Below are positions 1-64,000 of a DNA stretch of 64,000 nt, in pieces. The stretch is from Candidatus Moraniibacteriota bacterium. Its GTDB lineage: Bacteria; Patescibacteriota; Minisyncoccia; Moranbacterales; UBA1568. The stretch lies in the NCBI GenBank assembly GCA_013334575.1, contig JAAXXG010000001.1, positions 143,637-207,636 of the forward strand, given 5' to 3'. Under the pieces are notes generated by a model. The model saw only the letters and a program-made list of their open reading frames with translations. It was not told the DNA's origin and did not search any database. A program made the translations under genes and the position numbers. How positions within the stretch are numbered: the first letter of the stretch is position 1; the number at the start of each line of letters is the position of its first letter.

Positions 1-420
1 AATACTGGCATTATCCCTCAGGCGCCATTCCTTCCATTCCCACCAGTTACCCGATTCAATATCTTTTTCAAGCTGGTCCCTTCCCACCACGAGCGTCTTC
101 AGTACCGTTTCCAGACTCGGAAACGCAAGTGAAAATTGATAGGGAACCTCACCCAACCCGAAAGTCGACTTCCAGTCCCAGTTAACAGGAATCGACAGTG
201 CGCCCTCCTTCGTCCCGATGGGGTCATCGACAAACACCTCGAGTCCCAACGCCTCCGCGACTCCCAGCTCGTTGAACTTCGGATTCCCAGCATCATCCGT
301 CAGAATGCGCTCGATGATGACGCTCTGTGGGCAACCGGGTCTCGTGCCGAACACGATACCGTACGGATTTCCTGTCTTGAATTGAGCAGTAAATCCCAAT
401 CGAACATCTAAACCTCTCAT
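1..420 (-). CDS. Hypothetical protein, N-terminal 140 aa only; the gene runs off the window start
   Basis: Reverse-strand ATG at ~418-420 is preceded by a strong RBS (AAAGGAGGGAAA-ATG). The frame stays open to position 1 and translates MRGLDVRLGFTAQFKTGNPYGIVFG... with no family recognised. It is missing from the ORF track because it has no stop inside the window. Confidence 0.5.
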   Translation of the reverse strand, partial: MRGLDVRLGFTAQFKTGNPYGIVFGTRPGCPQSVIIERILTDDAGNPKFNELGVAEALGLEVFVDDPIGTKEGALSIPVNWDWKSTFGLGEVPYQFSLAFPSLETVLKTLVVGRDQLEKDIESGNWWEWKEWRLRDNASI

Positions 421-484
421 TTTCCCTCCTTTGGCCGCCAGTACGGACAATCTTTGTTCTGAATAGTTAAAATACACTGCGAAG

Positions 485-512
485 ATTATAACAGTATTCT
501 GGTATCTGTCAA
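485..512 (-). promoter_or_regulatory. Sigma70-like promoter for the partial gene at 1-420
   Basis: On the minus strand the sequence reads TTGACA (507-512), a 16-nt spacer, then TGT-TATAAT (485-490, extended -10). The transcription start would be near 478, giving a ~57-nt leader ending in the AGGAGG RBS. Confidence 0.45.
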
Positions 513-557
513 GAATTCTCGAATGAAAGCGACGATGGATATCTGAAACCGAACGGA

Positions 558-2108
558 CTATGCTCCTTCACTTTCAGTGCCCCACCGGAATACCAGCACG
601 TCGCCGCGGAGCAGCGGGTCGCTCTCGCGGACCATGTTCCGATACATGAAGTCCTCGGCCGCGCGGGACACGTAGTCCGTGTCATTGTCGGACATGACGA
701 CCCAGCCGGACGGATACTTCGCCATGAGGTTGGATAGTTCCTCTATGGAAAGTTTCGTTGTGGAAAGCTCGCCGCCGAAATCGTAGACCGGGAGACGCAT
801 TCCCGACCAGTAGTAATTGCGGAAATTTCGCGTCACGAGCGCGTCGCCCTCGATGGCATGCTTGCGGACATAGGCGAAGACTTTTCGATAGTTCGCCGTC
901 GATGCGGTATTCGTCCGATGATACGTATTGTTTTCCTGGAAGAAGTACTCCCACCGCGGAACGAAGACCGCGAGCGCGACGACTGCGGCACAGGCGGCGT
1001 ATTTCCATCTCGCCCCGAGGGATTCCTTCACGAATCGGACGACCTCGTAACCGCCGGCAGCGACCAGGATCATCAAAAACGGGAGTGCGAAGAAGATATA
1101 CTGCTCCCCTTCGTTGCGGCGCCAGAACCAGACCGCCATCACGAGCGGGACGAGGAACGAGACCGAGAGCCAGATCGCCTCACGCCCTTTTCCGGACCGC
1201 TTCGCGAGCGACCAGGCGCCGAGAACCGCAAGCGCGATGGCGAGCACCGGCTGCGTATAATCGCGGACCACGTACCCGAGGTATGAATAGTGATTGTCGA
1301 AAAAGACGAGCGTGCCGAGGGCATAGCGGACCTTTTCCGGAACGGCGACAAAGGCCACTGCCACTCCGAAAATGCCGAACGCGACGGTCACGCCGTATCT
1401 GTTCCGCACACCTTCCCCTTTTCGCCAGGCAAGAACCGCCATGACGAGAACATAGGCTCCGAACACCGGAACGATATTCGCCGTCAACTGGTGCGTCATC
1501 GCCGAGAGAACCCCGAACACAAGCATCGGGACGAGATAGGCGAGATTGAGTCCCGTCCGCTCCCGCACGGCACGCACCGGCCGCAGTTTCCCCTTGTATT
1601 CACGCTCATAAAACAGATAGAGCAGGGTCGAGAACGCGAGAAAGACCGGAAGGAACATCGAGTACATCCGCAACCGCCGATCGAACTCGAGTCCGGAAAC
1701 GGATACGGCGAACAGGAACGCCGCGAAGAGTCCCACCGTCCGCCGCCCGGAAAAAATCCATCCCGCCAGGAACACGAGCAGCACGGTCAGAACGCCCCAG
1801 ACGGCCGAAACGGTCCGTGCCGCCGCCTCTGTCGGCGGCAGGAACCGGAAGAGCTGCGCGACCTGCCACTTATAAACGCTCGCGCGTTCGTCGCGGGCAT
1901 CGTTCCCGTTCACGACCGCAGGCTTCCCGTCGTTGAAGTCCCACGCCTTCCACTCCCCTGTCTGGAAATATCCGTACGAGGAATTGATATCAAGGAACTC
2001 GTCCGCGACGAACGGATTGTTTCCGAGCCCCCAGAACCGGAGCACTGCCCCGAGAACGAGTATCGCGAAGAGCGCCTGATACTTCCCGTCCGTGAATATC
2101 CGTTTCAT
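558..2108 (-). CDS. GT-C fold membrane glycosyltransferase (ArnT/PMT_2-like, GT39/GT83)
   Basis: 516-aa polytopic membrane protein. The N-terminus has the RFWGLG...FVADEF...D motif typical of undecaprenyl/dolichyl-phosphate-sugar dependent GT-C transferases, with a soluble C-terminal domain. Confidence 0.75.
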   Translation of the reverse strand: MKRIFTDGKYQALFAILVLGAVLRFWGLGNNPFVADEFLDINSSYGYFQTGEWKAWDFNDGKPAVVNGNDARDERASVYKWQVAQLFRFLPPTEAAARTVSAVWGVLTVLLVFLAGWIFSGRRTVGLFAAFLFAVSVSGLEFDRRLRMYSMFLPVFLAFSTLLYLFYEREYKGKLRPVRAVRERTGLNLAYLVPMLVFGVLSAMTHQLTANIVPVFGAYVLVMAVLAWRKGEGVRNRYGVTVAFGIFGVAVAFVAVPEKVRYALGTLVFFDNHYSYLGYVVRDYTQPVLAIALAVLGAWSLAKRSGKGREAIWLSVSFLVPLVMAVWFWRRNEGEQYIFFALPFLMILVAAGGYEVVRFVKESLGARWKYAACAAVVALAVFVPRWEYFFQENNTYHRTNTASTANYRKVFAYVRKHAIEGDALVTRNFRNYYWSGMRLPVYDFGGELSTTKLSIEELSNLMAKYPSGWVVMSDNDTDYVSRAAEDFMYRNMVRESDPLLRGDVLVFRWGTESEGA

Positions 2109-2117
2109 AGGTTTCGG

Positions 2118-3923
2118 TTATCGGTCTTCTTCCCCGTCGGAATCGGCTTCATCATCCCACGACCCGGCATGACGCTGCCACCATCCGTTCCAGGTATATC
2201 GTTCGTTCGTCTTCGAGACCAGCGAATCGTTCGGTTTCGCATCGTCGTCGAAGACCTGCCGCTTCGCGGTGACCGCCTCCGTTTTCGGACGGAATTCTAT
2301 CATGATCAGCGTTCCGAATTCCCTCTTTCCGACAACGTCATAGGTCTTCAGATACTTCCTCATGCCGTCTTCGAGATCCGACTTCGAGCGGAGGATAAGG
2401 ACGTATATCCCTTCCTCGTAGGTTCCGGCAAGACCGAATACGTCGTTTCGGACACCGGAACGGTCCAGAAGGTATTTTATCGCACGACGATACTGAGGCT
2501 CGCTGTACATGTAAACGGGATATCCCGACTCGTCGGAACGGCTTTTCAGATATTTCACGATGTCGAGCTGCTGCGAGTACGTCACCCTGACCAACTCCTT
2601 AAGGATCCGGTCCGTCGGACTTTTCACGTTCTCGGTCGCTGCCCGCGAAAGCTGATCGAACCTGAGCGATAGGTACCAGAGATTCGAGACGGAAAACGTG
2701 ACGACAACGAGTGAAAACATGAGGAAAGATACCCGTTTCCAAGGCAGGATCCGCGTGGCTTCCTCATAGAGGAATCCGAGCAGCAAGAAGGGTATGGGAG
2801 CGGTCACAAGGAAAAAGCGCGGCGCGAAATCGTACGCGAGCGGCAAGAAGACCACGAACGGGACGAGAAACCAGATTCCCGAAAGGAGCAGCAAATCGGA
2901 TTTCCGCCGTTCCTTCTCACGCCACCAGAGACCGAGCAGGGAAGCGAGGCTCAGCAGCAGAAACGACAGGGAGCCCGCCCCGTACGGCCACCCCTTCTGA
3001 CACCGGGCATCACAGACGGCGTACGGACCGGATTCGCCTCGTCGGAAATCCGGAAAATCACCCCCTTCGTATCCGGTCGTCACGACCAGGTATCCCAGTC
3101 CGTATTCCGTCACGTCTTTCACGAGCTTCGCTCCGACCGAATGTGTCTCTTTTCCCGACTTCTCCGTTACTGCCGCCAAAAAGGCCTTTGAGTTCGCGGC
3201 TCCCGTCGCCACTTCGTTGAGGACGACCGGCACATACAAGACAAGCGCCACGAAGACGGCGGCGGCCCACGTCTTCCAGGAGAATCTAGGCCGCCTTATG
3301 ATCAGGAACACCACAAAAACAAGCGGGAGGGTCAGGAACGCGAGAAAATGGAGATGGGTCGAGAATCCGATCGAAAACGCCGCGAGTACGAACCATCCTC
3401 CGCGATGCCGTCCGTCCGGTTCGACGGATCGCAGAAGGGAATAGAATCCGAGCAGTGCGAAGAACGGGATCGGATTCGGATTCCAGGCGAACCGACCATA
3501 CATGACCAGAAACGCCGAGACGGAAAAGAGGAATGCGAGGAGAACGGATACCCGCGACGAGAAGTATCGCCGCGCGACGAGAAAGAAAAGGATGACGGAC
3601 GCAACGGAGAGGATCGGGATCACGGTCGCGACGCCGACCGGATCCTGCCCGAACAGGAGACCGCTCAGATACTCGAGGTAATAGAATCCGGGGCCCAGCC
3701 GAAGCGAGGTCCCGCCAGCCTTCATCCCGAGCAGGGTCAGCTCGCCGGGCCCTCCGACAAAGGCGTCGTCCACGACGCGCATGTCACGGGACTGATCGAG
3801 CTCGAAATGAAGCCAATCCGAAAAATGGTACAGACGAAGGAACGCGCCGAAAACAGTCACCAAAAAGAGGGCGAGAATCAACGCCTGCCGCCCTCCGAAA
3901 AAGGCTTTCTTTTCCCGGGTCAT
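2118..3923 (-). CDS. GT-C fold membrane glycosyltransferase paralog (ArnT/PMT-like)
   Basis: 601 aa with an N-terminal multi-TM region carrying 'HFELDQSRD' (DE/DxD-like loop-1 motif) and a C-terminal periplasmic-type domain. It lies 9 nt downstream of the 558-2108 stop, so the two are probably co-transcribed. Confidence 0.75.
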   Translation of the reverse strand: MTREKKAFFGGRQALILALFLVTVFGAFLRLYHFSDWLHFELDQSRDMRVVDDAFVGGPGELTLLGMKAGGTSLRLGPGFYYLEYLSGLLFGQDPVGVATVIPILSVASVILFFLVARRYFSSRVSVLLAFLFSVSAFLVMYGRFAWNPNPIPFFALLGFYSLLRSVEPDGRHRGGWFVLAAFSIGFSTHLHFLAFLTLPLVFVVFLIIRRPRFSWKTWAAAVFVALVLYVPVVLNEVATGAANSKAFLAAVTEKSGKETHSVGAKLVKDVTEYGLGYLVVTTGYEGGDFPDFRRGESGPYAVCDARCQKGWPYGAGSLSFLLLSLASLLGLWWREKERRKSDLLLLSGIWFLVPFVVFLPLAYDFAPRFFLVTAPIPFLLLGFLYEEATRILPWKRVSFLMFSLVVVTFSVSNLWYLSLRFDQLSRAATENVKSPTDRILKELVRVTYSQQLDIVKYLKSRSDESGYPVYMYSEPQYRRAIKYLLDRSGVRNDVFGLAGTYEEGIYVLILRSKSDLEDGMRKYLKTYDVVGKREFGTLIMIEFRPKTEAVTAKRQVFDDDAKPNDSLVSKTNERYTWNGWWQRHAGSWDDEADSDGEEDR

Positions 3924-3950
3924 CGTGATAGAGTGATGAGGATTCCGAAA

Positions 3951-3999
3951 GGCCGTTTTCGGCCGCCTGTCGGCTGAATTGTAGCCATTTTTCGAAAAA
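3951..3999. promoter_or_regulatory. Divergent-promoter region with a small hairpin (GGCCGttttCGGCC, 3951-3964) and a perfect 12-bp palindrome TTTTTCGAAAAA (3988-3999)
   Basis: An 88-nt spacer separates two divergently transcribed GT-C genes. The palindrome sits 12 nt upstream of the ATG at 4012. Seen directly in sequence. Confidence 0.25.
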
Positions 4000-4011
4000 C
4001 GAGCAACCGCT

Positions 4012-6279
4012 ATGACGCTATCGCAACGCGTTCCCGACCGAAAAACGACCGCCCTCGCCGTCGCTTCCCTTTTCTTCGCCGCGACCTCGTTCCTCTTCGT
4101 TCTCCGGTACTTCCCGGGAGTGCCCGCCCTCTCGTTCGCCGTCCCGAAAACCGCCTACCTGATCTCCCTTTCGGTTTCCGGACTTCTGCTGTTCGGCACG
4201 GTGTTTTTCTTTCACCCGTTCCGAAAAGTCGGCGAGTGGCTTCCCGCCCTGCTTCGATCGTTCGGTCTTCCGGCCATCTTCGCCGCTGTCGCATGGATCT
4301 CGAACGATGCGGTTCCCGACATCATAAGGATAGCCGTATCGTCCTACGGACTCGTCGCGATCCTCTGGTCCGTCCGTATACTCGCGAACCGCTACCGGGA
4401 AGATCTTCACGCTCCCCGGACGGACGAACCTTCCGTCGCCGGATGGATCCGAAAACAGGGGTGGAAACGCCTGCTTGCCGTCGCGGTCCTTTCCGCGGTC
4501 TTCTGCGTCACGGCGCTCCGCGATCTCGGACGGTTCGCGGCCGTCGACGAGGCACTCTGGCTCTACGGACGCATCCCGAAGTACTGGAACGCGCTCGGAT
4601 CGTTCGAGCCTTCCAAGACGAGCATCAGCGACAAGCCCGGCATCTCCGTCGCCCTGGCGACCGGCCCCTCGCTTCTGGCCGTTCCGGATCCCGTCGAATG
4701 GAAGGACTATCAGGGTGAGTCTCATGATATCGCCTGGTTCTTCTTCGTATTCCGGCTCCCGATCGTCGTTCTCGCGACCATTCTTCTTCCGCTCTTCTAT
4801 TACGTACTCGAGCGCCTCGTCCGGAAGACCGAGGCGATGTTCGCATTCGCGTTCATCGCGCTTTCCCCGGTGACCATAGGGATGACCAAGATCATCAACC
4901 CGGACTCCCTGCTGTGGATCTTCGTTCCGATGTCGCTCTTCTCGTACCTCGCCTACGTGAAACGTCGTCACGTCCGCTACCTCTTCCTCTCCGGGATCCT
5001 GCTCGGCCTCGCTCTCCTCACGAAGTACGTCGCGAATTTCCTCTTCGTCTTCGTGCTCGGGGCCATCTTCGTCGAATACGTCATTCGCAAAGAAGAAGAG
5101 CCGTTCCTTCCGTACCTGCGCCGTTCCCTCCTCGCCTATCTCGTCTGGACCGCGACCGCCCTCACGACGTTCTTCATCCTCTTCCCCGCAACCTGGGTAA
5201 AACCGAACAAGATACTCAACGCGACCATTTTCTCGCAGGCATTCGGAAACATAACCCCGCTCTTCATCGGACTGTTCGCCGTCATCCTCGCCGACACGCT
5301 CCTGAACCGCTCAAGGATCACCGAGACCGTCACCTCGTTCTTCCGGAACAGATCGTCGGCCGTCACGGCGTTCATAGGATTCCTCTTCGTCGCGCTCGTC
5401 GCCTTCGTCTGCATGGATGTCCTGCTCGGCATGCGTCCGTTCGACTTCATGGAGATCCTCGCGTCGCCGAAGACATCCTTCCATGCGGATAGCATCACGA
5501 GCTCCTACGTCTCGAACGCGTATCCGCTCGTTTTCGGCATCACGCCGACGGTCTTTCTCCTCCTGCTCGCCGCACCGTTCGTCTCGTCCCGGAAACGCCA
5601 CCGGGGATCGTCCGCGCAGAAAACGGTAGTCCTCGGATTCCTCTTCATACTCCTCTACTACCTCGGAACGACCCTGAACGAAGTCGCCGCCATCACCCGT
5701 TATCAGATCGTCCTCTATCCGGTTGCCGCCTCGATCGCCGGAATCACCCTCGGGCTCATCATCAAGGATCTCAAGGACGCGCTCCCGGAACGGCTTATGC
5801 GTTTCCGGGCGGCCGTCTTCGCCGGATTCCTCGTCATCGTCACCGTCTCCGGAATCTACTCGCTCGTCCGGACACCGTTCCCGCTCAGCTATGCTTCCTC
5901 GTTCCTTCCGCAGCCGTACAGCCTCGACGTAAAGGATATGGGTCCCGGAAGCTACCTTGCCGCGCAATACCTCAATTCCCTCCCCGACTCGTACAAGACC
6001 ACCATCTGGAGCGATAAGGACGGGGTCTGCAAGTTCTACGCCGGATTCTGCAAATCGGGGTTCTCCTGGGACGCGTACGAGCATGCCGACTTCTCCTATG
6101 TCGTCGTTTCCTCCGGTCGGGAAAGCCGCACCGTAAAGCGAGTGAATACCGCCCTCAGCGGACTGCGGCAGAACACCATCAGGTTCGACGAATACTACGG
6201 AAAGGCGGACCCTATCTGGGAACTCTACATCAACGGACGCCAGTCCCACTATGTCAGGATCTACCGGTTCGAACGCTGA
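4012..6279 (+). CDS. Large GT-C-like membrane glycosyltransferase (PMT_2 family-like), paralog of 6251-8143
   Basis: 755 aa and highly hydrophobic. It carries 'DEALWLYGRIP...DKPGISVALATGP' and C-terminal 'DGVCKFYAGFC', both mirrored in the next ORF (DEHYWVEERI...DKPGVSLALVSGP...YGVCEFFRGNC). Confidence 0.7.
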   Translation: MTLSQRVPDRKTTALAVASLFFAATSFLFVLRYFPGVPALSFAVPKTAYLISLSVSGLLLFGTVFFFHPFRKVGEWLPALLRSFGLPAIFAAVAWISNDAVPDIIRIAVSSYGLVAILWSVRILANRYREDLHAPRTDEPSVAGWIRKQGWKRLLAVAVLSAVFCVTALRDLGRFAAVDEALWLYGRIPKYWNALGSFEPSKTSISDKPGISVALATGPSLLAVPDPVEWKDYQGESHDIAWFFFVFRLPIVVLATILLPLFYYVLERLVRKTEAMFAFAFIALSPVTIGMTKIINPDSLLWIFVPMSLFSYLAYVKRRHVRYLFLSGILLGLALLTKYVANFLFVFVLGAIFVEYVIRKEEEPFLPYLRRSLLAYLVWTATALTTFFILFPATWVKPNKILNATIFSQAFGNITPLFIGLFAVILADTLLNRSRITETVTSFFRNRSSAVTAFIGFLFVALVAFVCMDVLLGMRPFDFMEILASPKTSFHADSITSSYVSNAYPLVFGITPTVFLLLLAAPFVSSRKRHRGSSAQKTVVLGFLFILLYYLGTTLNEVAAITRYQIVLYPVAASIAGITLGLIIKDLKDALPERLMRFRAAVFAGFLVIVTVSGIYSLVRTPFPLSYASSFLPQPYSLDVKDMGPGSYLAAQYLNSLPDSYKTTIWSDKDGVCKFYAGFCKSGFSWDAYEHADFSYVVVSSGRESRTVKRVNTALSGLRQNTIRFDEYYGKADPIWELYINGRQSHYVRIYRFER

Positions 6280-8143
6280 TCGGCCTATGACCTTCCCGCC
6301 CGTCTCCGATCGCGTCAGGACGGCGATACTCGCCTGTATGATCGCACTCTCGCACCTGGGCCTTGGGCTTCCGCATATCGGGTCCTTCCTGACGGCGGAC
6401 GAACACTACTGGGTCGAGGAACGGATACGGAACTATTTCGACGCCTGGACGGACCACCGATGGAAGAAAACGCTCATAAATGACAAGCCCGGCGTCTCGC
6501 TCGCGCTTGTCTCCGGACCGGTGCTCCTTTTTCATTCCGGGAACGCACTCGATTGCCGCATCGACGAAGGCCGTACCACCGGCTGCGACCCGGATACGAC
6601 TTCCCGGCTTTACGCCTCGTTCCGGATCCCGATTCTCGTCGCGAACGCCTTGCTGCTCGTCGCGATATTCTTCGCGATCCGCGCCTTCGCGGGAACGGCC
6701 GTCGCCTTCACGGCGGCGATGCTTTCTGCCGTCTCCCCGCACCTCGTCGGCATGTCGCAGATCGTCAATCCCGATTCCCTGCTCTGGTCTTCCGGATCAC
6801 TCGCGATCTTCGCGATGACCGCGTATCTGACGACCCTCAGGAAGCGACATCTCGTAGCGGCGACTCTCTCGTTATCGCTCGCGCTTCTCTCGAAATACGT
6901 CGCGCTCGTCATCGTTCTTTTTCTCCCGATACTGCTCCTCGGAATCCATCTGTCCGACGAAGATCCCGGAAGAACCGCCCGACGGTTCCCGAGACTCCTC
7001 GGAACGGTTCTCGCCTCGTCCGCCCCTCTCGCGATATTCGTCCTTGCGGCTCCGGGAGTCCTCTCGTCCGGCGAGCGCATCGTCGCATTCCTCTCCGCCG
7101 ATACCGGAAACATCCTGCTTCCCTGGAGCGTCTTCGCGACACTCCTTGCCGCCGCGGCCGCGATCATGTTCGCACGAATCCCCAAACGCGTCATCGAAGG
7201 AATCGGATTTGCGCTCCGCTGGCTATTGGCGGCAACAGGAATCATCCTCGTTATATCCGTCATGACACTCATGGTCGCCCGATTGGTCGATCCGACCTGG
7301 GACGACGAGATCTTTCGTCGCATTCCGTTCGACCTCAAGGATATCTCCGACGCAAGATACTATACGGACCGGCGCCTATCCCCGACAGACATCGCGGCCA
7401 TGGAGCTCTCACCGTTCGCCTACTCGCTTCCGGTCGCCGTGCTGATTCTCGGTACAGCCGCCCTGTTTAACCGTTCCTTGCGGGTCATACGTGACAGAAC
7501 GTCCGTCATTCCCCTTCTCATGGCACTCTTCATCGCGATAGAACTGGCCGCCTTCGCCGGATCAGGCATACAGGCCACTCCGCGATACCTCCTCCTGACC
7601 CTTCCCATATTCATTTACCTCGCCGCCGACGCGTCCGTCCGGATCGGAAGAACGCTGCACGGCCATCTTCCGGTACGACCGCGTTCCTTCACTCTCCCGG
7701 CTATCGTCGCACTTTCCGTCTTCGCCTCCGTTTCCGAGTCCGGAATCAACGCTCCGTTCCACGCGAATTTCGCCAACGCGCTCCTCCCGAAGGATGACCT
7801 TACGACCCACTCGTGGGGCTATGGCGGGTACGAGGCCGCACGGCACATCAACTCGCTTCCCGGCGCGGAACACCTCACGGTCTGGAGCGACTATTACGGG
7901 GTATGCGAGTTCTTCCGCGGAAACTGTCTCACGAACTACACCTTCGACCCCGAAACGACCAAGCCAGACTTGTACGTTCTGACACGCCGCGGCAGAATCC
8001 GGTACCTGTCGAGATACGACGATTGGGAACGGAAATCCGGACTGACCGCCTATCGGCATTACGATGACCCGAACCCCGCCTGGGAACTCGATATCGCCGG
8101 AAAGAAAGATAATTTCATCAAGGTTATCCGTTTGGATCAATAG
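6251..8143 (+). CDS. GT-C-like membrane glycosyltransferase paralog (tandem duplicate of 4012-6279)
   Basis: 630 aa with the same motif architecture as the upstream paralog. The ATG at 6251 overlaps the upstream gene by 29 nt. An alternative in-frame ATG at 6287 lies 7 nt after the upstream stop. Neither has a clear SD. Confidence 0.7.
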   Translation: MSGSTGSNADRPMTFPPVSDRVRTAILACMIALSHLGLGLPHIGSFLTADEHYWVEERIRNYFDAWTDHRWKKTLINDKPGVSLALVSGPVLLFHSGNALDCRIDEGRTTGCDPDTTSRLYASFRIPILVANALLLVAIFFAIRAFAGTAVAFTAAMLSAVSPHLVGMSQIVNPDSLLWSSGSLAIFAMTAYLTTLRKRHLVAATLSLSLALLSKYVALVIVLFLPILLLGIHLSDEDPGRTARRFPRLLGTVLASSAPLAIFVLAAPGVLSSGERIVAFLSADTGNILLPWSVFATLLAAAAAIMFARIPKRVIEGIGFALRWLLAATGIILVISVMTLMVARLVDPTWDDEIFRRIPFDLKDISDARYYTDRRLSPTDIAAMELSPFAYSLPVAVLILGTAALFNRSLRVIRDRTSVIPLLMALFIAIELAAFAGSGIQATPRYLLLTLPIFIYLAADASVRIGRTLHGHLPVRPRSFTLPAIVALSVFASVSESGINAPFHANFANALLPKDDLTTHSWGYGGYEAARHINSLPGAEHLTVWSDYYGVCEFFRGNCLTNYTFDPETTKPDLYVLTRRGRIRYLSRYDDWERKSGLTAYRHYDDPNPAWELDIAGKKDNFIKVIRLDQ

Positions 8144-8145
8144 AT

Positions 8146-9189
8146 ATGAAAGACAAAGAGCCTCGTAAAACGAGTCGGCAGTCGGTAACACGCGCTCCGA
8201 TCATCGTCATCGCCGGAGTCGTGCTCGTATCGCTTGCGTACTTCGCCTCGCGATACCTCCCCGTATCGGAAGCGCCGTCGTCTTCGACGGAGGAACCGCC
8301 TCTGCAGCTTCCCTCCGAATTCCGCATCGGCATAATCACCGACGTCCACGGACAGACCGGAAAGCAGTATTCCTTCCGGTTCATGGACCCGGACAAGGTC
8401 ATGCGCCCGCTCTACCGGTTCGAAGGATACATGCAGGACGTCTTCCGTCCGAACGTCATCGTACAGGACGGAGACCTCATCGAAGGATCGAACCGCCTCG
8501 GCGATAAGTCGGTTGCGGATTTCTCCTTCCTTCGCGACGAGCTGGACCGCTCCGCCGGCGCCCCGGTCCTCCACGTCATCGGCAATCATGATCGCCGCGG
8601 GTTCCACGACGATACGATCTGGAAATCGCTTACCGGAAACGATTCGACCTTCTATTTCCGCGACTACGACGATGTCCGCATCGTCATCCTCGATTACGAT
8701 GACGCGGACCGGAACGCGGACCTCGCCGACGATTCCGAGGGAAGCGTGTCATCGGGCGCGAAGTATACGATCTCCGAAAACCAACTCGACTGGCTCAAAC
8801 GGACACTCGAAGACGCGGGCCGACGCCGAATCGTCGTCTTCACGCACGTTCCGATCAACGAGAACGCGATCCTTCCCGGTAACCTCGTCAATCCTCCCGG
8901 CGAACGACAACGGCTCCGGGACCTTTTCGCGACTTACGGCGTCAAAGCGGTCGTTTCCGGCCACGCCGAGATATTCCGCTTCGAGGAAGACCGAGGTGTC
9001 AGATACTTCGCGCTTCCCGGATTCCATCGGAGCGAGGCGAAGAGCAAGCCTGAAAAATGGTACGGGACCTACTCCGCGCTGACGGTCGCGGACCGGGCAG
9101 AAATGTTGGTCCGATACGAAAAGGAATTCGGCGGAGCGTACGATGAGGTCCGGGTACCGTCGGAAGCGTTCGACGCACTTCCAAAGTAA
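8146..9189 (+). CDS. Calcineurin-like metallophosphoesterase
   Basis: Shows the 'GIITDVHG', 'GNHD' and 'GHAE' metallophosphatase signature blocks plus an N-terminal TM/signal segment. It starts 3 nt after the stop of the preceding GT-C gene. Confidence 0.8.
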   Translation: MKDKEPRKTSRQSVTRAPIIVIAGVVLVSLAYFASRYLPVSEAPSSSTEEPPLQLPSEFRIGIITDVHGQTGKQYSFRFMDPDKVMRPLYRFEGYMQDVFRPNVIVQDGDLIEGSNRLGDKSVADFSFLRDELDRSAGAPVLHVIGNHDRRGFHDDTIWKSLTGNDSTFYFRDYDDVRIVILDYDDADRNADLADDSEGSVSSGAKYTISENQLDWLKRTLEDAGRRRIVVFTHVPINENAILPGNLVNPPGERQRLRDLFATYGVKAVVSGHAEIFRFEEDRGVRYFALPGFHRSEAKSKPEKWYGTYSALTVADRAEMLVRYEKEFGGAYDEVRVPSEAFDALPK

Positions 9190-9201
9190 TCTCCTTCCAT
9201 C

Positions 9202-10152
9202 CTATCCGATATCGTATTCCCGCTTCTCCCGGAAGAACGCAGGGGCTCCCGCGAGGCTGACAGCGACCTGGAGGAACCGCCCCAGGAGCGCGACGGCGAG
9301 TGCCGCCTCCGGACGGACGCCGATAAGCGGGAAGAACGTATAATAGGCCCATTCCTTGAGACCGATGTTATTGATGGACACCGGCAGACTGGACACGAGA
9401 CTGATCAGGAAGACGACCGCAAGATATGGCAGGACCGGGACATGCACGCCGAGCGCATAGAAGAGCATCAGATTGAAGAACCCGACCCCGACCAAGGCGA
9501 ACACGACTGAAAGGATGAAGTTCTCCCGCAGGAACGACCATTTCGCATATCCGCCGACCTCGCCGAAGAATCGCTTCAACTTCCCGGGAATCCGCTCGAG
9601 GAGACCCCGGAAGCGCGGGTGCGCGTAGAGAGAGATGAGTGCGGCGTCGAATACGAGGAAGGCGACGAGCGCGGCGGCGAACCCCGCGAACAGCGGCTGG
9701 GAGAAGATCTGCCGGAATCCGAGCGTTCCGACGACGAGATACAGCGCGATGGTCGCCCAGAGCCCGATAAAGCGGGTGAACATGACGGTCGATATCGCCG
9801 CGGCGTACCGTTGTTCGGTCTTGCCGAGGATATAGCTCTGATACGCGTCCCCGCCGAAGAACGACGGCAGGAAATTGTTCAGGAAAAGCCCCGCGAAATA
9901 GAATTCCGTCGCCGACCGGAAGCTCATGCGGAATTTCTTGTACTGCGCGGCGCGCCACCACCGCTCGATGCACATGAACAGTCCGGCGACATACAGGACG
10001 AGCGCCCCCGCGAGGAACGGGAGCGATGCGGAGCGGACCTCGTCCCATATCTTCTGCCAGTCCACCTTGGCGACAAGCAGTCCGACCAACACTGCGGCCA
10101 TCGTCGACTTCAGCACGAATAAAATCTTTTTCCTGAGAGGCTTCTTTTCCAT
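9202..10152 (-). CDS. Lysylphosphatidylglycerol-synthase-TM-like (flippase-like, UPF0104) membrane protein
   Basis: 316-aa polytopic membrane protein with an N-terminus 'KKILFVLKSTMAAVLVGLLV...DWQKIW' typical of the LPG_synthase_TM / flippase-like family that often accompanies glycosyltransferases. Confidence 0.6.
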   Translation of the reverse strand: MEKKPLRKKILFVLKSTMAAVLVGLLVAKVDWQKIWDEVRSASLPFLAGALVLYVAGLFMCIERWWRAAQYKKFRMSFRSATEFYFAGLFLNNFLPSFFGGDAYQSYILGKTEQRYAAAISTVMFTRFIGLWATIALYLVVGTLGFRQIFSQPLFAGFAAALVAFLVFDAALISLYAHPRFRGLLERIPGKLKRFFGEVGGYAKWSFLRENFILSVVFALVGVGFFNLMLFYALGVHVPVLPYLAVVFLISLVSSLPVSINNIGLKEWAYYTFFPLIGVRPEAALAVALLGRFLQVAVSLAGAPAFFREKREYDIG

Positions 10153-10255
10153 GGCTTTGCCGGGTGAGTGCCCCGGTGTTACGATATCTTCACGGTGTAT
10201 GGTAGCAGGAAGTACGGTAATCAGGAAAATATAACCCCCTAACCTCGGAAAACAT

Positions 10256-10633
10256 ATGCGGATCTATATCAGCCACTCCCGATCCTTCGATTTTGATAAC
10301 GAGCTCTATTCCCCCATCAGAAAGCACTTCTCCGACAACGCTCACGAGTTCGTTCTGCCGCACGAAAACGGCTCCGATGACGATACGAAATCGGTCATCG
10401 CGACCTGCGACCTCGTTTTGGCCGAGGTATCCTTTCCGGCGATCGGAGTCGGCATAGAACTCGGCCGCGCCGAAGCCGCCGGTATACGGATCGTCTGCGT
10501 TTACAGGACAGGAACTATGCCTTCGCCATCGTTACGACGAATAACCGATGAGATCCGGGAATACGATTCCGAAGCAGCCCTCCTGCGAATCATCGACAAA
10601 GGAATCGAAGACATTGAGACGGTCAATGATTAA
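10256..10633 (+). CDS. Nucleoside 2-deoxyribosyltransferase-like protein
   Basis: 125 aa. 'MRIYISHS' and 'CDLVLAEVSFPAIGVGIELGRAEAAGIRIVCVY' match the Rossmann-like nucleoside deoxyribosyltransferase pattern (ADLV...G.D.GTA.EIGYA.A.GKP). Confidence 0.45.
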   Translation: MRIYISHSRSFDFDNELYSPIRKHFSDNAHEFVLPHENGSDDDTKSVIATCDLVLAEVSFPAIGVGIELGRAEAAGIRIVCVYRTGTMPSPSLRRITDEIREYDSEAALLRIIDKGIEDIETVND

Positions 10634-10655
10634 TCAAACCGCATCAACAAAGACT

Positions 10656-11099
10656 ATGGCCCTCGTCTACGAATCGGACAATTTTATTCTCGAATCCCAT
10701 GAAACCCCGGAAATCGACCGACTGGAAGGCGGACACCTGAAAATTTCCCCGAAGACGCCCGTCGAGGACCGTTCCTGCCTCACGCCACGGCAGGCGATCG
10801 GACTCATGCGGCTCACCGTCGTCGCCGGACTCGCGCTCAAGGCAGCCATGAAGGAAATCGGCGTCGATATCGGCCGGATCAACTACCAGGACAACGGCAA
10901 CTGGAAGCCCTCGCTTCACGTACACCTGTACGGCCGTGCGAAGGGTGCCGTCATGCAGAAGTTCGGCGATCCGTTCGTTCCGGGTCACAAGCCCGAATAC
11001 GCCCCACTGACCGAAGACGACCTCCGTCGCGTTCGGGAACATATCGACCGATTTCTTACTGAAGATCGTTTTTCGGACGAATCATGGGGACTTACGTGA
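10656..11099 (+). CDS. HIT-family (histidine triad) nucleotide hydrolase/transferase
   Basis: 'MALVYESDNFILESHE' is a HIT N-terminus and 'SLHVHLYG' is the H-x-H-x-H triad. The tool ORF starts further upstream at 10548. An alternative ATG exists at 10626. Confidence 0.7.
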   Translation: MALVYESDNFILESHETPEIDRLEGGHLKISPKTPVEDRSCLTPRQAIGLMRLTVVAGLALKAAMKEIGVDIGRINYQDNGNWKPSLHVHLYGRAKGAVMQKFGDPFVPGHKPEYAPLTEDDLRRVREHIDRFLTEDRFSDESWGLT

Positions 11100-11117
11100 C
11101 ATAAAAGCGTCTTCTTC

Positions 11118-11627
11118 TCATGATTCCTGATCACGAAGAAACATCCTTACATAGAGTTCCATGCCGGAAAGGAACGCATCGGGATGTTCCTCAAAAGCGG
11201 TCCGAAGTTCCGCCGGCGAATACCACTCGACCCGTTCCACCTCGTCCTCCTGAAGATGGAACGCTCCGGCGGGAAGATCGATAACGGCCGCGTACCACTG
11301 AAGGAAATACTCATATTTGCCCTGACGGCGAATCTTATCCCGTCGTTCGAACGGCACGTCGACAATTCCGAGTTCCTCCATCGCCTCCTTTTCGATGTTC
11401 GAATCGTATGTCTCGCCCTCGTCATTCGTCCCGGCGACTGCCGGACCCCATTTCCCCGGACTATGCTTCTTCGAGAAAGAGCGTTGAGCGAGGAGGATGT
11501 TCCCTTTCGAGTCGGTGACCCACAAGGCGGATACGCGGTATATATCACCGGAAAGCAGCGTCCCGCGGTCCTTGAACCCGATTATCCGGTCCTCTTCATC
11601 TACGATGATGATACGGGGCTTCGTCAT
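11118..11627 (-). CDS. NUDIX hydrolase
   Basis: Nudix box 'GTNDEGETYDSNIEKEAMEELGI' (GX5EX7REUXEEXGU). The start was chosen at MTKPRIIIV, 16 nt downstream of the GT4 stop. Confidence 0.8.
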   Translation of the reverse strand: MTKPRIIIVDEEDRIIGFKDRGTLLSGDIYRVSALWVTDSKGNILLAQRSFSKKHSPGKWGPAVAGTNDEGETYDSNIEKEAMEELGIVDVPFERRDKIRRQGKYEYFLQWYAAVIDLPAGAFHLQEDEVERVEWYSPAELRTAFEEHPDAFLSGMELYVRMFLRDQES

Positions 11628-11643
11628 ATATACACCGAATATC

Positions 11644-12795
11644 TCATTCGACAGACCGGTACAGGTCCGCATACCGCGAGGCTACGGACGACCAGCTCAT
11701 GGTCTCGGCGTGAGCACGACTCGCCTCTCCCATTCGGGCCCGAAGCGCCGGATCGGCGACAAGCCGCCCCAGCTTCTCGGCAAGATCCTCCGGCGATTCC
11801 ATCGCGACGAAAAACCCGTTTTCCCCGTCCCGAACGAGCTCCTCGGTCCCACCGGTGACCGTCGCGACGATCGGTAGCCCCGAAGCGATCGCCTCGAGCA
11901 CGGTATTGCTCATGCCTTCGTTCAAGGACGGCAGGCAGAAAACGTCCGAATCACGATACACCTGCGGCAATCCGTCGTGAGGAACCCGCCCCAGGAATCG
12001 GACGACATCGGATACTCCCTCGGTCACGGCGAGCGCCTTAAGCGATTCCTCTTCGTCCCCGCCGCCGGCGATCAGAAGCTCGAGACCCCGGTCCGGATAC
12101 GCTTCGCGAAGCGACCGCATCGCCCGTATAAGGAAGCGGATGCCCTTGCGGGGAGTCAGCCGCGAGACGGCAAGAATACGGAACCCATCCGACGACGTCC
12201 GACTTTCCGGTTTGAACTGTCCGGTATCGACGCCGTTCGGAATGACCGGGATATCGAGATTCGGACTCGTCTTTCCCGCAAGTTCACGGAGTCCTTCGCT
12301 ATTGCTGACGACCGCGGCGGCCCGGTTCCAGATAAGCCGTACGATAGGACGGACGAACGCATAGATGACGGGAAACCGCTCGCTATACCCCGGAACGTCC
12401 GCACCACGAAGCGAAACGACGTACGGAAGACGGAACTCAGCCCGAAGCAGGAGAGCCTGAAATCCGCCCGGGATCGTAAAAAAGGCGTGAATCAGGTCGA
12501 AGCCGCCCTCTTTCCGTATGAGCTTCCGCGCAAAAAGATACCCCTTCACCGTATAGGAAAGCAGGTTCGCGCGACTCTGATGATGGAGATCCGACGGATT
12601 CTTGCCGATCGGAATGCGATGCACGATGACGCGGTCTCCGATCTCCTCGCGGGCATACCCGTTTCCGATCGCCGAGGTGACGAGATGCACCTCGAGACCC
12701 TCTGTCCGCGCGTACTCGCAGAGGAGGTATTCCGTCGCGTTCGCGGCGCCTCCCCCGAGTGGGGGATATTCGTAGTTGAGAAAGAGGATTTTCAT
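11644..12795 (-). CDS. GT4-family glycosyltransferase (GT-B fold)
   Basis: 'MKILFLNYEYPPLGGGAANA' N-terminus and a C-terminal EX7E-type region (GGTEELVRDGENGF). The start ATG at 12795 lies 1 nt from the ugd stop, which suggests translational coupling. Confidence 0.8.
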   Translation of the reverse strand: MKILFLNYEYPPLGGGAANATEYLLCEYARTEGLEVHLVTSAIGNGYAREEIGDRVIVHRIPIGKNPSDLHHQSRANLLSYTVKGYLFARKLIRKEGGFDLIHAFFTIPGGFQALLLRAEFRLPYVVSLRGADVPGYSERFPVIYAFVRPIVRLIWNRAAAVVSNSEGLRELAGKTSPNLDIPVIPNGVDTGQFKPESRTSSDGFRILAVSRLTPRKGIRFLIRAMRSLREAYPDRGLELLIAGGGDEEESLKALAVTEGVSDVVRFLGRVPHDGLPQVYRDSDVFCLPSLNEGMSNTVLEAIASGLPIVATVTGGTEELVRDGENGFFVAMESPEDLAEKLGRLVADPALRARMGEASRAHAETMSWSSVASRYADLYRSVE

Positions 12796-12796
12796 A

Positions 12797-14122
12797 TCAT
12801 CGTCCGATCGAACGGTACTCGATACCGAGATCTGCCATCCTCTTCGGTTCGTACAGCAACCGACCGTCGAAGATGACCGGCTCTCGGAGCGCCTCCCGTA
12901 TCCGGTCGAAATCCGGCGTCCGGAATTCCTTCCATTCGGTGACGAGCAGCATCGCATCGGCGCCTTCGAGCGCCTCGTACTTGTCGTCGAAATACGCGAT
13001 CGACGGATTATCGCCGAAGTAATCCGGCGTTTTCGCCATATGCATGGCCTCGGGATCGTACGCCCGGACGGTCGCCCCCTTCGCGATCAGATCGTTCACG
13101 ACCGGAATCGCTGGCGATTCCCGCATATCGTCGGTCCCGGCCTTGAACGCCAGTCCCCATACCGCGAACACTTTTCCGGAAAGATCGTCTCCGAAACGGT
13201 CCGCTACCATGCCTCCCAGAACGTGTTTCTGCCGTTCGTTGGTGTCGAGCGTCTCCCGGAGCATACGGGCGTCGTACCCCAGGTCCTCGGCGGTCCTGAT
13301 AAGCGCCTTCACGTCCTTCGGAAAGCAGGAGCCGCCGAAGCCCGCGCTCGCGTACAGGAACGCTTCGCCGATCCGCGGATCCGCCCCCATGGCCTTGCGC
13401 ACGTTCTCATAGTCGGCACCCGCCTTCGAACAGATATTCGCGAGCTCGTTCGCCGCCGAGATCTTCACCGCCAGGAAGCAGTTCGAGGCGTACTTCACGA
13501 TCTCGGCCGTCTTCGCGTCCATGGCGAAGAAACGGCCCTCCCGCCGCATGAACGGCCCATACAGCTCGCGCATCGTCTCGAGCGGCTTCGGATCATCCGA
13601 CCCGACCACGACCCGACTCGGTTCGAGGAAGTCCTTGACCGCCGTCCCCTGAGCCAGGAACTCGGGATTGCTGACGACCGAAAACGGGATATCCTCCCCG
13701 CGCTCCGCAAGCTTCGCCGCTATCCGTCCGGAAACGAGCGCCGCGGTCCCGACCGGTACCGTCGACTTGTCGACCACGATGAGTTCGTGATCCATGCATG
13801 ATCCGATACCGTCCGCCACGGCGAGCACATGGGAAAGATCGGCGCTCCCGTCCTCGCTCGGCGGCGTTCCGACCGCGATGAACAAGATATCGCTCCCGCG
13901 GACGGCGCCGTCGAAATCGGTCGTGAACGAAAGCGTTCCGTTCTTCAGGTTCTTCACCACCAGTTCATCGAGCCCTTTCTCGTGAAGTGGCGCCTTTCCC
14001 GATTCGAACTGAGCGATCTTGCGCTCGTCCTTATCGACGCAGACGACCGTATTCCCCATTTCCGCAAAACACGCCCCGGTCACCGACCCGACATATCCCG
14101 TCCCGATTACCGCGATTTTCAT
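12797..14122 (-). CDS. ugd: UDP-glucose 6-dehydrogenase
   Basis: 'MKIAVIGTGYVGSVTGACFAEMG' NAD-binding N-terminus with the catalytic-region 'GFGGSCFPKDV' motif. About 442 aa, typical for UDP-glucose/GDP-mannose dehydrogenases. Confidence 0.9.
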   Translation of the reverse strand: MKIAVIGTGYVGSVTGACFAEMGNTVVCVDKDERKIAQFESGKAPLHEKGLDELVVKNLKNGTLSFTTDFDGAVRGSDILFIAVGTPPSEDGSADLSHVLAVADGIGSCMDHELIVVDKSTVPVGTAALVSGRIAAKLAERGEDIPFSVVSNPEFLAQGTAVKDFLEPSRVVVGSDDPKPLETMRELYGPFMRREGRFFAMDAKTAEIVKYASNCFLAVKISAANELANICSKAGADYENVRKAMGADPRIGEAFLYASAGFGGSCFPKDVKALIRTAEDLGYDARMLRETLDTNERQKHVLGGMVADRFGDDLSGKVFAVWGLAFKAGTDDMRESPAIPVVNDLIAKGATVRAYDPEAMHMAKTPDYFGDNPSIAYFDDKYEALEGADAMLLVTEWKEFRTPDFDRIREALREPVIFDGRLLYEPKRMADLGIEYRSIGR

Positions 14123-14133
14123 AACGCCGTTTC

Positions 14134-15075
14134 CTACGATTCGACGACCTCCCGGACCGAGTAGTTCATCCGTCCCCGCTGCCGGTAATAGGTCTTGACC
14201 GCGATATCGACGAGAATGCCGAACACGAAGAGCTGCACGCCGACAAGAACGAGCAGCGTCCCGACAAGCGGCCAGATACGCTCGGAAAGCGACGCGCCGA
14301 AGAACGCCTTGTCGACGAACATCCATAGGAGAACGAGCGACCCCAGGGCGATAGACAGGAGTCCGGCACCGCCGAAGAGATGGATCGCCCGATACGAGTA
14401 CTTCCGCCAGAACCACAACGACAGCATGTCGACGAAACCCTTGATACTCCGCTTCCAGTTGTACTTGGTCACACCGTGCACGCGCGGATGATGCGAGACC
14501 TTGACCTCGGTCACGCGGAACCCGTCAAGCAGGAGCATCGCCGGAATGAACCGGTGCATCTCTCCGAAGAGGTCCACGCCGTCGAAGCACTCGCGACGGA
14601 ACGCCTTGAGGCTGCAGCCGGAATCGTGGATTCCGTCCTTTACGAGCAGCCCCCGCAGGAAATTCGCCGTCCGCGAGAAGATCCTTTTCATGAGCGGGTC
14701 GTTGCGTTTGTGCCGCCAGCCCGACACGACATCGTACCCCTCCTCGATCTTCGCGAGCAGAAGCGGTACGTCCGCGGGGTCGTTCTGCAGATCTCCGTCG
14801 AGCGTGACGATGATATCGCCCGTCGCGGCCTTGATGCCGGCATCGAACGCCGCCGTCTGACCGAAGTTCCGACGGAACCGGATCAGCCGGAGCGGCGAAA
14901 GCCCCTCGCAATCGACGACGGTTCCGTCCGTCGAACCGTCATCGACGAAGACGATCTCGTACGGCTTCCCGATACCATCGAACGCCTCCTTGATCCTCCG
15001 GTGCAGTTCCTTCGCATTGCCCTCCTCGTTGTACAGCGGAACCACCGCCGACAGAAAGGGTTTCCGATCTTCCAT
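14134..15075 (-). CDS. GT2 polyprenol-phosphate glycosyltransferase (DPM1/GtrB/ArnC-like)
   Basis: 'SAVVPLYNEEGNA...YEIVFVDDGSTDGT' GT-A N-terminus with a DxD, plus C-terminal TM helices as in GtrB/ArnC. Confidence 0.8.
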   Translation of the reverse strand: MEDRKPFLSAVVPLYNEEGNAKELHRRIKEAFDGIGKPYEIVFVDDGSTDGTVVDCEGLSPLRLIRFRRNFGQTAAFDAGIKAATGDIIVTLDGDLQNDPADVPLLLAKIEEGYDVVSGWRHKRNDPLMKRIFSRTANFLRGLLVKDGIHDSGCSLKAFRRECFDGVDLFGEMHRFIPAMLLLDGFRVTEVKVSHHPRVHGVTKYNWKRSIKGFVDMLSLWFWRKYSYRAIHLFGGAGLLSIALGSLVLLWMFVDKAFFGASLSERIWPLVGTLLVLVGVQLFVFGILVDIAVKTYYRQRGRMNYSVREVVES

Positions 15076-15461
15076 AGTCTGTTCAACTGACTGATAAACG
15101 CGGCTCGGACCGGCGGACCGCCTTTGCCGTTTCTCTCCCTATTCTAGGATGTTTCAGCTCCAGCGGCAACCGGAATATCCGCAAACGGAACCTTGACATA
15201 TTCCTATAATTCATCATATCATAAAGGCAGTCGAATCTGATCCTGGCAACAGGGGGAGGGCGGCAATCGCAACCATATGACGCGGCTATCACGCCATATG
15301 ATACCTGCGACCGGCATTGGGATACCGCATCGCGAGATGATTCCCTCATCCGAGGGAAATCCGGTAGGCCGCTACTCCGGCTCATCGGAACCGATCGCGG
15401 CGATCGATAACTCGGTCGCCTCCGGCTCTCGAAGATGAGCCACGCCCCCTCTCAATGTAAA

Positions 15462-15543
15462 CGCCGCCACGAAGGGAGTATCCGATATCATGAACCCATG
15501 AGATCAGCATACTCTTCCTTCCGGCGGCGTTCTTTTATTTTCC
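15462..15543 (+). promoter_or_regulatory. Long imperfect hairpin (~26 bp of pairing, outer stem CGCCGCC/GGCGGCG) followed by a U-rich tract (TTCTTTTATTTT)
   Basis: Nested complementarity read directly: CGCCGCC...GAAGGGAGTAT...GATATCATG-aaccc-CATGAGATC...ATACTCTTCC...GGCGGCG then the T-run. It lies in the 585-bp divergent intergenic region, ~120 nt upstream of the 15661 start. Confidence 0.35.
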
Positions 15544-15660
15544 GAACCCACAAGCGAAAGAAATCCGGTGCCCTCCGCGTATCCCTATAGGACGCTTTCC
15601 GTTCATGGCACGTCGCTGTTATACTGAAAGCATCCGTCTGTCAGGTCGTACGCCGCAGCC

Positions 15661-16410
15661 ATGAAACATCCGCACATCTCCGTCGTTATCCCCTGCTACA
15701 AGGAGGCCGAGGTCATTGAGCGGAACACCCTTTCCGTCCATGGGTTTCTTTCATCGCGGTTCGAACGCTTCGAGATCGTCGTGGTGACCGACGGCAGTCC
15801 TGACGGCACCGCCGAAGTCATCGAACGCATGATCCTCGACCGACCGGAACTCGGACTCGTCCATATCCGTTTCGACACGAACCGTGGCAAGGGGGCCGCG
15901 GTGCGGGCCGGCATACTCGGGTCCCGCTACGATCCGGTCCTGTTCGCAGACGCGGATCTTACCATACCGATCGGAGAACTCGATGAGTTCATGTCCGCCA
16001 TCTCGCAGTCCGACCTGGCGATCGCATCGCGGCTCGCGCCGGGATCCCGCTTCGAGGAACCGGCCCCATGGTACCGCGTTCTCATGGCCCGCGGATTCCA
16101 TCTGCTGCAGATACTCATCCTCGGAAACTTCGAATTCTCCGATACGCAATGCGGCTTCAAGCTCCTTCGCCGAAGCGCCGCGCTCGACCTGTTCCGCGAC
16201 CTTACCGTGGACCGGTTCGCCTTCGACGCCGAACTCCTGTTTCTCGCCCGTCGCCGCGACTACCGCGTCGCCATCCTGCCGGTCACGGTGAAGCGCGACC
16301 CGCGCAATACGAACGTCCGCATCGTCCGCGACCCGCTCGAGATGCTCTTCTCCCTGCTCCGTATCCGGTGGAATTCCCTGACAGGAAAGTACGACCGCTC
16401 TGCCAATTGA
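15661..16410 (+). CDS. GT2 glycosyltransferase (dolichyl/polyprenyl-phosphate beta-glycosyltransferase-like)
   Basis: 'ISVVIPCYKEAEV...FEIVVVTDGSPDGT' with a DAD-type motif 'LFADADL'. No C-terminal TM. Confidence 0.8.
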   Translation: MKHPHISVVIPCYKEAEVIERNTLSVHGFLSSRFERFEIVVVTDGSPDGTAEVIERMILDRPELGLVHIRFDTNRGKGAAVRAGILGSRYDPVLFADADLTIPIGELDEFMSAISQSDLAIASRLAPGSRFEEPAPWYRVLMARGFHLLQILILGNFEFSDTQCGFKLLRRSAALDLFRDLTVDRFAFDAELLFLARRRDYRVAILPVTVKRDPRNTNVRIVRDPLEMLFSLLRIRWNSLTGKYDRSAN

Positions 16411-16450
16411 CGGCATCCGAACCTGTCCATCAGACCTTTCCATGAAAAAA

Positions 16451-16480
16451 GGCCGCGTTTTAAGACACGGCCTTTCATAC
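16451..16480. terminator. Weak bidirectional hairpin between convergent genes
   Basis: AAAAAA-GGCCG-(12 nt)-CGGCC-TTTCATACTTTT. The stem is short and the loop large. Confidence 0.3.
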
Positions 16481-16494
16481 TTTTCGCTTCGCGG

Positions 16495-16953
16495 TTATCG
16501 TTTGGAGCCGCTGTTCGCTTGCGCCTCACGATGCCGCTGAACATGTTTTTCCTCTTGCGATCGGATGGCTTTCCGACGGAGCTCACCCGCTTCACGTCTA
16601 TATTCTTCAGCCGTGAGCTCTTTCCAATCGCCGCTTTTTGGTTCCAAACGGATGAATCGGTCGGAGCCTGCGAGGAGGTATTTCTGAAAATTTTTAAGCT
16701 CCTTGCTACTCATTCGCGCTATGAACATCGTCGCGTCGACTTCGTTGGCACATACGCTCATACGCATTCGCCTGGATTTCTCGACGTCCCGTCCTGCGGA
16801 CGGAACGGCCTTCTCCCATTCCGAGAGGATGAAATCGAACATCGCAAGCACGAACGGAGCGCCTCCCCCCTTGTAGTCACTCCGGAAACGAACCCATCCC
16901 GAATCGGGACTTACTTCGATGGTAACAGCTATGATCCGGCTTTTTTCCTTCAT
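16495..16953 (-). CDS. Hypothetical protein with a basic C-terminal tail
   Basis: The tool ORF begins at a GTG. The likely ATG at ~16953 (MKEKSRIIAV) is preceded by GGGAG with a 5-nt spacing. GC is lower than the surroundings. No family recognised. Confidence 0.5.
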   Translation of the reverse strand: MKEKSRIIAVTIEVSPDSGWVRFRSDYKGGGAPFVLAMFDFILSEWEKAVPSAGRDVEKSRRMRMSVCANEVDATMFIARMSSKELKNFQKYLLAGSDRFIRLEPKSGDWKELTAEEYRREAGELRRKAIRSQEEKHVQRHREAQANSGSKR

Positions 16954-17102
16954 GGTCACTCCCTTTCCGGAACGCGTTCCGGCGTTTTGATTACTTGATA
17001 TTTTTCCTTAAGACACTGTAACGAACAAAAAACTATTATACATTGAAAGATTGATCGAGTCAAGTTCGATAACCGAAAGCAACCACCATAGACATTAAAT
17101 AT

Positions 17103-17129
17103 TGACTATTCTCATTAATAATGTATAAT
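17103..17129 (+). promoter_or_regulatory. Promoter candidate for the lipoprotein gene
   Basis: TTGACT (17103-08), 15-nt spacer, TG-TATAAT (17122-29) in an AT-rich stretch ~48 nt upstream of the ATG at 17177. Confidence 0.4.
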
Positions 17130-17176
17130 ATTTTTGTTCTTCCCTTCCTTCTTTACCAACTTCAACCGCAACGGTC

Positions 17177-17662
17177 ATGCGCAAACACCTGCTTACCCTC
17201 GCCCTTTCTCTTCTCATCATCGGTTGCACGAAGAACACCGACCACTCCCTGCCGGAACGCCCGCTCCAAAGCGTCGTGCTCCCCGCCGACGACTCACCTG
17301 TCACGGATACGGTTACCCCGTCCGGACCCGTCCACGCCTTCAGAGCGGAACAGGATCACTTCAACATACCGGTTATCGGTAGGACCTATAAATCCAATTC
17401 AGGAATGGTCTTCGAAGTGTTCTGCCCGACCCCGACATTCCTGTCCGAATCCGCGGCTATCGAAATACTTCGGAAGCAGTTTCGAAACGAAGGAACGGAT
17501 TTTAGTCATGTTGAAAGATATACGCTGGAATACTCTAAGATTCGGATACCATTCAGCGATGAAATGCTCAAGGATGTCGAGGGAGGAGTCCGCTACAGGA
17601 ATGCCGTCGTGATCCGCGTAATCATACCCCACGCCACGTCGGATATGATTACGAGAAAATGA
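17177..17662 (+). CDS. Putative lipoprotein
   Basis: Signal peptide plus a lipobox-like 'LLIIGC'. 161 aa. No family recognised. Confidence 0.55.
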   Translation: MRKHLLTLALSLLIIGCTKNTDHSLPERPLQSVVLPADDSPVTDTVTPSGPVHAFRAEQDHFNIPVIGRTYKSNSGMVFEVFCPTPTFLSESAAIEILRKQFRNEGTDFSHVERYTLEYSKIRIPFSDEMLKDVEGGVRYRNAVVIRVIIPHATSDMITRK

Positions 17663-17683
17663 CTTCTCGCGAACAAGAGAAAA

Positions 17684-17710
17684 CCCGGAGCCGCACAAGC
17701 GCGCTCCGGG
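17684..17710. terminator. Bidirectional intrinsic terminator
   Basis: CCCGGAGC-(11 nt)-GCTCCGGG, an 8-bp GC stem. A U-rich tract follows on the minus strand (TTTTCTCTTGTT) and a weaker T-rich run on the plus strand. Confidence 0.55.
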
Positions 17711-17739
17711 TATTCGTATTGGGAACCGATTCACTCCCG

Positions 17740-18630
17740 TTACCGCAGGTTCGCCGAAGAGAACTCTTCGAGTGTCATTCCGGTCACCTCGAGAAAATAC
17801 GTCGGCATACCGTCGGCGACGTCGCGGGCCGTATCAAACGGTATCTCTGCCGGCTGACCCTCCGCCTCCATCTTTCTGACCAAACCCTGTAGCGTCGAGG
17901 CCAGATTACGCTGCGGGCACCCGCTCTCGATCGACCCCGCAACGAAAACGATGGTATCGAACGGATTACCGATATCCGCGGAGAGATAAAGGGCGACGCC
18001 CTGTTCAAAGCCGCACGGCACCCGCATCGCGGCGATCTCCATATCGCGATCGCGATAGGCGTGCTGCAATACGGTGAACGCCGATGAGATCTCCCTCGCT
18101 ATCGACGGAGAGGGTTCCTCCGTAGCGATCCCATCCGGCATTCGTGTCAGGACGACCGGGTACGGCAACGACGAGAGAAAGCCCATCCCTTCCGGAAGCG
18201 TATCCGTTCCCGCCTCGTATTCCCCTTGTTTATAGCGTTCCCAGAGTTTTCCACCGAGACGGCATGTGACGCTCGAGGTCCATCGCGGTATCTGCAGACG
18301 CCGGCGTATGGACGCCGTTTGGGCGTACTGCTCGACGACGGCCGGATCGAGATATTTCTCCAGTCCTCGACGACCGTACGCGACGATATCGGTCTTGATG
18401 CCGGTCTCTTCGAGGACGTGATGGTGATATATGGAAAGCGCATGCATATATTCCGCCTTTCCCGGGATATCGACATGAGACCGCATTGGATGCAGGCATC
18501 TCAGTCCATCCGACTGGATGACGAGCACCAAGTCCGGATAATCATTCAACGAATAGACCTGATGATGCCCGTTGCTGCGAGAATGTTCCGCACCGTCGAT
18601 ATGGGGATGATGGGTACGACCGTTCATCAT
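17740..18630 (-). CDS. Hypothetical His-rich (probable metal-binding) protein
   Basis: The start was chosen at MMNGRTHHPHIDGAEH, preceded by a perfect SD (AAAGGAGG, 6 nt, ATG). The tool ORF extends 82 aa further upstream without support. His clusters 'HHPH', 'NGHH' and 'IYHHHVLEE' are present. No confident family. Confidence 0.55.
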   Translation of the reverse strand: MMNGRTHHPHIDGAEHSRSNGHHQVYSLNDYPDLVLVIQSDGLRCLHPMRSHVDIPGKAEYMHALSIYHHHVLEETGIKTDIVAYGRRGLEKYLDPAVVEQYAQTASIRRRLQIPRWTSSVTCRLGGKLWERYKQGEYEAGTDTLPEGMGFLSSLPYPVVLTRMPDGIATEEPSPSIAREISSAFTVLQHAYRDRDMEIAAMRVPCGFEQGVALYLSADIGNPFDTIVFVAGSIESGCPQRNLASTLQGLVRKMEAEGQPAEIPFDTARDVADGMPTYFLEVTGMTLEEFSSANLR

Positions 18631-18799
18631 GTCTGCCTCCTTTGCAGGTTTGATGGAAAAAGATGAGTGATGGATGGAAAGAACACGGCGGATACGGTAC
18701 GCCGATTCCGAAAAAATGTCAACGACGAACCGAAAAAAAAATAAGGCACCCCGTCGATCGTTCGGGGCGCCGATAGTTTTCGAAAGAACACGCGGGACA

Positions 18800-19483
18800 T
18801 CAGGACGCGGCAGCTGCGGCGCAGGTCGCGCACGATGCATGCCGATCTCCGGAACAGATTCTTCCGGTAATGTCATCGACCCTCATGCGATACCATGCGA
18901 CGGTCCTGCACGTCGGATTCGTGATGCCATCCACGAATCCGGACTCGCAAAGCCAGTGAATGACCGCATTGACGGTTTTCAGTCCGGTCATACTGCGAAG
19001 AGACCCGGCAAACTCATCATGTCCGACCATCAGAAGGCCGTCATCGTCCGGTTCGGACAAAGCAGCCTCACGCGGCCACCAGAGAAACAGTCGGAGCAGG
19101 AAACGCCTGACGAAGGCTTGATCCTCCCGCCAGTCGGGACCGAAATGCCCCACGACTTCCGGAACGTCTTCCCTCCGAACAAAAATCAGGGAAGACCTCC
19201 CGGCGGACCCCGACCCACCGCAGCAGCAGTGCCCACCGTTCCGGTCGCTCTCCAGAATGGATCGCGTCAGGTCGGCATGCAACGTCGGCGAGACGGCGTT
19301 TCCGCTTGTGGGAACGAGATAGACGGGATAGGCGACCGGATAGCCGCTTACCACGACCGAGAACCGGAGCGCCATATCCGTCTTGGCCGGCTGCCGTGAG
19401 GACAACGTACAGACGCCGCCCAAGACCTCGTGATGAACAAGGAGACATCTGACCGCTCCACGGATGATGCCGAGGGGCGACAT
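18800..19483 (-). CDS. Hypothetical Cys/His-rich protein (motif GGHCCCGGSGS)
   Basis: Start at MSPLGIIRG (or MTRRGDMSPL, 7 codons earlier). Upstream of the His-rich protein on the same strand. GC3-rich codon usage supports a coding region. No family recognised. Confidence 0.45.
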   Translation of the reverse strand: MSPLGIIRGAVRCLLVHHEVLGGVCTLSSRQPAKTDMALRFSVVVSGYPVAYPVYLVPTSGNAVSPTLHADLTRSILESDRNGGHCCCGGSGSAGRSSLIFVRREDVPEVVGHFGPDWREDQAFVRRFLLRLFLWWPREAALSEPDDDGLLMVGHDEFAGSLRSMTGLKTVNAVIHWLCESGFVDGITNPTCRTVAWYRMRVDDITGRICSGDRHASCATCAAAAAS

Positions 19484-19668
19484 GTCGCCCCGACGTGTCA
19501 TACACGTAACAACAACCATGATACTAATGTTGAAGATTTGAAACGAACAAGAGAACAGACTCCGGGACATCCGAAGCCCGTTTATGATAAACCATTCTAT
19601 CCCATGCGTCAATATTCGATTCGCCCTCTACATAAACCAAATCGCCGAAAAATGACTGAAACTGGCAC

Positions 19669-19697
19669 TTGACAGAAATTATATAAGGGTGTATACT
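19669..19697 (+). promoter_or_regulatory. Near-consensus sigma70 promoter (TTGACA, 17 nt, TATACT)
   Basis: TTGACA at 19669-74, an exactly 17-nt spacer, TATACT at 19692-97, in an AT-rich intergenic region. Confidence 0.5.
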
Positions 19698-19703
19698 TTT
19701 TGT

Positions 19704-19773
19704 AGGTGTGTGTTCTTTCTTCGGATGGTTGTGTTGGGATGGGTGTCGCTCTCGCAGTGACACCCGTTTTTTT
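19704..19773 (+). ncRNA. Candidate ~70-nt small RNA (promoter to intrinsic terminator, no ORF)
   Basis: Predicted TSS ~19704. The transcript ends in the terminator GGGTGTC-(11 nt)-GACACCC plus 7 Ts. No start-competent ORF fits. The nearest protein-coding genes are both on the opposite strand. Confidence 0.4.
19741..19773 (+). terminator. Rho-independent terminator
   Basis: 7-bp perfect stem GGGTGTC/GACACCC with an 11-nt loop, followed by TTTTTTT. Confidence 0.7.
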
Positions 19774-19874
19774 ATGAAAACGTCCCCATCCGCGTACTCC
19801 GCCGTACACGGCCCATCATCCGACCCTCGGCATCCGTCCGAAACGGAAAGCCCGCCAAGTACCCCCCAACCGAT

Positions 19875-21281
19875 TTATTCCTCCTTCCGGACATACAGAT
19901 CCGGGAATACCGATGACTTCGAATAGTGTTCCGCAATGCTCGGGTTCTTCACCTTCACGAACGAGCTCGAGACGACCTTCGGCCGCTTCTCGTCGATCAG
20001 TCCGTAGATATCGTAATCATAGGGTCGGACAAGGCGATAGGAAGACAGGATGCCCGTCTTCGGTTTCACGGAAAACCAGAAATAGTCGACATCCCTTCGG
20101 AACAGGTTGAACTGTGCGTCACCGTCGTAGACAAGGTCGTCCGGTCCGGTCACGGAAAGGACGTATGACACCTTGTCGAGTTGTCCCCGGTTATCCTCCC
20201 ACAAATCGAAGAAGAAATATCCGGCGACCGGCAGAGATGCGAGCAGCATCACGGCGACAAACCGACGGTTCAGTCGCCGAGAACGGACGAGCGCCGCGGC
20301 CGCGACCATCGCTATCCACGGCATCGCGGCAAGGTAGTACTGCGGAAATGGCGTCCTGGTCACGAAGACGGTCGCCAGAAGTCCCGCCGCGAAAAACAGC
20401 GCGATATCCGGCTTCCGATTTCGGACGGCATGGACCGAACCGAACAGGAACAGGATCCACAGAAGCGGATTCTGCTCGATTGACCGAAGCAGGTACTTGT
20501 AGATCGGAAACGAATTGAGCAGGAGGGTGTTCAGCTGCCAGTTCGAAAAGAAATATTCCCGCCAGCCGAACGCCGAGGAAACGTACGCGACGAATCCCAA
20601 GAGAAGGATTACGAACGTTCCCGCGTAGAAGAGAATGTCACGCCACGCTGTCTTGCGCTTCCACAGACGGTACAGCAGCAGGAGGCCGATCAGGAACGCC
20701 GCGAATACCGCCTTCTGCAGGAACAGGAACGCCGCGAACAACGCGGCCGAACTCCCAACGAGCTTCGCGGCGGACGGCGTCCGAAAATGAGAAAGAAGCA
20801 ACGAGACCGAAATGAGTTCGAACAGGACGAGCGGAATATCCGGACGGACCTCGATTACCTTGGTCAGAAAGGTGACCGACGTCGTCAGGAAGAAGACCGA
20901 AAAGAGCGCCGTCTCACGGTCAAAGAGGGAACGCGCGATCCGATATGTCAGCAGGACGATGCCGACTGTTGCCGCAAGCGACAGGAGCCGCGCCACGATG
21001 ACGGCCGGAATGCCGGGACCGAACAGAGCGATCACCGGCGCAAGCACGTAATACGGCAAAAAATGATGCGTCTGGAGGAAATCGACGTATATCCGCTCCC
21101 CGGAAAGTATCTTCCAGGCGGAATGGATCGCCTCGAACTCGTCATGATTGAAGGCATGAAACAGTGATGATGCCACCCCCAGCAGTCCGAAAACGACGAT
21201 ACCGAATACGGCGACCGCCTTCGGTCCGTCCATTTTCCCTAATTCCATCCGAAATGGTTTCATAGGCCCGACATTCTTCAT
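19875..21281 (-). CDS. GT-C fold membrane glycosyltransferase (ArnT-like)
   Basis: 468 aa, polytopic. 'HAFNHDEFEA' is the loop-1 DE motif of ArnT/PMT-type transferases. Confidence 0.75.
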   Translation of the reverse strand: MKNVGPMKPFRMELGKMDGPKAVAVFGIVVFGLLGVASSLFHAFNHDEFEAIHSAWKILSGERIYVDFLQTHHFLPYYVLAPVIALFGPGIPAVIVARLLSLAATVGIVLLTYRIARSLFDRETALFSVFFLTTSVTFLTKVIEVRPDIPLVLFELISVSLLLSHFRTPSAAKLVGSSAALFAAFLFLQKAVFAAFLIGLLLLYRLWKRKTAWRDILFYAGTFVILLLGFVAYVSSAFGWREYFFSNWQLNTLLLNSFPIYKYLLRSIEQNPLLWILFLFGSVHAVRNRKPDIALFFAAGLLATVFVTRTPFPQYYLAAMPWIAMVAAAALVRSRRLNRRFVAVMLLASLPVAGYFFFDLWEDNRGQLDKVSYVLSVTGPDDLVYDGDAQFNLFRRDVDYFWFSVKPKTGILSSYRLVRPYDYDIYGLIDEKRPKVVSSSFVKVKNPSIAEHYSKSSVFPDLYVRKEE

Positions 21282-21384
21282 TCCGTTCGCACGTTCATGA
21301 TATCACGATATCCGCCTCCCGAGAGGAGCTCGACTCGCCCCTCCGAAAATGCTATTATTTCCCGGAAGATATCGGGATTCCCTC

Positions 21385-22380
21385 ATGAACGTCCTCGTCA
21401 CCGGCGGCGCCGGCTACATCGGCTCCCATACCGTCCGAAAGCTTCGCGATGCCGGGTACGACATCGCGATTTTCGACAACCTTTCGTCCGGACACCGCGA
21501 GGCCGTCCGGGACTTCGAATTGATCGAAGGCGACCTGGCGGACCGCGATGCGCTCCATCGGTTGTTCGCGGAACGAAAATTCGACGCGGTCATCCATTTC
21601 GCCGGCAGCATCGAAGCCGGCGAGTCCATGACCGATCCGTCGCGTTTCTTCCGGAACAACGTAACGAACGGCCTCAATCTTCTCGACGCGATGCTCGCGC
21701 ACGACGTGAAACGGATCGTCTTTTCCTCGACCGCCGCGGTATACGGCGAACCCGCCTCGATGCCGATCACCGAAGAGGCTCCCAAGGAGCCGACCAACGT
21801 CTACGGCCTGACCAAGCTCATGTTCGAACGGATCCTCGAGTCATACGACCGGGCATACGGACTGAAATCGGTATCGCTCCGGTATTTCAACGCCGCCGGA
21901 GCCGATCCGTCCGGAGATATCGGCGAAGCGCATCCTCGCGAAACGCACCTCATCCCGATCCTCCTCGAAACGGCACTCGGGCGGCGCGACGGCATCCGCA
22001 TTTTCGGCACCGACTATCCGACGCCGGACGGGACCGGTGTCCGCGACTACGTCCACGTATCGGACCTCGCAGACGCGCACGTCCTGGCACTCGATTTCCT
22101 GGAACGGGAAAACCGTTCCGATGCGTTCAACCTGGGGAACGGATCCGGCATATCCGTACGCGGGGCGATCGACGCCGTTCGACGCGTCACCGAAACGGAC
22201 TTTCCCGTCATCCAGGAAGCGCGTCGCGCCGGCGACCCCGCCGAACTCTACGCGAGCTCCGAAAAGGCGACCCGCGTCCTGGGATGGAAGCCGGCTCATC
22301 CGTCGATCGAGGATATGGTCCGGACCGCATGGAACTGGCACCGGTCGCATCCGGACGGCTTCGTAACCGAACGCGCATGA
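21385..22380 (+). CDS. galE: UDP-glucose 4-epimerase
   Basis: 'MNVLVTGGAGYIGSH' Rossmann N-terminus and the YxxxK catalytic 'YGLTKLMFE'. About 331 aa. Confidence 0.9.
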   Translation: MNVLVTGGAGYIGSHTVRKLRDAGYDIAIFDNLSSGHREAVRDFELIEGDLADRDALHRLFAERKFDAVIHFAGSIEAGESMTDPSRFFRNNVTNGLNLLDAMLAHDVKRIVFSSTAAVYGEPASMPITEEAPKEPTNVYGLTKLMFERILESYDRAYGLKSVSLRYFNAAGADPSGDIGEAHPRETHLIPILLETALGRRDGIRIFGTDYPTPDGTGVRDYVHVSDLADAHVLALDFLERENRSDAFNLGNGSGISVRGAIDAVRRVTETDFPVIQEARRAGDPAELYASSEKATRVLGWKPAHPSIEDMVRTAWNWHRSHPDGFVTERA

Positions 22381-22796
22381 AAGACGTCATAGCCGGGATC
22401 CTGCTTCGCCGCACCGACAAGACCGCCGTGCAGCTGTTGCGCTACCTCTTCGTCGGCGGATTCTCCACGGTCGTAGACATGAGCGCCTTCTATGCCATAC
22501 AACGCCTCTTCGGCGCCCATTACCTCGTCGCGCAGACCGTCGGCTTCATGCTCGGCATCACGGCAAACTATCTGCTCTCGATCGCCTGGGTCTTCCGGAC
22601 GACCGACGACCGGGGAAAGGAGATGGCCCTTTTCCTCCTCGTCGGAATAGGTGGACTCCTTCTCAGCTCTCTCCTTCTTTTTCTCCTCGTCGAAGTCGCG
22701 CATTTCTCCGCGTTCCGCAATATGGCAGCCAAGGCAGTCACGGTCATGATCGTCCTCGGCTGGAATTTCGGCATGCGAAAGAGATTCGTCTTCTAA
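22377..22796 (+). CDS. GtrA-family membrane protein (polysaccharide synthesis flippase-associated)
   Basis: 139 aa with 4 TM helices. 'LRYLFVGGFSTVVDMSAFYA' is the GtrA signature. The ATGA start/stop overlap with galE suggests translational coupling. Confidence 0.8.
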   Translation: MKDVIAGILLRRTDKTAVQLLRYLFVGGFSTVVDMSAFYAIQRLFGAHYLVAQTVGFMLGITANYLLSIAWVFRTTDDRGKEMALFLLVGIGGLLLSSLLLFLLVEVAHFSAFRNMAAKAVTVMIVLGWNFGMRKRFVF

Positions 22797-22808
22797 TAGA
22801 CCACCACT

Positions 22809-24221
22809 ATGGAACACGTCGACACCGTCATTTTCGGAGCCGGACCCGCCGGACTCGCCGCGGCCGGTCGCCTCGTCGGCAAAGGAAAATCCGTCATCGT
22901 CGTCGAGAAGGAAGCGCTCGTCGGCGGCATCAGCAAGACGCTCGAATACAAGGGGTACCGCTTCGACCTCGGCGGTCACCGGTTCTTCACCAAGGCGAAG
23001 GAAGTGAACGAACTCTGGGACCGGACCCTCGGGGACGACTTCATCGAACGTCCGCGACTCTCCCGCATCTACTACCGCAACCGGTTCTTCGACTATCCCG
23101 TCCGCATCCAGAACGTTCTCCGGAATCTCGGAATGGTCGAATCCGCCCTCATATCCTTCGACTACCTCCGCACCAAGCTCATGCCGCATCCGGAAGAGCG
23201 TACCTTCGAACAGTGGGTATCGAACCGCTTCGGACGCCGACTGTTCAATCATTTCTTCAAGTCATATACCGAAAAACTCTGGGGCATCCCCTGCTCCGAG
23301 ATCCAGGCCGAATGGGCGGCGCAACGCATCAAAGGACTGTCGTTCACGAGCGCCATCAGGTCGGCTCTCTTTCCGGACAAGACCGGAAAGATCAAGACGC
23401 TCATCGACAAGTTCCGGTATCCGAAACTCGGACCGGGCATGATGTACGAACGCATGGCGGATGACATCCGCAAGGCCGGCGGAACGATCCTCCCGGAAAC
23501 CGCCGTCATGCAGGTCCATCACGAGAACGGAACCGTGCGAAGCGTCGTCGTCCGCGACCGGAACGGCTCCGAACGGGAAATCTCCGCCGACCGGTTCATC
23601 TCTTCCATGCCGATCACCGAACTCGTAACGGCGCTCTCCCCGGCGGCTCCGGAACATGTCCTCGAAGCCTCCCGCGGCCTCACATACCGCAGCTTCATCA
23701 CCGCGAGCGTCATCCTCGATACCGAGCGTTCGTTCCCGGACACCTGGATCTACGTGCATTCCCCGGAAGTCAGACTCGGGCGCATACAGAACTTCAAGGC
23801 CTGGAGCCCCTACATGGTCGCCGACCCGTCCAAGACCGCTCTCGGGCTCGAATACTTCTGCACCGAAGGCGACGACCTCTGGACCATGGACGACCAGGAC
23901 CTCCTTTCGCTCGCCATGCGCGAACTTGAGGCGATCGGACTCGGCAAGGCGCCCCAGTTCGTCGACGGGTTCGTGGCACGCGTCCCGAAGGCGTATCCCG
24001 TCTACGACGCCGCGTACCCGGAGCGCCTCCGCGTCGTCCGCGAATACCTGTCGACCTTCCGGAACCTGCAACCCGTCGGCCGATACGGCATGTTCAAATA
24101 TAACAACATGGACCATTCCATCCTCACCGGACTCCTCGCCGCCGAGAACGTCCTTGGCGCAAACCACGACATCTGGGAAATAAACGCCGACCAGGAGTAC
24201 CACGAGGAACACAAGAACTAA
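22809..24221 (+). CDS. FAD-dependent oxidoreductase (amine-oxidase/HemY-like fold)
   Basis: 'DTVIFGAGPAGLAAA...VVEKEALVGG' dinucleotide-binding N-terminus. 470 aa. Confidence 0.75.
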   Translation: MEHVDTVIFGAGPAGLAAAGRLVGKGKSVIVVEKEALVGGISKTLEYKGYRFDLGGHRFFTKAKEVNELWDRTLGDDFIERPRLSRIYYRNRFFDYPVRIQNVLRNLGMVESALISFDYLRTKLMPHPEERTFEQWVSNRFGRRLFNHFFKSYTEKLWGIPCSEIQAEWAAQRIKGLSFTSAIRSALFPDKTGKIKTLIDKFRYPKLGPGMMYERMADDIRKAGGTILPETAVMQVHHENGTVRSVVVRDRNGSEREISADRFISSMPITELVTALSPAAPEHVLEASRGLTYRSFITASVILDTERSFPDTWIYVHSPEVRLGRIQNFKAWSPYMVADPSKTALGLEYFCTEGDDLWTMDDQDLLSLAMRELEAIGLGKAPQFVDGFVARVPKAYPVYDAAYPERLRVVREYLSTFRNLQPVGRYGMFKYNNMDHSILTGLLAAENVLGANHDIWEINADQEYHEEHKN

Positions 24222-24234
24222 AGATCCGAAACCT

Positions 24235-26016
24235 ATGCATGCCGCACGCGAACGGATTATCCGCCTGTACGGTTGCATTTCGGAGACGCTCGGACGGATC
24301 CGTCCGGAATTCCTATTCCTGACCCTCGTAGTACCGCTTTCCCTGGCGACGGCCTTCCTGACGCCGCCGCTGCAGGCACCCGATGAGACCCGGCATCTGT
24401 TCCGATCCTGGGGTATCGCAACCGGACAGGTTTTCTGCAGTCCTGGTTCAACGGTATCCGTACCGAAAAACCTTTTTACATTCGCGGAAACGTTCGAAAA
24501 GGGAGTTTCGGACGACGGACTTTTCCGATATTCGATGCTTTCGGACTGGAACCGCTCCGCATCGCTTTCCGGTCCGGAAACCCAGGTCTACACCCAGTTC
24601 TGCTCGTATAACCCGATCACGCACCTCCCGCAGGCCATCGGGATGTTCCTTGCGAATTCGGTCCACGGCTCGGTCGTCTCGACCTATTACGGCGCCTCGT
24701 TCGGAAATGCGATCGTCGCGATTTTCCTGATCTTCCTTGCCATCCGTCTCGTGCCCTTCGGAAAGACCTACTTTCTCCTTGCAGGACTGGCAAGCGGCAT
24801 CATCGGCATCGCGACCACCGTAAACGGCGACGCGCTCTCCATCGGAGGCCTGCTGTTCCTTGCGGCGCTTTTTCTCCGCATGTCGGACGGCAGAACGCTT
24901 GGAAGATACGACCTTCCGGTACTGCTCGCGGCATCGCTCCTGTTCATCCATGCCAAACCGGCATACATCGGATTCACAATGCTCGCGTTCCTGATACCCT
25001 CCCGCGCGTTTCCGTCCAAACGTTCATTTCTCTTTTTTCTCGCGACCTTTTTCGCCGCAAACATCCTCCTGGCGACAGTACTCGCCTCGTATGCCGATAC
25101 CGGATCCTACCTCCGACCCGAGGGAGTCGATCCGGCCGCGCAGGCCACCTTCATACGATCGCATCCCCTCCCGACGGCCGCCCTCATCGCAGAGGAAACC
25201 GTCACGAACCTGCCGCGATATATCGGAGCTAAGACTGGCCGATCCCTTCCCTATTACGCGGCCTTCGCGTTCGTCGTCCTGATGCTCGGCCTCGACGGCA
25301 TCCGTCCTTCCCGGCGCACCCGGATCGCACTCCCGCTGATCGTCTTCGGAACGGCCGCCCTCATCGAACTCTTGGAATACCTGTTTTGGAACGAGCCCGG
25401 CGCATCGAATATCCGCGGCATCCAATCCCGCTATTACTACGGCCTCCTCCCACTCCTTTTCCTCGCGGCCCACGCACCGTTTCGGCGCCTCGGCAGCATC
25501 TCGTTCCCGAACGGGCAGCGAATCATCGCGGTCACCGGCATCACGATTACGGTAGCAGCATCGTCACTCATCGGACTCGACGCGAAATACCACAAGACCC
25601 ATCTCGCCATAATACCGAACGGAACACCGGTTTCCATTGACCTCGGCGAATGCGCCATTAAGACGGACGACCTGTCGATCAGGCAGGACGGATCGGTCGA
25701 GACCCTCGCCGACGGTAACTACGCGGAACTCGACGCCTCGGGTCTCTCCGGCCTATCCTTCGAGACGACCGGAACGGGCGCTATCGGACTCCGCTACCGG
25801 TTCCGCGGGGACGAGAAATTCCCGAAGAAACCGGCCGACGACATACGCTCGACAAAACGCGTCTCCGTCGACCTCGATACGCTCGCCCAGCGGGAGGGTC
25901 GTCCCGTGGACCGGATTCGGATCACGTTTTCCGACAGGCCCGAAGCGTTTTCTGTAAACGGACTCACCGCCTATTACGCCGATTCATCCACATCCTACAC
26001 CTGCGGAAACAGGTGA
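24235..26016 (+). CDS. DUF2142-like integral membrane protein (putative GT-C glycosyltransferase)
   Basis: 593 aa, polytopic, with the N-terminal 'LQAPDETRH' (PDE motif) typical of DUF2142 proteins. Confidence 0.6.
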   Translation: MHAARERIIRLYGCISETLGRIRPEFLFLTLVVPLSLATAFLTPPLQAPDETRHLFRSWGIATGQVFCSPGSTVSVPKNLFTFAETFEKGVSDDGLFRYSMLSDWNRSASLSGPETQVYTQFCSYNPITHLPQAIGMFLANSVHGSVVSTYYGASFGNAIVAIFLIFLAIRLVPFGKTYFLLAGLASGIIGIATTVNGDALSIGGLLFLAALFLRMSDGRTLGRYDLPVLLAASLLFIHAKPAYIGFTMLAFLIPSRAFPSKRSFLFFLATFFAANILLATVLASYADTGSYLRPEGVDPAAQATFIRSHPLPTAALIAEETVTNLPRYIGAKTGRSLPYYAAFAFVVLMLGLDGIRPSRRTRIALPLIVFGTAALIELLEYLFWNEPGASNIRGIQSRYYYGLLPLLFLAAHAPFRRLGSISFPNGQRIIAVTGITITVAASSLIGLDAKYHKTHLAIIPNGTPVSIDLGECAIKTDDLSIRQDGSVETLADGNYAELDASGLSGLSFETTGTGAIGLRYRFRGDEKFPKKPADDIRSTKRVSVDLDTLAQREGRPVDRIRITFSDRPEAFSVNGLTAYYADSSTSYTCGNR

Positions 26017-26032
26017 CGGATACGAAACGAAA

Positions 26033-26076
26033 GCCGACCTCGTCATGTGACGGGCCGGCTTTTTTCTTTTTTTTCG
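26033..26076. terminator. Bidirectional terminator between convergent genes
   Basis: AGCCGaCC-(12 nt)-GGgCCGGCT imperfect stem, followed by a long T-run (TTTTTTCTTTTTTTT). Confidence 0.45.
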
Positions 26077-26088
26077 GAAGAACGGAAA

Positions 26089-26565
26089 TCAGTGATCATA
26101 GCAACAGTCGCAGAACGGACCACTCGGGCAGCCCAAACTTCCGAGTCCCGAAACCGGAACCGTTGCCATAAGCTCCTTGACGGCATCCGGCAACAGGTGA
26201 AGCGCCGCATCGATATCCCCGTCCGTACAGACCTCGCGCACCTCCTTCAGCGGAAGGACTCCCCAGGTTACGAAATAGGCGGTACAGATTCGGGCAAAAG
26301 GCGTCCCGTAGCCCCACCGATACTGATCCCCCGCCTCGTTCAACAGCTTCAGGTGGATCAACCGCTCCAGATCCTCCGCCGTTATGGTTCCGACATCAAG
26401 GAATTCCCTGAGCCTCTGTTGGAAATATAAACCGGAAAGCAGGGTGCGGATCCTTCCCGTCGCTTTATCGTAAAGAAAAGCCACTGCCGACGAAAAACCT
26501 CTCAACTCCGACGGGAGCTCTTCCATAAAGATCGGATTCCTGAAATACGGCTTCTTGTTTTCCAT
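26089..26565 (-). CDS. Hypothetical protein with a Cys-rich C-terminus (CPSGPFCDCCYDH)
   Basis: 158-aa ORF at the left edge of the low-GC cassette. No family recognised. Confidence 0.45.
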   Translation of the reverse strand: MENKKPYFRNPIFMEELPSELRGFSSAVAFLYDKATGRIRTLLSGLYFQQRLREFLDVGTITAEDLERLIHLKLLNEAGDQYRWGYGTPFARICTAYFVTWGVLPLKEVREVCTDGDIDAALHLLPDAVKELMATVPVSGLGSLGCPSGPFCDCCYDH

Positions 26566-26844
26566 GGTCCACCTGCCTTTTCCGTATGATGTTTATAAAA
26601 AGTACCGCCACTACCGTACCAGAAAAAGACCGAACTGTAAAGGATGTCACCGTTCCGACAAGAGCCAACTCCATCATATGGCAAGTCGGTTTTTTTTTCG
26701 AATCATCAGAATATAAAAAGAAAAATTTGATACCATCAACGAATGAAGCAGGTATCCATAAGAATCGACATTATTCTGGAATACTCCCACGCAAAAATAA
26801 GCCCGATTCGGCTTCAAGAAATTTTTAAAAATATCAAATTTCCC

Positions 26845-26873
26845 TTGATTTAAAGGTCTATACAGCATATATT
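26845..26873 (+). promoter_or_regulatory. Promoter candidate for gmd
   Basis: TTGATT (26845-50), 17-nt spacer, TATATT (26868-73) in a 340-nt AT-rich region upstream of the ATG at 26908. Confidence 0.35.
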
Positions 26874-26907
26874 AGATAAGAAGCTGTAATAACCTGTTTC
26901 TACGATA

Positions 26908-27957
26908 ATGAAAGCCCTCATTACAGGTATAACCGGTCAAGACGGTTCGTATCTCGCAGAACTCCTACTCAAAAAAGGGTACGAGGTTCACGGCATCATA
27001 CGCCGATCAAGTTCGTTCAACACCGACCGAATCGACCATCTCTACCAAGACCCTCACATTCACGGTGTCAAACTGTTTCTCCATTATGGAGATTTGGCAG
27101 ATAGCAGCAACATCAGCCGACTAATCGAGAAAATTCAGCCGGACGAGATCTATAACCTCGGCGCACAGAGCCATGTCCGGGTCAGTTTCGACGTTCCAGA
27201 ATATACAGCCGACACAGACGGGATCGGCACCCTTCGCATCCTCGACGCCATAAAGGAGGCTAAGCTCAAAACGAAATTCTACCAGGCATCAAGCAGCGAA
27301 CTCTACGGCAAAGTAGTGGAGACGCCTCAGACTGAAAAGACGCCGTTTTACCCGCGTTCTCCGTATGCGGTCGCAAAGCTCTACGCGTACTGGATTACCG
27401 TAAACTACCGTGAAAGTTACGGGATATTCGCATGCAACGGAATCCTATTCAATCACGAATCCCCTCGTCGCGGAGAGACTTTCGTCACCAGGAAGATCAC
27501 ACGAGGTTTTGCTCGTATACTTTCCGGAAAGGAAGATTGCCTGTACATGGGAAATCTGGAGGCAAAACGCGATTGGGGCCACGCCCGAGACTACGTCGAA
27601 GGAATGTGGCTAATGCTACAGCAAGAAAAGCCGGACGATTATATCCTCGCTACCGGCGAAACACACTCGGTTAGAGAATTCATCGAAGAATGCGCAAAAG
27701 TTGCCGGGATCGATCTCTTTTGGAAAGGAAAAGGCCTTGAAGAAATCGGCGTCGATCGGAACACAAAAAAAACAATCATCCGTATTGATCCAAAATACTT
27801 CCGCCCCGCTGAAGTAGATCTTCTTCTTGGAAATCCTGCTAAGGCAAAGCGACTCCTAAAATGGAAACCAAGAGTGACATTCAAGGCTCTCGCCAAAGAA
27901 ATGATGCGAGCCGACATGGAAAATGAAGGGATACCGTGGATCAAAGACACCGTATAA
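26908..27957 (+). CDS. gmd: GDP-mannose 4,6-dehydratase
   Basis: '[21 protein letters not shown]' together with '[20 protein letters not shown]' and 'NHESPRRGE', the canonical Gmd signature blocks. Confidence 0.95.
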
Positions 27958-27958
27958 T

Positions 27959-28888
27959 ATGAGAAAGGATTCGAAAATCTATGTTGCGGGACATCGCGGT
28001 CTAGTTGGATCCGCGATTACGCGAAAGTTGCAATCCGAGGGATTCGCGAATCTACTGTTTCGTTCAATAGATGAGCTGAATCTGATGGACACGGTCGCGG
28101 TCAATGATTTTTTTAGGTCCGAAAAACCGGAATATGTATTTCTGGCAGCAGCCAAGGTCGGTGGCATCCTAGCCAACGATACCTATCCTGCAGATTTTAT
28201 CTATCAGAATCTCGCCATCCAGAACAACGTTATCCATGCGGCGTACGAACACAATGCAAAAAAACTGCTCTTTCTCGGAAGTTCCTGCATCTATCCACGA
28301 GACTGTCCTCAACCGATCCGAGAAGACTCTCTCCTCACCGGCCCGCTCGAGAAGACTAACGAAGCATACGCAATAGCCAAAATTGCGGGAATCAAGACGT
28401 GTCAGGCGTTTAATAAACAGTTCGGAACAAGATTCATTTCTGTCATGCCGACGAACCTCTACGGACCGAATGACAATTTCGACCTCGAGAGCTCACACGT
28501 CCTCCCGGCCCTCATCAGGAAGTTTCATGACGCCAAACTCTCTGGAGCGAGCGAGGTTGTCATGTGGGGAACAGGCTCACCGAAGCGCGAATTCCTTCAC
28601 GTGGATGACCTTGCGGATGCATGCATCTTCCTCATGAACACGTACGACGAGTCCGAAATTGTGAACATCGGAACAGGAGAAGACGTTACTATAAGACAGT
28701 TAGTAGAACTAATACGTGATATCGTCGGATTCAAAGGACAGGTCGTCAACGATACGACCAAACCGGACGGAACACCAAGAAAACTCCTCGACGTATCATA
28801 CCTCCACTCGCTAGGATGGAAACACTCCGTCACACTGAAGGAAGGCATCCAAAAAACATACGAATGGTATCTCACCTCAAGAAAATAA
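27959..28888 (+). CDS. fcl: GDP-L-fucose synthase (GDP-4-keto-6-deoxymannose 3,5-epimerase/4-reductase)
   Basis: '[15 protein letters not shown]', 'YAIAKIAGI' and 'NLYGPNDNF'. Starts 2 nt after the gmd stop. Confidence 0.9.
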
Positions 28889-29845
28889 CTTCCTAAACCG
28901 ATGTTTGATTCGTCCAATCAGCTCCCATCCTCCGGATTTTCTGATCCTATCAAGCTCCACCAGTAACGCGGTATTCCGATTTTGGAAATCCGAAACGTCA
29001 CCGTCATCCTTCACGGTCGGAATTTCAGACCGAACGGATCGCTTCAGAAATCGGTCTTTCCTCGTAAGTATCCATGCCAATCGATAGGCTTGACTCAGGA
29101 TTTTCCATTCCCACGACCCGTACACCGTATCCAATTCGGTCTGAAGTTGCTCGCCGTACTTCCGAAGTAACCCGATATCGGTCACGCTCCAGAATGACGA
29201 GCGGTTCGACAGATTCAGCTGATAAAACCGGGATTCCTCATCGGACTCATCCCCGCTCTCGTACCAAGGCAGGTGTCTCGCGACATAAGGAAAACCGGTG
29301 CGGATAGACTTCCACCATCGCTTCTCGCTCGGACGGATACCCGGGCGATACAAAGCGAACGTCGTGTCGATAGGTGCGTCATAAAGCCCCGTTTCTATCT
29401 CATTCGTCCAAAAGCAGCTCTCCCAGTCCGTCACGGAACGCTTGAAAACGTATGCGTCTGGCAAGTCATCGATCCGCAGTCCGAAACCGACCTTCGTGAC
29501 ATCCGGATATCGGTCGAGAACATCGGAAAAGTACGATATGGCATCGAGCGGGCAGAGCGCATCAGGAACGACATCACAGTCGGTAACGACATACCTTTCC
29601 CGGTCGATGACATCGGAAAAGGCGTTACTCTCCCAGACGACCAGATGACCGAAGTTCCTGTCCATGCGGTGCACGGTATGTCCGCACGAGTAAAGATACG
29701 AAAGGAGTGGCGGATAAGTCGATGCATTGTCGACGATGCGGATATCCGTATATCCGGAAGCTTCCAGCCACGAGACAAGCGCCCGAAGATACTTCAGGCG
29801 ATTGAATGAAACGATGAAGACCGGAATATCGTGATACGGTTTCAT
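28877..29845 (-). CDS. Glycosyltransferase (GT-A-like, family not assigned)
   Basis: '[20 protein letters not shown]' nucleotide-sugar transferase-like N-terminus plus a DxD-like 'TDCDVVPD'. 322 aa, low GC. Confidence 0.55.
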
Positions 29846-30564
29846 GAAACCAGCCTGCTTTTTGCGTACGCCCGAAAATCGCCAATTAACCTACCCGGAA
29901 GACCGACCTCCCGCCGAGCCCTCGCATTCTCGATCATTCGCCTCCAAGGATGCGAAGAGCTTGCGCCGTCCATCACGAAATTCGAGAACACCCTATCAGA
30001 AACGGCGACCGAGACTCTTCCATCGTGGAACGCCCTTAGACAGAACAGATAGTCGGCAGCGATCGGAAAACGCTCGTCATACGGACCGAAACGGTCATGC
30101 AGATCCTTTCGGTACAGGAGGGAGGGGTGTTGCATTGGTAGCATGGGCAGATCAGAGGGAGACGACCATACGACCGACGACGTGCGACGGTCACGACTCC
30201 AGACACTCGTTTTTCCGTATATCGCACCGACACCCGGACACTCATCCAAGAGCGTAGTCGCAACAGAAATGGTCTCGGGGTCCAACCAGTCACCCGCGCC
30301 GATGACATTCACGTATTCCCCGGTCGCCATACGGATACCCTTGTTCATCGCGTCGTAGATACCGTGATCCGGTTCGGAAACCCACAGAAGACGACCCGAG
30401 AACCTCGGCTCGTACGACCTGATCACATCCACGGTTCCGTCAGTCGATCCCCCGTCGACGATCACGATTTCGAACGCCTCGCTATCCTGCGCCAGAAACC
30501 CGTCAAGAGTGACTGGAAGCAGCCCCGAGGAGTTCCTAGTGCAAATAACGCAAGAAATCTTCAT
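29842..30564 (-). CDS. GT2 glycosyltransferase
   Basis: 'ISCVICTRN...FEIVIVDGGSTDGT...DAMNKGI' with 'GAGDWL'. A 4-nt overlap with the downstream gene. Confidence 0.85.
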   Translation of the reverse strand: MKISCVICTRNSSGLLPVTLDGFLAQDSEAFEIVIVDGGSTDGTVDVIRSYEPRFSGRLLWVSEPDHGIYDAMNKGIRMATGEYVNVIGAGDWLDPETISVATTLLDECPGVGAIYGKTSVWSRDRRTSSVVWSSPSDLPMLPMQHPSLLYRKDLHDRFGPYDERFPIAADYLFCLRAFHDGRVSVAVSDRVFSNFVMDGASSSHPWRRMIENARARREVGLPGRLIGDFRAYAKSRLVS

Positions 30565-30565
30565 A

Positions 30566-31573
30566 CTAAATTTTCTTTTCCCTTCTCAAAGCATAGTAAA
30601 CTTTTCGGACTGGTTGCCGAAGCCAAGAATGCAAAATTTTCGTGTAATATTTTTTCAAAAATTTTTTTGGGGAAAAAATGACAAAACCTATGTTCAAGCT
30701 AATTCTAGAAAAATTTTTTCGCACTGCGGGTAAAAACTCATACAAAAAATATGCCTGAACAATTGAACATCCATGAACATGACTCAAAATACCAAGGGGT
30801 AATCGCTTCGTCGCTCGAATTCTTCTACACGTATCAATATCAGTTACAGAAATCGTATTATAATACTTATATAATACTTTTGCCGCTTCTTCATCCCCCT
30901 CATATATCAGCTCGGTGGACATTCCGGAAAGACGATATGTTGTAAATATCCGATCAACAAAAACGCTGTCGTATTTCCGAATAACGAGACGTAAAATTAA
31001 ATCCAAATCACCCATAATTAATAAACTATCATCAAACATCCCCTCCCGAAGCAAAACATCCCTTCGAGTAAACATCGTCTGATGATTAAAGGGTGATGCG
31101 GAGAAAAATACGCTGCTGAGATCCGGATATACTACCCACTGACAAGATTTTTTTTGATCTAAAATTTTTGCCGGAGCATAAGAAAATGCTGCTCCCGATC
31201 TCTCGAGCGCTTCAACCGACCACTCAACTCCATGCAAATCGTGCCAATAATCATCTGAATTAAGAAAAACAACATACTTTCCGCGAGCATGCATAATCCC
31301 CTTATTCATCGCGTCATATATGCCTCTATCAGGCTCTGAGATATACCTTAGCCTCTTATACTTCCTGACACATGACGCAAGAAGGTCCGCCGTTCCATCG
31401 TTCGAAGCGCCATCAATAACAATATGTTCTATATTCTGGTACGTTTGCAGATGCACCGATTCAACGCTCTGTAAAAACGTCTCCTTTCTGTTATTCCTAA
31501 TCAGGTTAAAAGTAACCGTCACAACGGTTACTAATGGCAGATTCTCATGATCAATGCGCCTGTCTTTTTGCAT
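30566..31573 (-). CDS. GT2 glycosyltransferase
   Basis: 'VTVVTVTFN...HIVIDGASNDGT...DAMNKGI...NSDD'. Start uncertain, either 31573 or 31633. ~37% GC. Confidence 0.8.
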   Translation of the reverse strand: MQKDRRIDHENLPLVTVVTVTFNLIRNNRKETFLQSVESVHLQTYQNIEHIVIDGASNDGTADLLASCVRKYKRLRYISEPDRGIYDAMNKGIMHARGKYVVFLNSDDYWHDLHGVEWSVEALERSGAAFSYAPAKILDQKKSCQWVVYPDLSSVFFSASPFNHQTMFTRRDVLLREGMFDDSLLIMGDLDLILRLVIRKYDSVFVDRIFTTYRLSGMSTELIYEGDEEAAKVLYKYYNTISVTDIDTCRRIRATKRLPLGILSHVHGCSIVQAYFLYEFLPAVRKNFSRISLNIGFVIFSPKKFLKKYYTKILHSWLRQPVRKVYYALRREKKI

Positions 31574-32834
31574 AAACTTCACGATAGAGATCTGCGTATT
31601 TCTCGAGACACTTCTTTTGTGTAAATTTCTCAAGAAATCTATCTCGAGCCGCTATAGACGCCCTTCTTCTAAGGGCTTCGTCGGCCAAAAACAGATTGAT
31701 ACCTCTCATGAAATCATCAAAGTCTAAATACTTTGCAAGATATCCGGAATTCATATGATCAATCTCTTCCGGAACACCTCCAACATGGAAACTAACAACC
31801 GGAAGAGCGCAGGCCATCGCCTCTAAAACAACGAAAGGCAAATTATCGGCCATGGTTGGAAATATAAATAAGTCCGCAGCAGAATAATACTCAACCAGGC
31901 GTGCCTTATCATAGACGTATCCGCGAGTCATCACGTTCGGATAATCCAGTTCCCCATCATGACCGACGACCAAAAACAAGACGTCCTCCAGACATGTCAT
32001 CTTCTCGATCGCGCGTAAAACATATCCGCCCCCCTTCTGCGGATTATGTACAGATCCATCAGCAAGAAACAGTAAAATCTTTTTGTCCAGAGGAAGGCCT
32101 AATCGTTTCCGCGCGGCCCGCTTATCAATGGGACGCCAAACCTCTTCATCAATTCCATTGTAAATCAGACGGATATCTTTCGCCCCAAGCATACTTCTTG
32201 AAACACGCTCTTTCAACCATTGTGACGGCACGACGACCGTAAAATCTGACTCGTCATAAATTGTTTTTTTCAGTCTCCATAGATAGCCAGTCGAATCTCT
32301 CCTGAGACTCGGATAGTATGATAAAGCCGGACATGACCCACACCCACTGTGCCATCGTTCGCATGAGAATGAGTAAGCGCAGTGACCAGTAAAGCTTTGT
32401 TCGTCATGCAGCGTCCATATCGTTGGCTTTCTAGATGTTAACAACGGAAGCACCTTTGGATTGATATAATCCCCATGAAGATTATGCAAATGAAGTACGT
32501 CTGCTTCTTGAAAAAAATCGTGCGCCAAAAGATTGTCACTATCATGATGTAAGTCCAGCAATCCAAACCATCGATAATAATTTTTTCGCACTACCTGCCA
32601 CCACGAATGATTCTTCCTAAGAACGGCTACCTTTGCATCATCGAGAACTTTCGATTCTGCGCATATCATATATGTAAGAAACCCAAGGCGCCGCATTCCA
32701 ACGCAAAGCATATCGTAAGCCGCACGAGCCGCCCCACCATGTCCTGCAATAGTATTAACAATCAGCACTCCCTTTGGGTTCGAGGTCGCTGAATTATTGC
32801 TGGCATCAAAAATGGAATTTCGAAACTCATCCAT
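31551..32834 (-). CDS. GT4 glycosyltransferase (GT-B)
   Basis: The C-terminal 'GGVPEEIDHMNSGYL' E-x7-E region and 'LPVVS' are typical of GT4. Confidence 0.85.
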   Translation of the reverse strand: MDEFRNSIFDASNNSATSNPKGVLIVNTIAGHGGAARAAYDMLCVGMRRLGFLTYMICAESKVLDDAKVAVLRKNHSWWQVVRKNYYRWFGLLDLHHDSDNLLAHDFFQEADVLHLHNLHGDYINPKVLPLLTSRKPTIWTLHDEQSFTGHCAYSFSCERWHSGCGSCPALSYYPSLRRDSTGYLWRLKKTIYDESDFTVVVPSQWLKERVSRSMLGAKDIRLIYNGIDEEVWRPIDKRAARKRLGLPLDKKILLFLADGSVHNPQKGGGYVLRAIEKMTCLEDVLFLVVGHDGELDYPNVMTRGYVYDKARLVEYYSAADLFIFPTMADNLPFVVLEAMACALPVVSFHVGGVPEEIDHMNSGYLAKYLDFDDFMRGINLFLADEALRRRASIAARDRFLEKFTQKKCLEKYADLYREVYAKRQAH

Positions 32835-32886
32835 AGAAAATCACTCGCTATCCGAACAACCGGCTGGCTAAAAAATCATCTGATTA

Positions 32887-33780
32887 CTACGTAGATTTTA
32901 ACCATTTAGTCACGGATACGCATATTCGCCGAAAAAGAGTCTTTTTTTTCAGGCCGAAGGTATTCTCGTATGTCCATTCGACCTCCTTCATATTTAACTC
33001 AAGCCTCCTAGGATGTAAAATCTCCCCCATCTCATAAGTAGGTAAATTAAGATGAGGATCGTCGCCAGAATAATGAACGCCGTAAACGCCAATATTTGAA
33101 ACAAGATTCTTTGAAGGATTTATACAGAGCCCTTTTTCCTTAAGGATTGCGTAAGTCCATTGGTAATCCCAGACATTATCTTGCTCCTTTTCCATTTTTT
33201 GAAAGATATCTGACCAATATTTGGCGACTTCCTGCCGAGCAAAAGCCTCTTTATAGTTCAATTCTTTATGGTCTTTTATGTGATACTCAAACGATTGCCA
33301 CCGGTCAGCCCATGTCGCCCACCCCCAACAGTGCTCAATCTGCGCAAAATAATAGCTCGCACTACTTCGAAATTTCTTATTAAAATTATTACCGGAGATA
33401 TGCCATACCCGCTTCTCATCGGAATAATAATCAAGCAATGTCTCGCAGAACCTAAAGAAGTCTTCGTGAGGCAGGCAATCATCCTCTAGGATTATTCCGT
33501 CTTTTTCATGCTCAAAAAACCAAGATATACCGCCAGAAACCGCCTTTCCACATCCAAGATTTTTATCGCGAAATAAGGTATGAACTTCACATTCCCAATC
33601 GATACCATCTATAACAAGCTTTCTAACCCGTTCAACAAGCTCCTTCTCGCCTTCTATATTTTCTCGAGCGCCGTCGGATGCGACATACATGCGCGACGGA
33701 CGGACGGCGCGAATAGCCTGAAGCACTTTTAAAGTTGTCTCTGGCCGATTGAAAATGACTAATAAAACCGCTTTTTTCAT
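32887..33780 (-). CDS. Putative nucleotide-diphospho-sugar transferase (GT-A-like)
   Basis: 'KAVLLVIFNRPETTLKVLQAI...DGARE' N-terminus and 'EDDCLPHEDFF'. Low GC. Family assignment is tentative. Confidence 0.5.
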   Translation of the reverse strand: MKKAVLLVIFNRPETTLKVLQAIRAVRPSRMYVASDGARENIEGEKELVERVRKLVIDGIDWECEVHTLFRDKNLGCGKAVSGGISWFFEHEKDGIILEDDCLPHEDFFRFCETLLDYYSDEKRVWHISGNNFNKKFRSSASYYFAQIEHCWGWATWADRWQSFEYHIKDHKELNYKEAFARQEVAKYWSDIFQKMEKEQDNVWDYQWTYAILKEKGLCINPSKNLVSNIGVYGVHYSGDDPHLNLPTYEMGEILHPRRLELNMKEVEWTYENTFGLKKKTLFRRICVSVTKWLKST

Positions 33781-34580
33781 AATTGCCCTCTCCCAAATAT
33801 CAAAGTCCTCCTTGTTCGAGCAAGAACGCTATAGCCACGCTCCCTCAAAAAATTATACTCCTCCGTTTCTTCATATTCCATAATATCTCTATCAACAATA
33901 TCGAGAGCTTCTACAAGCAAAAAGTCCGGTCTATAAAGATCCCAATCAAGCGATTGTAATATTACATAGTCTAACCCTTCAACATCCAGGTTCATGAAGT
34001 CTATTTTTTTTCCTTCTGGCACGTACTGCTTAAGCAACTCATTAATATTCAATGTTCGAATAGACTCCTTACCTAGAAGCTCCCACCCCTCACGAATTCG
34101 CAACTCGCTTATCTCTTGATTAAAAGAGTTTAGAGCTGGCTCGCGAAAGCTATAATATTGCAACACTCCTCCTACTTCAGAAATACCGGCTTCGATGTTT
34201 ATATCGTGCACCCTTTTTCTATTGAAAAGCTCCATAGATCCTGGAAGGGCATCTATATTGATCCCGCTCCATCCGCGTTCATAATAATACTGCGTATTCG
34301 AATACCTATAAGGATGAAAAGCTCCTATATCAACATAGAATCCTTTGTACCCTGGAAGTGACTCATAAAATGCCGCTAAAACTATATCTTCCCCATCTTG
34401 CGAATACGATCTCCTAGAGTATCGAAAACGCTCGGACTCGTCCAGGTTTTCTACGCTTTTTTTTATCTCATTAAAATCTGCGATGGCTTCCTTCATCTCG
34501 ACTATCGCATCATTAACCGAAAAAAGCTTCTCCTCTAATCCGCGAAAATAATCTGGAATTCGTTTTAAGGGATTCTTCAT
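33777..34580 (-). CDS. FkbM-family SAM-dependent methyltransferase
   Basis: 'YSQDGEDIVLAAFY...GFYVDIGAFHP' is the FkbM signature. It lies adjacent to wzt, as terminal-capping methyltransferases do in ABC-transporter-dependent O-polysaccharide pathways. Confidence 0.8.
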   Translation of the reverse strand: MKNPLKRIPDYFRGLEEKLFSVNDAIVEMKEAIADFNEIKKSVENLDESERFRYSRRSYSQDGEDIVLAAFYESLPGYKGFYVDIGAFHPYRYSNTQYYYERGWSGINIDALPGSMELFNRKRVHDINIEAGISEVGGVLQYYSFREPALNSFNQEISELRIREGWELLGKESIRTLNINELLKQYVPEGKKIDFMNLDVEGLDYVILQSLDWDLYRPDFLLVEALDIVDRDIMEYEETEEYNFLRERGYSVLARTRRTLIFGRGQL

Positions 34581-35836
34581 ACTCTTTCTTTGAACTCTTT
34601 TACTGCCATCTCGTAATCAAAATCTATCGGACTCCAATTCACACGGTCGCTAAAGACCTGAATTTTTGCAATTGATTCTCTTGCGTCAAGAACTTCGAAC
34701 TTCGCGTGTGACTTTACATCCGCAGTTGCAACATAGACATTATACGAACCAGGCGCAAGAAGCATCTCACCGGATATGGTACATTCCAATGCAGTACCCT
34801 TGGCAACCTCTCCATATCTTAGAGGTTTCCTTGAATATAAGCTGTGAGCGCCATAAACGTCCCTCCCGAAATTATCTTTAAACATCAGTTCGAAAGTTGG
34901 ATTCGAAACACTCGAAAGATACTTGATAATGATTTTTACGTAGAATTTTTTTCCTGTCTCTAAGACGAAGGTCTGATCATGCGAGCTATTTTCAAATACA
35001 CAGGACTGAATTATAGCTCTCTTGCTGCCCGCATCAGAATGAAGATCGACTTTCTCCTGTTCCATGATCTGCACTTTCATCCGCCTCTCTTCTTCGGACA
35101 TGTTTATGTCCATGTACCTGTAAATAGCCTGTTTTGAATCTCCGATAAATTCCATTTTTCCTCCATTTAAAAGCATCACTCTATCACAATACTCGCCAAC
35201 AGTCTGAATATCATGAGAAACAAGCACAACTGTTTTCCCTTTTTTCTTGTATAATTCGAACTCATTAATGCATTTCGCCTGGAAGTTGGAGTCGCCGACG
35301 GCGAGGACCTCGTCCATGAGAAGGATGTCGCGGTTCGCGTGGATGGAGACCGAGAACGCGAGGCGGACCTGCATGCCGCTCGAATAGTTCTTGAGCTTCT
35401 GGTCGATGAACCGGCCGAGTTCGGAGAATTCGACGATCGAGTCGAACTTTTCGTCGATCTGTTTCTTGGTCATGCCGAGGACGGTCGCGTTGAGGTAGAT
35501 ATTGTCGCGGCCGGAGAGTTCCGGATTGAACCCGATGCCGAGCTCGAGGAAGGGCGAGATGAGACCGTTCGTACGGACCGTTCCCTTGTCCGCCTCGTAG
35601 ATGCCGGCGAGGATCTTGAGGAGGGTCGACTTGCCGCTGCCGTTGCGGCCGATGACGCCGAAGAACTCCCCCTTCTTCACCTCGAAGGAGACGTCGTCGA
35701 GCGCCTTGAACTCCTCGAAGGTGCGCTTTCCCTTGAGCGCGCCCACGAACGCTCCGCGTATCGAAGACACCTTCTCGTGCGGAATGCGGAAGGTCTTGGA
35801 GACGTTCTTGACGCTTATGGCGATATCCTGGTCCAT
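34577..35836 (-). CDS. wzt: O-antigen/teichoic-type polysaccharide ABC exporter ATP-binding protein with a C-terminal carbohydrate-binding extension
   Basis: Walker A 'GRNGSGKST', signature 'YSSGMQVRL' and Walker B 'ILLMDEVLAVGD', followed by a ~170-aa C-terminal beta-rich domain. GC composition switches from high (5' 560 nt) to low (3' 700 nt) inside the gene. Confidence 0.85.
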   Translation of the reverse strand: MDQDIAISVKNVSKTFRIPHEKVSSIRGAFVGALKGKRTFEEFKALDDVSFEVKKGEFFGVIGRNGSGKSTLLKILAGIYEADKGTVRTNGLISPFLELGIGFNPELSGRDNIYLNATVLGMTKKQIDEKFDSIVEFSELGRFIDQKLKNYSSGMQVRLAFSVSIHANRDILLMDEVLAVGDSNFQAKCINEFELYKKKGKTVVLVSHDIQTVGEYCDRVMLLNGGKMEFIGDSKQAIYRYMDINMSEEERRMKVQIMEQEKVDLHSDAGSKRAIIQSCVFENSSHDQTFVLETGKKFYVKIIIKYLSSVSNPTFELMFKDNFGRDVYGAHSLYSRKPLRYGEVAKGTALECTISGEMLLAPGSYNVYVATADVKSHAKFEVLDARESIAKIQVFSDRVNWSPIDFDYEMAVKEFKERV

Positions 35837-35962
35837 TCCCCTATTCTACCCCATTCCGAACGTTCTTCCCAGTCAGACGGACAGTTGACAAAATATCGGG
35901 AAAAAGCCATATTAAGGAGCTGTTTCAAAACATTCATCAATCTATCCCGCAAGGAGGCTTCT

Positions 35963-36631
35963 ATATCGCTTCAACCACCGAAGGACTTACCCCGCATCCA
36001 AAAACTTTCCCACCGTCGTCTGGACATCGGTAAGCCCATCATCCTCTGGACGAAAAAGGATCCCTATTATGGAAACGGGGTCGGATTCCGCTACGCAATC
36101 GCTGACGCCGATCCGAAAACCGGAACGCCCGCCACCTGCCGAATCGTACTCGCATCCAATCATCCGGACCTCGTTCTCGGCAAGGCGTATGCAGCGACCG
36201 TCGAAGCCGTAAAGTGGCCCGATAAGCCATGCTGGATGCGTCGATACGATAGACCCTCAGTCGAGATCTCCTACCTGTCGGTCTTCGATGTGACCCCGGT
36301 GCCGATCTACGAAACCATCCGGATCTTCGAGACCGAAGCAGCCGTCTATACCTGGACCGACGGTTATCTCATCTCGGAGCACCGGATCCCGATCACGAAC
36401 CGACGGAAGGATTTCCGTTATGACAACCGGGTGGTCAGGACGATCGAGTATTCCGACTCGTATGGCACCTTCCGCCGGGACGAACTACCGCCGGATACGG
36501 ATATGTCGACATACGGACCAGAGGATTTCGATGCTCTTCCGGAACTGACCGACGGGCAGCATCGCACTCTTGGAAACTTCTTCGTCACCCCGAGAAACTT
36601 TGTTCTGAGAAACGGAAAGCCGCCGGCGTAA
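35963..36631 (+). CDS. Hypothetical protein; start codon uncertain
   Basis: High GC3 coding signal from ~35990 to the stop at 36631. There is no in-frame ATG. Candidate starts are ATA at 35963 (SD AAGGAGG 5 nt upstream) or TTG at 35885. The tool ORF (from 35339) runs antisense through wzt and is not believed. Confidence 0.4.
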   Translation: MSLQPPKDLPRIQKLSHRRLDIGKPIILWTKKDPYYGNGVGFRYAIADADPKTGTPATCRIVLASNHPDLVLGKAYAATVEAVKWPDKPCWMRRYDRPSVEISYLSVFDVTPVPIYETIRIFETEAAVYTWTDGYLISEHRIPITNRRKDFRYDNRVVRTIEYSDSYGTFRRDELPPDTDMSTYGPEDFDALPELTDGQHRTLGNFFVTPRNFVLRNGKPPA

Positions 36632-36647
36632 ATCGCGGGCGGCTTTT
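36619..36647 (+). terminator. Intrinsic terminator
   Basis: GCCGCCGGCG-(5 nt)-CGCGGGCGGC then TTTT. The stop codon sits in the loop. Confidence 0.45.
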
Positions 36648-36755
36648 GACATTCCGAAACTTCCGCAAGAACAGGCGACTCGGCATCCGACCTATCGCGA
36701 CGTTCGGATATTTCCCGATACGATCACTCCGGAAAGAGCTCCGAGGCTTGTGGGT

Positions 36756-37364
36756 CTAATTACAGTACGCGACGCACGTCCCCGTAAGGTACGCGCCGAC
36801 TTCCCGGACGATCACATCCCGAACATCCGGAAACAGCGCGAAGAAGGTTCCGATCGGATCGAACGATATCGCGTCGGTCATCGGCGGACCGAGGGAACCC
36901 GTATTCAATTCGACGGCTCCCGGAACGACCAGCGGAGCGATCGACAGATCGGCCTTTCCCGGAACATCGGAACGGACGGTCTGAACGGCGAATCGGTATC
37001 CGAGGTACGTGCCGGAACGAAGTCCGCGAAACACGCCATCGAACTCGTCCGGGGTCAGACACGTCGTCGGCTCGGATACGCCGGCACAGCGTACGGTCAT
37101 CGCGGCAACGACGAAGAAATGCGTCGACTCAGGCATATCAAGGGCATACCTGCCCAGATGCGACAAGGTCCCCAAAATCGCATACTTCAAGAAATCGACG
37201 GGATTGTCGAGTCCTGAGTCAGACTCGCCACTCGGCAGGATAGACAAAGACGGCAACGTATGCGACTCGTCGATCACGTGTGTATACGCCCCATCCCTGA
37301 AACAGGCTCGGATGGCCGCCTCGACCGGGCCGATGGGATACGGAAGAAGAAAAGTGAGGTTCAT
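36756..37364 (-). CDS. Hypothetical protein
   Basis: ~200-aa ORF with coding-like GC3. Start taken as MNLTFLLPY. No family recognised. Confidence 0.4.
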   Translation of the reverse strand: MNLTFLLPYPIGPVEAAIRACFRDGAYTHVIDESHTLPSLSILPSGESDSGLDNPVDFLKYAILGTLSHLGRYALDMPESTHFFVVAAMTVRCAGVSEPTTCLTPDEFDGVFRGLRSGTYLGYRFAVQTVRSDVPGKADLSIAPLVVPGAVELNTGSLGPPMTDAISFDPIGTFFALFPDVRDVIVREVGAYLTGTCVAYCN

Positions 37365-37508
37365 GACCGGTGGGTTTTGAATTGATGTGAAGGCACTGCC
37401 TCCAGCATCCCGCATCCGGACGATTTGTCAATACGACACACGCCATCGGATACGAAAAAGGAGGCCCCGGTGATTCCAGAAGCCCCCTCTTATAAGCTTA
37501 ATCGCCTG

Positions 37509-38246
37509 TCACGACAGCGCGGATTCCGCGACTTCAGGCAACTGATCCTCGACAGCCTCAGTCGGTATCGCAATCACGTGCGATTTCAAAAGACCGTAAC
37601 AGCTGAAAATTTCATCCAACGAACCCCTCAGCTCGTTTAACAGACGGAAATCGCCATCCGATCCAGCAGCATACGACGAAAGACGGATCACATCGAGAGG
37701 TGCCGACCGGAAGTGCTCCATCCGGATAGACGAAAGATCCGATGGCTCGATAGTCTTGACGGTCGTTTCGAACGTCAATATATCGAAATGACATTTAGCC
37801 GCACCGGCCGGAAGTATCGCAAGGCCGACATTCACGACGCAAGTCTTCCCGGAAAGCATCTGGATGAGCGAGACGGCTTCCTCCGAATTCGGAAAAAATA
37901 CCGACTCCATAAACAGTCCAGTCCCCTTGACCATGATACGTACCGAGGTACCCACCAGCACTTCTTCCGGGCAATCCTCTCCCTTGTTCCTACGGCTCTT
38001 TGCCAGTCTGTGCACTGCCGCTTCCGCGCGACGTTTCATGCCATTGAGTCGACAATCCTTTGCGTCGACCCGTCTTGTTTTCTCGGGATATTTTGAACCA
38101 CTAACCTGACATCCGTACGAGGAAAGAAGGCTCGAGACAAAACCGGACACCTCGCCTCCGACATGAAACGGGGTCTTTACCCTGATTTCCAAAAGCTCCG
38201 CCGTACCAGTACCGCCTCCTGGTATCATTTCTTTTTGTTGCGACAT
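37509..38246 (-). CDS. Hypothetical protein
   Basis: ~245 aa (MSQQKEMIPGGGTGTAELLEIR...). The AT-rich upstream region places a TTATAT -10-like element 3 nt before the ATG, so the transcript may be leaderless. No family recognised. Confidence 0.4.
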   Translation of the reverse strand: MSQQKEMIPGGGTGTAELLEIRVKTPFHVGGEVSGFVSSLLSSYGCQVSGSKYPEKTRRVDAKDCRLNGMKRRAEAAVHRLAKSRRNKGEDCPEEVLVGTSVRIMVKGTGLFMESVFFPNSEEAVSLIQMLSGKTCVVNVGLAILPAGAAKCHFDILTFETTVKTIEPSDLSSIRMEHFRSAPLDVIRLSSYAAGSDGDFRLLNELRGSLDEIFSCYGLLKSHVIAIPTEAVEDQLPEVAESALS

Positions 38247-38425
38247 ACGATATAAATCTAGATTTTTAAAGAAGAAAGAACAAAAACACCTCGCGAACAT
38301 ACCACGCGCCGACATCGGCGTCAACCATCCCCGACCGTGTCCGGTTGACGGGATCCGCCCGTCGTCGTATGGTAGAAGGCTCTTTCACAGGCAGTATCAA
38401 CCACAACCCCAAAAAGGAGTACCTC

Positions 38426-39124
38426 ATGGAACGCGGTTTCAGTGCGGAACAGCGAAGCGTATACGAACTCGATCGGACACTCGAGCTCGAAGTGAGACGA
38501 CAACTCGGGAGATACCGGGTTCCCGAAACAGCCAAGACCCGTCACTTACGGAATTTTCCGAACGACCCTGAAATCACCTATTCCGATTCTGTCCTTGTTC
38601 CGCTCATCACGGACGGAAGGAACCGTATCGTGCCGTTGGCAGCCGGGTTCGATTCCGACCCACTGATCGAGACCCAGGGACCGTCGCTCCACATTCCGAT
38701 ACTCGATCTGCGCGGACTGAAGAGGAAAATCGGAGCGGTCTGCATCGGCACGGTAAGAAAGATCATCATTTCAACACGAGAGATACGCCAACCGGAATCG
38801 CTTCAGATCATCGAGTACATTCTGCAAGATGTCCAACCGACCGGCAGCGGATTGATCACCGGATTTTTCCGGCGTGATTCCGATCTGATACAAGAAGAGC
38901 GGCAGCTTTTCAGCCATGGGATACATCTTCTGACTTTCGTCCGCCAATACCTGACAGACGGGATTCCGTCACACGCGCTCGACCGCCTTCCTCAATGGGA
39001 CGACGCCCGCCAACGGGTACGGCAGATACACTGCACGCGACTTCCGGACTTTTCCGACAAGTCCGTCCGCAGACGGGTACTGGATCAGGTAAACGGGAAA
39101 GAACCCACCCTGGTTCCGGTATGA
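38426..39124 (+). CDS. Hypothetical protein
   Basis: Start at MERGFSAEQ with SD AAAAGGAG 6 nt upstream. 232 aa. No family recognised. Confidence 0.5.
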   Translation: MERGFSAEQRSVYELDRTLELEVRRQLGRYRVPETAKTRHLRNFPNDPEITYSDSVLVPLITDGRNRIVPLAAGFDSDPLIETQGPSLHIPILDLRGLKRKIGAVCIGTVRKIIISTREIRQPESLQIIEYILQDVQPTGSGLITGFFRRDSDLIQEERQLFSHGIHLLTFVRQYLTDGIPSHALDRLPQWDDARQRVRQIHCTRLPDFSDKSVRRRVLDQVNGKEPTLVPV

Positions 39125-39244
39125 TATGAACCGAAAAAGCAAGGGGCCTGACCGCGTTCAGGCCCCTTTCGCCGTTTCCAGGCCTCGTTTATGCTATACT
39201 TCCGGCAGGATAGGCCGTTCATCCGACAGATTTCCCACACCGTT

Positions 39245-40663
39245 ATGCGCTTCTACAATACCCTCACCCGCTCCAAGGAAGAGTTCGAGCCGCTCCATCC
39301 CGGCAAGGTCGGCATGTACACCTGCGGACCGACCGTATACGACTACGCCCACATCGGCAACCTCCGCGCCTTCGTCTTCTCGGACACGGTCCGCCGCCTC
39401 CTCGAGCACGACGGATACGAGGTGCGACTCATCGAGAACGTGACCGACGTCGGCCACCTGACCGAGGACGACCTCGCGCAGGGCGACTCGGGCGAGGACA
39501 AGGTCGAGAAAAAGGCTCGCGCCGAGAAGAAAACTCCCGAGGAGATCGCCCGCTTCTACGAGGACGCCTTCCATGCGGACAGCGACGCGATGAACATCCT
39601 TCCCGCACATTTCTACCCGCGCGCGACCGCGCATATCGGGCACATGATCCGCATGATCGAGACCCTCGTCGCGCGAGGGCACGCCTACGAGGTAAACGGC
39701 AACGTCTTCTACGACGTAACCTCGTTCCCCGACTATGGAAAGCTCTCCGGCAACACCCTGGAACAGCTGCGGATCGGGGCGCGCCTCGAAGAACATCCCG
39801 ACAAGCGTAATCCGTGGGACTTCGCACTCTGGCTCCGGGCCCCGAAGGAACACCTCATGAAATGGCCCTCCCCGTGGAGCGAAGGCTATCCCGGCTGGCA
39901 CATCGAGTGTTCTGCCATGAGCCAGGAATACCTCGGCGACACGCTCGACATCCATACCGGCGGCGAGGACCACATCTTCCCCCACCACGAGGCCGAGATC
40001 GCCCAGTCCGAGGGCGCGACGGGAAAGCCGTTCTCCCGCTTCTTCCTGCACGAGCGGCATATCCTCGTCGACGGACAGAAGATGTCCAAATCCAAGGGCA
40101 ACTTCTATGTGCTTCAGGACGTCACGGAGCGCGGCTATTCGCCCATGGACCTCCGGCTACTCTATCTGTCCGCGCATTACCGGAGCCAGATGAACTTCAC
40201 CTGGGATTCGCTCTCCCAGGCGAGAAAGAACCGGGAAACGCTTACGACTCTTCGCGACCGTCTCGCCGCGGCCCCGGCCGTTTCGGGCGAGGACATCGCC
40301 GCGGACGACCGCGAGGCATTCCTTGCCTCCATGCGCGACGACCTCAATACCCCGCTCGCACTGGCCTCGCTTCTCTCGTTCGCGAAGAAGACGAATGTCG
40401 CGCTCGATGCGAACCGCACGTTCGATATCGACGCCGCACGGAACTTCCTCGACGAGGCACTCCGGCTCTTCGGTCTCCGACTCGAATCCGCCGCTCTCTC
40501 CGTTCCGGATTCCGACGAGATCCGCGACCTGATCGCGCGACGGGAAGAGGCCCGGCGCAACCGCGACTTCGCGCTCGCCGATTCGCTCCGCGACGAGCTC
40601 GCCGCCCGCGGTGTCTCGGTCCGCGACTCGGTCCTCGCCAAGGACCTACCGCAAGGCCGATGA
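39245..40663 (+). CDS. cysS: Cysteinyl-tRNA synthetase
   Basis: 'CGPTVYDYAHIGN' (HIGH-class motif), 'KMSKSKGN' and the zinc-binding Cys ligands. The start was trimmed to MRFYNTLTR. Confidence 0.95.
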   Translation: MRFYNTLTRSKEEFEPLHPGKVGMYTCGPTVYDYAHIGNLRAFVFSDTVRRLLEHDGYEVRLIENVTDVGHLTEDDLAQGDSGEDKVEKKARAEKKTPEEIARFYEDAFHADSDAMNILPAHFYPRATAHIGHMIRMIETLVARGHAYEVNGNVFYDVTSFPDYGKLSGNTLEQLRIGARLEEHPDKRNPWDFALWLRAPKEHLMKWPSPWSEGYPGWHIECSAMSQEYLGDTLDIHTGGEDHIFPHHEAEIAQSEGATGKPFSRFFLHERHILVDGQKMSKSKGNFYVLQDVTERGYSPMDLRLLYLSAHYRSQMNFTWDSLSQARKNRETLTTLRDRLAAAPAVSGEDIAADDREAFLASMRDDLNTPLALASLLSFAKKTNVALDANRTFDIDAARNFLDEALRLFGLRLESAALSVPDSDEIRDLIARREEARRNRDFALADSLRDELAARGVSVRDSVLAKDLPQGR

Positions 40664-40678
40664 CGGAAAATGAAGAAT

Positions 40679-40714
40679 CCCCGACGCGCCGTGTCGGGGA
40701 TTTCCGCTTTTTTT
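40679..40714. terminator. Intrinsic terminator after cysS (bidirectional)
   Basis: CCCCGAC-(7 nt)-GTCGGGG perfect 7-bp stem followed by TTTCCGCTTTTTTT. Confidence 0.7.
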
Positions 40715-40719
40715 GCCTT

Positions 40720-41247
40720 TCATGATAGGGGTTGCCCCGTAATCCGATACAGGGTGAACCGCTCGACCGACTCCGCCCAGCCGTGACGTATGACCGGTAC
40801 GCCATACGGTCCGACCGACACGACCCCAAGCTGTCCGCCGTCCACCGAGACCAGGTGAAGCGTGTCCAGAACCGATGCGTCATCATATCGATACGACCCG
40901 ATGACGACCGGCTCGATCCTGGAATCGACCGCTTTCCGGAAAAGGCTCCGGTAATACCGGAGGGCGCCAGTGCCGAGCGACGAGATAAGCTCCGGCCACG
41001 GCTTCGTCACGAGCGATGAATTCGACGGGGCGATACGAGGATTCAGACGGCAGACCAGCCGATCGATATCGACCAGCACGTCTACCACGTCCGAAAATTT
41101 CAGAACGACGTTCGGGCATCGGTATTCGGCGCCAACAGGCGGCGCCAAGAGCATGGATCGGATCGGGACCGATGTCGCATCTTCCGGAATATGGTGACCA
41201 AACCGTTCCCGAAGGTCGTAATACTCCGGAATACGTACGATTCGCAT
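40720..41247 (-). CDS. Hypothetical protein
   Basis: 175-aa ORF with no recognisable motifs. Confidence 0.4.
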   Translation of the reverse strand: MRIVRIPEYYDLRERFGHHIPEDATSVPIRSMLLAPPVGAEYRCPNVVLKFSDVVDVLVDIDRLVCRLNPRIAPSNSSLVTKPWPELISSLGTGALRYYRSLFRKAVDSRIEPVVIGSYRYDDASVLDTLHLVSVDGGQLGVVSVGPYGVPVIRHGWAESVERFTLYRITGQPLS

Positions 41248-41392
41248 GATAACCTCCTGATTGTTAATGTTCTCGAAGAAGATACTGTGGTCATTGTGAC
41301 TGTTCCCGCGGACACGTCAAGCCGCGACGGAACACCATCGGAACGAAACGACAAGTAGCCGGAATCGAAACAGCTTCCGGTCTTCGTGGAAC

Positions 41393-41425
41393 AAAAAAAG
41401 CACCCTCGAGAAGTTCTCCCGAGGG
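41393..41425 (-). terminator. Intrinsic terminator after the 41448-41918 gene
   Basis: On the minus strand CCCTCG-(10 nt)-CGAGGG followed by 7 U (the A7 run at 41393-99 on the plus strand). Confidence 0.5.
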
Positions 41426-41447
41426 GCTTTATATTTTCGACGAACCG

Positions 41448-41918
41448 CTACCTTGCCTGGTCTGGCAACAGTGCCGAGAGCACTCCGTTAACAAGTTCAA
41501 TACTCCTGATAGCCGTCACTTTGACGGTCTCACCAACTGCTTGAAAGACCTTTTCAAGACTCCCATCCGGATAGATTTCAATTGTTCGCTCACCAACAAA
41601 CTCTCTGTAGATATAATCTCGAAGCGCAATCACATCCCTCACCACAGGTCCCTGAATGAAACTATCCTCAAAACCTAACAAACCAGCCTTGCCCTTCTCG
41701 AACATGTGCAATTCCGCAACAGCACTCCTCATTGTTAGTCGAATAAAACAACCTTCAGATAGTTTTCGTATACGTTCAGTGCCAGATACAGACATGAGTG
41801 TTCCTTCTTCGATTTTAACACTAACAATATGACCCGGGTATAAACAGATGGTATCAAATCCGGTCGTCATGTTTATGTTTTTGACCAGATTTCCATTGAA
41901 GATGATTCCGATTTTCAT
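41448..41918 (-). CDS. Hypothetical small protein (beta-rich, possibly cupin-like)
   Basis: 156 aa, low GC. dUTPase/dCTP-deaminase motifs are absent, so that call was not made. Confidence 0.4.
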   Translation of the reverse strand: MKIGIIFNGNLVKNINMTTGFDTICLYPGHIVSVKIEEGTLMSVSGTERIRKLSEGCFIRLTMRSAVAELHMFEKGKAGLLGFEDSFIQGPVVRDVIALRDYIYREFVGERTIEIYPDGSLEKVFQAVGETVKVTAIRSIELVNGVLSALLPDQAR

Positions 41919-42125
41919 AGTTGTCTCCTTTTTTCCGTCCGGAGTGATCCCCGGATCGGTGAGGATTCGTTGGTAAGGTACTTACCGCGCCAGCATGAAG
42001 CCTATCTCCATGTGACTCTATATTTTATCACCTTTTTTAATTTGTGTCAATGTCAGAATATTGTCTCCAAAAGGCGGGTCCGGCCCGTTTCACTTTCCAG
42101 GATTCCATAGTAGAATGGGAGGACT

Positions 42126-43487
42126 ATGGCGAATCAGGATCACCTCCGCATCCCCCCTCATAACCTCGAAGCCGAGCAGTCGGTCCTCGGGGCGCTCATG
42201 CTGGACAAGGACGCGATCATCAAGGTCGCCGATCTCGTGCGGCCGGGCGACTTCTACCGAAGCGACCACAACGCGATCTACGAGACGATGCTCGAACTGT
42301 ACGAGGACCGCGAGCCGATCGACGTCCTTTCGCTCGCCAACCGGCTCGAGGAAAAGGGAAAGCTCGACGCCGTCGGCGGATCCGGCTACCTGGCCTCGCT
42401 CGTCAACGTCGTCCCCTCGGCGAGCAACGTCGCCCACTACGCCAAGGTCGTCCAGAAGAAATCGCTCCTGCGCCGGCTCATCTCCGCCGCGTCCGAGATC
42501 GTCGAGATGGGTTTCAACGAGGAAGAGGACGTCCAGAAAGTGCTCGACGACGCCGAGCAGCGGCTCTTTTCCGTCTCGCAGAAGTACATCAAGCAGGACT
42601 TCATGCCGATCCGATCGATCCTCGAGGAGGCGTTCGACCGCATCGACGAGCTCCACAAGAGCGACAAGAACTTCCGTGGAGTCCCGACCGGATTCACGGA
42701 CCTCGACAAACTCCTTTCCGGTCTTCAGAATTCCGACCTCATCATCCTCGCGGCGCGACCCTCGACCGGAAAGACCAGCTTCGCGCTCGATATCGCCCGA
42801 CAGGTCGGCTCCCTCGCCAAGGTGCCGGTCGGCATCTTCTCGCTCGAAATGTCCGCCGATCAGCTGGTCGACCGCATGATCGCATCGCAGGCCGGCGTCG
42901 ACTTGTGGCGCCTGCGTACGGGCAATCTCTCGACCGAAGGCGACGGCAACGATTTCCAGCGCATCGGCGAGGCGATCGGCATCCTCTCCGAGGCACCGAT
43001 CTTCATCGACGACACGAGTTCGGCCAACATCATGGAGATGCGAACCATGGCACGGCGCCTCCAGTCGGAACACAAGCTCGGACTCATCATCATCGACTAT
43101 CTCCAGCTCATGGAAGGCCGCTCCCGCGGCGGCGACAACCGCGTCCAGGAGATTTCCGAGATATCCCGCGGACTCAAGCAGCTCGCCAAGGAGCTCAACG
43201 TACCGATCATCGCGCTCTCCCAGCTCTCCCGCGCGGTGGAATCACGACCCGACGGCATCCCGAAGCTCTCGGACCTCCGCGAATCGGGTTCCATCGAACA
43301 GGACGCCGACATCGTTCTCTTCCTGTACCGCGAGGACCGCGTGAAACCCGATACCCCGAACAAGGGCATCGCCGACGTCATCATCGCCAAGCACCGCAAC
43401 GGCCCCGTCGGAAAGATCTCGCTGTTCTTCGACGACCATTCCGCCGCCTTCAAGAACCTCGAACGCGTCCACGCACCGGAAGCCTGA
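42126..43487 (+). CDS. dnaB: Replicative DNA helicase
   Basis: 'NLEAEQSVLGALML' N-terminal domain, Walker A 'ARPSTGKTSFAL', 'IIIDYLQLM' and 'SQLSRAVESR', all classic DnaB blocks. Confidence 0.95.
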   Translation: MANQDHLRIPPHNLEAEQSVLGALMLDKDAIIKVADLVRPGDFYRSDHNAIYETMLELYEDREPIDVLSLANRLEEKGKLDAVGGSGYLASLVNVVPSASNVAHYAKVVQKKSLLRRLISAASEIVEMGFNEEEDVQKVLDDAEQRLFSVSQKYIKQDFMPIRSILEEAFDRIDELHKSDKNFRGVPTGFTDLDKLLSGLQNSDLIILAARPSTGKTSFALDIARQVGSLAKVPVGIFSLEMSADQLVDRMIASQAGVDLWRLRTGNLSTEGDGNDFQRIGEAIGILSEAPIFIDDTSSANIMEMRTMARRLQSEHKLGLIIIDYLQLMEGRSRGGDNRVQEISEISRGLKQLAKELNVPIIALSQLSRAVESRPDGIPKLSDLRESGSIEQDADIVLFLYREDRVKPDTPNKGIADVIIAKHRNGPVGKISLFFDDHSAAFKNLERVHAPEA

Positions 43488-43521
43488 CCGCGGCCAGACG
43501 CGGGACAGGTGCCGAGTCCCT

Positions 43522-44115
43522 ATGCGTTACCCGAAACCGTTCCAAAACCTGATCGCACACTTCTCCGCCCTGCCCTCGGTCGGACCGAAGATGGCCGAAC
43601 GCATCGTGCTCCACCTGTTCAAGCAGGAGCACGAGCGACTTCTGTCGTTCGCGGAAAGCCTGGAGGCGCTACAGGACCTCTCGCTCTGCACGCGCTGCTT
43701 CCACATCGCCGAAGGTCCCCTCTGCGACGTCTGCTCCGATCCGAAGCGGGACCCTTCGGTCCTCTGCGTCGTCGAGGAGCCGATGGATGTGATCGCGATC
43801 GAGCGCTCCGGCGGCTACCAGGGCCTCTACCACGTCCTGGGAGGCGTTATGCGGACCGGACAGGGCGACGATCCTTCGCTCCGTATCCCCGAGCTTCTTT
43901 CCCGGATCGCAACGGAAGACGTGAAGGAAGTCATCCTCGCGCTCAATCCGACGACCGAGGGCGACCTCACGACGCTGTACCTACGAAAAAAGCTTGAACC
44001 GCTCGGCGTGACTGTCTCACGACCCGCCCGCGGACTCTCGACCGGCGGCGACATCGAATACGCCGACGAGGCGACGCTTACCTCGGCCCTGCGGAACCGG
44101 GAGAAGCTCGGCTGA
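43522..44115 (+). CDS. recR: Recombination protein RecR
   Basis: 'LIAHFSALPSVGPKMAERI' HhH, C4 zinc finger 'CTRCFHIAEGPLCDVC' and a Toprim region 'LCVVEEPMDVIAIE'. Confidence 0.95.
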   Translation: MRYPKPFQNLIAHFSALPSVGPKMAERIVLHLFKQEHERLLSFAESLEALQDLSLCTRCFHIAEGPLCDVCSDPKRDPSVLCVVEEPMDVIAIERSGGYQGLYHVLGGVMRTGQGDDPSLRIPELLSRIATEDVKEVILALNPTTEGDLTTLYLRKKLEPLGVTVSRPARGLSTGGDIEYADEATLTSALRNREKLG

Positions 44116-44243
44116 ACCGCACCCCTCTTCACGAACGGATCCCTCTCGGCGACCGTTGACTTTTTTGTGGATTCCCCTACTATCAAGCCGTATCAGAAAC
44201 GATCATTTTTCCTTTACAACCGAACCTATACAGGAGCCCTGCC

Positions 44244-44834
44244 ATGTCAATGAAATACCCCGAAGCTCACGGTTTCGTACAAACCGCAGCATACGAGGGC
44301 TTATACACACTCTTGTCGATATCGTTCGATCCGGACAGGGATGGTTGTATCCTCACCTGTGACGACCTTTCGACCGGATTCCTGAAGCTCTTCGTTCTTC
44401 CCGCAACGAAGGATCTTCGTACGTTATGGGTGACCGCCTTCGGATACTGCCCCAACCTCTCACTTCACGTCGAGAACCGGCAGCAACATACCACGTTTCG
44501 GGTCACTCACGGAAAATCCGCGGGTACGGCCGCATCGATCGCACTCGAGGCCGAAACCGTAAAAAAAGGGACCTACGAGATCGACGGTAACAAGGCTATG
44601 CCGATAGATCCAGGTCACCCTCACCGGGTCATCGGAGTCGTGACACGACACAAACTGGAGCGCCCTCCCGGACTGGTCCTGATGTCGGATACAAAACGAC
44701 CCATGCTTACGTACGTCCAATCGACGCTCTCGCAAACGCAGGAATGGACCGACACGATCACCGCGCCACTTTCCCACGTTCTCCGATTTCACCCACGCGG
44801 CAGATCGTATCAGCCGTTCCTGGCAAAACCCTGA
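44244..44834 (+). CDS. Hypothetical protein
   Basis: 196-aa ORF. A possible promoter lies upstream (TTGACT, 16 nt, TACTAT at 44146-73). Confidence 0.45.
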   Translation: MSMKYPEAHGFVQTAAYEGLYTLLSISFDPDRDGCILTCDDLSTGFLKLFVLPATKDLRTLWVTAFGYCPNLSLHVENRQQHTTFRVTHGKSAGTAASIALEAETVKKGTYEIDGNKAMPIDPGHPHRVIGVVTRHKLERPPGLVLMSDTKRPMLTYVQSTLSQTQEWTDTITAPLSHVLRFHPRGRSYQPFLAKP

Positions 44835-44847
44835 AATTACCCAAAAA

Positions 44848-44882
44848 AGACTGCCCCGTGAGCACACGCAGGCAGTCTTTTC
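44848..44882. terminator. Bidirectional intrinsic terminator
   Basis: AGACTGCC-(15 nt)-GGCAGTCT perfect 8-bp stem, A-run upstream and T-run downstream. Confidence 0.55.
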
Positions 44883-44907
44883 GATTCCGACAGTAACCGT
44901 GTCGGCC

Positions 44908-45519
44908 CTATCGATCGTTCCCGTCGCCCCGGAAATACCACACAAGCAGCGTCGCGAAGAATCCGAAGAACAGCCCGAGGCCGATACCGAGCGGAAGCAG
45001 AAGTCTCGTGGGAAGCCGAGCGTCCCGTACGACAGGCCCGTCGGCGAGAACCGCGAACCAGTCTTCCGCATCCGGCTGCTCGTTGAGGCGGCGGGTCTCG
45101 CGGTTCAGCACGTCCGGAACGGCCGTCGACATGCTTCCGAATCCGTCCCGTTCCCGGGCGCGATAGGTGACGGCGATCATCTGCGAAGAGAGCCGTTTCG
45201 CCTCGAGGGAATCCGTTACGGATACGGATACGCCCGCCGCCTCGCGAATTTCCGAACGGACCGACGGAGCACCGAGCCAGCGGACCACCGTATCGGCGAA
45301 CCGCTCATCCGCCTGGAGACGGTAGAACTGGTCGTAGGTATAGTCGTCGGTCTTCTGCGACCCGGTCCGGGTCACGTTCAAGGTCAGGCTCTGTTCGAAC
45401 CGCATCGGCTGGAAACGGAGGACGAGGAGCGACAAAAGCATACATCCGGCCAAAACACCCAGAAAGACCCGTCGGTAACGGATAAAGATACGGCAGAAAT
45501 CACGGAATTCCATACGCAT
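44908..45519 (-). CDS. Wzz/polysaccharide co-polymerase (chain-length determinant)-like protein
   Basis: Real start at MRMEFRDF; the tool ORF N-terminus overlaps the upstream GT4 in another frame. TM1 is followed by a periplasmic domain and a C-terminal 'PTRLLLPLGIGLGLFFGFF' Pro-rich TM2, typical of PCP proteins. Confidence 0.6.
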   Translation of the reverse strand: MRMEFRDFCRIFIRYRRVFLGVLAGCMLLSLLVLRFQPMRFEQSLTLNVTRTGSQKTDDYTYDQFYRLQADERFADTVVRWLGAPSVRSEIREAAGVSVSVTDSLEAKRLSSQMIAVTYRARERDGFGSMSTAVPDVLNRETRRLNEQPDAEDWFAVLADGPVVRDARLPTRLLLPLGIGLGLFFGFFATLLVWYFRGDGNDR

Positions 45520-45526
45520 AAAATCG

Positions 45527-46639
45527 TTAACGGGTATGCATGCCGGAACGCTTCTCCTCGAGCGCCCGTTCGACGAGTTCGCGGATCTCTCGCACGAAAC
45601 GCTCCGTATCGTACGGCAACGCGCACTCCCGGATCCGTTCGGGATCGAATCGGGAATCGTCGAAGTCCGAGACCGCCGCCATGATCGCCTCCGGTGTCTG
45701 TTCGTCGAAGAAGACGCCGGAAACACCGTCCTCGATCCGCTCCTCGATGTCCCCTCCGCGATACGCGATGACAGGGCGTCCCGAAGCAAGCGCCTCCATG
45801 GCGACGATACCGAAATCCTCCTCCTGCGGGAAAACGAACGCCCGACACCCGGCATACAGGCGCGCGAGCTCATCGTCCGGAACACGCCCCAGAAACTCGA
45901 CGTTCGGTCCGGCGATCCGCTTAAGCCTCGACAATTCCGGCCCACGGCCCGCGACCTTGAGCGGAAGACCGATCCGGGTAAACGCCTCGACGGCGATATC
46001 GAACCGCTTGTACGCGATAAGCCGTCCGACCATGAGAAAATAGTCGCCGCGCTCCGATCCGATACGGAAACGGTCCGTATCGACCGGCGGCGGGACGACA
46101 CGGGAGTCGCGACCGTAGTATTTGCGGATACGGCGGGCGACGAACCCGGAATTGGAGAGAACGATATCGGGGCGGTCGGCACTCGCCCTGTCCCAGAGCC
46201 GCAGCGGATTCATGAAGAGCGGCACCGCGCTCCGGATCATCCGGGGAAACCCGAAATCCTCGGCATACTTCTGGCAATCGTCCCACGCGTACCGCATGGG
46301 CGTGTGGATATACGAGATATGAAGCGTCTTCGGACCGGAAAGGGCCCCCTTGGCGAAGCTGGCCGAATCCGAAAGGATGACATCGAATCCTGAAAAGTCG
46401 AACTGTTCGATCGCGGGCGGCATAAGAAGAGGGAAGAGCCGATGCGCACGACGAACCCAGGGAAACCGCTGCAGATACGACGTGTACACCCGCGCGTCGT
46501 CGAACAGACCGTGCACCGCCTCGCGGTCATGGATGAGGGTATAGATCGGCGCGTCCGGAAACGCCTTTCGGAACGCCTGGAGCACCTGCTCCGCGCCTCC
46601 GTACTGTACCAGATAGTCGTGAACCAGGGCGATCTTCAT
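45527..46639 (-). CDS. GT4 glycosyltransferase
   Basis: 'MKIALVHDYLVQYGGAEQV' and 'GRLIAYKRFD...EDFGIVAMEALASGRPVIA'. Confidence 0.85.
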   Translation of the reverse strand: MKIALVHDYLVQYGGAEQVLQAFRKAFPDAPIYTLIHDREAVHGLFDDARVYTSYLQRFPWVRRAHRLFPLLMPPAIEQFDFSGFDVILSDSASFAKGALSGPKTLHISYIHTPMRYAWDDCQKYAEDFGFPRMIRSAVPLFMNPLRLWDRASADRPDIVLSNSGFVARRIRKYYGRDSRVVPPPVDTDRFRIGSERGDYFLMVGRLIAYKRFDIAVEAFTRIGLPLKVAGRGPELSRLKRIAGPNVEFLGRVPDDELARLYAGCRAFVFPQEEDFGIVAMEALASGRPVIAYRGGDIEERIEDGVSGVFFDEQTPEAIMAAVSDFDDSRFDPERIRECALPYDTERFVREIRELVERALEEKRSGMHTR

Positions 46640-46749
46640 GCCGTTTCGAAAAGCTTTCGGTTCCCCATTATAGCAGAAAAGGCGCAAAAAAGCAGAAAGG
46701 TGCCCGGAACATTGTCCGAACACCCTTCGTAAGATGAGCTCTCCACCGC

Positions 46750-47289
46750 TCAGCGAACCGTATCGTCAAGAAGCCGCTCGCGGAAGTATTCAAAGCTTCG
46801 TGGCCGTCCGAGACAGCAGATATGTATGACCCGCAATCTCGCTCTCTTACCCGACAGGAACGCACAGACCGCATCCCAGAGCGCGCCACACGACGACCCG
46901 TCCGCGCCATACGTATCCGGCAGCACCACCGATTCCGATCCATGCTTATCGGCGACGTCGAGCGCCATCATGTAGCAGAGCATAAGCTTCATGCCGACAT
47001 CGTGCCCTTCGTTCGGAAAGAACGCCGGGATGACGGTGACTTTACCGACCCGTTCGCTCCCGAACACGGTCGGCGTCCGATAGGTCTTGTCACGATCATC
47101 ATATCTCGGATCGGACACTTCCATAACCCGGACTCCGTCCGGAACGAGCAGTGAACAGGAACAATCCGGAACTTGCGGGCCGGAAACGTCTCCAAGATGA
47201 CAGCGGACTTCGATCGGCCCTCTTGTCGTGAATAGCCGGACGGAAACGGAGCTCCGGTCAACCGTAATGATCTGTTTACTATATGCCAC
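46750..47289 (-). CDS. Hypothetical protein (possibly macro/PARG-like; weak)
   Basis: 179-aa ORF with only a weak resemblance to a macro-like fold. Not a confident call. Confidence 0.35.
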   Translation of the reverse strand: MAYSKQIITVDRSSVSVRLFTTRGPIEVRCHLGDVSGPQVPDCSCSLLVPDGVRVMEVSDPRYDDRDKTYRTPTVFGSERVGKVTVIPAFFPNEGHDVGMKLMLCYMMALDVADKHGSESVVLPDTYGADGSSCGALWDAVCAFLSGKRARLRVIHICCLGRPRSFEYFRERLLDDTVR

Positions 47290-47452
47290 GAAATACCTCC
47301 TGATTGATTGTATTGCTTCGATGAAAAGAACAGGAAGAACCCGAAGAGTATACCTTACGACAGGCTCCGGGTCAATACGGAAAGGAATAACGGAACAATT
47401 CGGGACGATAATCCGGTCCTGAGACCCCGAAAGACGAATGAAAAACGGATCG

Positions 47453-47812
47453 CTACTCGTTCCGGTCCCCGCCGAGAAGCCCGAGAATCCCTTTCACGAC
47501 CGAGCTGACGAGCGACATGACGAGCGACCCGAAAAGCGCCGCGCCGAACCCGTCCACCGAGAATCCCTGAATGACCCCGCCGAGCCACGCGAAGAGGATC
47601 GCGTTTATCACGAAGACGAAGAGCCCGAACGAGAGGATGGTGACCGGCAGCGTGAGCACGACGAGCACCGGCCGGACGACAAGTCCGAGTATCCCCCATA
47701 CCGCCGCGAGCAGGATGGCCGTACCGAAACCGGCCACGTGCACCCCGGGCACGAACCGCGCCGCCACGAAGAATCCCACCGCGACCGCAAACCACCGGAA
47801 GACGAGTTTCAT
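47453..47812 (-). CDS. YvlD/DUF360-family small membrane protein (phage-holin-4-like)
   Basis: Start at MKLVFRWFAVAV. 119 aa with 4 TM helices. 'GFGTAILLAAVWGILGLVVRPVL' is typical of this family. Confidence 0.5.
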   Translation of the reverse strand: MKLVFRWFAVAVGFFVAARFVPGVHVAGFGTAILLAAVWGILGLVVRPVLVVLTLPVTILSFGLFVFVINAILFAWLGGVIQGFSVDGFGAALFGSLVMSLVSSVVKGILGLLGGDRNE

Positions 47813-47944
47813 AGCTGTATCGTTACGTATCTCTCCTGCGGACAGGATATCATTTCCTCCGCGACACACAAGGACTCGAGGAATAAGAAAACTCCGCCAC
47901 ACGCTTCCGTGGACGGAGTTTTATCACACCAGGTCGGTTCCCGG

Positions 47945-48379
47945 CTACACAGGATTGCCTGTCGCGAAAAATATGGTCAATCGCCACTCATTCGTATCAG
48001 CATTATCCCCCCTCTCTTCGACCGAAAAAATCTTTCCGCTCGGCGCGAAAGTAAATTTAACGTCTTTTGCGATATCAAATCTTCCAGAATCTGGATCTGG
48101 CCTCGCGACAAACTCAAAATGATCGGACTGTATCATTTTGGAATCCGGAATGACGGAATATGAAAGGTTGATAATAATGCGCACGCGCTGATCATCAAGA
48201 ATCTCCGAGTTGACGTGATCCCACTCGGGAAGGAAGCGTCTGTCTTGATAGAATTTCGGCGGCAAAGAAGAAATGGGAGAATACCTCACTATGATAACCG
48301 TTTTACCTGAAAGTACGTCTTCGATACGCTGCACGATTTCATTCGTGGGATCAACCCCTAAGACATATAACTTGCTCAC
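47945..48379 (-). CDS. Hypothetical protein, probable GTG start
   Basis: There is no in-frame ATG. A GTG is preceded by a perfect SD (GCGGAGG, 4 nt, GTG). Low GC. 144 aa. Confidence 0.4.
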   Translation of the reverse strand: MSKLYVLGVDPTNEIVQRIEDVLSGKTVIIVRYSPISSLPPKFYQDRRFLPEWDHVNSEILDDQRVRIIINLSYSVIPDSKMIQSDHFEFVARPDPDSGRFDIAKDVKFTFAPSGKIFSVEERGDNADTNEWRLTIFFATGNPV

Positions 48380-48521
48380 AGAACCTCCGCTTTTGATTTT
48401 GAATGAATTTCCACCAAAAAAACATATCTTGACCGCCGATTCCGACGATCGACACAGTATGCCGGAAAACGGCTTCCCGGTCAACTTTTCCAGGTGGGAA
48501 TCGCGACGGATGCCGCAGCGG

Positions 48522-49067
48522 CTACGAACCCCGCTCGGCGAGCGAATACCGGCAACCGCAGTAGTCCTGACGGTAGATCCCGCGTTCACAGACCATTTTT
48601 CGGGCCGCCTCCTGCCGTCCGCCCTTCTTCCAGTCCTCGGCCAGGAATCGGACGCCGACTTTGGCGGCCGCCGCGTCGCCGATCGGAGAGATGACATCGT
48701 CGCGCTTGTTTCGTCCGGAAGTCAGTGTCGTCGCGAAAACCGGAAACCCGCGATCCGCCGCAATCTCGGCCGAGCGGAACAGTCGGCTCCGAAAACAGAC
48801 CGGGCAGCGCCTTCCGCCTTCCGGCTCGCTCTCCAGCCCCCGAATCGCCTCGCCCCAGGCATCCGGCTCATAATCGGCATCGATCATGGGAATGTCCCAC
48901 TCCCCGCAGACGCGGACGACTTCACGTTTCCGCTTCAGGTATTCCTCTTCGGGAAAGATATTCGGATTGTAAAACAGCACCGAAAGGTCGTACGACTTCC
49001 GAAGCTCGTCGATCACCGCGATTCCGCACGGCGCGCAGCAGGTATGGAGCAGGAGTCGTTCGGTCAT
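48522..49067 (-). CDS. queH: Epoxyqueuosine reductase QueH (DUF208)
   Basis: 'LLLHTCCAPCG' and downstream 'CPVC' / 'CGC' cysteine motifs. Start at MTERLLLH. Confidence 0.85.
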   Translation of the reverse strand: MTERLLLHTCCAPCGIAVIDELRKSYDLSVLFYNPNIFPEEEYLKRKREVVRVCGEWDIPMIDADYEPDAWGEAIRGLESEPEGGRRCPVCFRSRLFRSAEIAADRGFPVFATTLTSGRNKRDDVISPIGDAAAAKVGVRFLAEDWKKGGRQEAARKMVCERGIYRQDYCGCRYSLAERGS

Positions 49068-49147
49068 ACTATCGATCCGTACGAACGCAAAGAAAGGACC
49101 TCGCCCGGCCCTTACATGAACCGGGAATCTTGTCGAGAGTCCGAATG

Positions 49148-50569
49148 TCAGTTCTTCCGCCGCGCAAGAAGCGCCCCCACGGTCCGGAGACAGATGCCCA
49201 TATCGAGCCACAGCGACCAGTTCTCGATATAGTAGACGTCCAGCCGGTACTCGTCCTCGAAGGCCAGATCGGAACGCCCGGAAACCTGCGCCATGCCGGT
49301 CAGGCCAGGCTTGATCGTAAGGAGACGGCGATGGTATTCACGGTACTTCTCGACCTCGCGTTTCTGGTGCGGCCGCGGACCGACAAGGCTCATCTCGCCG
49401 CGGAACACGTTGAAGAACTGCGGGAACTCGTCTATCGAATACTTCTCGATGAACGCGCCGACGCGGGTCTTGCGCGGATCATCCTTGATCTTGTAGAGCG
49501 GCCCCTTGCGGACGCTTCGCTCCTCGATCAGCCGTTTCTCGAAGGCGAGCGCCTCCTCGAAATCGGGATTCTCCTTTGTCACGCAGTACTTCCACCGCAT
49601 GTATCGGAACTTGTATACGAAGAACTTCCTGCCGTTTTCGCCGATACGCTCGTTCTTGTACACGATCGGACCGGATCCGTCCTCGAGCTTGATGAGTGCC
49701 GCGACGACGGCCATGACGGGCGACAGAAGAACGATCGCTACCGACGACGCGACGATGTCGAAGATCCGCTTCAGCACCCTCCCCCAGCCGTCAAGCGGCG
49801 TGTGGAGGAACTCGATGAGCGGCTCGCCGTTCATGATGCGCATGGCGAAACGCGACGTCTGCAGCGTCGTCGGGAAATACTTGAACGCGATATTGTGGAT
49901 CTCACAGTAGTCGAGGATCTTCTCCTGCTCGTCGTCGGTGATGGACTGGTCGCACACGATGATCTCGTCGATCCCCTTCTCCTGCCGGATGGCGTCGATG
50001 CGCGAGAGACTGGCCGTCTCCATGATATCCACCGCGCGGTAGCCGAGCTCGGGATGCTTGGTGAACAGCTTGGCAAAGCGGCGCGGTCGTCCGTTGCCGC
50101 CCACGAGCAGCACCCGGTAGACGCCCACACCCTTGGCGACCAGATAGTGCCGCTGGAGAAGCCGCAAGAGAAAGCGGGCAAGCGAGACATAGACCGTCGC
50201 CGCGAACCAGCCGACCACGATGATGAAGCGCGACGAGAACCAGTCGCGCTGAAGGAAGACCGCGATGATGATGATCACGATCCCGAGGGAAGTGGCCTTG
50301 AAAACCTGGAACGACTCGCGCCAGAACGAGCGCGACGTACGGATGACGTACAGCCCCTCTATCGCGTAAGTCAACAGGAAAATCGGACCGACCATGAGCA
50401 TCAGGCTGATCGACCGCTCGAAGGAGACCGAATAGACCTTGGGATTGATAAGATGCGAGATCTGCGGCAGCAGGTCTCGCAGAAGGAATACCGAGATTCC
50501 CGCGAGGACGATCATCAGATAGTCCACCGGGACCTGCACCGCGCTGAAGGCGATTTCGGATCGTTTCAT
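49148..50569 (-). CDS. Undecaprenyl-phosphate sugar phosphotransferase (WbaP/WcaJ-type initiating polyprenyl glycosylphosphotransferase)
   Basis: N-terminal TM bundle, central Rossmann-like domain and the C-terminal bacterial sugar transferase domain 'LVGPRPH...KPGLTGMAQVSGR'. Confidence 0.9.
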   Translation of the reverse strand: MKRSEIAFSAVQVPVDYLMIVLAGISVFLLRDLLPQISHLINPKVYSVSFERSISLMLMVGPIFLLTYAIEGLYVIRTSRSFWRESFQVFKATSLGIVIIIIAVFLQRDWFSSRFIIVVGWFAATVYVSLARFLLRLLQRHYLVAKGVGVYRVLLVGGNGRPRRFAKLFTKHPELGYRAVDIMETASLSRIDAIRQEKGIDEIIVCDQSITDDEQEKILDYCEIHNIAFKYFPTTLQTSRFAMRIMNGEPLIEFLHTPLDGWGRVLKRIFDIVASSVAIVLLSPVMAVVAALIKLEDGSGPIVYKNERIGENGRKFFVYKFRYMRWKYCVTKENPDFEEALAFEKRLIEERSVRKGPLYKIKDDPRKTRVGAFIEKYSIDEFPQFFNVFRGEMSLVGPRPHQKREVEKYREYHRRLLTIKPGLTGMAQVSGRSDLAFEDEYRLDVYYIENWSLWLDMGICLRTVGALLARRKN

Positions 50570-50602
50570 ACCGTATTGGGAGGAAATTCGCGTCCTCGCG
50601 TT

Positions 50603-50952
50603 CCCGAGACGGGCTCGTAAGCCGGATTCTGTTCAAACCATCATTTGTCTGGGACCGCCGTTACCGGCGGACTCGAGCGGCACTCCCAGGATCGCTCCCG
50701 GGCACGGCCTTGCACACGGGTAAGGATTTAGCCGTTTCACCCCGCACGTCACCGTGCGGACTCGCCCGACTCCTTACGGGGCCGGGCGCCTCGTCCTTTC
50801 GGACGAAGGCGTCTCTGTTCGCACCTCGCGCCTCGCGGCGGACGGGCGTTACCCGCTACCTGTTCCCCGGGGATCGCTCCCCGGATCGTGTGTCCGGACT
50901 TTCCTCCCCGGCTACCCAAGAGGGCGCCGAGGCGATGGTCCGGCCCGTTTCA
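50603..50952 (-). ncRNA. rnpB: RNase P RNA, bacterial type A
   Basis: The minus strand carries GAGGAAAGUCCGGAC (CR-I), GGUAACGCC (CR-II), GGGGUGAAACGG (CR-III), AGACAAAUGAUGG and ACAGAAUCCGGCUUA (CR-V). The P1 stem is ACGGGC/GCCCGU. Ends are approximate to ±10 nt. Confidence 0.9.
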
Positions 50953-51029
50953 GGAACGCAAACACGCGAAAAAACCCTCCTCTTACCCCTCTATGGTATC
51001 ACGGACCCCGCAAAAAGTCAATATTTGGC

Positions 51030-51422
51030 TCATCTGAGCCGTTTCCACGGTTTCGCCTCCCAAGCGAACATCCCGAAACTGATGACCACGAACGCTACGC
51101 TCATCCAGAGTGAAACCTGCTCCTTCGTCGGATCCATCGAGAAGAAACCGTGGCGATATGCCGGCGTAACAAGAACAAGAAGCCAAGTCGCGGGAAACCA
51201 AATACCTGAAAAAATACTCCACTTCCGGAAAAGAGCATCAGAAAAAATAAAAAGGAACGGGAAAACCACAATAACCGAAAGCAACGAATGAAATAATGTT
51301 CTTGCGGCCGGAATACTATCGCCACCCATGCATCGTTCTATACTTTTGCTGCACGGAAACAATAAAACGAATATTAAGGCAACAATAACTACGGCAAAAA
51401 ATTGCAGTCTATAACCTTTCAT
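51030..51422 (-). CDS. Small multi-TM membrane protein, paralog A
   Basis: 130 aa with 3-4 TM helices. The C-terminal 49 aa are near-identical to paralog B. AT-rich. Confidence 0.5.
   Translation of the reverse strand: MKGYRLQFFAVVIVALIFVLLFPCSKSIERCMGGDSIPAARTLFHSLLSVIVVFPFLFIFSDALFRKWSIFSGIWFPATWLLVLVTPAYRHGFFSMDPTKEQVSLWMSVAFVVISFGMFAWEAKPWKRLR
51041..51188. repeat. 148-bp direct repeat, copy 1 (copy 2 at 51491-51638, 1 mismatch)
   Basis: The sequence gtttccacggtttcgcctcccaagcgaac...gaagccaagt occurs twice, 450 bp apart, differing by a single C/T. Each copy encodes the conserved C-terminal region of a small membrane protein. Confidence 0.9.
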
Positions 51423-51479
51423 ACTTTTATTCTTTCATAAAGATACCTTCGAATCTTGAAGGGAATAATTACTTCTTCC

Positions 51480-51896
51480 TCACCGAAGTTGTTTCCACGG
51501 TTTCGCCTCCCAAGCGAACATCCCGAAACTGATGACCACGAACGCTACGCTCATCCAGAGTGAAACCTGCTCCTTCGTCGGATCCATCGAGAAGAAACTG
51601 TGGCGATATGCCGGCGTAACAAGAACAAGAAGCCAAGTAAATACGAACCAAACACCCGCATATATACCCCACTTCTTGTAAGTCTTATCACTTACGAAAT
51701 ACGAAACAAAAGAAACGGGGAAAAGAGCTTTCGAAAACATTACGAGCGGATAAATCACATTAAACCGAAGATTATCAAAGGGACATTCTCCTATACCATC
51801 TGGAAAACAAATTCTCCAATCATAAAATATCCCCATGATAACAATAGCCGCGCTTGAGAGAAAAACGACCGCTCTAATGATTTTCATATCTCTCAT
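51480..51896 (-). CDS. Small multi-TM membrane protein, paralog B
   Basis: Start at MRDMKIIRAV (alternatively MKII at 51887). The tool ORF starts at an upstream GTG that overlaps the preceding gene. It begins 11 nt after the stop of the large hydrolase gene. Confidence 0.5.
   Translation of the reverse strand: MRDMKIIRAVVFLSSAAIVIMGIFYDWRICFPDGIGECPFDNLRFNVIYPLVMFSKALFPVSFVSYFVSDKTYKKWGIYAGVWFVFTWLLVLVTPAYRHSFFSMDPTKEQVSLWMSVAFVVISFGMFAWEAKPWKQLR
51491..51638. repeat. 148-bp direct repeat, copy 2
   Basis: See copy 1. Confidence 0.9.
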
Positions 51897-51907
51897 ACGT
51901 TTTATCT

Positions 51908-54900
51908 TCAATATATCACATTCGCCTTTCCCTTCTCCGTCTCGAATTTCGGAATAATCAGACCCGGTATCCACTCCACCGAAGGATACCCGGCGCCACG
52001 GTTCCCAGGAATGGGATACCGAATCAAAAGCGTCCGATCAACCAACGGTAGATAGGACGAGGCTAACCGTTGAGAGCCACTTTGAAGTTCAGACGTCAAG
52101 AATACATGCCGATTCCGGACGGGACCAAGAAACCAGTCATACCTTGCACTGCAAGAAACGACCGAAGAAGGCGATCCATCATACGTGACGGATAATGACC
52201 CGATATCCGACGATCCGACACGATCCGTCCGATCGAACGAAACGGACGTCTCATGACCGGCCTCATCACGAATCAACGCTGAGACACGGACCATTCCTTT
52301 CTTTCTGAAGACGGGTTTCTCCGTCGTTTCAACGGAAACGGCATCCACGCCGCTTACCGCGACACCTCCAACGGAAGCGTCAAAGCCGATTCTCGCCTCC
52401 GGGGCGACCTTGTCGATCCGCACCTCGAAATACCGCTCGTTTTCGACGTTTCCCGCCATATCAGTCGCGCGGAAACGGATACTCGTCGCCCCCTCGCGAT
52501 CTACCGAAAACGGACCGGCATATTTATTCCACTCCGCCGCGTCTCCAAGGACGTATTCGATCCTATCGACACCACTTCCATCCGCTCCGTCATCCGCAGA
52601 CAGCGCGACCGATACGGATCCGACATACCACCCGTTTTTCCCAGCCTTTCCCGAGACGCTCGCGGTCGATATCGGAGACGCTCCATCGGGTGGCAGAGTC
52701 GCCGAACCGTCAAGTATCGGCTCGACGATATATTCACCACCCGCGGAGGTCGTGTCATAATCCGCACGAAGCGCCGATAGTTCCTTTAGCCCTTCTGCCG
52801 ACACCGAAAGCTCGACCGCCGTCTCCGGCCCAACCGGAAGCGCTTCAAACGTAACATTGGAACGAACCGTCTCGGTACCGTCGGACGCTTCGTCAACCTC
52901 ATCCAGTCGAAGCGTATATGCACCTTCCGCATAGCCGGAAAGATGAATCTTCACCGGATATCCGGCGGGGAACGAGAGATACTTCCGACCACCGAGATCC
53001 AGATAGGTACTGCCCGGAATTCCGACCTCGACATCCGAATACCGCGCCCCGTCAGCTCCGATTATCGGAGCGCCAACAGGTCCGGTATGGTTCCCTTCGG
53101 CATCTTCCAGACTGATGTCGAGTGGAGAATGAAGAGAAACTCGAATTTTTGGTTTCGCGTTATCATAGTCAGTTGGACGATCTGTCTCGATGTACTCCGG
53201 AAGATGGCTTTCATCATCTTTTCTAAGAATTATTTTCTTTATTAATTCGCGAATTGTTAATCCTTCAAGAAGTTTTCCGTGATTTATATTGGAGGTACTT
53301 GCATCATTGTAGTCATACAAATTTAGCCAATACCGCTTCACATTCCCATCTGAATCGCTCATCAGAAGCGCGCTCGGTGTTGTCACGACCGCGTCGCCGT
53401 CAACGGTGAACTCGGGTTCATATACGGGAGTCGCTCGTTCCGACTTCCAGCAGGAAGGAATTTTCCCATTCGAAACCGGCCGGCACACCGATTCATATTC
53501 CTCGGCATACCGAACCCCGCGAACCGTATCCAACCCCCATCCGGCAATCTGGATGACTTCTACACCGGCCGGAGGCGTCCAGGAATCCAAATCGTCATGC
53601 ATGGCCTGCGAAAGGTCCAGCAACCTGCCATTAAGAACGTTCTCAGCCTCGACGTCGTTCGGATCCGGCTTACTCCGTCCGTCCTTCGTACCGGAAAGGA
53701 ATGATTCAAGATCTCCCCGGCTTTCGATTTCCTTTCCGTACGAATGCAGATAATCAGCATATCTTGTCCACTCCGAATCGAACCGAACGAGAGGTTGTCG
53801 GGTCCGGCCGAAATATTCCGAGGAGGGAAGAAGCCCGTACGCTCCCGGCATATTCTCGGCCAGCGTTCTCGCATCGGACCGCGTCGCAAGCAGACCGCCC
53901 AGGATGGACTCGTCGTATCCGTACAGGAGCGAGAGGATCGATATCGGGGTCCCCATCTGCGGAGTACCGACAAGAATCACGCGGTCGACGATCCCGGCAT
54001 CTCCCTGCTCTTCCAACTGCTTCACGAGCGCTTTCGCGACCAGTCCGCCGTTCGAATGGGCGACGATCGTCACCTTCCCCGTCTTCGAGATATCGGCCAG
54101 TTCACGTATCCGATCAAGTAGTCGCCGTTCACCCTCCCGGTATGGCGTACTTTCAGAAACAACATCCTCGACGTCCATCCTCCAATCGTACGCGAACGGG
54201 ACGTATCCGGTTATCGTCCCGACGTCCTGCATGCCTTGCAGGTCGGACAGGAACGACTCATAGTATCGGTCCGGACCGACCGAATCCAGGACGTCGTCGG
54301 TATACACGTCATGAACACTGCGTCCGTCGGAATTGAGCGCGAGATCGTCAAGGTCGTTCCCGAAAAGGGTCGGCGGCCACAACTGATCTTCGCCTGAACC
54401 GCTCCTCGTATAGAGACGACTCGCCTTGATACCCGGAAGGAAGAGGACGTTCGACGCCATGTCGGACCGTTCCTGAACGTTCTTATCACGATTGAATCCG
54501 ACGAGCCGATGAGGCCCGGATATCCGCTCACCGCCACCCTGCGGATACCTGTCACCCGACGGGCCGGAGGAAGAACCGAACCAGTCGTTCTCCAGGGAAA
54601 TACGGCCGGAATAATCTGCTTCCCCATCGTATTCGATGAGGGAAACAAGCGCGGTTTTGTCGGAATCTCCTTCGAAATCGGAATCCTTGATCCGAATAAG
54701 ATCCGTAGAATCCCACTCGTCGGAAAACCACATGGATACACGGACTCCGGCATAGGCTACGTTGTTGCGAAACACGGAATGCTCGATGAGCAGTTTTCCA
54801 TTCCGATACTCGATTGCCGGCGCAATGAATGCCTCATCTTCCGCAGCAATCGCCATGTGACCCAGCCAGGAGCGGAATCCGCCCGTATCGACAGCGTACG

Positions 54901-55435
54901 ACGGGCAGTGTCCGGCATACGGCTTCCTATCGGAGCCCATGCCATCGAAAATGACGTTTCTGAGAATCGATGCCTCGTCATTCTCTTCCTGATAACCGAA
55001 GAACCCGATCGTCCCGGGCGGAAACACCCGATAGCATTCCTCGTCATACTCACCCGCCCCGTTCGGTGGCAGCTTGATATACGAGGGAGCCGGTACGAAT
55101 ATCACAGGCTCGGAATCGGTTCCCTGCGCATCGATCCGACCGCTGAACACCTTAAGCTCGCCGATTTCGACCTTCGTACCCTTCTCGATTGTCAGCGTCG
55201 CGCCGTTTACGACGGCGACAGGCTTCGTAAGATCAGTCTGACGAAAAGAGCCTGTCCAAGTGGTATCGGAATCTATCACTTCATAATCCTCATAGTTCTG
55301 CCACAGATCCTCATCCTCAGCTGAAACATTTCCCACGAAAACCGAACGCAACGAAGGCGCTATCAAAGCAAGGCACAAAAAAATCACCGCACTCCCGGTG
55401 ATAGAGAAAAAATATCGACGAAGCATATCAGTCAT
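51908..55435 (-). CDS. Large secreted multidomain protein with an alpha/beta-hydrolase (lipase/esterase-like) domain and Ig-like (Big_3-type) domains
   Basis: ~1,176 aa. Signal peptide 'MLRRYFFSITGSAVIFLCLALIA', nucleophile-elbow 'TIVAHSNGGLVA' (GxSxG-like), an Ig-like repeat 'VDRIEYVLGDAAEWNKY...RATDMAGN' and a beta-helix-like N-terminal region. The true start may be ATG at 55435/55426 rather than the tool's GTG at 55441. Confidence 0.7.
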   Translation of the reverse strand: MTDMLRRYFFSITGSAVIFLCLALIAPSLRSVFVGNVSAEDEDLWQNYEDYEVIDSDTTWTGSFRQTDLTKPVAVVNGATLTIEKGTKVEIGELKVFSGRIDAQGTDSEPVIFVPAPSYIKLPPNGAGEYDEECYRVFPPGTIGFFGYQEENDEASILRNVIFDGMGSDRKPYAGHCPSYAVDTGGFRSWLGHMAIAAEDEAFIAPAIEYRNGKLLIEHSVFRNNVAYAGVRVSMWFSDEWDSTDLIRIKDSDFEGDSDKTALVSLIEYDGEADYSGRISLENDWFGSSSGPSGDRYPQGGGERISGPHRLVGFNRDKNVQERSDMASNVLFLPGIKASRLYTRSGSGEDQLWPPTLFGNDLDDLALNSDGRSVHDVYTDDVLDSVGPDRYYESFLSDLQGMQDVGTITGYVPFAYDWRMDVEDVVSESTPYREGERRLLDRIRELADISKTGKVTIVAHSNGGLVAKALVKQLEEQGDAGIVDRVILVGTPQMGTPISILSLLYGYDESILGGLLATRSDARTLAENMPGAYGLLPSSEYFGRTRQPLVRFDSEWTRYADYLHSYGKEIESRGDLESFLSGTKDGRSKPDPNDVEAENVLNGRLLDLSQAMHDDLDSWTPPAGVEVIQIAGWGLDTVRGVRYAEEYESVCRPVSNGKIPSCWKSERATPVYEPEFTVDGDAVVTTPSALLMSDSDGNVKRYWLNLYDYNDASTSNINHGKLLEGLTIRELIKKIILRKDDESHLPEYIETDRPTDYDNAKPKIRVSLHSPLDISLEDAEGNHTGPVGAPIIGADGARYSDVEVGIPGSTYLDLGGRKYLSFPAGYPVKIHLSGYAEGAYTLRLDEVDEASDGTETVRSNVTFEALPVGPETAVELSVSAEGLKELSALRADYDTTSAGGEYIVEPILDGSATLPPDGASPISTASVSGKAGKNGWYVGSVSVALSADDGADGSGVDRIEYVLGDAAEWNKYAGPFSVDREGATSIRFRATDMAGNVENERYFEVRIDKVAPEARIGFDASVGGVAVSGVDAVSVETTEKPVFRKKGMVRVSALIRDEAGHETSVSFDRTDRVGSSDIGSLSVTYDGSPSSVVSCSARYDWFLGPVRNRHVFLTSELQSGSQRLASSYLPLVDRTLLIRYPIPGNRGAGYPSVEWIPGLIIPKFETEKGKANVIY

Positions 55436-55835
55436 ACTCACTGTTTATGCCATAACTCCATTTCAAAGATATCATGCGACTCACAAAGAGAAAAGTTACA
55501 TCTGGCATCCTTCGGAAATGACACCGCCCGGGAGGGATACTCTCGGGCGGGAATCGGCAGGATTTGCCGGTTTTCGGAAAAGCGGGTTCGGACGCGGTCA
55601 GCAGGACGGCTCAACCGACGAACGAGACCGAGGAAAGGAGAAAGAGAAAGGCAAGAATGAATCCCTTCTTTTCCCATATAAAACGAAGTGTCTTTCGAAC
55701 CGCGATCGGCTCCGGATTGGCAGCGAACGGAGAGAGGCTGACTGCATTCACAGTAAACACCGTCTCGCCGGCCATGACAAGGCGGGGAAGAAAAGACGGG
55801 TTGTATATTCCGATAATGTAGAGGGTGGGATGGAA

Positions 55836-56456
55836 TCAGACGGATCCATACAGATCAAGCGCCTGACCGATACGATCGGAGAGTTCGGGGAACTCTTCGG
55901 CGAAAAAGTGCCCCCTGCCGTCGAGAACGACCGCTTCGGCACCGGAGAGTGCTCGGGCATACTTCCCAAGCTCCGCGACCGGCACCACGGGGTCGTCGGA
56001 CGAATGGAAGAGGATGATCCGATCCGTCTGACGCGCGAGATCTTCGAGATCGTCCGGAAGCCGAAAATCGCCCAGCGGCCCGTCCGCCTCATCGTCGAAC
56101 GGAGCCGAAACGAGAGCGAGCAGCCCGACCCGGACGGGTAGCGGATGTACCGCCAGATACTTCGCAAGAAAGATCCCCCCGAGACTCGACCCGACCAGAA
56201 TGACGCCGTCCCGGAAGAGCGGAACGTGCCGATCGAACCAGGCCTCCCACTCCGCATACCGGGCATCGATCTTGTTCGGCATCTCTGGCATAAGGATATC
56301 CGCCCGCCCGAAGTACCTTCGGGCGATATTTTCGCGCCAGGACGTCCGTCCGTCCGGATTCCAGAACGGGTCGCGAAACTGCCGCTTCTCCCTGAGGTAC
56401 GCCGGCACCTCGCCCCGGTCGGCGAACACCTCGCCGCCATGGACGAACATGATCAT
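55836..56456 (-). CDS. Alpha/beta hydrolase (YdeN/RBBP9-like serine hydrolase)
   Basis: 'MIMFVHGGE' and nucleophile 'LVGSSLGG'. ~206 aa after trimming the non-coding AT-rich tool N-terminus. Confidence 0.65.
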   Translation of the reverse strand: MIMFVHGGEVFADRGEVPAYLREKRQFRDPFWNPDGRTSWRENIARRYFGRADILMPEMPNKIDARYAEWEAWFDRHVPLFRDGVILVGSSLGGIFLAKYLAVHPLPVRVGLLALVSAPFDDEADGPLGDFRLPDDLEDLARQTDRIILFHSSDDPVVPVAELGKYARALSGAEAVVLDGRGHFFAEEFPELSDRIGQALDLYGSV

Positions 56457-56527
56457 CCCCTTCTTCCCTTCCATACGGAATCCGATAAAAAATCCCCCAC
56501 CCGAAACAAATCGTTCATACCATTCGT

Positions 56528-56557
56528 CGCATACTACCATATAATATTATATGGTAG
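56528..56557. promoter_or_regulatory. 30-bp perfect palindrome overlapping a putative -10 (operator candidate)
   Basis: ATACTACCATATAAT|ATTATATGGTAGTAT, 15-bp arms with no spacer, 72-100 nt upstream of the YdeN-like start. On the minus strand it reads TTCATA, 16 nt, TATAAT. Confidence 0.4.
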
Positions 56558-56815
56558 TATTTCATACTATGAATTGTCTTCGGATACTGCGGCATTGCAA
56601 GGAAATACGCCTTGTCCGATCGGCCCCCTTTCCGCATCGGTTCTGATTCCCACATCGGTTCTGGGGCTCACGCGGAACCAGAGTCAGGAATGACGAGATA
56701 GAGAGACTTTCGAACATTCGACGGCAGCGGACCGCCGGGAGTAGCCGAGGAAGGCTACGAAGAAGAAAGACGCGTCCGTTACGGCGCGCCTTCCTTGTTT
56801 CCGTTTCCCGCGGCG

Positions 56816-57277
56816 TTACGCGGCATACCCGTCGCATTCCGGTCGACACATGTCAGGACCGTTGATGACCGAGAGAAAGTCGACGTTCGCGTTCCGTTCA
56901 TTTAAAAGAGCCCTGAGGATTCTCCTGATTTCGTTCGGACTTACCTGACGAACCGTCCGGTCGGATTGTCGGCGAAAATTGAATTTTCCATCGACCATAT
57001 CGAAGGAATAGGTTTCCGGTGCGCCTCCGGACGAATCGTGTTCGCCGATCCTTATAACGATCTCGAACCGTTCGAACTGATCGGGAGCGTTCCCGATGAT
57101 CAACGGACACAGGATACACCTCATATCACCGCTTTTAACCTCGCGACGTTCCTTTCCGGTCTTCCCGAGCAAGCCCTTCGAGTAGAGAAATCCGCCTGCC
57201 CCTTCCCTCACGACATGTTCAACGACACCATCCTTATCGGTTAGGCGTATACCCACATCGACAAACAGTATATTCAC
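56816..57277 (-). CDS. Hypothetical protein (GTG start)
   Basis: GTG at 57277 is preceded by AAGGAGG with a 5-nt spacing. 153 aa. No family recognised. Confidence 0.45.
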   Translation of the reverse strand: MNILFVDVGIRLTDKDGVVEHVVREGAGGFLYSKGLLGKTGKERREVKSGDMRCILCPLIIGNAPDQFERFEIVIRIGEHDSSGGAPETYSFDMVDGKFNFRRQSDRTVRQVSPNEIRRILRALLNERNANVDFLSVINGPDMCRPECDGYAA

Positions 57278-57326
57278 GTCTCCCTCCTTGGATACATTGT
57301 TAATTGAAATCGTCCTCTAATGGAAC

Positions 57327-57355
57327 ATGATACCAGCCGCCGGAAGGAGGGTCAA
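57327..57355 (-). promoter_or_regulatory. Promoter for the 56816-57277 gene
   Basis: On the minus strand TTGACC (57350-55), an exactly 17-nt spacer, TATCAT (57327-32). TSS ~43 nt upstream of the GTG start. Confidence 0.45.
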
Positions 57356-57504
57356 AAGAAACCGGACACGATAACCGGCGGTTCCGGTTACTAGTCCCCT
57401 TTGAATCCATACCGAGAAAGAACCGGCGTTATCAGCATTCGCGCGGCCGCATACGGTTCAGGATTCCAAAAACAGCCGGGATCTCTCAATCAGCGAACCG
57501 AGGG

Positions 57505-58725
57505 TCAGCAAAAGACGATCCGAACGAAGCCGCGTTTCCCGACTTTGAGCACCTTGCCGTCGTGGAGCTCCTTCGTCAGGACGAGCGTCCCGACTTCGGC
57601 GCGATCGCCATCGATCGACACGCCGCCCTGGGAAATCTTACTCCGTGCCTCAGTCTTGCTTTTCGCGAGGCCGATCCGCGCGATGAACGATTCGAGATTC
57701 TCGTTCGCCCCGTATGTCGGACACCACTCCGGAATCTCCGACGGAATCTCGCGCTTCGAGAACGCCGTCACGAAATATTCCTCCGCGGCCGCGGCCGCCC
57801 CTTCGCCGTGGTACATGCGGACGATCTCCTTCGCGAGCCGCATCTTGGCGTCGCGCGGATTCAGGCTGCCGTCTTTCATGCCGGACTCCATGACCGTCAC
57901 ATCCGCCATCGGTACCCGGGTCGCATGCACGAGGTACGTGACGATCTCCTCATCCGGGATACTCATAAGTTTCCCGAGCATGTCATTGGGCTCGTCGGAA
58001 AGGTTTACGGTGTTTCCCCAGCTCGAACTCATCTTCCGGCCGTCGGTTCCGGGGATAAGGTTCACGGTCAAGACATCCTGCGGTTCCTGGTCGTATCTCG
58101 CCTGGAGCGTCCGGCCGGCGAGGATATTGAATCGCTGGTCGGTGCCGCCAACTTCGACATCAGCCCGTACCTGTACGCTGTCGTACCCCTGCATAAGCGG
58201 ATACAGCACTTCGCGGAGCGAGACCCGCCTCCCCGCGTCGAGCCGCTTCCGGATGTTCTCGCGGGAAATGAACTCGTGAAGAGAGAATGCGTCCGCTTGC
58301 TCGCCGATCTCCTGATACCCGAGATCCCGCAGCCACTCGGCGTTGAAATGCCGCTCGGAAGATTCCATGTCGAGCACCTTGCCGGCCTGCTCGAAGTACG
58401 AACCCATGTTGAACTCGACCGTCGCCTGGTCGAGCATCGGCCGCTCGGATTCCTTGTCGCTGGTATCGCCGATAAGTCCGGTAAAGTTACCGACTATGAA
58501 TACGACCTGACAGCCGAGTTCCTGAAAATCGCGCAATTTGAGAAGCGCGACCGAGCGACCCAGGTGGATATTCGGACTCGTCGGGTCGATACCGAGCTTC
58601 ACACGGAGCCGTTCCCCGGCAAGCAGGCGGCTACGCAGATGGTCGAGACCGATCACCTCGGCGACGCCTCGCGTCAGCAGTTCGTCGATCTTCCGTTCCC
58701 GTTCGTCCATAAAATTCGATATCAT
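57505..58725 (-). CDS. tyrS: Tyrosyl-tRNA synthetase
   Basis: 'GIDPTSPNIHLGRSVAL' (HIGH-like), 'KMSSSWGN' (KMSKS) and a C-terminal S4 domain. The start is ambiguous between 58710, 58725 and the GTG at 58755. Confidence 0.9.
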   Translation of the reverse strand: MISNFMDERERKIDELLTRGVAEVIGLDHLRSRLLAGERLRVKLGIDPTSPNIHLGRSVALLKLRDFQELGCQVVFIVGNFTGLIGDTSDKESERPMLDQATVEFNMGSYFEQAGKVLDMESSERHFNAEWLRDLGYQEIGEQADAFSLHEFISRENIRKRLDAGRRVSLREVLYPLMQGYDSVQVRADVEVGGTDQRFNILAGRTLQARYDQEPQDVLTVNLIPGTDGRKMSSSWGNTVNLSDEPNDMLGKLMSIPDEEIVTYLVHATRVPMADVTVMESGMKDGSLNPRDAKMRLAKEIVRMYHGEGAAAAAEEYFVTAFSKREIPSEIPEWCPTYGANENLESFIARIGLAKSKTEARSKISQGGVSIDGDRAEVGTLVLTKELHDGKVLKVGKRGFVRIVFC

Positions 58726-58853
58726 CCCTGTTATTTTCCGAACCAATTGTATCACGCGAACAAGGATACCCGACCTTGCAGGAACGAAAAGCGGGATTCC
58801 GACTTCAAAAGACCCTGCGTCGCGCTTCCGGCCAGAACTCGGAAACCGAAACC

Positions 58854-59168
58854 CTATTTGATCCCGTACTTACGCTTCATGAGTCGATACTGGTCGTCGG
58901 AGATCATCCGTGCCCTTCGCATCTCCTCGAGCTGCGCCGTTATCTGCCCCTTGTTCTTCTCGAGTTCTTTGGGCTTCATCTTCGACATCGCCTTCTCGGC
59001 CGCCTTTTTCTGCTCCTCCGGACTCATCTTGAGGAACTGCTCCATCGCTAGCCGCTCGTGCCACTTGAGCGTCTTGGGATCCGGCGCACCGGGAATCTCG
59101 GCCAACTTCTCCTCGAAGGTCCTGTCATCTTTTTCGTCGTCCTTCTTCCTGAAAGGATTCTTCAGCAT
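58854..59168 (-). CDS. Hypothetical small Lys/Glu-rich helical protein
   Basis: Start at MLKNPFRKKDDE. ~104 aa. No family recognised. Confidence 0.35.
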   Translation of the reverse strand: MLKNPFRKKDDEKDDRTFEEKLAEIPGAPDPKTLKWHERLAMEQFLKMSPEEQKKAAEKAMSKMKPKELEKNKGQITAQLEEMRRARMISDDQYRLMKRKYGIK

Positions 59169-59222
59169 ACGGATTCTCGGGATACGGATAAAACAAACAT
59201 CGCAACACACCCCTCTTCGAGG

Positions 59223-60119
59223 TTACTTCGTCCGCATTCGATAGCGGGTCACCAAAAGGGCCGACGCGACGAAAATCGAGGAATAGGTCCCGAATCCGAC
59301 GCCGATCAGGAGCGCGACCGCGAACCAGCGGACACCCTCGCCGCCGATCGCCGCGATGACCGCGAGCACGATGAGCACGGTCAGCGAGGTGTTGATGGAG
59401 CGGGACATCGTCTCGTTGACCGATCGGTTGACGACAGTCTCGAAATCCGCTTTCCGCTGCGACCGAAGCAGGTTCTCGCGGATGCGGTCATAAACCACAA
59501 TCGTATCGTTCACCGAATAACCGAGGATGGTCAGAAGCGCGGCAATGAACGGAACGCCGACCTCGACCCCGTACACCTTGCCAAGCACAGCAAAGAAGCC
59601 GGTCGTGATGAGCAGGTCATGTGCCAGGGCGATGACCGCTCCCCAGCCGTATTCCCACGACCCGATCGGATGGGACACCTTCCGGAAGGCAAATGCGATA
59701 TAGGCCGCAATGGCAAGCACTGAGAGTAATGTCCCCCAGACGGCGTTCTTACGGATATCGCCGGACACGGATGCGCCGATGAAGTCCGTTCGGACGACCG
59801 TCAGCCCAGCATCGACCCCGCGCAACGCCTCGAGCACCCTGCCGTTTGCGGAATCGTCGGAGGCAAGGAACCGGATGATCATCCCGTTCTCGCCCGTCAC
59901 CTGGACGGTCAGACTACGAAGGTCGAGCGGACGAAGCGCATCCTGTACCTCGGAGACGGTCGGGATGGGATCCTTCGCGAAGCGGGTTTCGATCAGGGTA
60001 CCGCCCTGGAAATCGAGTCCGAGCCGGAGCCCGAACGTGGCGAGCGCGATTATCGAAAGGACCGCCAGCGTCCCCGAAAACCAGTAGGTATATTTCCTGG
60101 CGCCGATGATGTTGAGCAT
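59223..60119 (-). CDS. secF: Protein translocase subunit SecF
   Basis: 'LGLDFQGGTLIE' and 'ILGYSVNDTIVVYDRIREN', the SecF signature. Start at MLNIIGARKY, 19 nt after the secD stop. Confidence 0.9.
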   Translation of the reverse strand: MLNIIGARKYTYWFSGTLAVLSIIALATFGLRLGLDFQGGTLIETRFAKDPIPTVSEVQDALRPLDLRSLTVQVTGENGMIIRFLASDDSANGRVLEALRGVDAGLTVVRTDFIGASVSGDIRKNAVWGTLLSVLAIAAYIAFAFRKVSHPIGSWEYGWGAVIALAHDLLITTGFFAVLGKVYGVEVGVPFIAALLTILGYSVNDTIVVYDRIRENLLRSQRKADFETVVNRSVNETMSRSINTSLTVLIVLAVIAAIGGEGVRWFAVALLIGVGFGTYSSIFVASALLVTRYRMRTK

Positions 60120-60138
60120 ACGTCGTTGGTCCCGTGGG

Positions 60139-61842
60139 TTATTTCCGTCCCTCCCGTTCCTCATCCGAAAGCCGTTTCGGAATGACGAGAATCGCCTTCC
60201 GCGTCTCGGCCCACGCACCCACCACGAATCGGAGCCATGTATGCACGAGGACGACCGCGGTGAAGAGTGACAAAAGGACGCCAAGCGCGAGGATGACCGC
60301 GAACCCCTTCACGAAACCGGTGCCGAGCATGGTCAGGATGACCGTCGTGATAAGGGTCGAGACGTGCCCGTCACGAATACTCGGCCAGGCCCGACGAAAG
60401 CCTTCCTCGAGCGCCTTCGCGACCGACTTCCCATACGCCAGCTCCTCGCGGGCACGCTCGAAGATAAGCACGTTCGCGTCCACGGCGATCCCGATCGACA
60501 GAATGAAACCCGCGATGCCGGAAAGCGTGAGCGTGATGGGGAACGGCGTGTAGCCGGACAACCGGAAAATCGCGAGCAACATCGCCGAGTAGACGAGGAG
60601 AGCGAACACGGCGCCAAGACCCAGGAACCGGTAATAGAAAACCATGAAGATGGAAACCGCCAACAGGCCGATGAGGCCGGCGAAGACGCTCTGTCGCAGC
60701 GCGCTCTCGCCGAGAGAGGCGTCGATCGATTGCTGCCCCACAAGCGTGATCGGGACCGGAAGTGCCCCCTCGTTCAACCGTCCGACGAGCGTCTTCACCT
60801 CGTCGAGCGTGAAGTTGCCCGTAATCTGTGCCTTTCCTCCGAAGATCTCGTCCTGCACGGTCGGCGCGCTTACCACTTCGCCATCGAGGAAGATCGCGAT
60901 CGGCTTGCCGATATTCCGCTTGGTTATCTCGGCAAAGAGCTGTGAGCCCTCGGTGTCGAACTGCAGTGACACTTGCGGCATACCGAAGCCCTGCCCCTGA
61001 TAATCGACCGCCGCGCTCTTGAGATTCTTCCCGGACAGTCCGGTCGCCTTGTATCTGACCGAATCCGGCAGCATGTCCGCCGATTCCTTGGGGAAGAGGA
61101 TGTGTGCCACATCCACCTCGCGGTCATCGCCCTCGCCCCGCTCGGCAAGCTTCTTGATGATATGCCATCCGTACGGACTTTCGACGAGTTCTGGATATAC
61201 GGCTCCCGACTTGAAATCGTCCTTGAAGACGATATCATCGAATGCCTGGACGTAGGAACCCTTCTTGGCGAATCCGAGATCTCCGCCCTGCCCCTTCGAA
61301 CCGGGATCCTGACTGTACTGCTCGGCAAGTGCCGCGAAATCCTCGCCCTTCCGCGCGCGGTCCAGAACGTCTTCCGCCTGCTTCTTCGCGTCGGCGTTCG
61401 CTGCATCTATCTTGGCAGGAAGCGAGTCGTCCTGCTCGCGAAACTCGAGATACGGCGTCTCTTTGAGCATCTTCTTCGCCTCCTCGATATCCTTCACGCC
61501 GGGAAGCTCGACAATGATGCGATCCTCGGAACCGGACCTCGACAGCTGGATCACCGACTCGCCGACGCCGAACGCGTTCACGCGGCGCTCCACGACCGCC
61601 TTGGCAGCCTCGAGCGCCTCCTGTTTCTTTCCGGCCGGAACCTCGGAGGTATCCGCCGCGTATTCAAGATGGATACCGCCTTGCAGGTCGAGTCCAAGAT
61701 TGATCTTCAAAGACCGCTCGACCGCGGCAGCATCGATACCGGGAAGATACGAAAGTACCTTCGGGTACGCGATAACCCCCGAAACGAGCGCGAGCGCGAG
61801 AACGCCGGCGAACTGCCAGCGGATTTTGTCCTTCTGTTTCAT
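60139..61842 (-). CDS. secD: Protein translocase subunit SecD with an inserted parvulin-type PPIase domain
   Basis: The SecD TM core 'VDANVLIFERARE' and 'GLDLQGG' are present. Residues ~170-270 carry the PpiC signature 'EDFAALAEQYSQDPGSKGQGGDLGF...VQAFDDIVF...SPYGWHIIKKL' inside the periplasmic P1 domain. Confidence 0.9.
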   Translation of the reverse strand: MKQKDKIRWQFAGVLALALVSGVIAYPKVLSYLPGIDAAAVERSLKINLGLDLQGGIHLEYAADTSEVPAGKKQEALEAAKAVVERRVNAFGVGESVIQLSRSGSEDRIIVELPGVKDIEEAKKMLKETPYLEFREQDDSLPAKIDAANADAKKQAEDVLDRARKGEDFAALAEQYSQDPGSKGQGGDLGFAKKGSYVQAFDDIVFKDDFKSGAVYPELVESPYGWHIIKKLAERGEGDDREVDVAHILFPKESADMLPDSVRYKATGLSGKNLKSAAVDYQGQGFGMPQVSLQFDTEGSQLFAEITKRNIGKPIAIFLDGEVVSAPTVQDEIFGGKAQITGNFTLDEVKTLVGRLNEGALPVPITLVGQQSIDASLGESALRQSVFAGLIGLLAVSIFMVFYYRFLGLGAVFALLVYSAMLLAIFRLSGYTPFPITLTLSGIAGFILSIGIAVDANVLIFERAREELAYGKSVAKALEEGFRRAWPSIRDGHVSTLITTVILTMLGTGFVKGFAVILALGVLLSLFTAVVLVHTWLRFVVGAWAETRKAILVIPKRLSDEEREGRK

Positions 61843-62054
61843 GGCAGGAATGCTAATAACGGCAGTATATCGGCATTTTTCCTTCTTGGGAAGGGTTGAC
61901 AGATATATATTTTATAATCCTTATATCATATCGGCCAAATCATCCGGAATCTAATTAACATGATGAGGTCCAAAATATACGCGTTAAATCCAAAAAAAAG
62001 AAGCGTTCTTTAAAAGAGCGCCCACTCAGGAAAAACTCAGTGCGAAATCGCACG

Positions 62055-62085
62055 AAAAAACTTCCCGCTGTGCAGGTGCGGCTTT
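62055..62085 (-). terminator. Terminator candidate after the ABC-F gene
   Basis: On the minus strand CCGC-(9 nt)-GCGG followed by GAAGTTTTTT. A second hairpin GTGCGA-aat-TCGCAC at 62040-54 has a weaker U tract. Confidence 0.35.
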
Positions 62086-62103
62086 TTTACGTTTTTCCAG
62101 GTA

Positions 62104-63762
62104 TCACACTTTCCGTGTCTCCTTCTCGAGATATTCGAGATAGCCTTTCTCGACAGATACCTTCCCCGCTTCGACGGAGCGGACCTGGTCGAATTCGAGC
62201 GTCGAGAGAAATGCCCGATCGTGCGAGACGAGGATGACCGTCCCCGGAAACAGCCGAAGCGCGTCGGCCAGAGCCTCCACCGCCTCGAGATCAAGATGAT
62301 TCGTCGGTTCGTCGAGCACGAGTACCGGGACCTTCTTCGCCGTAAGGAAAGCAAGCGAAAGCCGCATGCGTTCACCGGGAGAGAGTTCACCCATCGGAAA
62401 GGAAAGCTCGTCCGTAGTGAGAAGGAATTTCCCGAGGAACCGGGAAACCTCCGCCGGCTCGGTAATCGGCGTCGACCCGACAAACCATTCGATCGCGGTC
62501 AGGTCCTTCGGTATCCGGTCGTTCTCCTGTGACAGGATCCCGAACGATACCCCTTCGCCGACCTCGCGTGTCCCGGAACGCAGCGGAAGTTCTCCGGTAA
62601 CCATCCTGAGTACCGTCGACTTACCGGCGCCGTTGCGACCGAACAGGCCGACATGCGACCCGTACGGGATATCCATATCGACCGGACCCGCGACAAACCC
62701 GTCGTATCCTGCCGTCGCACCCGAGAGCGCGATACCGCGGTCCTCCCCGGAGTCCGCCTCGAAAAAGATGGCGAGCGGATCGCGGATCGCCGAGACCTTC
62801 ACGCGCCGGACCTTCTCGGCACGGGTCGTCAACGCCTTAGCCGCCGCGCCGAACTTCCGCTCCGCGCGATCACGATGATACCCCTGCGACATGCGGTCCT
62901 TGTCCGGCATCTTCTGTTCGCCGCCGATCCGCGCCCACTCCCGCTTCTCGTCCGCGGTCTCATACAGTCTCACCCGTTCATCCTCCATCCGCGACTGCTC
63001 CTCCCGAAGTCGACGGAGTTCCTCCGCCTTCTCCTTGAAATAGGTCGAGTAGTTCCCGGACCACATACGCGTCGTCCGGAAGTGCCAGTCGATCTCGAGC
63101 ACCTTCTCGACGACCGCGTCGAGGAACATGCGGTCGTGCGACGCGACGATGACCGCCGAAGCGCTCTCCCGCAGGTACGACTCAAGCCAAAGAATACCGG
63201 GGAGATCGAGATCGTTCGTCGGTTCGTCGAGCAGCAGGAGGTCTGCCTCGGACAGGAGCGCCGCCGCGAGCGCGGCACGCCGACGTTCGCCGCCACTCAT
63301 TTCCGACAGGGTCCGATCAGGGGGCATATGCCCCAGTCCCACCCCTTCTATCGCCCGTTCCGCCTTGCGATCGAAGGTATATCCTTCCATCCGGTCGTAC
63401 CGCTCGCGCAGCTCACCATACCGCTCGAGATTTACGGGATCGTCGAGATGCGGTTCGAGACGCGACATCTCGGACTCGAGCTCCGCGATACCCGAAGCGC
63501 GACGCAGATAGCCGGAAAGCGTATCGTCGGTCGCGTCCTGCGGGAGTTCCTGTGGCAGGTACGAGACGGTCATCCGCCGTTCGCGAACCACCTCGCCACG
63601 GTCTTCCTTCTCCTCGCCCGCGAGTATCCGCAGAAGCGTCGACTTCCCGACACCGTTGCACCCTACGAGCGCGATTCTCTGCCCCCGGGCGACCGAAAAG
63701 TCCGCCCCGAGAAGAACCCGGACGGGACCGTACCGCTTGAAGATGTTTCGGACAGTAAGCAT
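62104..63762 (-). CDS. ABC-F family ATPase (tandem ABC domains, no TM; translation-associated)
   Basis: Two Walker A motifs 'GCNGVGKST' and 'GRNGAGKST', two signature motifs 'LSGGERRR' and 'LSPGERMR', and an inter-domain linker. Start trimmed to MLTVRNIFKRY. Confidence 0.9.
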   Translation of the reverse strand: MLTVRNIFKRYGPVRVLLGADFSVARGQRIALVGCNGVGKSTLLRILAGEEKEDRGEVVRERRMTVSYLPQELPQDATDDTLSGYLRRASGIAELESEMSRLEPHLDDPVNLERYGELRERYDRMEGYTFDRKAERAIEGVGLGHMPPDRTLSEMSGGERRRAALAAALLSEADLLLLDEPTNDLDLPGILWLESYLRESASAVIVASHDRMFLDAVVEKVLEIDWHFRTTRMWSGNYSTYFKEKAEELRRLREEQSRMEDERVRLYETADEKREWARIGGEQKMPDKDRMSQGYHRDRAERKFGAAAKALTTRAEKVRRVKVSAIRDPLAIFFEADSGEDRGIALSGATAGYDGFVAGPVDMDIPYGSHVGLFGRNGAGKSTVLRMVTGELPLRSGTREVGEGVSFGILSQENDRIPKDLTAIEWFVGSTPITEPAEVSRFLGKFLLTTDELSFPMGELSPGERMRLSLAFLTAKKVPVLVLDEPTNHLDLEAVEALADALRLFPGTVILVSHDRAFLSTLEFDQVRSVEAGKVSVEKGYLEYLEKETRKV

Positions 63763-63864
63763 GGCTTCCGGATAAAAAAAGATGCGCTCCGCATCGTGCG
63801 ACAGACCGAAAACAGCCAGTCCGTCACACCCCACCAGTCACTGATCGCACGTCGTCGAATCAGA

Positions 63865-64000
63865 CTATCGGAGTCCGGCCTCGATCTCCGGCCAACGGGC
63901 CTCAAGGTCGGCCTCGACGGTCGAAAGATCCTCGTTCACATCGAACCCGCCTTCGCCGAGCCGTTCCTGAACGAGCTCCTGAACGAGCTCGCGATACTCG
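63865..64000 (-). CDS. C-terminal fragment of an unknown protein; the gene starts beyond the window end
   Basis: The reverse frame is open to the window end and terminates with TAG at 63865-67 (…EADLEARWPEIEAGLR*). Confidence 0.35.
   Translation of the reverse strand, partial: EYRELVQELVQERLGEGGFDVNEDLSTVEADLEARWPEIEAGLR

Follow-up and report, generated by a model that had tools for sequence, protein, structure and literature searches.

A phylum-wide GT-C glycosyltransferase locus in Moraniibacteriota with a putative accessory galactofuranosylation module

Introduction

The lipomannan-lipoarabinomannan (LM-LAM) pathway of mycobacteria and corynebacteria relies on the GT4 enzymes PimA and PimB', the GT2 enzyme Ppm1, and the GT-C enzymes PimE, MptA-D, Emb, and Aft; corynebacterial LM-B is anchored on GlcA-diacylglycerol. 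The mycobacterial DprE1/DprE2 genes sit between the GtrA-family gene Rv3789 and the gene for the GT-C AftA. Three-component systems include GtrA/GtrB/GtrX, CsbB/GtcA/YfhO, GtlA/GtlB, CsdAB-CflA, and GtsABC (reviewed in PMC8035078). In the Rgt system, several GT-C paralogues draw on one uronic-acid donor (PMC7663294). Pairs of GT4 and UPF0104 genes have precedents in gpgSDF, for which it is experimental, and hexSDF (PMC12713373), and GT-B/PplT fusions have been reported. Finally, lactococcal WpsI/WpsJ have been proposed as polymerases or ligases of Und-PP-linked oligosaccharide units (PMC12599335, PMC9746298).

Here, we analyze a region within a 64,000-nucleotide stretch of DNA (the window) from a Candidatus Moraniibacteriota bacterium. 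We find that this uncultured bacterium with a small genome has a set of genes, common to its phylum, that is predicted to attach lipid-carried sugars to the outer surface, and an add-on operon that probably supplies galactofuranose, an unusual sugar. Machinery of this kind is familiar but was previously undescribed in Moranbacteria. Beyond fold and family assignment, we infer the sugars, acceptors, and products.

Results

The region is a composite of a conserved core (Module A), an accessory module (Module B), and two stretches whose genes are unrelated or variable (Table 1). A sequence-only reading of the same DNA had joined all of it into one pathway and proposed an expansion of GT-C enzymes in this genome; neither proposal holds. 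In the core, g01-g04 and the genes for UPF0104, GT4, Ugd, and an ArnC/GtrB-like GT2 keep their order in ~43 Moraniibacteriota species or independent loci, which shows that their clustering is not due to chance. Moraniibacteriota provide 112 of the 114 genome matches. The GT-C genes of relatives number 1 to 6 in each locus, with a median of four, and the set of four is old, syntenic, and phylum-wide. Gene presence was counted in the 44 related loci of at least 20 kb: g03 occurs in all 44, g02 in 42, g06 and g10 in 40 each, g11 in 34, g01 in 33, and g12 in 32, with identical order and orientation across loci.

Table 1. Coordinates (in the window), strand, and assignment of the features discussed.
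Feature	Coordinates	Strand	Assignment
Conserved core (Module A)	558-15075, minus variable slot 10256-11672		
Accessory module (Module B)	15661-16410 and 19875-26016		
Unrelated/variable gene stretches	10256-11672 and 16411-19874		
g01	558..2108	-	GT-C fold glycosyltransferase, Pfam-orphan family
g02	2118..3923	-	GT-C, PMT_2, GT39/GT83-like
g03	4012..6279	+	755-aa GT-C, PMT_2/PMT
g04	6287..8143	+	GT-C, PMT_2 34.4 bits
g05	8146..9189	+	Calcineurin-like metallophosphoesterase, Metallophos 50.9 bits
g06	9202..10152	-	LPG_synthase_TM/UPF0104 (PplT, MprF-flippase-domain family), ~7 TM helices
g09	11118..11672	-	NUDIX hydrolase, 58 bits
g10	11644..12795	-	GT4 (GT-B, retaining), 383 aa from ORF Met55
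g11	12797..14122	-	UDP-glucose 6-dehydrogenase (Ugd), 441 aa from ORF Met99
g12	14134..15075	-	Polyprenyl-phosphate GT of ArnC/GtrB/DPMS type
g13	15661..16410	+	Soluble 249-aa GT2, DPM1/PpgS type
g18	19875..21281	-	468-aa GT-C, PMT_2 46.4 bits
g19	21349..22380	+	UDP-glucose 4-epimerase GalE, opens four-gene operon
g20	22377..22796	+	GtrA-family small membrane protein, PF04138 80.1 bits
g21	22809..24221	+	Long eukaryote-type UDP-galactopyranose-mutase-like flavoenzyme, PRK07208 family
g22	24235..26016	+	DUF2142 GT-C membrane protein, closes operon

All genes listed in the sequence-only reading are real, and their positions agree with those it gave to within a few codons. Domain matches bear out Ugd, GalE, GtrA, LPG_synthase_TM, Metallophos, NUDIX, and two GT2 genes. 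Its six GT-Cs also stand, as five ArnT/PMT-like proteins plus the DUF2142 protein by coordinates, and not as the six plus DUF2142 of its title: Pfam PMT_2 exceeds its gathering threshold (26.1) in four and DUF2142 matches one, while all six carry a D-E/D-Q motif (ADE, LDQ, VDE, ADE, HDE, and PDE) that immediately follows the first core TM helix.

For g01-g04, the GT-C identity rests on Pfam, models and fold searches, and the invariant D-E of loop 1. The product of g01, a “hypothetical protein” in the public record, has ~10 TM helices followed by a C-terminal alpha/beta domain, with an invariant D36-E37 in loop 1. It shares a minus-strand operon with g02, 9 nt away, which scores 45.1 bits for PMT_2 and 24.4 bits for PMT. 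The corresponding scores of g03 are 42.7 and 38.4 bits (PF02366). This protein has ~150 additional N-terminal residues that form further TM helices, a Cys-containing extracytoplasmic domain at its C-terminus, and an invariant V178-D179-E180 (alignment A1). Its AF2 model (pLDDT, 79.5) has STT3, AglB, Pmt4, ALG9, and ArnT as Foldseek matches, and orthologues of ~755 aa (40 to 58% identity) occur throughout Moraniibacteriota. The fourth GT-C, g04, likely starts at 6287, as given by gene calling, rather than at the 6251 of the sequence-only reading. It is without the N-terminal extension of g03, which it adjoins in about half of the relatives. The proposed pairing of these two genes is upheld by profile alignment (hhalign 100%, E 2e-115), by which g04 is an ancient paralogue of g03. 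Orthologues are 40 to 76% identical, whereas the paralogues share ~30%; the duplication thus predates the divergence of these species.

The remaining core genes encode predicted sugar-activating, lipid-glycosylating, and flippase-like proteins. g06 (PF03706, 118.5 bits; TIGR00374, 66.3 bits) is the conserved neighbor of the GT4 gene g10, and this direct pairing suggests a glycolipid acceptor or anchor. The GT4 (Glycos_transf_1, 145.9 bits) has MshA (1.5e-30), PimB' (1e-21), and PimA (1e-18) as its best solved relatives; that these include the lipid-glycosylating PimA/PimB' supports a similar role, although its acceptor could alternatively be soluble or polyprenyl-PP-linked. This conserved gene was missing from the sequence-only reading. 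g11 has three UDPG_MGDP_dh domains and scores 438 bits for TIGR03026 (cutoff, 189.8); either the GT2 or the GT4, or both enzymes, could draw on its product. g12 consists of a GT2 catalytic domain and two C-terminal TM helices. It matches ArnC (9hwj, 2e-45), GtrB (sll0501, 3e-29), and Pyrococcus DPMS (3e-23) over its full length, falls under the cutoffs of the NCBIfam ArnC (157.9 versus 529 bits) and PgfS models, and is 69 to 80% identical in relatives. Module A has no GpgD-equivalent deacetylase, and equivalents of ArnA, ArnB, and ArnD are absent.

The metallophosphoesterase and NUDIX genes, previously put forward as pathway companions, are not conserved components. g05 follows g04 after a 2-nt gap and is co-transcribed with g03-g04 here, but it occurs in 9 of the 44 related loci, at varying positions, and is an occasional member only. 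The NUDIX gene, found in 0 of 44, ends the minus-strand string g12-g11-g10, with a 29-nt overlap at the GT4 stop, and shares the variable slot with an NDT-like and a HIT-like open reading frame; among relatives, g07 and g08 occupy this slot only in loci L006 and L007. We take the NUDIX, HIT-like, and NDT-like genes and the 3.4-kb block at 16411-19874 to be passengers.

Module B begins with g13, a probable second polyprenyl-phosphate sugar synthase judging from its matches (Glycos_transf_2, 78 bits). Its best solved relative is a dolichol-P-mannose synthase (5mlz, 4e-12), and the models for PpgS, AglJ, and dolichyl-P-hexose transferase cover its full length but score under cutoff. There are 21 orthologues across related loci, often accompanied by a GalE-like epimerase. 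The GT-C gene g18, divergent from the GalE operon, has a single orthologue among 79 loci (L011, adjoining g13).

In the operon itself (GalE-GtrA-mutase-DUF2142; intergenic gaps of -4, 12, and 13 nt), the open reading frame at 21297-22796 holds two genes, GalE followed by GtrA, with the stop codon of the first and the start codon of the second joined in an ATGA overlap. The match of g19 to GalE is at equivalog level (TIGR01179, 446 bits; cutoff, 262; Epimerase, 220 bits). g22 matches PF09913 (DUF2142) over its full length (112.8 bits; cutoff, 30.1) and has PDE after TM1 and ~9 TM helices. An epimerase-GtrA-mutase-polytopic membrane protein operon recurs in locus L088.

The “FAD oxidoreductase” of the sequence-only reading, g21, is indeed a flavoenzyme, of UDP-galactopyranose mutase (UGM)-like rather than generic redox type. 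It scores 687 bits for NF005548, a model named “hypothetical protein”. Beyond the FAD-binding N-terminus, it matches UGMs only (AfUGM, 5e-35; TcUGM, 1.6e-29, full length), and it scores under the curated thresholds of Pfam GLF (19.3 versus 26.3 bits) and TIGR00031 (48.7 versus 303.75 bits). The positions that we take to be the UGM active site (GGH loop, Y162, W167, R182, W315, Y317, R327, Y419, R447, Y453, and N457; AfUGM numbering) are all aligned and invariant in the g21 family. This resemblance implicates galactofuranose in Module B. The family also recurs beside GT-C genes in other phyla. A Geobacter MAG has the string GT2-mutase-small TM protein-PMT_2-PMT_2, one mutase is fused to GtrA (P0337), and 10 of 24 large membrane neighbors in metagenomic loci are GT-C by Pfam. 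Only about half of the sampled mutase loci have an obvious GT-C or GtrA neighbor, and two include genes for UbiA and HAD proteins, a hint of different chemistry.

Discussion

We propose, with a probability of roughly 0.55, that the region encodes a conserved polyprenyl-phosphate-sugar assembly line for a glycolipid or lipoglycan, joined by an accessory module for extracytoplasmic galactofuranosylation. Both modules fall within a known type, “multi-component transmembrane glycosylation”. In Module A, Ugd by homology supplies UDP-glucuronic acid, and the PimA/PimB'/MshA-type GT4 would add a sugar, perhaps GlcA, to a membrane lipid on the cytoplasmic face. The neighboring UPF0104 protein, which is MprF-flippase-like, may carry this glycolipid to the outside, in line with the proposals for GpgS/GpgF and HexS/HexF. 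The ArnC/GtrB-like GT2 is predicted to load a sugar onto polyprenyl phosphate, from which g01-g04, on the outer face, could assemble or decorate a glycolipid or lipoglycan, by analogy with lipomannan assembly (PimA/B, Ppm1, then PimE/MptA/B/C) or Rhizobium RgtE and RgtA-D. In Module B, GalE and the UGM-like flavoenzyme would take UDP-Glc through UDP-Galp to UDP-Galf, the DPM1-like GT2 would place the sugar on polyprenyl phosphate, GtrA would assist translocation, and the DUF2142 and/or PMT_2 GT-C would transfer it outside the membrane. UDP-Galf could instead be used by cytoplasmic GT2/GT4 enzymes, for example those of the adjacent 27-36 kb cluster, without lipid-P-Galf; we found no polyprenyl-P-Galf-dependent system in the searchable literature. 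The general logic of the sequence-only reading, from nucleotide-sugar enzymes through a polyprenyl-P GT2 and a flippase-like protein to extracytoplasmic GT-Cs, survives on homology and fold.

The GT-Cs might instead glycosylate proteins. In such a scheme, g01-g04 and g18 would resemble actinobacterial or eukaryotic protein O-mannosyltransferases or TfpW and use polyprenyl-P-sugars to modify secreted, S-layer, or pilus proteins, leaving the GT4 and UPF0104 to an unrelated lipid function. PF02366 reaches threshold for g02 and g03, the loop-1 DE motif is that of PMTs, and g12 reaches 148 bits with PgfS of S. mutans, a model from a protein-glycosylation system. However, Pfam detects no MIR or PMT_4TMC domain, PMT_2 is also found in GT-Cs whose acceptors are teichoic acid and wall polysaccharide (PMC8035078), and the strict linkage with GT4, UPF0104, and Ugd better fits a lipid-anchored product. 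We therefore regard protein O-glycosylation as unlikely. That same GT4-UPF0104 pair is left unexplained by an Arn/Rgt-like charge modification, in which Ugd-derived GlcA, or epimerised GalA, is loaded by the ArnC-like GT2 and added as single residues by the several GT-C paralogues to different sites on an existing envelope molecule, such as a lipid, peptidoglycan, or teichoic-like polymer, with no new glycan. Such a role would suit the conserved placement of Ugd next to an ArnC-like GT2, the closeness of g12 to ArnC among solved structures, and the neighbor of g12 in relatives, often a GalE-like epimerase and in locus L058 a UXS/ArnA-C-like decarboxylase; Rhizobium RgtE, a bactoprenyl-P-GalA transferase, with RgtA-D/F is a direct precedent (PMC7663294). 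Yet, besides the missing ArnA, ArnB, and ArnD, equivalog scores are far under cutoff (ArnT, 18.9 versus 567 bits; ArnC as above), and the acceptor would have to differ because LPS production is not known in Moranbacteria. This makes charge modification quite unlikely.

For Module B, g21 could be a lipid-linked-sugar oxidase that forms a DprE1/DprE2-like two-step epimerase with the SDR g19. The kinds of genes and their order (SDR, GtrA, FAD enzyme, and GT-C) mirror Rv3789-dprE1-dprE2-aftA, and fusion to a GtrA membrane domain occurs in some proteins. The UbiA-family and HAD partners of the two metagenomic loci also recall polyprenyl-phosphoribose pathways (PMC11127046). Against this, g19 is GalE at equivalog level, and g21 belongs to the UGM branch of flavoenzymes, outside the VAO/DprE1 fold, with the diphosphate/uridine-binding residues and His loop of UGM invariant across its family. 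An oxidase is thus very unlikely, and we favor a mutase.

The proposed assembly line shares with three-component systems a GtrB/ArnC-type GT2 with C-terminal TM helices (g12), a GtrA-family protein (g20), and PMT_2-type GT-Cs that have 9 to 15 TM helices and bear an acidic motif in their first outer loop. It differs in having four to six GT-C genes per locus rather than one, UPF0104, GT4, and Ugd in place of GtrA in the core, a GT-C family unknown to Pfam (g01), and a CPR (Patescibacteria) host. Like the LM-LAM pathway, it would proceed from a cytoplasmic lipid GT4 through flipping to several GT-C paralogues supplied by a polyprenyl-P-sugar synthase; PimB' and PimA are among the closest solved relatives of the GT4, and the GlcA-diacylglycerol anchor of LM-B fits the linked Ugd. 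In contrast, Pim, Mpt, and Aft enzymes have no sequence-level orthologues here, the core has no inositol or GDP-mannose genes, and the actinobacterial genes are scattered over the genome rather than held in one compact syntenic locus.

Linkage of Ugd to an ArnC-like polyprenyl-P GT is shared with Arn (Ugd, ArnA-D, ArnC, ArnE/F, and ArnT) and Rgt (Ugd/Exo5, the epimerase LpsL, RgtE, and RgtA-D/F), the latter also with multiple ArnT-like GT-Cs. Unlike these systems, the locus has no ArnA, ArnB, or ArnD, stays below NCBIfam ArnC/ArnT equivalog thresholds, and is in bacteria where an LPS acceptor is not expected. In gpgSDF of P. aeruginosa and hexSDF of C. difficile, a lipid GT4 gene likewise lies beside a UPF0104/AglD2/YbhN-type predicted flippase gene (PMC12713373). 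Here, the pair comes without a deacetylase and is embedded with Ugd, a polyprenyl-P GT2, and four GT-Cs, which suggests further lipid elaboration.

g21 aligns with the long UGMs of A. fumigatus and T. cruzi (TcUGM 11-458 to family profile A3 5-455), with the GGH His-loop and the substrate-binding Arg, Tyr, and Trp conserved and GalE adjacent. However, identity is just ~20 to 25%, and g21 scores under the GLF and TIGR00031 thresholds. Its NCBIfam PRK07208 family is uncharacterised, labeled as generic oxidoreductase, protoporphyrinogen oxidase, or phytoene desaturase, and is genomically coupled, sometimes by fusion, to GtrA, and to GT-C genes. Finally, g22 resembles lactococcal WpsI/WpsJ (cwps) as a DUF2142 polytopic protein in a wall-glycan locus adjoining an ABC-transporter-type glycan cluster (PMC12599335, PMC9746298). 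Unlike them, it is encoded in one operon with GtrA and with enzymes that activate monosaccharides, which suggests the transfer of single sugars.

Gene content and chromosomal setting

We mapped the region by Pfam, NCBIfam, and PDB sequence searches (table). The map redraws parts of the sequence-only reading. The long open reading frame (ORF) at 21297-22796 is in fact GalE plus GtrA; the fourth GT-C glycosyltransferase gene exists, but probably starts at 6287 and not at 6251; and a GT4 gene (g10) had been left out of the inventory.

Features of the window's first 26 kb, with presence among related Moraniibacteriota loci of at least 20 kb (n = 44)
Feature	Position	Strand	Assignment	Related loci
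g01	558-2108	-	Membrane protein, no family match	33/44
g02	2118-3923	-	PMT_2	42/44
g03	4012-6279	+	PMT_2/PMT	44/44
g04	6287-8143	+	PMT_2	
g05	8146-9189	+	Metallophosphoesterase	
g06	9202-10152	-	LPG_synthase_TM/UPF0104	40/44
Variable slot	10256-11672		Weak nucleoside-deoxyribosyltransferase-like ORF, weak HIT-like ORF, NUDIX gene	
NUDIX gene	11118-11672	-		
g10	11644-12795	-	GT4	40/44
g11	12797-14122	-	UDP-glucose dehydrogenase (Ugd)	34/44 (count limited by 10-kb flank)
g12	14134-15075	-	ArnC/GtrB-type GT2, two C-terminal TM helices	32/44 (count limited by 10-kb flank)
g13	15661-16410	+	Soluble DPM1-like GT2	
Block	16411-19874		3.4 kb without recognisable genes	
g18	19875-21281	-	PMT_2	
g19	21349-22380	+	GalE, first gene of a tight operon	
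g20	22377-22796	+	GtrA, ATGA overlap with GalE	
g21	22809-24221	+	Flavoenzyme, same operon	
g22	24235-26016	+	DUF2142, same operon	

Homology and exact matches assign the window to a metagenome-assembled genome (MAG) of Candidatus Moranbacteria (Moraniibacteriota, CPR/Patescibacteria). CysS, DnaB, RecR, SecD, and RNase P RNA are encoded further along, and thus the window is chromosomal DNA. The 755-amino acid product of g03 is identical to an NCBI protein from a MAG, [quoted passage not shown], and its sequence is also present on a Logan contig from SRR11449211. Exact-sequence look-up returned no identical public sequence for g18 or g21.

The bacterial RNase P RNA (50602-50951, minus strand), at 102.3 bits, barely exceeds the gathering score of 100, a borderline value that fits a divergent CPR lineage. 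Residues 144-232 of the SecD homologue (60139-61842, minus strand) form a parvulin-type PPIase (Rotamase) domain, set between SecD_1st and P1-head; this is an unusual foldase fusion into a Sec translocon accessory protein. In a 1177-amino acid protein (51908-55441, minus strand), two regions are annotated, one as LCAT-like lipase/acyltransferase and the other as DUF7379, with the rest unannotated.

A core locus conserved across Moraniibacteriota

A genome-contig scan with the single g03 protein gave no match. An alignment-based scan with the g03 family, in which each species was represented by one genome, gave 112 stretches with relatives of g03, nearly all from Moraniibacteriota; records named "uncultured Bdellovibrionales" fall within this set. 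When the window's proteins were mapped onto 79 g03-type loci, a recurrent order emerged: g01(-) g02(-) / g03(+) [g04(+)] / g06(-) g10(-) g11(-) g12(-), often followed by [GalE-like epimerase(+)] g13(+). This order is kept while identities drop to 38-50%, which indicates that the core locus is old.

The outline of the sequence-only reading, membrane glycosyltransferases with a polyprenol-phosphate-sugar supply line, is right, but its "expansion" and several members of its supply line are not. Loci carry a median of 4 GT-C genes (range 1-6) within 10 kb of g03, so that the window's four are typical of its relatives. Furthermore, g04 shares 40-76% identity with its orthologues versus approximately 30% with g03, which makes the g03/g04 duplication older than these species. 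The metallophosphoesterase, assigned to the supply line, is found in only 9 of the 44 related loci, and the NUDIX gene in none of these or of all 79. Likewise, g18, GtrA, g21, and g22 each occur in 0-3 related loci and are not conserved members.

In each of the three loci inspected (L001, L002, and L004), tmk and a flippase gene of the MurJ/Wzx/SpoVB type (1788-3278 in L001) precede g01, just upstream of what would be window position 1. A small unannotated gene separates them from g01 in L001 and L002. This flippase may be part of the conserved locus.

Within the variable slot, the nucleoside-deoxyribosyltransferase-like and HIT-like ORFs each recur in the same slot of one locus only (L006, 65% identity, and L007, 77% identity, respectively), and the NUDIX and GT4 genes, encoded on one strand, overlap by 29 nt at the GT4 stop. 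The block between g13 and g18 has a GC3 of 0.57-0.67, compared with approximately 0.8 in its neighbours. It yielded no Pfam or NCBIfam match and no tblastx match in the 79 related loci, and in one relative (L011) g13 and g18 are adjacent. The block is probably an insertion, and we place it outside the glycosylation system. One of its ORFs (17177-17662, plus strand) has a lipoprotein-like start (LLIIGC), and another (17740-18876) has no identical public sequence by exact look-up.

GT-C enzymes

All six proposed GT-C genes are present (g01 to g04, g18, and g22), although they comprise five PMT/ArnT-like members and one DUF2142 member, not six plus one. Curated Pfam thresholds are passed by five of the six proteins, g01 being the exception. 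The PMT model PF02366 (cut-off 22.7) scores g03 (38.4 bits) and g02 (24.4 bits) above and g04 (19.7 bits) below threshold, and does not match g01 or g18. The DUF2142 model PF09913 matches g22 at 112.8 bits (cut-off 30.1) over profile positions 5-395 of 395. No MIR or PMT_4TMC accessory domain is found among the Pfam matches of the candidates.

PDB sequence searches with g03 and with g22 returned no match, and the fold was therefore assessed from predicted models. Significant fold-search matches of the g03 model (pLDDT 79.5) are to GT-C enzymes only. An (A/V/H/P/L)-D-(E/Q) motif, in the DE form in five cases, stands directly behind the first core helix in all six proteins; V178-D179-E180 of g03 is invariant. 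Since hhalign without secondary structure did not join g18 and g22 to the other GT-C families, the class assignment of these two rests on Pfam.

In public records, g01 is a "hypothetical protein" with no domain. However, the alignment of its orthologues matches the g02 family over the N-terminal 235 residues (hhalign, 94% probability, E 1e-7). Its AlphaFold2 model, built with 24 homologues, reaches a pLDDT of 85.6 and a pTM of 0.84, and D36-E37, located in the first outer loop, does not vary across the family, for which a search of 1.84 billion gave 138 representatives (E ≤ 1e-30). We find that g01 represents a GT-C family absent from Pfam, and we count it as new.

A glycolipid model for the core locus

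Solved structures of ArnC (2e-45), a cyanobacterial GtrB (3e-29), and an archaeal dolichol-P-mannose synthase (3e-23) all align with g12 from end to end. This identifies g12 as a polyprenyl-phosphate glycosyltransferase, with a polyprenyl-P-sugar as its predicted product. It scores below the ArnC and PgfS equivalog cut-offs, so that these matches do not specify its sugar. Ugd is located between g12 and the GT4 gene in nearly all relatives, and thus UDP-GlcA or a derivative is the likely substrate of one of the two. Some relatives carry an extra GalE-like epimerase, and L058 carries a UXS/ArnA-C-like decarboxylase.

The closest solved relatives of the GT4 enzyme g10 are MshA, PimB', and PimA, and g06 belongs to the MprF-flippase-domain family (UPF0104/LPG_synthase_TM, 118.5 bits). 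The two genes are neighbours in 40 of the 44 loci; in the window, only the 1.5-kb variable slot separates them. In P. aeruginosa, gpgSDF encodes a GT4 enzyme for the glycosylation of a membrane lipid, together with a UPF0104 protein that is predicted to be the flippase (PMC12713373), a scheme that the same paper also cites for hexSDF of C. difficile. GT-B/PplT fusions are common (bioRxiv 10.1101/2022.03.11.483950).

Our preferred model for the core is therefore probably a glycolipid pathway. The GT4 enzyme would form a glycolipid, possibly with GlcA, on the cytoplasmic face, and g06 would flip it. Polyprenyl-P-sugar would be provided by g12, and the GT-C enzymes g01 to g04 would extend the glycolipid on the outer side. 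Of this, the data here show the enzyme classes and the folds; the sugar, the acceptor, and a polymeric product we infer.

A UGM-like flavoenzyme and possible lipid-carried galactofuranose

The "FAD oxidoreductase" of the sequence-only reading, g21, is indeed a flavoenzyme, but the label is too vague, as the protein specifically resembles UDP-galactopyranose mutase (UGM). Its NCBIfam match, PRK07208.1-4 (687 bits), bears no more specific name than "hypothetical protein". Among solved structures, only UGMs match g21 beyond the dinucleotide-binding N-terminus: the A. fumigatus enzyme (AfUGM) at 3e-23 with the single sequence and 5e-35 with the family profile, the T. cruzi enzyme at 1.6e-29 with the profile (residues 11-458), and bacterial UGMs at 1e-16 to 1e-11. 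Carotene desaturases and amine oxidases come next as a family, but their alignment covers only ~70 N-terminal residues. In a 15-member cross-phylum alignment of the g21 family, the GGH His loop, Y162, W167, R182, W315, Y317, R327, Y419, R447, Y453, and N457 (AfUGM numbering) are aligned and invariant; besides the His loop, this set includes Arg, Tyr, and Trp residues that bind UDP and the sugar in AfUGM. Because g21 misses the curated UGM models (GLF PF03275, 19.3 versus 26.3 bits; TIGR00031, 48.7 versus 303.75 bits), we term it UGM-like and not UGM.

The g21 family has more than 8000 homologues in many bacterial phyla (Geobacter, Planctomycetes, Firmicutes, and others), now annotated as generic oxidoreductases; identities are 54-83% among the 120 best-scoring of these. 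Many metagenomic members have 595-685 amino acids and 1-3 predicted TM helices (L111, L099, L102, L132, L154, L093, L096, and P0337). One UGM-like locus (L128:9946-11829) pairs the enzyme with a membrane sulfatase/LtaS-EptA-type protein.

GalE is assigned at equivalog level (446 versus 262 bits) and GtrA by PF04138 (80.1 bits), with intergenic distances of -4, 12, and 13 nt along the GalE/GtrA/g21/g22 operon. In the simplest chemistry, GalE and g21 would convert UDP-Glc to UDP-Galp and on to UDP-Galf, with g21 as the putative UDP-Galp/UDP-Galf mutase. Alternatively, g21 may act on another NDP-sugar. A DprE1-like oxidase acting on a lipid-linked sugar is less likely, given that the UDP-binding residues are conserved in g21 and that g19 is a true GalE.

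Gene context suggests that Galf is relayed through a lipid carrier. The mutase of P0337 has an extension that is a Pfam GtrA domain, a Geobacter MAG has overlapping genes in the order GT2-mutase-small TM protein-membrane protein-PMT_2-PMT_2, and a metagenomic contig (L088) repeats an epimerase-GtrA-mutase-11-TM protein operon. Of 32 metagenomic mutase loci in which both flanks span 2.5 kb or more, 15 have a large membrane neighbour (400 or more amino acids, 6 or more TM helices) and 11 a small multi-TM neighbour or fusion. The 24 large neighbours include 10 Pfam GT-C proteins (8 PMT_2 and 2 Alg9-like), 3 Wzx-like, and 2 UbiA-like proteins. In the window, g13, which among solved structures is closest to a dolichol-P-mannose synthase, is the obvious candidate for loading Galf onto the carrier. 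Alternatively, UDP-Galf may be consumed solely by cytoplasmic transferases.

The role of g22 also has two readings. Lactococcal DUF2142 proteins are predicted to act as a polymerase (WpsI) and as a transferase of pellicle polysaccharide onto rhamnan (WpsJ) (PMC12599335, PMC9746298). Instead of serving the Galf relay, g22 might be the ligase for an exported polymer, as its gene is followed directly by a glycan cluster (26908-35836) of low GC (0.43-0.50) that encodes Gmd, a GDP-sugar epimerase/reductase, two GT2 enzymes and one of GT4, an FkbM methyltransferase, and a Wzt ABC ATPase (34577-35836) with a Wzt_C glycan-binding C-domain. No Wzm permease was found beside this ATPase. The cluster looks horizontally acquired.

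We tentatively propose, at a probability of about 0.3, that PRK07208-type enzymes are membrane-coupled mutases of UDP-galactopyranose, or of a related NDP-hexose, feeding polyprenyl-phosphate-galactofuranose to GtrA and GT-C proteins, and that in Moranbacteria they decorate the lipoglycan of the four-GT-C locus. If so, this arrangement would be to hexofuranose what the recently published three-component systems are to pentofuranose, and the lipoglycan could be a major, so far undescribed CPR envelope polymer.

Significance

CPR bacteria (Patescibacteria) combine a genome of ~1 Mb with a life spent attached to other cells, and their surface covering is largely undescribed. At least 15 kb long, with four membrane glycosyltransferases in an order kept phylum-wide, the core locus is a strong candidate for making a principal envelope glycoconjugate and supplies concrete genes for testing it. 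This compact architecture of four GT-C, GT4, UPF0104, Ugd, and GT2 is new in a CPR lineage. Also new is the link of a large, misannotated UGM-like family to GtrA and GT-C systems; the family's reannotation from "oxidoreductase", if confirmed, would point to extracytoplasmic galactofuranosylation. Others may find this reannotation useful, along with the GT-C family of g01, invisible to Pfam, and the conserved GT4/UPF0104 pairing. Literature searches found nothing relevant on a GT-C locus in Moranbacteria or other CPR bacteria, nor any published description of a polyprenyl-P-galactofuranose route, which is weak evidence, as most subscription papers lay outside the search.

Comparison with known systems

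The nearest published concept to lipid-P-Galf is the pentofuranose three-component system (PMC11127046). We reject it for the window, which has no UbiA-type polyprenyl-phosphoribose synthase or phosphatase. Elsewhere among UGM-like metagenomic loci, UbiA prenyltransferase and HAD hydrolase genes, hallmarks of polyprenyl-phosphoribose pathways, were found in two distant loci. The Arn pathway is excluded because the ArnT (NF009784, 18.9 versus 567 bits) and ArnC (NF007986, 157.9 versus 529 bits) thresholds are failed and no ArnA, ArnB, or ArnD occurs among the Pfam/NCBIfam assignments of scanned ORFs at 1-26 kb. The teichuronic-acid models TuaB, TuaC, TuaD, and TuaG all score far below their cut-offs, and we reject this membership too. 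For the protein O-mannosyltransferases (PMT, GT39) the signs are mixed: PF02366 accepts g02 and g03 but not g04, the loop-1 DE motif is there in five of six, and MIR and PMT_4TMC domains are missing.

A GT4 gene adjoining a UPF0104 gene is common to this locus and to gpgSDF/hexSDF, an idea that the conserved pair extends; in contrast, those systems have a dedicated deacetylase (GpgD/HexD), whereas Pfam detects no deacetylase domain here. The region is a member of the multi-component transmembrane glycosylation systems (PMC8035078) by the three sequence-level features that define them: a GtrB/CsbB/ArnC-type membrane-linked GT-A (GT2) enzyme (g12), a GtrA/small flippase-type protein (g20, plus g06), and GT-C proteins with 8-13 TM helices and an extracytoplasmic DxD-like motif. 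Transfer of sugar from a lipid carrier to an extracytoplasmic acceptor is thus predicted. By analogy, the preferred core model would formally resemble lipomannan assembly and the RgtE/RgtA-D system of Rhizobium, in which one bactoprenyl-P-GalA donor is shared by several ArnT-like paralogues (PMC7663294).

Follow-up and report, generated by a model that had tools for sequence, protein, structure and literature searches.

The question raised by this locus is whether the short intergenic stretch at 19669-19773, read on the plus strand, is a gene for a small RNA, as the initial annotation of the DNA had proposed. Next to nothing is known of regulatory small RNAs in the Candidate Phyla Radiation (CPR). 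For TM7x there are "no currently validated small RNAs" (bioRxiv 10.1101/2022.03.25.485537), and our literature search found no paper on the small RNAs of Patescibacteria. The sequence analysed here, referred to as the window, is a 64-kb stretch of a Candidatus Moranbacteria MAG (CPR/Patescibacteria). The candidate in it is sharply delimited, carries consensus signals and has the same putative regulator gene alongside it in two lineages. If it is real, these reduced genomes would be shown to keep spending on riboregulation, and a small ORFan-gene island would gain its first point of access; by itself it is a further orphan small RNA candidate that leaves the general picture as it was. The reading that we favour, tentatively and at slightly short of an even chance, is that of a functional, lineage-restricted and independently transcribed small non-coding RNA of ~66-70 nt, as suggested by the features described below.

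Genomic setting

The GC content of the source genome is ~58% and its intergenic pockets are AT-rich. The spacer containing the RNA unit, with a GC fraction of 0.39-0.45 compared with ~0.58-0.62 in its flanks, is such a pocket, in keeping with its first description. It is bounded on the left by a lineage-restricted gene for a 227-aa protein with a possible C-terminal winged-helix domain (18800-19483, minus strand) and on the right by a GT39/PMT_2 glycosyltransferase gene (19875-21281, minus strand) that is identical to HGB18_00770; further ORFs near the RNA unit are exact matches to HGB18_00750, 00755 and 00760. The unit lies, as had been stated, on the strand opposite to both neighbors, divergent from the 227-aa gene and convergent with the GT39 gene, and no gene follows it on the plus strand, where the convergent GT39 gene comes next. 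No tRNA or tmRNA was found in the 64-kb window by ARAGORN.

Promoter and terminator

The predicted promoter consists of a -35 hexamer TTGACA (19669-19674, plus strand), which is identical in the related sequences L003, L004 and L005, and a -10 hexamer TATACT (19692-19697, plus strand) at a spacing of 17 nt, which reads TATAAT in the 99%-identical MAG L003. The consensus promoter that had been reported is therefore present at 19669-19697, with TTGACA-17-TATACT agreeing at 11/12 consensus positions in the window and at 12/12 in L003. Matches at 11-12/12 positions occur at six sites in the 64 kb (both strands), whereas 0.17 are expected from first-order Markov simulations of the window, so that such sites are ~35 times commoner than the simulated expectation. 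Among the other sites, 17102 (plus) directly precedes a gene for a 161-aa lipoprotein, 17063 (minus) precedes the gene for a 152-aa protein, and 42050 (minus) is the third that lies directly upstream of an annotated gene. Given these consensus promoters in front of annotated genes, sigma-70-type promoters of this kind are evidently used in this genome, and the RNA unit has by its sequence the TTGACA/TATAAT-type hexamers and the 16-18 nt spacer that define them. We know of no experimental characterisation of CPR promoters.

Three of the few substitutions between the window and L003 (19685-19702) fall in the promoter spacer, the -10 hexamer and the bases leading up to the start site; over the next ~160 nt downstream the two do not differ.

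The terminator hairpin, located by folding and by a hairpin scan, has a 10-bp stem GGGTGTCGCT/AGTGACACCC with the loop CTCGC (19741-19765, plus strand) and starts ~43 nt downstream of the -10 hexamer. Written as RNA, the core stem is GGGUGUCGCU/AGUGACACCC (19741-19765), closed by the loop CUCGC and extendable to 13 bp, and it is followed by a G at 19766 and a T7 tract (19767-19773, plus strand), after which comes ATGA as in the relative L006. The U7 of the initial annotation is thus correct, whereas its 7-bp GC stem is the core of the 10-bp stem, extendable to 13 bp. The minimum free energy of 19704-19773 is -21 kcal/mol with a single hairpin, the hairpin itself amounting to about -18 to -21 kcal/mol. 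A simple terminator scan overlooked 19741-19773; a dedicated hairpin/T-run scan placed it sixth among 95 hairpin plus T-run sites in the 64-kb window (both strands), and 12 such sites in the window have a dG no higher than -15 kcal/mol. For any given site, the probability of having one of these 12 in the 100 nt downstream on its own strand is ~0.01. Read on the minus strand, the hairpin has no U tract behind it; the terminator is therefore one-directional, for which reason a bidirectional terminator serving the GT39 gene was ruled out. A GC-rich stem-loop followed by U7, strand-specific, is what characterizes a Rho-independent terminator, and the unit is one of these as far as its sequence goes; the 152-aa gene at 16450 ends in an intrinsic terminator of similar kind.

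Judged from the sequence, promoter and terminator form a real unit that chance is unlikely to have produced. It is very improbable that these are non-functional signals, motifs co-occurring by accident in an AT-rich spacer with no meaningful transcription. AT-rich spacers do inflate promoter-like matches, and the lack of experimentally characterised CPR promoters leaves some room for such a reading. Against it stand the ~35-fold excess of 11-12/12 sites, which precede real genes, the ~0.01 probability of the joint occurrence with a top-ranked terminator, and the retention of the hairpin and T7 in L006.

The transcript predicted from the promoter geometry spans ~66-70 nt (19704-19773, plus strand). 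Its start would be A19704 or G19705, 7-8 nt past the -10 hexamer, and its 3' end would fall inside the T7 tract. RNA polymerase would accordingly start near A19704 and stop in the U7 tract, and the product would consist of an unstructured G/U- and C/U-rich 5' half of ~36 nt and the 3' terminator hairpin. The 5' G/U-rich region AGGUGUGUGUUCUUUCUUCGGAUGGUUGUGUUGGGAU (19704-19740, plus strand) is unpaired in the centroid structure, is partly alignable with L006 at GUAUGUUCUGUUGUG, and may be the region of interaction. The fold of 19704-19773 shows no evident anti-terminator alternative.

Coding potential

The frame 19708-19926 has 72 codons with a GTG start, lacks a Shine-Dalgarno sequence and reads through the hairpin, the last two points in agreement with the initial annotation. 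It has no match in Pfam, PHROG or NCBIfam and is absent from a collection of 15 billion proteins. A second frame of 23 codons extends from GTG19706 to TGA19777 (MCVLSSDGCVGMGVALAVTPVFL). Comparison of the window with L006 in three frames revealed no conserved peptide except for an ending forced by TTTTTTTATGA, and the earlier statement that the ~70-nt transcript holds no plausible ORF is supported by this absence of frame conservation.

That either frame encodes a very small protein is barely credible. The frames are open and the 23-aa peptide is hydrophobic, but neither is preceded by a Shine-Dalgarno sequence at the proper distance, both cross the terminator stem, and, the forced ending aside, the window and L006 share no conserved peptide in any of the frames; the 72-aa ORF is moreover the one missing from the large protein collection. 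A type I toxin-antitoxin system was also considered and rejected, since no small ORF is kept from the window to L006 and a ribosome-binding site is missing.

Known RNA families and target search

The window was searched in full with Rfam 15 (4227 models) at gathering thresholds, as had been proposed, and no family matched at the RNA unit. In a permissive scan of 19450-19950 (501 nt) the best match was RF01485 rli61 of Listeria, with 22.7 bits against a threshold of 50. The rli61 RNA resembles the unit in being ~100 nt long with a GC-rich hairpin and U tract at the end, but the match has an E value of 0.09, its alignment extends into promoter DNA, and non-canonical pairs abound in its 5' helix. 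RF02274 AniS of Neisseria has the same ~100-nt layout ending in a hairpin and U tract and scored 16.7 bits against a threshold of 50 (E = 3.1). Membership in either family was rejected, both being sub-threshold, generic terminator matches. The L006 counterpart gave nothing above 20 bits in Rfam. The candidate RNA is outside every described family.

The sole Rfam match in the 64 kb is a bacterial type A RNase P RNA (50602-50951, minus strand), which scored 102.3 bits against a gathering score of 100 and in which several helices are deleted or divergent.

Target prediction against the flanking 5' UTRs, suggested at the outset, was carried out with RNAduplex and extended to the 64 kb of genome in the window, and no excess over shuffled controls was obtained. 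For the flanking 5' UTRs the p values exceeded 0.1 with no gain over shuffles, and the best non-self duplex in the window, at -44.2 kcal/mol, is inside the shuffled-seed range of -35.7 to -44.9 kcal/mol. One L006 target pair reached p = 0.013 among 10 tests.

An unstructured 5' seed followed by a 3' terminator hairpin is the usual layout of a trans-acting bacterial small RNA. The candidate is like the small RNAs with Rho-independent terminators in its ~36-nt single-stranded 5' region, its hairpin with U7 and its length of ~70 nt; it differs from them in an unusually G/U-rich seed, in pairing that does not exceed shuffles and in having a CPR host. In our preferred reading as a small RNA, the unpaired 5' half would bind a partner, either mRNAs via imperfect pairing or an RNA-binding protein. 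To our knowledge Hfq is not known from CPR genomes. The proposal of a small RNA gene is thus plausible and supported in part, by the promoter-terminator unit, the lack of a credible ORF and of an Rfam match, and the syntenic retention described below.

Conservation in relatives

The transcribed part is 100% identical in L003 (HGA38) and in the Logan contigs L004 and L005. Since the L003 genome is ~99% identical overall, this identity of the RNA body is uninformative. The informative relative is L006 (HGA33), where the spacer upstream of a gene for a 231-aa protein contains TTAACA-15-CATACT or TTTTAA-17-CATACT, a weak promoter that was not reported by the promoter scan. After the -10 hexamer come the G/U-rich stretch GAGUGGUAUGUUCUGUUGUGCGUUCA, a hairpin GGCAUCACC/GGUGGCGCC, U7 and AUGA, at the same position and on the same strand as the unit in the window. 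The two stems, which are only two distinct sequences, differ in three pairs by compensatory changes on both sides, in two pairs by a compatible change on one side, and in one further pair that is broken. A 13-nt segment of the window RNA, UUUCUUCGGAUGG, is absent from L006, and the fold of the L006 RNA is no better than that of shuffled sequences (z = -0.41).

With the window sequence as its only input, a covariance model was run over 131 kb on both strands. Its best non-self match was the syntenic spacer of L006, with 9.5 bits and an E value of 1.5 for the whole search, which by our own calculation becomes ~0.002 if scaled to the 350-nt syntenic spacer only. Of the conservation and covariation that had been put forward as a check, the former is seen in one informative relative, where the hairpin is kept, while the latter comes down to two distinct sequences and yields no statistics. 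No paralogs of the RNA unit were found by blastn-short and the covariance model in the window and five loci. GTDB species genomes contain 34 matches to a degenerate DNA pattern made from the blocks common to the window and L006, none of them in Patescibacteria; because they occur in unrelated taxa (mainly Bacilli, Bacteroidota, Clostridia and Methanosarcinales), they were treated as chance matches.

The surroundings of the unit are informative as to what it is linked with. In L006 the gene downstream is co-directional, encodes 483 aa, starts 77 nt after the unit and has no homologue in the window; read from the sequence, it has an extended -10 promoter-like site of its own, TGATATACT, after the terminator. 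In the GT39 relatives (54-59% identity; L001 and L008-L014), GT2 genes directly follow the GT39 gene, and both the 227-aa gene and the RNA unit are missing. Relatives of GT39 that lack the 227-aa gene thus also lack the RNA unit, from which it follows that the unit is linked to the 227-aa gene and not to GT39, and on this sequence comparison it travels with the divergent 227-aa gene. The label "orphan" hence holds with respect to the databases and not with respect to the locus, where the unit is consistently paired with this gene. The retention of the unit beside a 227-aa gene at 51% identity, while the other flank differs, was counted in favor of an independent RNA gene. A riboswitch or attenuator leader was rejected, as the next gene in the window is convergent and the L006 gene has the promoter-like site just described.

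The same surroundings bear on two alternatives. The first, which is the main rival and is possible though doubtful, is that the unit is a relic or an insulator, that is, the promoter and leader of a lost gene or a stopped divergent promoter protecting GT39, with a functionless RNA as its product. This would fit the co-directional 483-aa gene that follows the L006 unit and is missing from the window, the presence in the 5' part of the KTGTTCTTTC/TGTTC element found downstream of ordinary mRNA promoters (see below), and the null result of the target search. It is opposed by the intact hairpin and T7 in two lineages in which the downstream genes differ both in identity and in direction, so that the unit is not tied to its downstream gene; by the promoter-like site that the 483-aa gene has of its own; and by promoters of 11/12 in the window and 12/12 in L003, which do not look like decay.

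The second alternative, a distinctly improbable one, is a cis-antisense or convergent device acting on GT39, either through complementarity of the RNA to the GT39 3' UTR or through polymerase collision. The GT39 mRNA, having no canonical terminator, may run through 19773-19704: no U tract follows the hairpin on this strand, the GT39 3' region contains several hairpins and no clear terminator before the RNA gene, and nothing terminator-like is seen on the minus strand until 19582-19554. However, the downstream gene in L006 is co-directional and unrelated, and the GT39 relatives elsewhere do not have the unit. Even when pooled, the antisense, chance and peptide readings are unlikely to account for the locus.

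The divergent 227-aa gene and its signals

Proper annotation of the 227-aa gene is confirmed by P0127, a 231-aa protein of L006 that is 51% identical to it over the full length, which makes 18800-19483 (minus strand) a real gene. An exhaustive HMMER search over 1.84 billion representatives added one further relative of the 227-aa protein, P0128, encoded on a 1.7-kb contig with a co-directional upstream gene 70 nt away. A word-based search returned P0127 only, and scans of genome, metagenome and viral contigs gave no true relative. Neither the 227-aa protein nor the 296-aa protein encoded beyond it has a match in Pfam, PHROGs, NCBIfam, PADLOC or the PDB sequences. The AF2 model of the 227-aa protein has a mean pLDDT of 46, with residues 150-210 at 70-79 in an H-H-beta-beta topology, and the top Foldseek matches of the model are the winged helices of MarR, SarX and ScpB, none of them significant (E > 0.2). 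A winged-helix DNA-binding protein is a possible assignment on the basis of this model and is taken here as a lead only.

The promoter of the 227-aa gene is TTGACG-17-TATCAT (19584-19612, minus strand), with TTGACA-17-TAATAT as its counterpart in L006. This promoter and that of the RNA face away from each other, their -35 hexamers being 56 nt apart. The 5' end of the 227-aa mRNA forms a conserved stem-loop (19554-19582, minus strand) followed by UGUUCUCUUGUUCG; the corresponding stem-loop in L006 is GCTTCGGACTGTCCGGAGC, followed by TGTTC.

Centered on the ATG start of the 227-aa gene is a perfect 18-nt palindrome, GGGGCGACATGTCGCCCC (19474-19491). The L006 hairpin at this place, TGCGTCAAACAGACGCG, is a different one; it takes in the second and third bases of the start codon and continues downstream. 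The palindrome could serve in start-codon sequestration or as an operator.

Divergent pairs of a regulator gene and a small RNA gene are familiar from enterobacteria, where sgrR/sgrS, oxyR/oxyS and gcvA/gcvB are of this type. As in these pairs, a terminator-ended RNA gene stands here back to back with a gene for a DNA-binding protein (in this case a putative one), the two share one AT-rich control region, and the linkage to the partner is kept while the other flank changes. There is no relation in sequence or family, and none of the Pfam or NCBIfam families, LysR among them, is matched by the 227-aa protein. Control of the candidate RNA's transcription would lie in the promoter region that the two divergent genes share and might be exerted by the 227-aa putative winged-helix protein; such regulation is purely inferential and is drawn by analogy with the enterobacterial pairs.

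On the 3' side of the 227-aa stop codon there is a hairpin followed by TTAT9 (18771-18733), and then a promoter-like site TTGACA-17-TACCGT (18722-18694). The genes at 18800-19483 and 17740-18630 had been regarded as an operon. With a terminator-like hairpin and a promoter-like site lying between them, the 296-aa gene is probably a separate unit and the presumed operon probably comprises two transcription units. The 296-aa gene (HGB18_00760) has a 316-aa counterpart in L003 with only 30% protein identity, whereas the flanks are 99% identical; the window segment 17710-18733 could not be aligned by blastn with L003 10534-11828, and the gene is missing in L006. By these sequence comparisons it is a hyper-divergent, replaceable cassette without a Pfam or PADLOC match.

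A possible leader element shared with mRNAs

The 5' part of the candidate RNA includes the motif GTGTTCTTTC (19710-19719, plus strand), one of three exact copies in the 64 kb. The others are at 18782-18791 and 18677-18686, both on the minus strand, and all three are within ~1 kb (18677-19719). A TGTTC(T/G) core occurs no more than 40 nt downstream of 5 of the 13 strong promoters, compared with a background of 4.7%, and always along the direction of transcription. Such cores are located at 17135 (plus), 17027, 19557 and 47332 (all minus), and one of the five promoters with a core belongs to an ordinary mRNA at 47375 (minus strand). In L006 the core follows two of the five scanned promoters as well as the weak RNA promoter. 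From this distribution, this genome may be using the TGTTC core as a leader or operator element. The 5' half of the RNA resembles the C/U-rich, UGUUCU-bearing 5' UTRs of mRNAs, which fits a leader relic, a shared operator or leader element, or a decoy, and a leader-like 5' part weakens the small RNA reading.

The last of these, a rather improbable reading, takes the RNA as a 5'-UTR mimic or decoy in which the GUGUUCUUUC element within the first ~20 nt titrates a factor that recognizes leaders. The same element is present at the predicted 5' ends of the 296-aa gene, the 161-aa gene and the 227-aa leader. Such a factor would be either a protein that binds RNA or, by way of the DNA, the winged-helix-like 227-aa protein encoded next door. 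If this were so, the RNA would coordinate an island of strongly promoted, lineage-specific ORFan genes, including the hyper-divergent cassette, and a CPR bacterium would possess the logic of a CsrB-like sponge with an unrelated motif and protein.

The possible island around the unit

Four of the six promoter sites at 11-12/12 in the window fall in the 4.8-kb stretch 15076-19874. This stretch contains lineage-restricted ORFans of 152, 161, 296 and 227 aa and is situated between glycosyltransferase genes; by its sequence it may be an inserted island. No relatives were found for the 152-aa protein. A diversity-generating or mobile-element reading of the island (DGR/mobile element) was rejected on finding no long direct or inverted repeats.

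Within the same stretch, in the segment 15193-15545, a strong promoter TTGACA-18-TATCAT (11/12) precedes ~330 nt that hold no convincing ORF. The segment had no Rfam match, and L006 conserves it in patches only. A long-range hairpin is formed by AACGCCGCC (15459-15467) and GGCGGCGTT (15524-15532), followed by CTTTTATTTT, before the GT2 gene at 15661. The segment could give rise to a long leader or to another non-coding transcript.

Follow-up and report, generated by a model that had tools for sequence, protein, structure and literature searches.

The 64 kb window, by which we mean the whole stretch of DNA analysed, contains an AT-rich cassette of surface-sugar genes whose right-hand edge lies within the reading frame of wzt. 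GC is ~0.58-0.62 outside the cassette and 0.34-0.57 within 26.6-35.3 kb. Measured in 300-nt windows, it is 0.56-0.65 until ~26.3 kb, then 0.36-0.43 at 26.45-26.9 kb, 0.45-0.57 at 26.9-30.5 kb and 0.34-0.48 at 30.5-35.3 kb, before recovering to 0.59-0.61 at 35.3-35.75 kb; the remaining window is mostly at 0.53-0.63. These values bear out the original prediction of a GC drop from ~26.57 to 35.28 kb. AT-richness is not shared by all glycan genes, and the island is real: the window's other glycan genes (PMT_2 GT-C enzymes, Bac_transf, DUF2142 and an amine-oxidase-like gene) have native GC3 values of 0.70-0.84. The loci compared, like the window itself, all come from metagenome assemblies.

The cassette genes next to the left edge are transcribed from the plus strand. 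A cassette-specific intergenic segment of GC 0.36-0.43 (26647..26907, unstranded) is followed by gmd, encoding GDP-mannose 4,6-dehydratase (26908..27957, plus strand; TIGR01472, 591.7 bits against a cutoff of 415), and fcl, encoding GDP-L-fucose synthase (27923..28888, plus strand; NF047922, 508 bits against a cutoff of 500), both as originally predicted. The closest copies noted are those of locus L021, with 77% identity for gmd and 74% for fcl, the latter lying at the far end of the L021 wzt cassette. Transcribed convergently to fcl is an operon led by wzt, the last gene of which encodes a 322-aa protein (28877..29845, minus strand; GC3 0.60) that had no Pfam, NCBIfam or PDB match and whose AF2 model was unusable (pLDDT 35).

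Upstream in this operon, three glycosyltransferases were identified by Pfam: a GT2 enzyme of 240 aa (29842..30564, minus strand; Glycos_transf_2, E 4.1e-21), a WcaE-like GT2 enzyme of 355 aa (30566..31633, minus strand; Glycos_transf_2, E 7.1e-22; GC3 0.38) and a GT4 enzyme of 427 aa (31551..32834, minus strand; Glycos_transf_1, E 1.6e-21, and Glyco_transf_4, E 9.5e-12; GC3 0.41). WcaE was the top NCBIfam match of the second, under its cutoff, and this ORF begins at TTG, so that the true start may be further downstream. The 240-aa enzyme is a paralogue of its GT2 neighbour, with which its gene shares a 44-nt motif at 75% identity, but it has near-native composition (GC 0.56, GC3 0.63). Four glycosyltransferases had been predicted, and the fourth is plausible although unproven: the candidate is a 297-aa protein (32887..33780, minus strand) from a large unnamed family of 10,765 representative clusters (E up to 0.001), whose members occur as fusions with FkbM-type and other methyltransferases and with GT1/GT2 domains, which is what makes a glycosyltransferase role plausible. 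It may alternatively be a capping partner. This protein had no Pfam, NCBIfam or PDB match, its AF2 model was likewise unusable (pLDDT 38), and it is 50% identical to the product of a gene in the L098 cassette. Between it and wzt lies the predicted FkbM-family methyltransferase (33777..34580, minus strand; 267 aa), confirmed by a Methyltransf_21 match (E 1.3e-11) and sharing 59% identity with its L098 counterpart. The stop codon of wzt and the start codon of the methyltransferase gene overlap, and the pairing of Wzt_C with Methyltransf_21 recurs in loci L003, L007 and L098. This enzyme is a candidate for chain termination (capping).

The wzt gene itself (34577-35836, minus strand) encodes 419 aa, with ABC_tran at residues 46-177 and Wzt_C at residues 268-396 (E 6.7e-19), and is one intact reading frame with all motifs kept. 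Its 5' part, codons 1-182 (35291..35836, minus strand), has a GC of 0.60 and includes the N-terminal gate-helix region, Walker A (GRNGSGKS), the signature (YSSGM), Walker B (ILLMDE) and the D-loop (LAVGD). The 3' part, codons 183-419 (34577..35290, minus strand), has a GC of 0.40 and encodes the H-loop (SHD) and hinge region together with the Wzt_C carbohydrate-binding domain (CBD). GC3 is 0.90 over the 5' 546 nt and 0.42 over the 3' 714 nt, and in 20-codon windows it is 0.80-1.00 through codons 1-190 and 0.25-0.45 from codon 191, except for a bump at about codons 231-270. Codon usage across the gene is therefore not uniform, and the predicted switch past Walker B was found, its GC3 step falling after the LAVGD codons of the D-loop.

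Protein conservation also differs between the two parts. Residues 1-182 are 72-91% identical across more than 100 Patescibacteria relatives (78-83% identity among relatives at the DNA level), residues 183-250 are 43-64% identical to relatives, and the best relative of the CBD reaches 46%. Conservation in ABC ATPases normally falls past the D-loop, and part of this contrast is ordinary rate variation. The expectation that the two halves would match different lineages did not hold at the level of phyla, both belonging to the Patescibacteria-type Wzt family.

On the left the cassette is flanked by a conserved 158-aa ORF (26089..26565, minus strand; 95% protein identity to the sister genome described below) and a DUF2142 gene (24235-26016), which together form the proposed left-hand anchor. 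Directly upstream of wzt, where wzm would be expected, stands a divergent 247-aa ORF (35888..36631, plus strand) that had no Pfam match, is not among the ORFs flagged with at least three predicted transmembrane segments, and has an equivalent 248-aa gene in the sister. The predicted absence of wzm upstream of wzt proved correct for the whole window: tblastn with the Wzm proteins of two relatives found none in the 64 kb, and no window membrane ORF of at least 120 aa matched ABC2_membrane. The gene is nevertheless not missing from the genome but unlinked. An identical 258-aa Wzm (P0172) is recorded for both genomes (NTW45741.1 and NTW15204.1), its accessions falling close to those of the two Wzt proteins (NTW45586.1 and NTW14925.1), and this proximity suggests that the window genome is the source of NTW45741.1. 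The sister copy is an orphan, located on a different contig (JAAXUE010000004.1) and with a native GC3 of 0.79. Elsewhere in the window, a Bac_transf polyprenyl-phosphate sugar transferase (49148..50569, minus strand; E 6.7e-62) with native GC and a GC3 of 0.84 is a candidate initiating enzyme that may serve the cassette pathway.

Comparison with the sister MAG GCA_013336155.1 (L001) showed that the cassette has been replaced as a block. The flanks are 98.8% identical over 5.4 kb and 98.6% over 4.6 kb by blastn, while the DNA between them is non-homologous, with 8,644 nt in the window and 5,647 nt in the sister. The blastn alignments stop at 35291 and 26646. The right junction (35290..35291, unstranded) falls between codon 182, the D-loop Asp, and codon 183 of wzt; in the pairwise comparison the 130 alignment columns before 35291 are identical and ~62% match after it, and the 330 nt preceding the junction are 100% identical between the two strains. 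The left junction, at ~26646/26647, coincides with the left edge of the AT-rich intergenic segment, and homology resumes at 'CATCCTTTACAGTTCGG', from about window position 26650 downward. Here SNP density is raised beside the cassette (22 differences in 26000-26250), and a small gene-conversion patch lies within the 5' part of wzt.

The sister cassette encodes a 251-aa ATPase, a GT9 enzyme, a Methyltransf_11 protein and four heptose-pathway genes. Its ATPase (P0021) shares 99.5% protein identity with the N-terminal part of the window Wzt and carries no Wzt_C or other carbohydrate-binding domain. The sister cassette is also AT-rich (0.36-0.46 beside the 3' end of the ATPase gene), and the point at which its allele diverges and becomes AT-rich is, to the nucleotide, that of the window allele. 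Two conspecifics thus differ by the exchange of an 8.6 kb surface-sugar block for another, with junctions located at single-nucleotide resolution. This supports the original prediction of a junction in wzt that swaps the recognition half together with all serotype-specific genes, since identity to the sister ends at the GC switch. A methyltransferase is also present in L001, whose ATPase has no CBD, so that the connection of methyltransferase to cap is not an exclusive one.

Additional relatives show the same organization. L003 and L004 are syntenic, both having the order RecR-DnaB-CysS...wzt, and contain third and fourth cassettes. A GC3 step within wzt was present in every high-GC relative examined (L001, L003, L004, L005 and L007). 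Because the sister and L007 step at the same point as the window, and L003, L004 and L005 step 40-70 codons later, position 35290/35291 is probably a standing boundary between resident and cassette-borne parts of wzt. Across 46 Moranbacteria-like loci, the CBD and downstream genes have a GC3 ~0.10 below that of the upstream flank (Wilcoxon p ~1e-8). The closest relatives of the cassette modules lie in wzt cassettes of low-GC Patescibacteria; a high-identity donor cassette was not found, the best matches being 41-59% (Wzt-C, FkbM and the 297-aa protein) and 74-77% (gmd and fcl).

Taken together, we consider it likely (probability about 0.8) that the locus is a strain-variable, O-antigen-like surface-glycan cassette of the Wzm/Wzt type that is exchanged by homologous recombination. 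Under this reading gmd and fcl would make GDP-L-fucose, and the two GT2 enzymes, the GT4 enzyme and probably the 297-aa protein would build a lipid-linked glycan. The FkbM enzyme would probably cap this glycan by methylation, the cap would be recognised by the C-terminal CBD of Wzt, and the polymer would be exported through Wzm. The resident, conserved and GC-rich components would be wzm and wzt codons 1-182, including the putative Wzm-docking and ATP-binding parts; in the solved transporter the gate helix, between NBD strands 1 and 2, packs on Wzm (PMC6379404). Codons 183-419, comprising the glycan-recognising H-loop, hinge and CBD, would be exchanged together with the biosynthesis genes. The CBD is known to dock against two NBD helices, those of the hinge and the H-loop, the cap being a methylated sugar (PMC9445017), and since the NBD is divided past the D-loop, the H-loop and hinge would travel with the CBD.

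As for the mechanism, we infer homologous recombination between the conserved 5' part of wzt, the proposed right-hand anchor, and the opposite flank of 158-aa ORF and DUF2142 gene, with cassettes coming from a pool common to mostly low-GC Patescibacteria relatives. Because the Wzm/NBD core is shared and the sister's heptose-type allele has no CBD, the same core would work with a CBD in one strain and independently of any CBD in the other.

The main alternative is that 35290/35291 marks the crossover of one recent import from a low-GC donor, which would make the window allele a newcomer and its junction unique. The step is indeed very sharp, and the cassette GC of 0.39-0.44 matches that of the low-GC relatives holding the nearest module homologues, but the turn in the sister allele falls on the identical nucleotide, the L007 step on the identical codon, and those of L003, L004 and L005 40-70 codons later. 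Furthermore, the 330 identical nucleotides before the junction are consistent with alleles being exchanged inside the population through crossovers at any point in the flanks they share, and the cassette is itself a compositional mosaic of two blocks differing in GC3 (0.38-0.42 and 0.53-0.63), so that we regard a single recent import as unlikely. An assembly artefact, in which the DNA of two organisms was joined through conserved wzt 5' sequence, has to be considered for a MAG, where a segment 78-83% identical among relatives is a conceivable bridge between strains. It is very improbable, as the far side of the AT-rich block leads back into the same syntenic high-GC flank and an artefact therefore needs two compensating misjoins; in addition, wzt is a single intact frame, and the same architecture appears in independent NCBI, ENA and Logan assemblies.

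Atypical GC and discrete boundaries would also be expected of a mobile island moved by site-specific recombination, whether an integrase/att system, an integron-like element or a transposon. However, domain searches including Pfam and NCBIfam found no integrase, transposase or recombinase domain in the cassette, no att-like, direct or inverted repeats flank it, the 64 kb window has no tRNA, and one edge lies in frame in the coding sequence of an essential domain, beyond which homologous coding sequence continues. With the clustered SNPs and the gene-conversion patch, these absences are signs of recombination rather than of an integrated element, to which we assign a minimal likelihood. Equally remote is in-place divergence with no transfer, driven by locally AT-biased mutation or by selection acting on the surface-glycan genes. 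Throughout the family, glycan cassettes have a higher AT content than the DNA flanking them, a pattern also described for S-layer glycan and LPS clusters (PMC2943079), but the conspecific alleles differ in their genes (fucose versus heptose, CBD versus none) when their flanks differ by only 1.2-1.4%. Divergence in place cannot produce different gene content between conspecific alleles, and could survive only as the reason for the AT-richness of the shared cassette pool.

Reading the locus as an exchanged Wzm/Wzt-type cassette places it beside several known systems. To our knowledge, LPS is not expected in a CPR bacterium. Cuthbertson and colleagues reportedly found, in 2005 and 2007, that the NBD of E. 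coli O8/O9a Wzt is conserved and interchangeable and the C-terminal CBD variable. The window Wzt resembles the serotype-specific Wzt of E. coli O8/O9a and of the Klebsiella/Raoultella O antigens in its conserved NBD and variable CBD, and in these systems the CBD reads a terminal methyl or phosphomethyl cap added by a terminator such as WbdD (as outlined in PMC9445017). There, however, the boundary between modules is placed at the NBD-CBD linker and the cluster contains wzm and wzt side by side, whereas here the boundary lies inside the NBD past the D-loop, wzm is located on a separate contig, the alternative allele lacks a CBD altogether and the host is a CPR bacterium.

The common polysaccharide antigen locus (TET operon) of Pseudomonas syringae likewise has a conserved part and a strain-exchanged variable part; the latter comprises wzt, wbdD (methyltransferase) and wbdA (GT) and is shuffled by recombination/HGT, with trees incongruent with the core genome and no integron signature found (PMC7820976). 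Its boundary falls between adjacent wzm and wzt (PMC7820976), and not inside wzt with wzm unlinked, as here. The slg clusters of Gram-positive Geobacillus/Paenibacillus show that a Wzm/Wzt-dependent pathway can operate in bacteria without LPS (PMC2943079). They share with the cassette a centre of low-GC GT genes (strain-specific and lowest in GC, the cluster GC being under that of the genome), nucleotide-sugar genes at the far end and overlapping start and stop codons, and Wzt is proposed to recognise their 2-O-methyl cap; unlike here, wzm and wzt are together at the cluster head and no intragenic wzt boundary is described there (PMC2943079). The best solved homologue is Aquifex aeolicus WzmWzt (PDB 6oih, 7k2t, 8dku): residues 39-379 of the window Wzt align to its full-length Wzt (8dku/7k2t, E 1.6e-68), covering NBD and CBD, although the CBD sequences are weakly similar. 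It offers a structural rationale, with the gate helix touching Wzm and the helices of hinge and H-loop touching both the CBD and the O antigen, but its wzt is a single contiguous native gene adjoining wzm.

Wzt proteins with a conserved NBD and variable CBD, and the replacement of such cassettes, are already known. What is unusual here is the organization, with a boundary inside the NBD of wzt, an unlinked wzm and a CPR host, Candidatus Moranbacteria.

The fucose-type glycan cassette (~26647-35290) differs sharply in composition from the rest of the window. GC content is 0.56-0.65 up to ~26.3 kb, 0.36-0.43 at 26.45-26.9 kb, 0.45-0.57 at 26.9-30.5 kb and 0.34-0.48 at 30.5-35.3 kb, with ~0.6 regained from 35.3 kb and most of the remaining window at 0.53-0.63. 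The AT-rich block of the original prediction is thus evident in the profile as an abrupt fall at ~26.3 kb and a recovery at 35.3 kb. Within wzt (34577-35836, minus strand), GC3 in 20-codon windows is 0.80-1.00 over codons 1-190 and mostly 0.25-0.45 thereafter; the two segments, codons 1-182 and codons 183-419, have values of 0.90 and 0.42, respectively, so that codon usage is far from uniform and the proposed switch inside the gene holds. The window's other glycan genes, which comprise those for four PMT_2-type GT-C proteins, Bac_transf, DUF2142 and an amine-oxidase-like gene, have native GC3 (0.70-0.84), which shows that the AT-rich island does not reflect a trait of glycan genes across the genome. 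The cassette has the atypical composition of a serotype cassette locus, and it is a mosaic of modules, since it consists of two blocks of differing GC3 (0.38-0.42 at 30566-35290 vs. 0.53-0.63 at 26908-30564). The tandem WcaE-like GT2 paralogues at 29842-31633 also differ strongly in GC (0.56 vs. 0.39), which suggests that they differ in age or origin within the cassette. Elsewhere in the window, an AT-rich patch at 51030-51974 (GC 0.44 for 51-52 kb) holds two small predicted membrane ORFs (51030-51422 and 51480-51974, GC3 0.44-0.47), and a short one at 41300-42000 (GC 0.41-0.51) spans a 156-aa ORF (41448-41918) that has no family assignment and is common to the window and the sister genome.

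Comparison with the sister MAG GCA_013336155.1, from the same submission series as the MAG holding the window's Wzt protein (NTW45586.1), resolved both ends of the cassette. Window and sister locus (L001) share 98.8% DNA identity at 35291-40645 and 98.6% at 22075-26646 and nothing between, the intervening length being 8,644 nt in the window and 5,647 nt in the sister. The replacement of one glycan locus by another that had been proposed is accordingly seen as ~98.7%-identical flanks around a non-homologous cassette, and further non-homologous alleles occupy the same position between conserved flanks in the syntenic loci L003 and L004. The sister ATPase (contig JAAXUE010000002.1) has 251 aa and matches the window protein at 99.5% over the first 182 residues before diverging. 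Alignment of the two ATPase genes gave 130 identical columns, the last letters being '...GCCGTCGGCGAC' (encoding LAVGD of the D-loop, which follows Walker B), beyond which ~62% of positions agree. The left breakpoint is intergenic, upstream of a conserved 158-aa ORF (26089-26565).

The sister cassette encodes a GT9-family enzyme, a Methyltransf_11 protein and four heptose-pathway enzymes (cytidylyltransferase-like, GmhB-like phosphatase, PfkB kinase and SIS isomerase). It is AT-rich too, with GC of 0.36-0.46 beside the 3' end of the ATPase gene and 0.48-0.58 in the sugar-nucleotide genes, and both alleles share a layout in which a wzt-led operon meets a convergent nucleotide-sugar module. In the flank between wzt and cysS, four successive ORFs of 219-271 aa (35888-39124) had zero Pfam matches and have conserved counterparts in the sister. 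The sister also has, at the cysS 3' end, a ~1.5 kb insert (L001:3681-5193) that encodes a 362-aa reverse transcriptase of retron type (PADLOC RT_III-A/II-A, E ~1e-39) and is bordered by a direct repeat of ~30 nt, GTCCTTGGCGAGGACCGAGTCGCGGA. The insert is missing from the window at the corresponding site (40615-40645), and L003 has an RVT_1 gene at the same position.

The 419-aa product of wzt, identical to NTW45586.1 on a 274,643-bp contig of a Candidatus Moranbacteria MAG, consists of an ABC ATPase domain (ABC_tran, E 1.7e-20) and a C-terminal Wzt_C carbohydrate-binding domain (CBD; PF14524 on residues 268-396, 68.7 bits, cutoff 30.4), the latter marking the cap-dependent subclass of exporters. 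Walker A, signature, Walker B, D-loop and H-loop are all legible, and the ATPase falls into the Wzt/TagH grouping of type V ABC exporters used in Wzm/Wzt export. The top PDB matches were A. aeolicus Wzt, TagH/TarH and mycobacterial RfbE/Wzt, and the top NCBIfam matches were TagH and galactan Wzt, every one below its equivalog cutoff. Residues 39-379 align to full-length Aquifex aeolicus Wzt (E 1.6e-68), the CBD being reached through residue 379. Compared locally against 121 retrieved proteins, the parts of Wzt are conserved very unequally: across more than 100 relatives, identity is 72-91% over residues 1-182; it is 43-64% over residues 183-250 and reaches 46% at most in the CBD. A search with residues 183-419 alone returned two matches (39% and 32%), in an index whose word matching misses so divergent a domain.

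Among the cassette genes, gmd and fcl both score over their NCBIfam equivalog cutoffs, and an FkbM methyltransferase, two GT2 enzymes and one GT4 enzyme are also encoded. Of the four glycosyltransferases originally predicted, these three were recovered by family; two other ORFs, of 297 and 322 aa, have no family match. Neither gave anything in Pfam, NCBIfam or PDB sequence searches, and single-sequence AlphaFold models (pLDDT 38 and 35, respectively) were too low in confidence to use. More than 10,000 clusters make up the family of the 297-aa protein, in which fusions with FkbM, with other methyltransferases and with GT domains occur. The FkbM gene directly follows wzt, whose stop overlaps its start codon, and the pairing is seen again in L003, L007 and L098. 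We infer that the FkbM and 297-aa proteins probably make a chain-terminating cap. The closest relatives of the cassette modules lie on contigs of 0.30-0.45 GC: L098 carries relatives of the Wzt C-terminal part (41%), FkbM (59%) and the 297-aa protein (50%), and L021 carries relatives of gmd (77%) and fcl (74%), which are again convergent and close a wzt cassette at its distal end. No high-identity donor of the cassette was found. Outside it, a Bac_transf gene at 49148-50569 encodes a candidate phosphoglycosyl transferase that might start assembly on a polyprenyl-phosphate carrier, with no link to the cassette seen. Large membrane proteins are unusually concentrated at 558-8143 and 19875-21281, at native GC; four have PMT_2 matches, as GT-C glycosyltransferases resembling ArnT/PMT, and a fifth could not be placed in a family with confidence. 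The LPG_synthase_TM protein at 9202-10152 is also of native GC, and it and these membrane proteins may be extracytoplasmic transferases using exported lipid-linked glycans.

The gene for the putative partner permease, wzm, is unlinked to wzt in the sister and probably so in the window genome. As originally predicted, it is missing from its usual place directly upstream of wzt, where a divergent 247-aa ORF without a family match is found, and tblastn with the Wzm of two relatives detected no wzm in the 64 kb window or within 10 kb of wzt in L001, L003 and L004. A protein search with a relative's Wzm retrieved P0172, a 258-aa ABC2_membrane protein (NTW45741.1 and NTW15204.1), whose accessions stand 155 and 279 numbers past the Wzt accessions of the two genomes. 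The sister wzm lies on contig JAAXUE010000004.1, has native GC3 (0.79) and has CorA on one side and a T4SS-pilin-like gene on the other, with no ATPase gene beside it; from the positions on the two contigs, it is at least ~65 kb from wzt. In the sister, wzm is an orphan on a contig other than that of wzt, and the closeness of the P0172 and Wzt accessions indicates that wzm is probably present in the window genome as well, recorded on a 134,881-bp contig. Uncoupling of wzm and wzt is a clade trait, common in Moranbacteria-like genomes. Across loci L011-L090 and L001-L007, where distances are approximate, loci with at least 72% N-domain identity had wzm adjacent to wzt in 27 cases, upstream on the same strand at 0.9-9.7 kb in 14, and not within the available 5.6-10 kb in 11; below 72% (Saccharibacteria and a few other phyla), wzm was adjacent in all 24 informative loci.

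The boundary within wzt is a standing feature rather than a one-off. The RecR-DnaB-CysS...wzt synteny is kept in L003 and L004, whose housekeeping genes have 74-84% DNA identity and which each have a further, different cassette after wzt. A GC3 step within wzt occurs in L001, L003, L004, L005 and L007; L001 and L007 share the codon at which the window steps, and the remaining three step 40-70 codons after it. A scan with the N domain, restricted to one genome per species, gave 80 loci, nearly all titled Moranbacteria, Parcubacteria, Paceibacteria or Saccharibacteria; the window's own species was not among the matches in this genome collection, the best being 88% identical. In the 46 Moranbacteria-like loci, GC3 of the CBD and downstream genes is ~0.10 under that of the upstream flank (Wilcoxon p ~1e-8). 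That the step is most extreme in the window follows from a genome of unusually high GC for the clade combined with an AT-rich cassette pool. A metagenome scan with the 27-mer preceding the junction returned no further alleles of the window's species; the seven contigs retrieved matched at 69-75% identity and all came from high-GC organisms unrelated to it. In several public MAGs titled 'uncultured Bdellovibrionales' or 'Gammaproteobacteria', the Wzt N domain shares 78-88% identity with that of Moranbacteria; these loci (L011, L015, L021, L028, L030, L046, L049, L061) lie on contigs of 0.3-0.4 GC, and the taxonomic labels may be unreliable.

In several low-GC relatives (L005, L022, L029, L032, L051), GC3 of the wzt 5' part is well above that of the genome and of its own 3' part; in L005 (970-2208), it is 0.81 against a surrounding GC of 0.38-0.44. 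The 5' module may itself be mobile between lineages or under GC-biased gene conversion, the average excess over the upstream flank being small (+0.04, p = 0.02, 46 Moranbacteria-like loci).

All sequences compared are metagenome assemblies. A junction created by chimeric assembly is nevertheless unlikely, since syntenic flank resumes beyond the block and the architecture recurs in independent assemblies. An integrative island or integron-like cassette would bring an integrase or recombinase, boundary repeats and often a tRNA target, and was rejected: profile searches revealed no integrase or recombinase domains, no att-like repeats flank the cassette, and the window contains no tRNA. Intragenomic switching among silent cassettes was likewise rejected for this window, which has no second copy of the anchor and no silent wzt fragments. 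In the comparison of window and sister, two genomes only, 22 differences fall in 26000-26250 against a background of 1.2-1.4%, a patch of nine SNPs at 35621-35687 has sister variants in common with L007, and the 330 nt ahead of the junction are identical. These SNP clusters, the patch shared with L007 and the identical 330 nt, together with the lack of integrase, att-like repeats and tRNA, point to homologous recombination as the probable mechanism.

By homology, the system most likely belongs to the ABC-transporter-dependent glycan pathways. In A. aeolicus Wzt, an extension joining NBD strands 1 and 2, the gate helix, packs on Wzm where the channel is entered (PMC6379404). The C-terminal hinge helix of the NBD and the H-loop helix serve as docking sites for the CBD dimer, and the CBD and hinge-helix Tyr233 form the pocket for the 3-O-methylated terminal sugar (PMC9445017). 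The splice in the window's wzt falls past the D-loop and ahead of the H-loop, and would therefore part the elements that match Wzm and bind ATP from those that cooperate with the CBD. The former would stay on the resident side, as would wzm, and the latter, aiding the CBD in glycan reading, would move with the biosynthesis genes. CBD-less Wzt and TagH export in a cap-independent mode. The sister allele would also do so, because its ATPase lacks a CBD. The glycan chemistry, cap, acceptor molecule and Wzm-Wzt contacts given here are all predictions.

A more speculative reading, to which we give a probability of roughly 35%, is that a plug-in exporter has evolved in this Moranbacteria lineage, in which wzm and the wzt core that docks on Wzm and binds ATP would be fixed chromosomal parts and each cassette would bring only a 3' ATPase part completed in-frame. 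The portable part would comprise the H-loop and hinge, with or without a CBD, and would join the resident 5' part by recombination; progressive separation of wzm and wzt across Moranbacteria would be the route to this arrangement.

In E. coli O8/O9a, Wzt has a conserved NBD and a variable CBD, and NBD and Wzm are interchangeable. The introduction of a structural study describes them in these terms (PMC9445017). In Pseudomonas syringae, a wzt-methyltransferase-GT unit is shuffled by recombination beside a conserved wzm (PMC7820976), and Gram-positive S-layer glycan clusters are Wzm/Wzt-dependent, AT-rich and strain-specific, with methyl caps (PMC2943079). Unlike these systems, where boundaries fall between genes or at the NBD-CBD linker, the window locus has its boundary within the catalytic domain; its wzm is apparently unlinked, CBD presence differs between 98.7%-identical genomes, and the host is a CPR bacterium. 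A literature search found no paper mentioning wzt together with Moranbacteria.

The two alleles offer a natural experiment on ABC exporter modularity, in which a single Wzm and a single NBD core seem to handle two glycans, one apparently exported with a CBD and the other without. The splice after the D-loop agrees with the structural work in which the NBD hinge and H-loop helices are part of the glycan-recognition site, and suggests a cutting site for engineered Wzt chimeras. CPR bacteria, very small and for the most part uncultured, are believed to be host-attached; to our knowledge, they are not expected to make LPS, and we know of almost nothing on variation in their surface glycans, which likely decide host recognition and phage susceptibility. 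The locus represents strain-level glycan switching between genomes ~1.3% apart, following the logic of O-antigen serotype replacement in CPR. If the plug-in reading is true, glycan and export mode (cap-dependent or cap-independent) would switch in one step between conspecifics, without risk of Wzm incompatibility.
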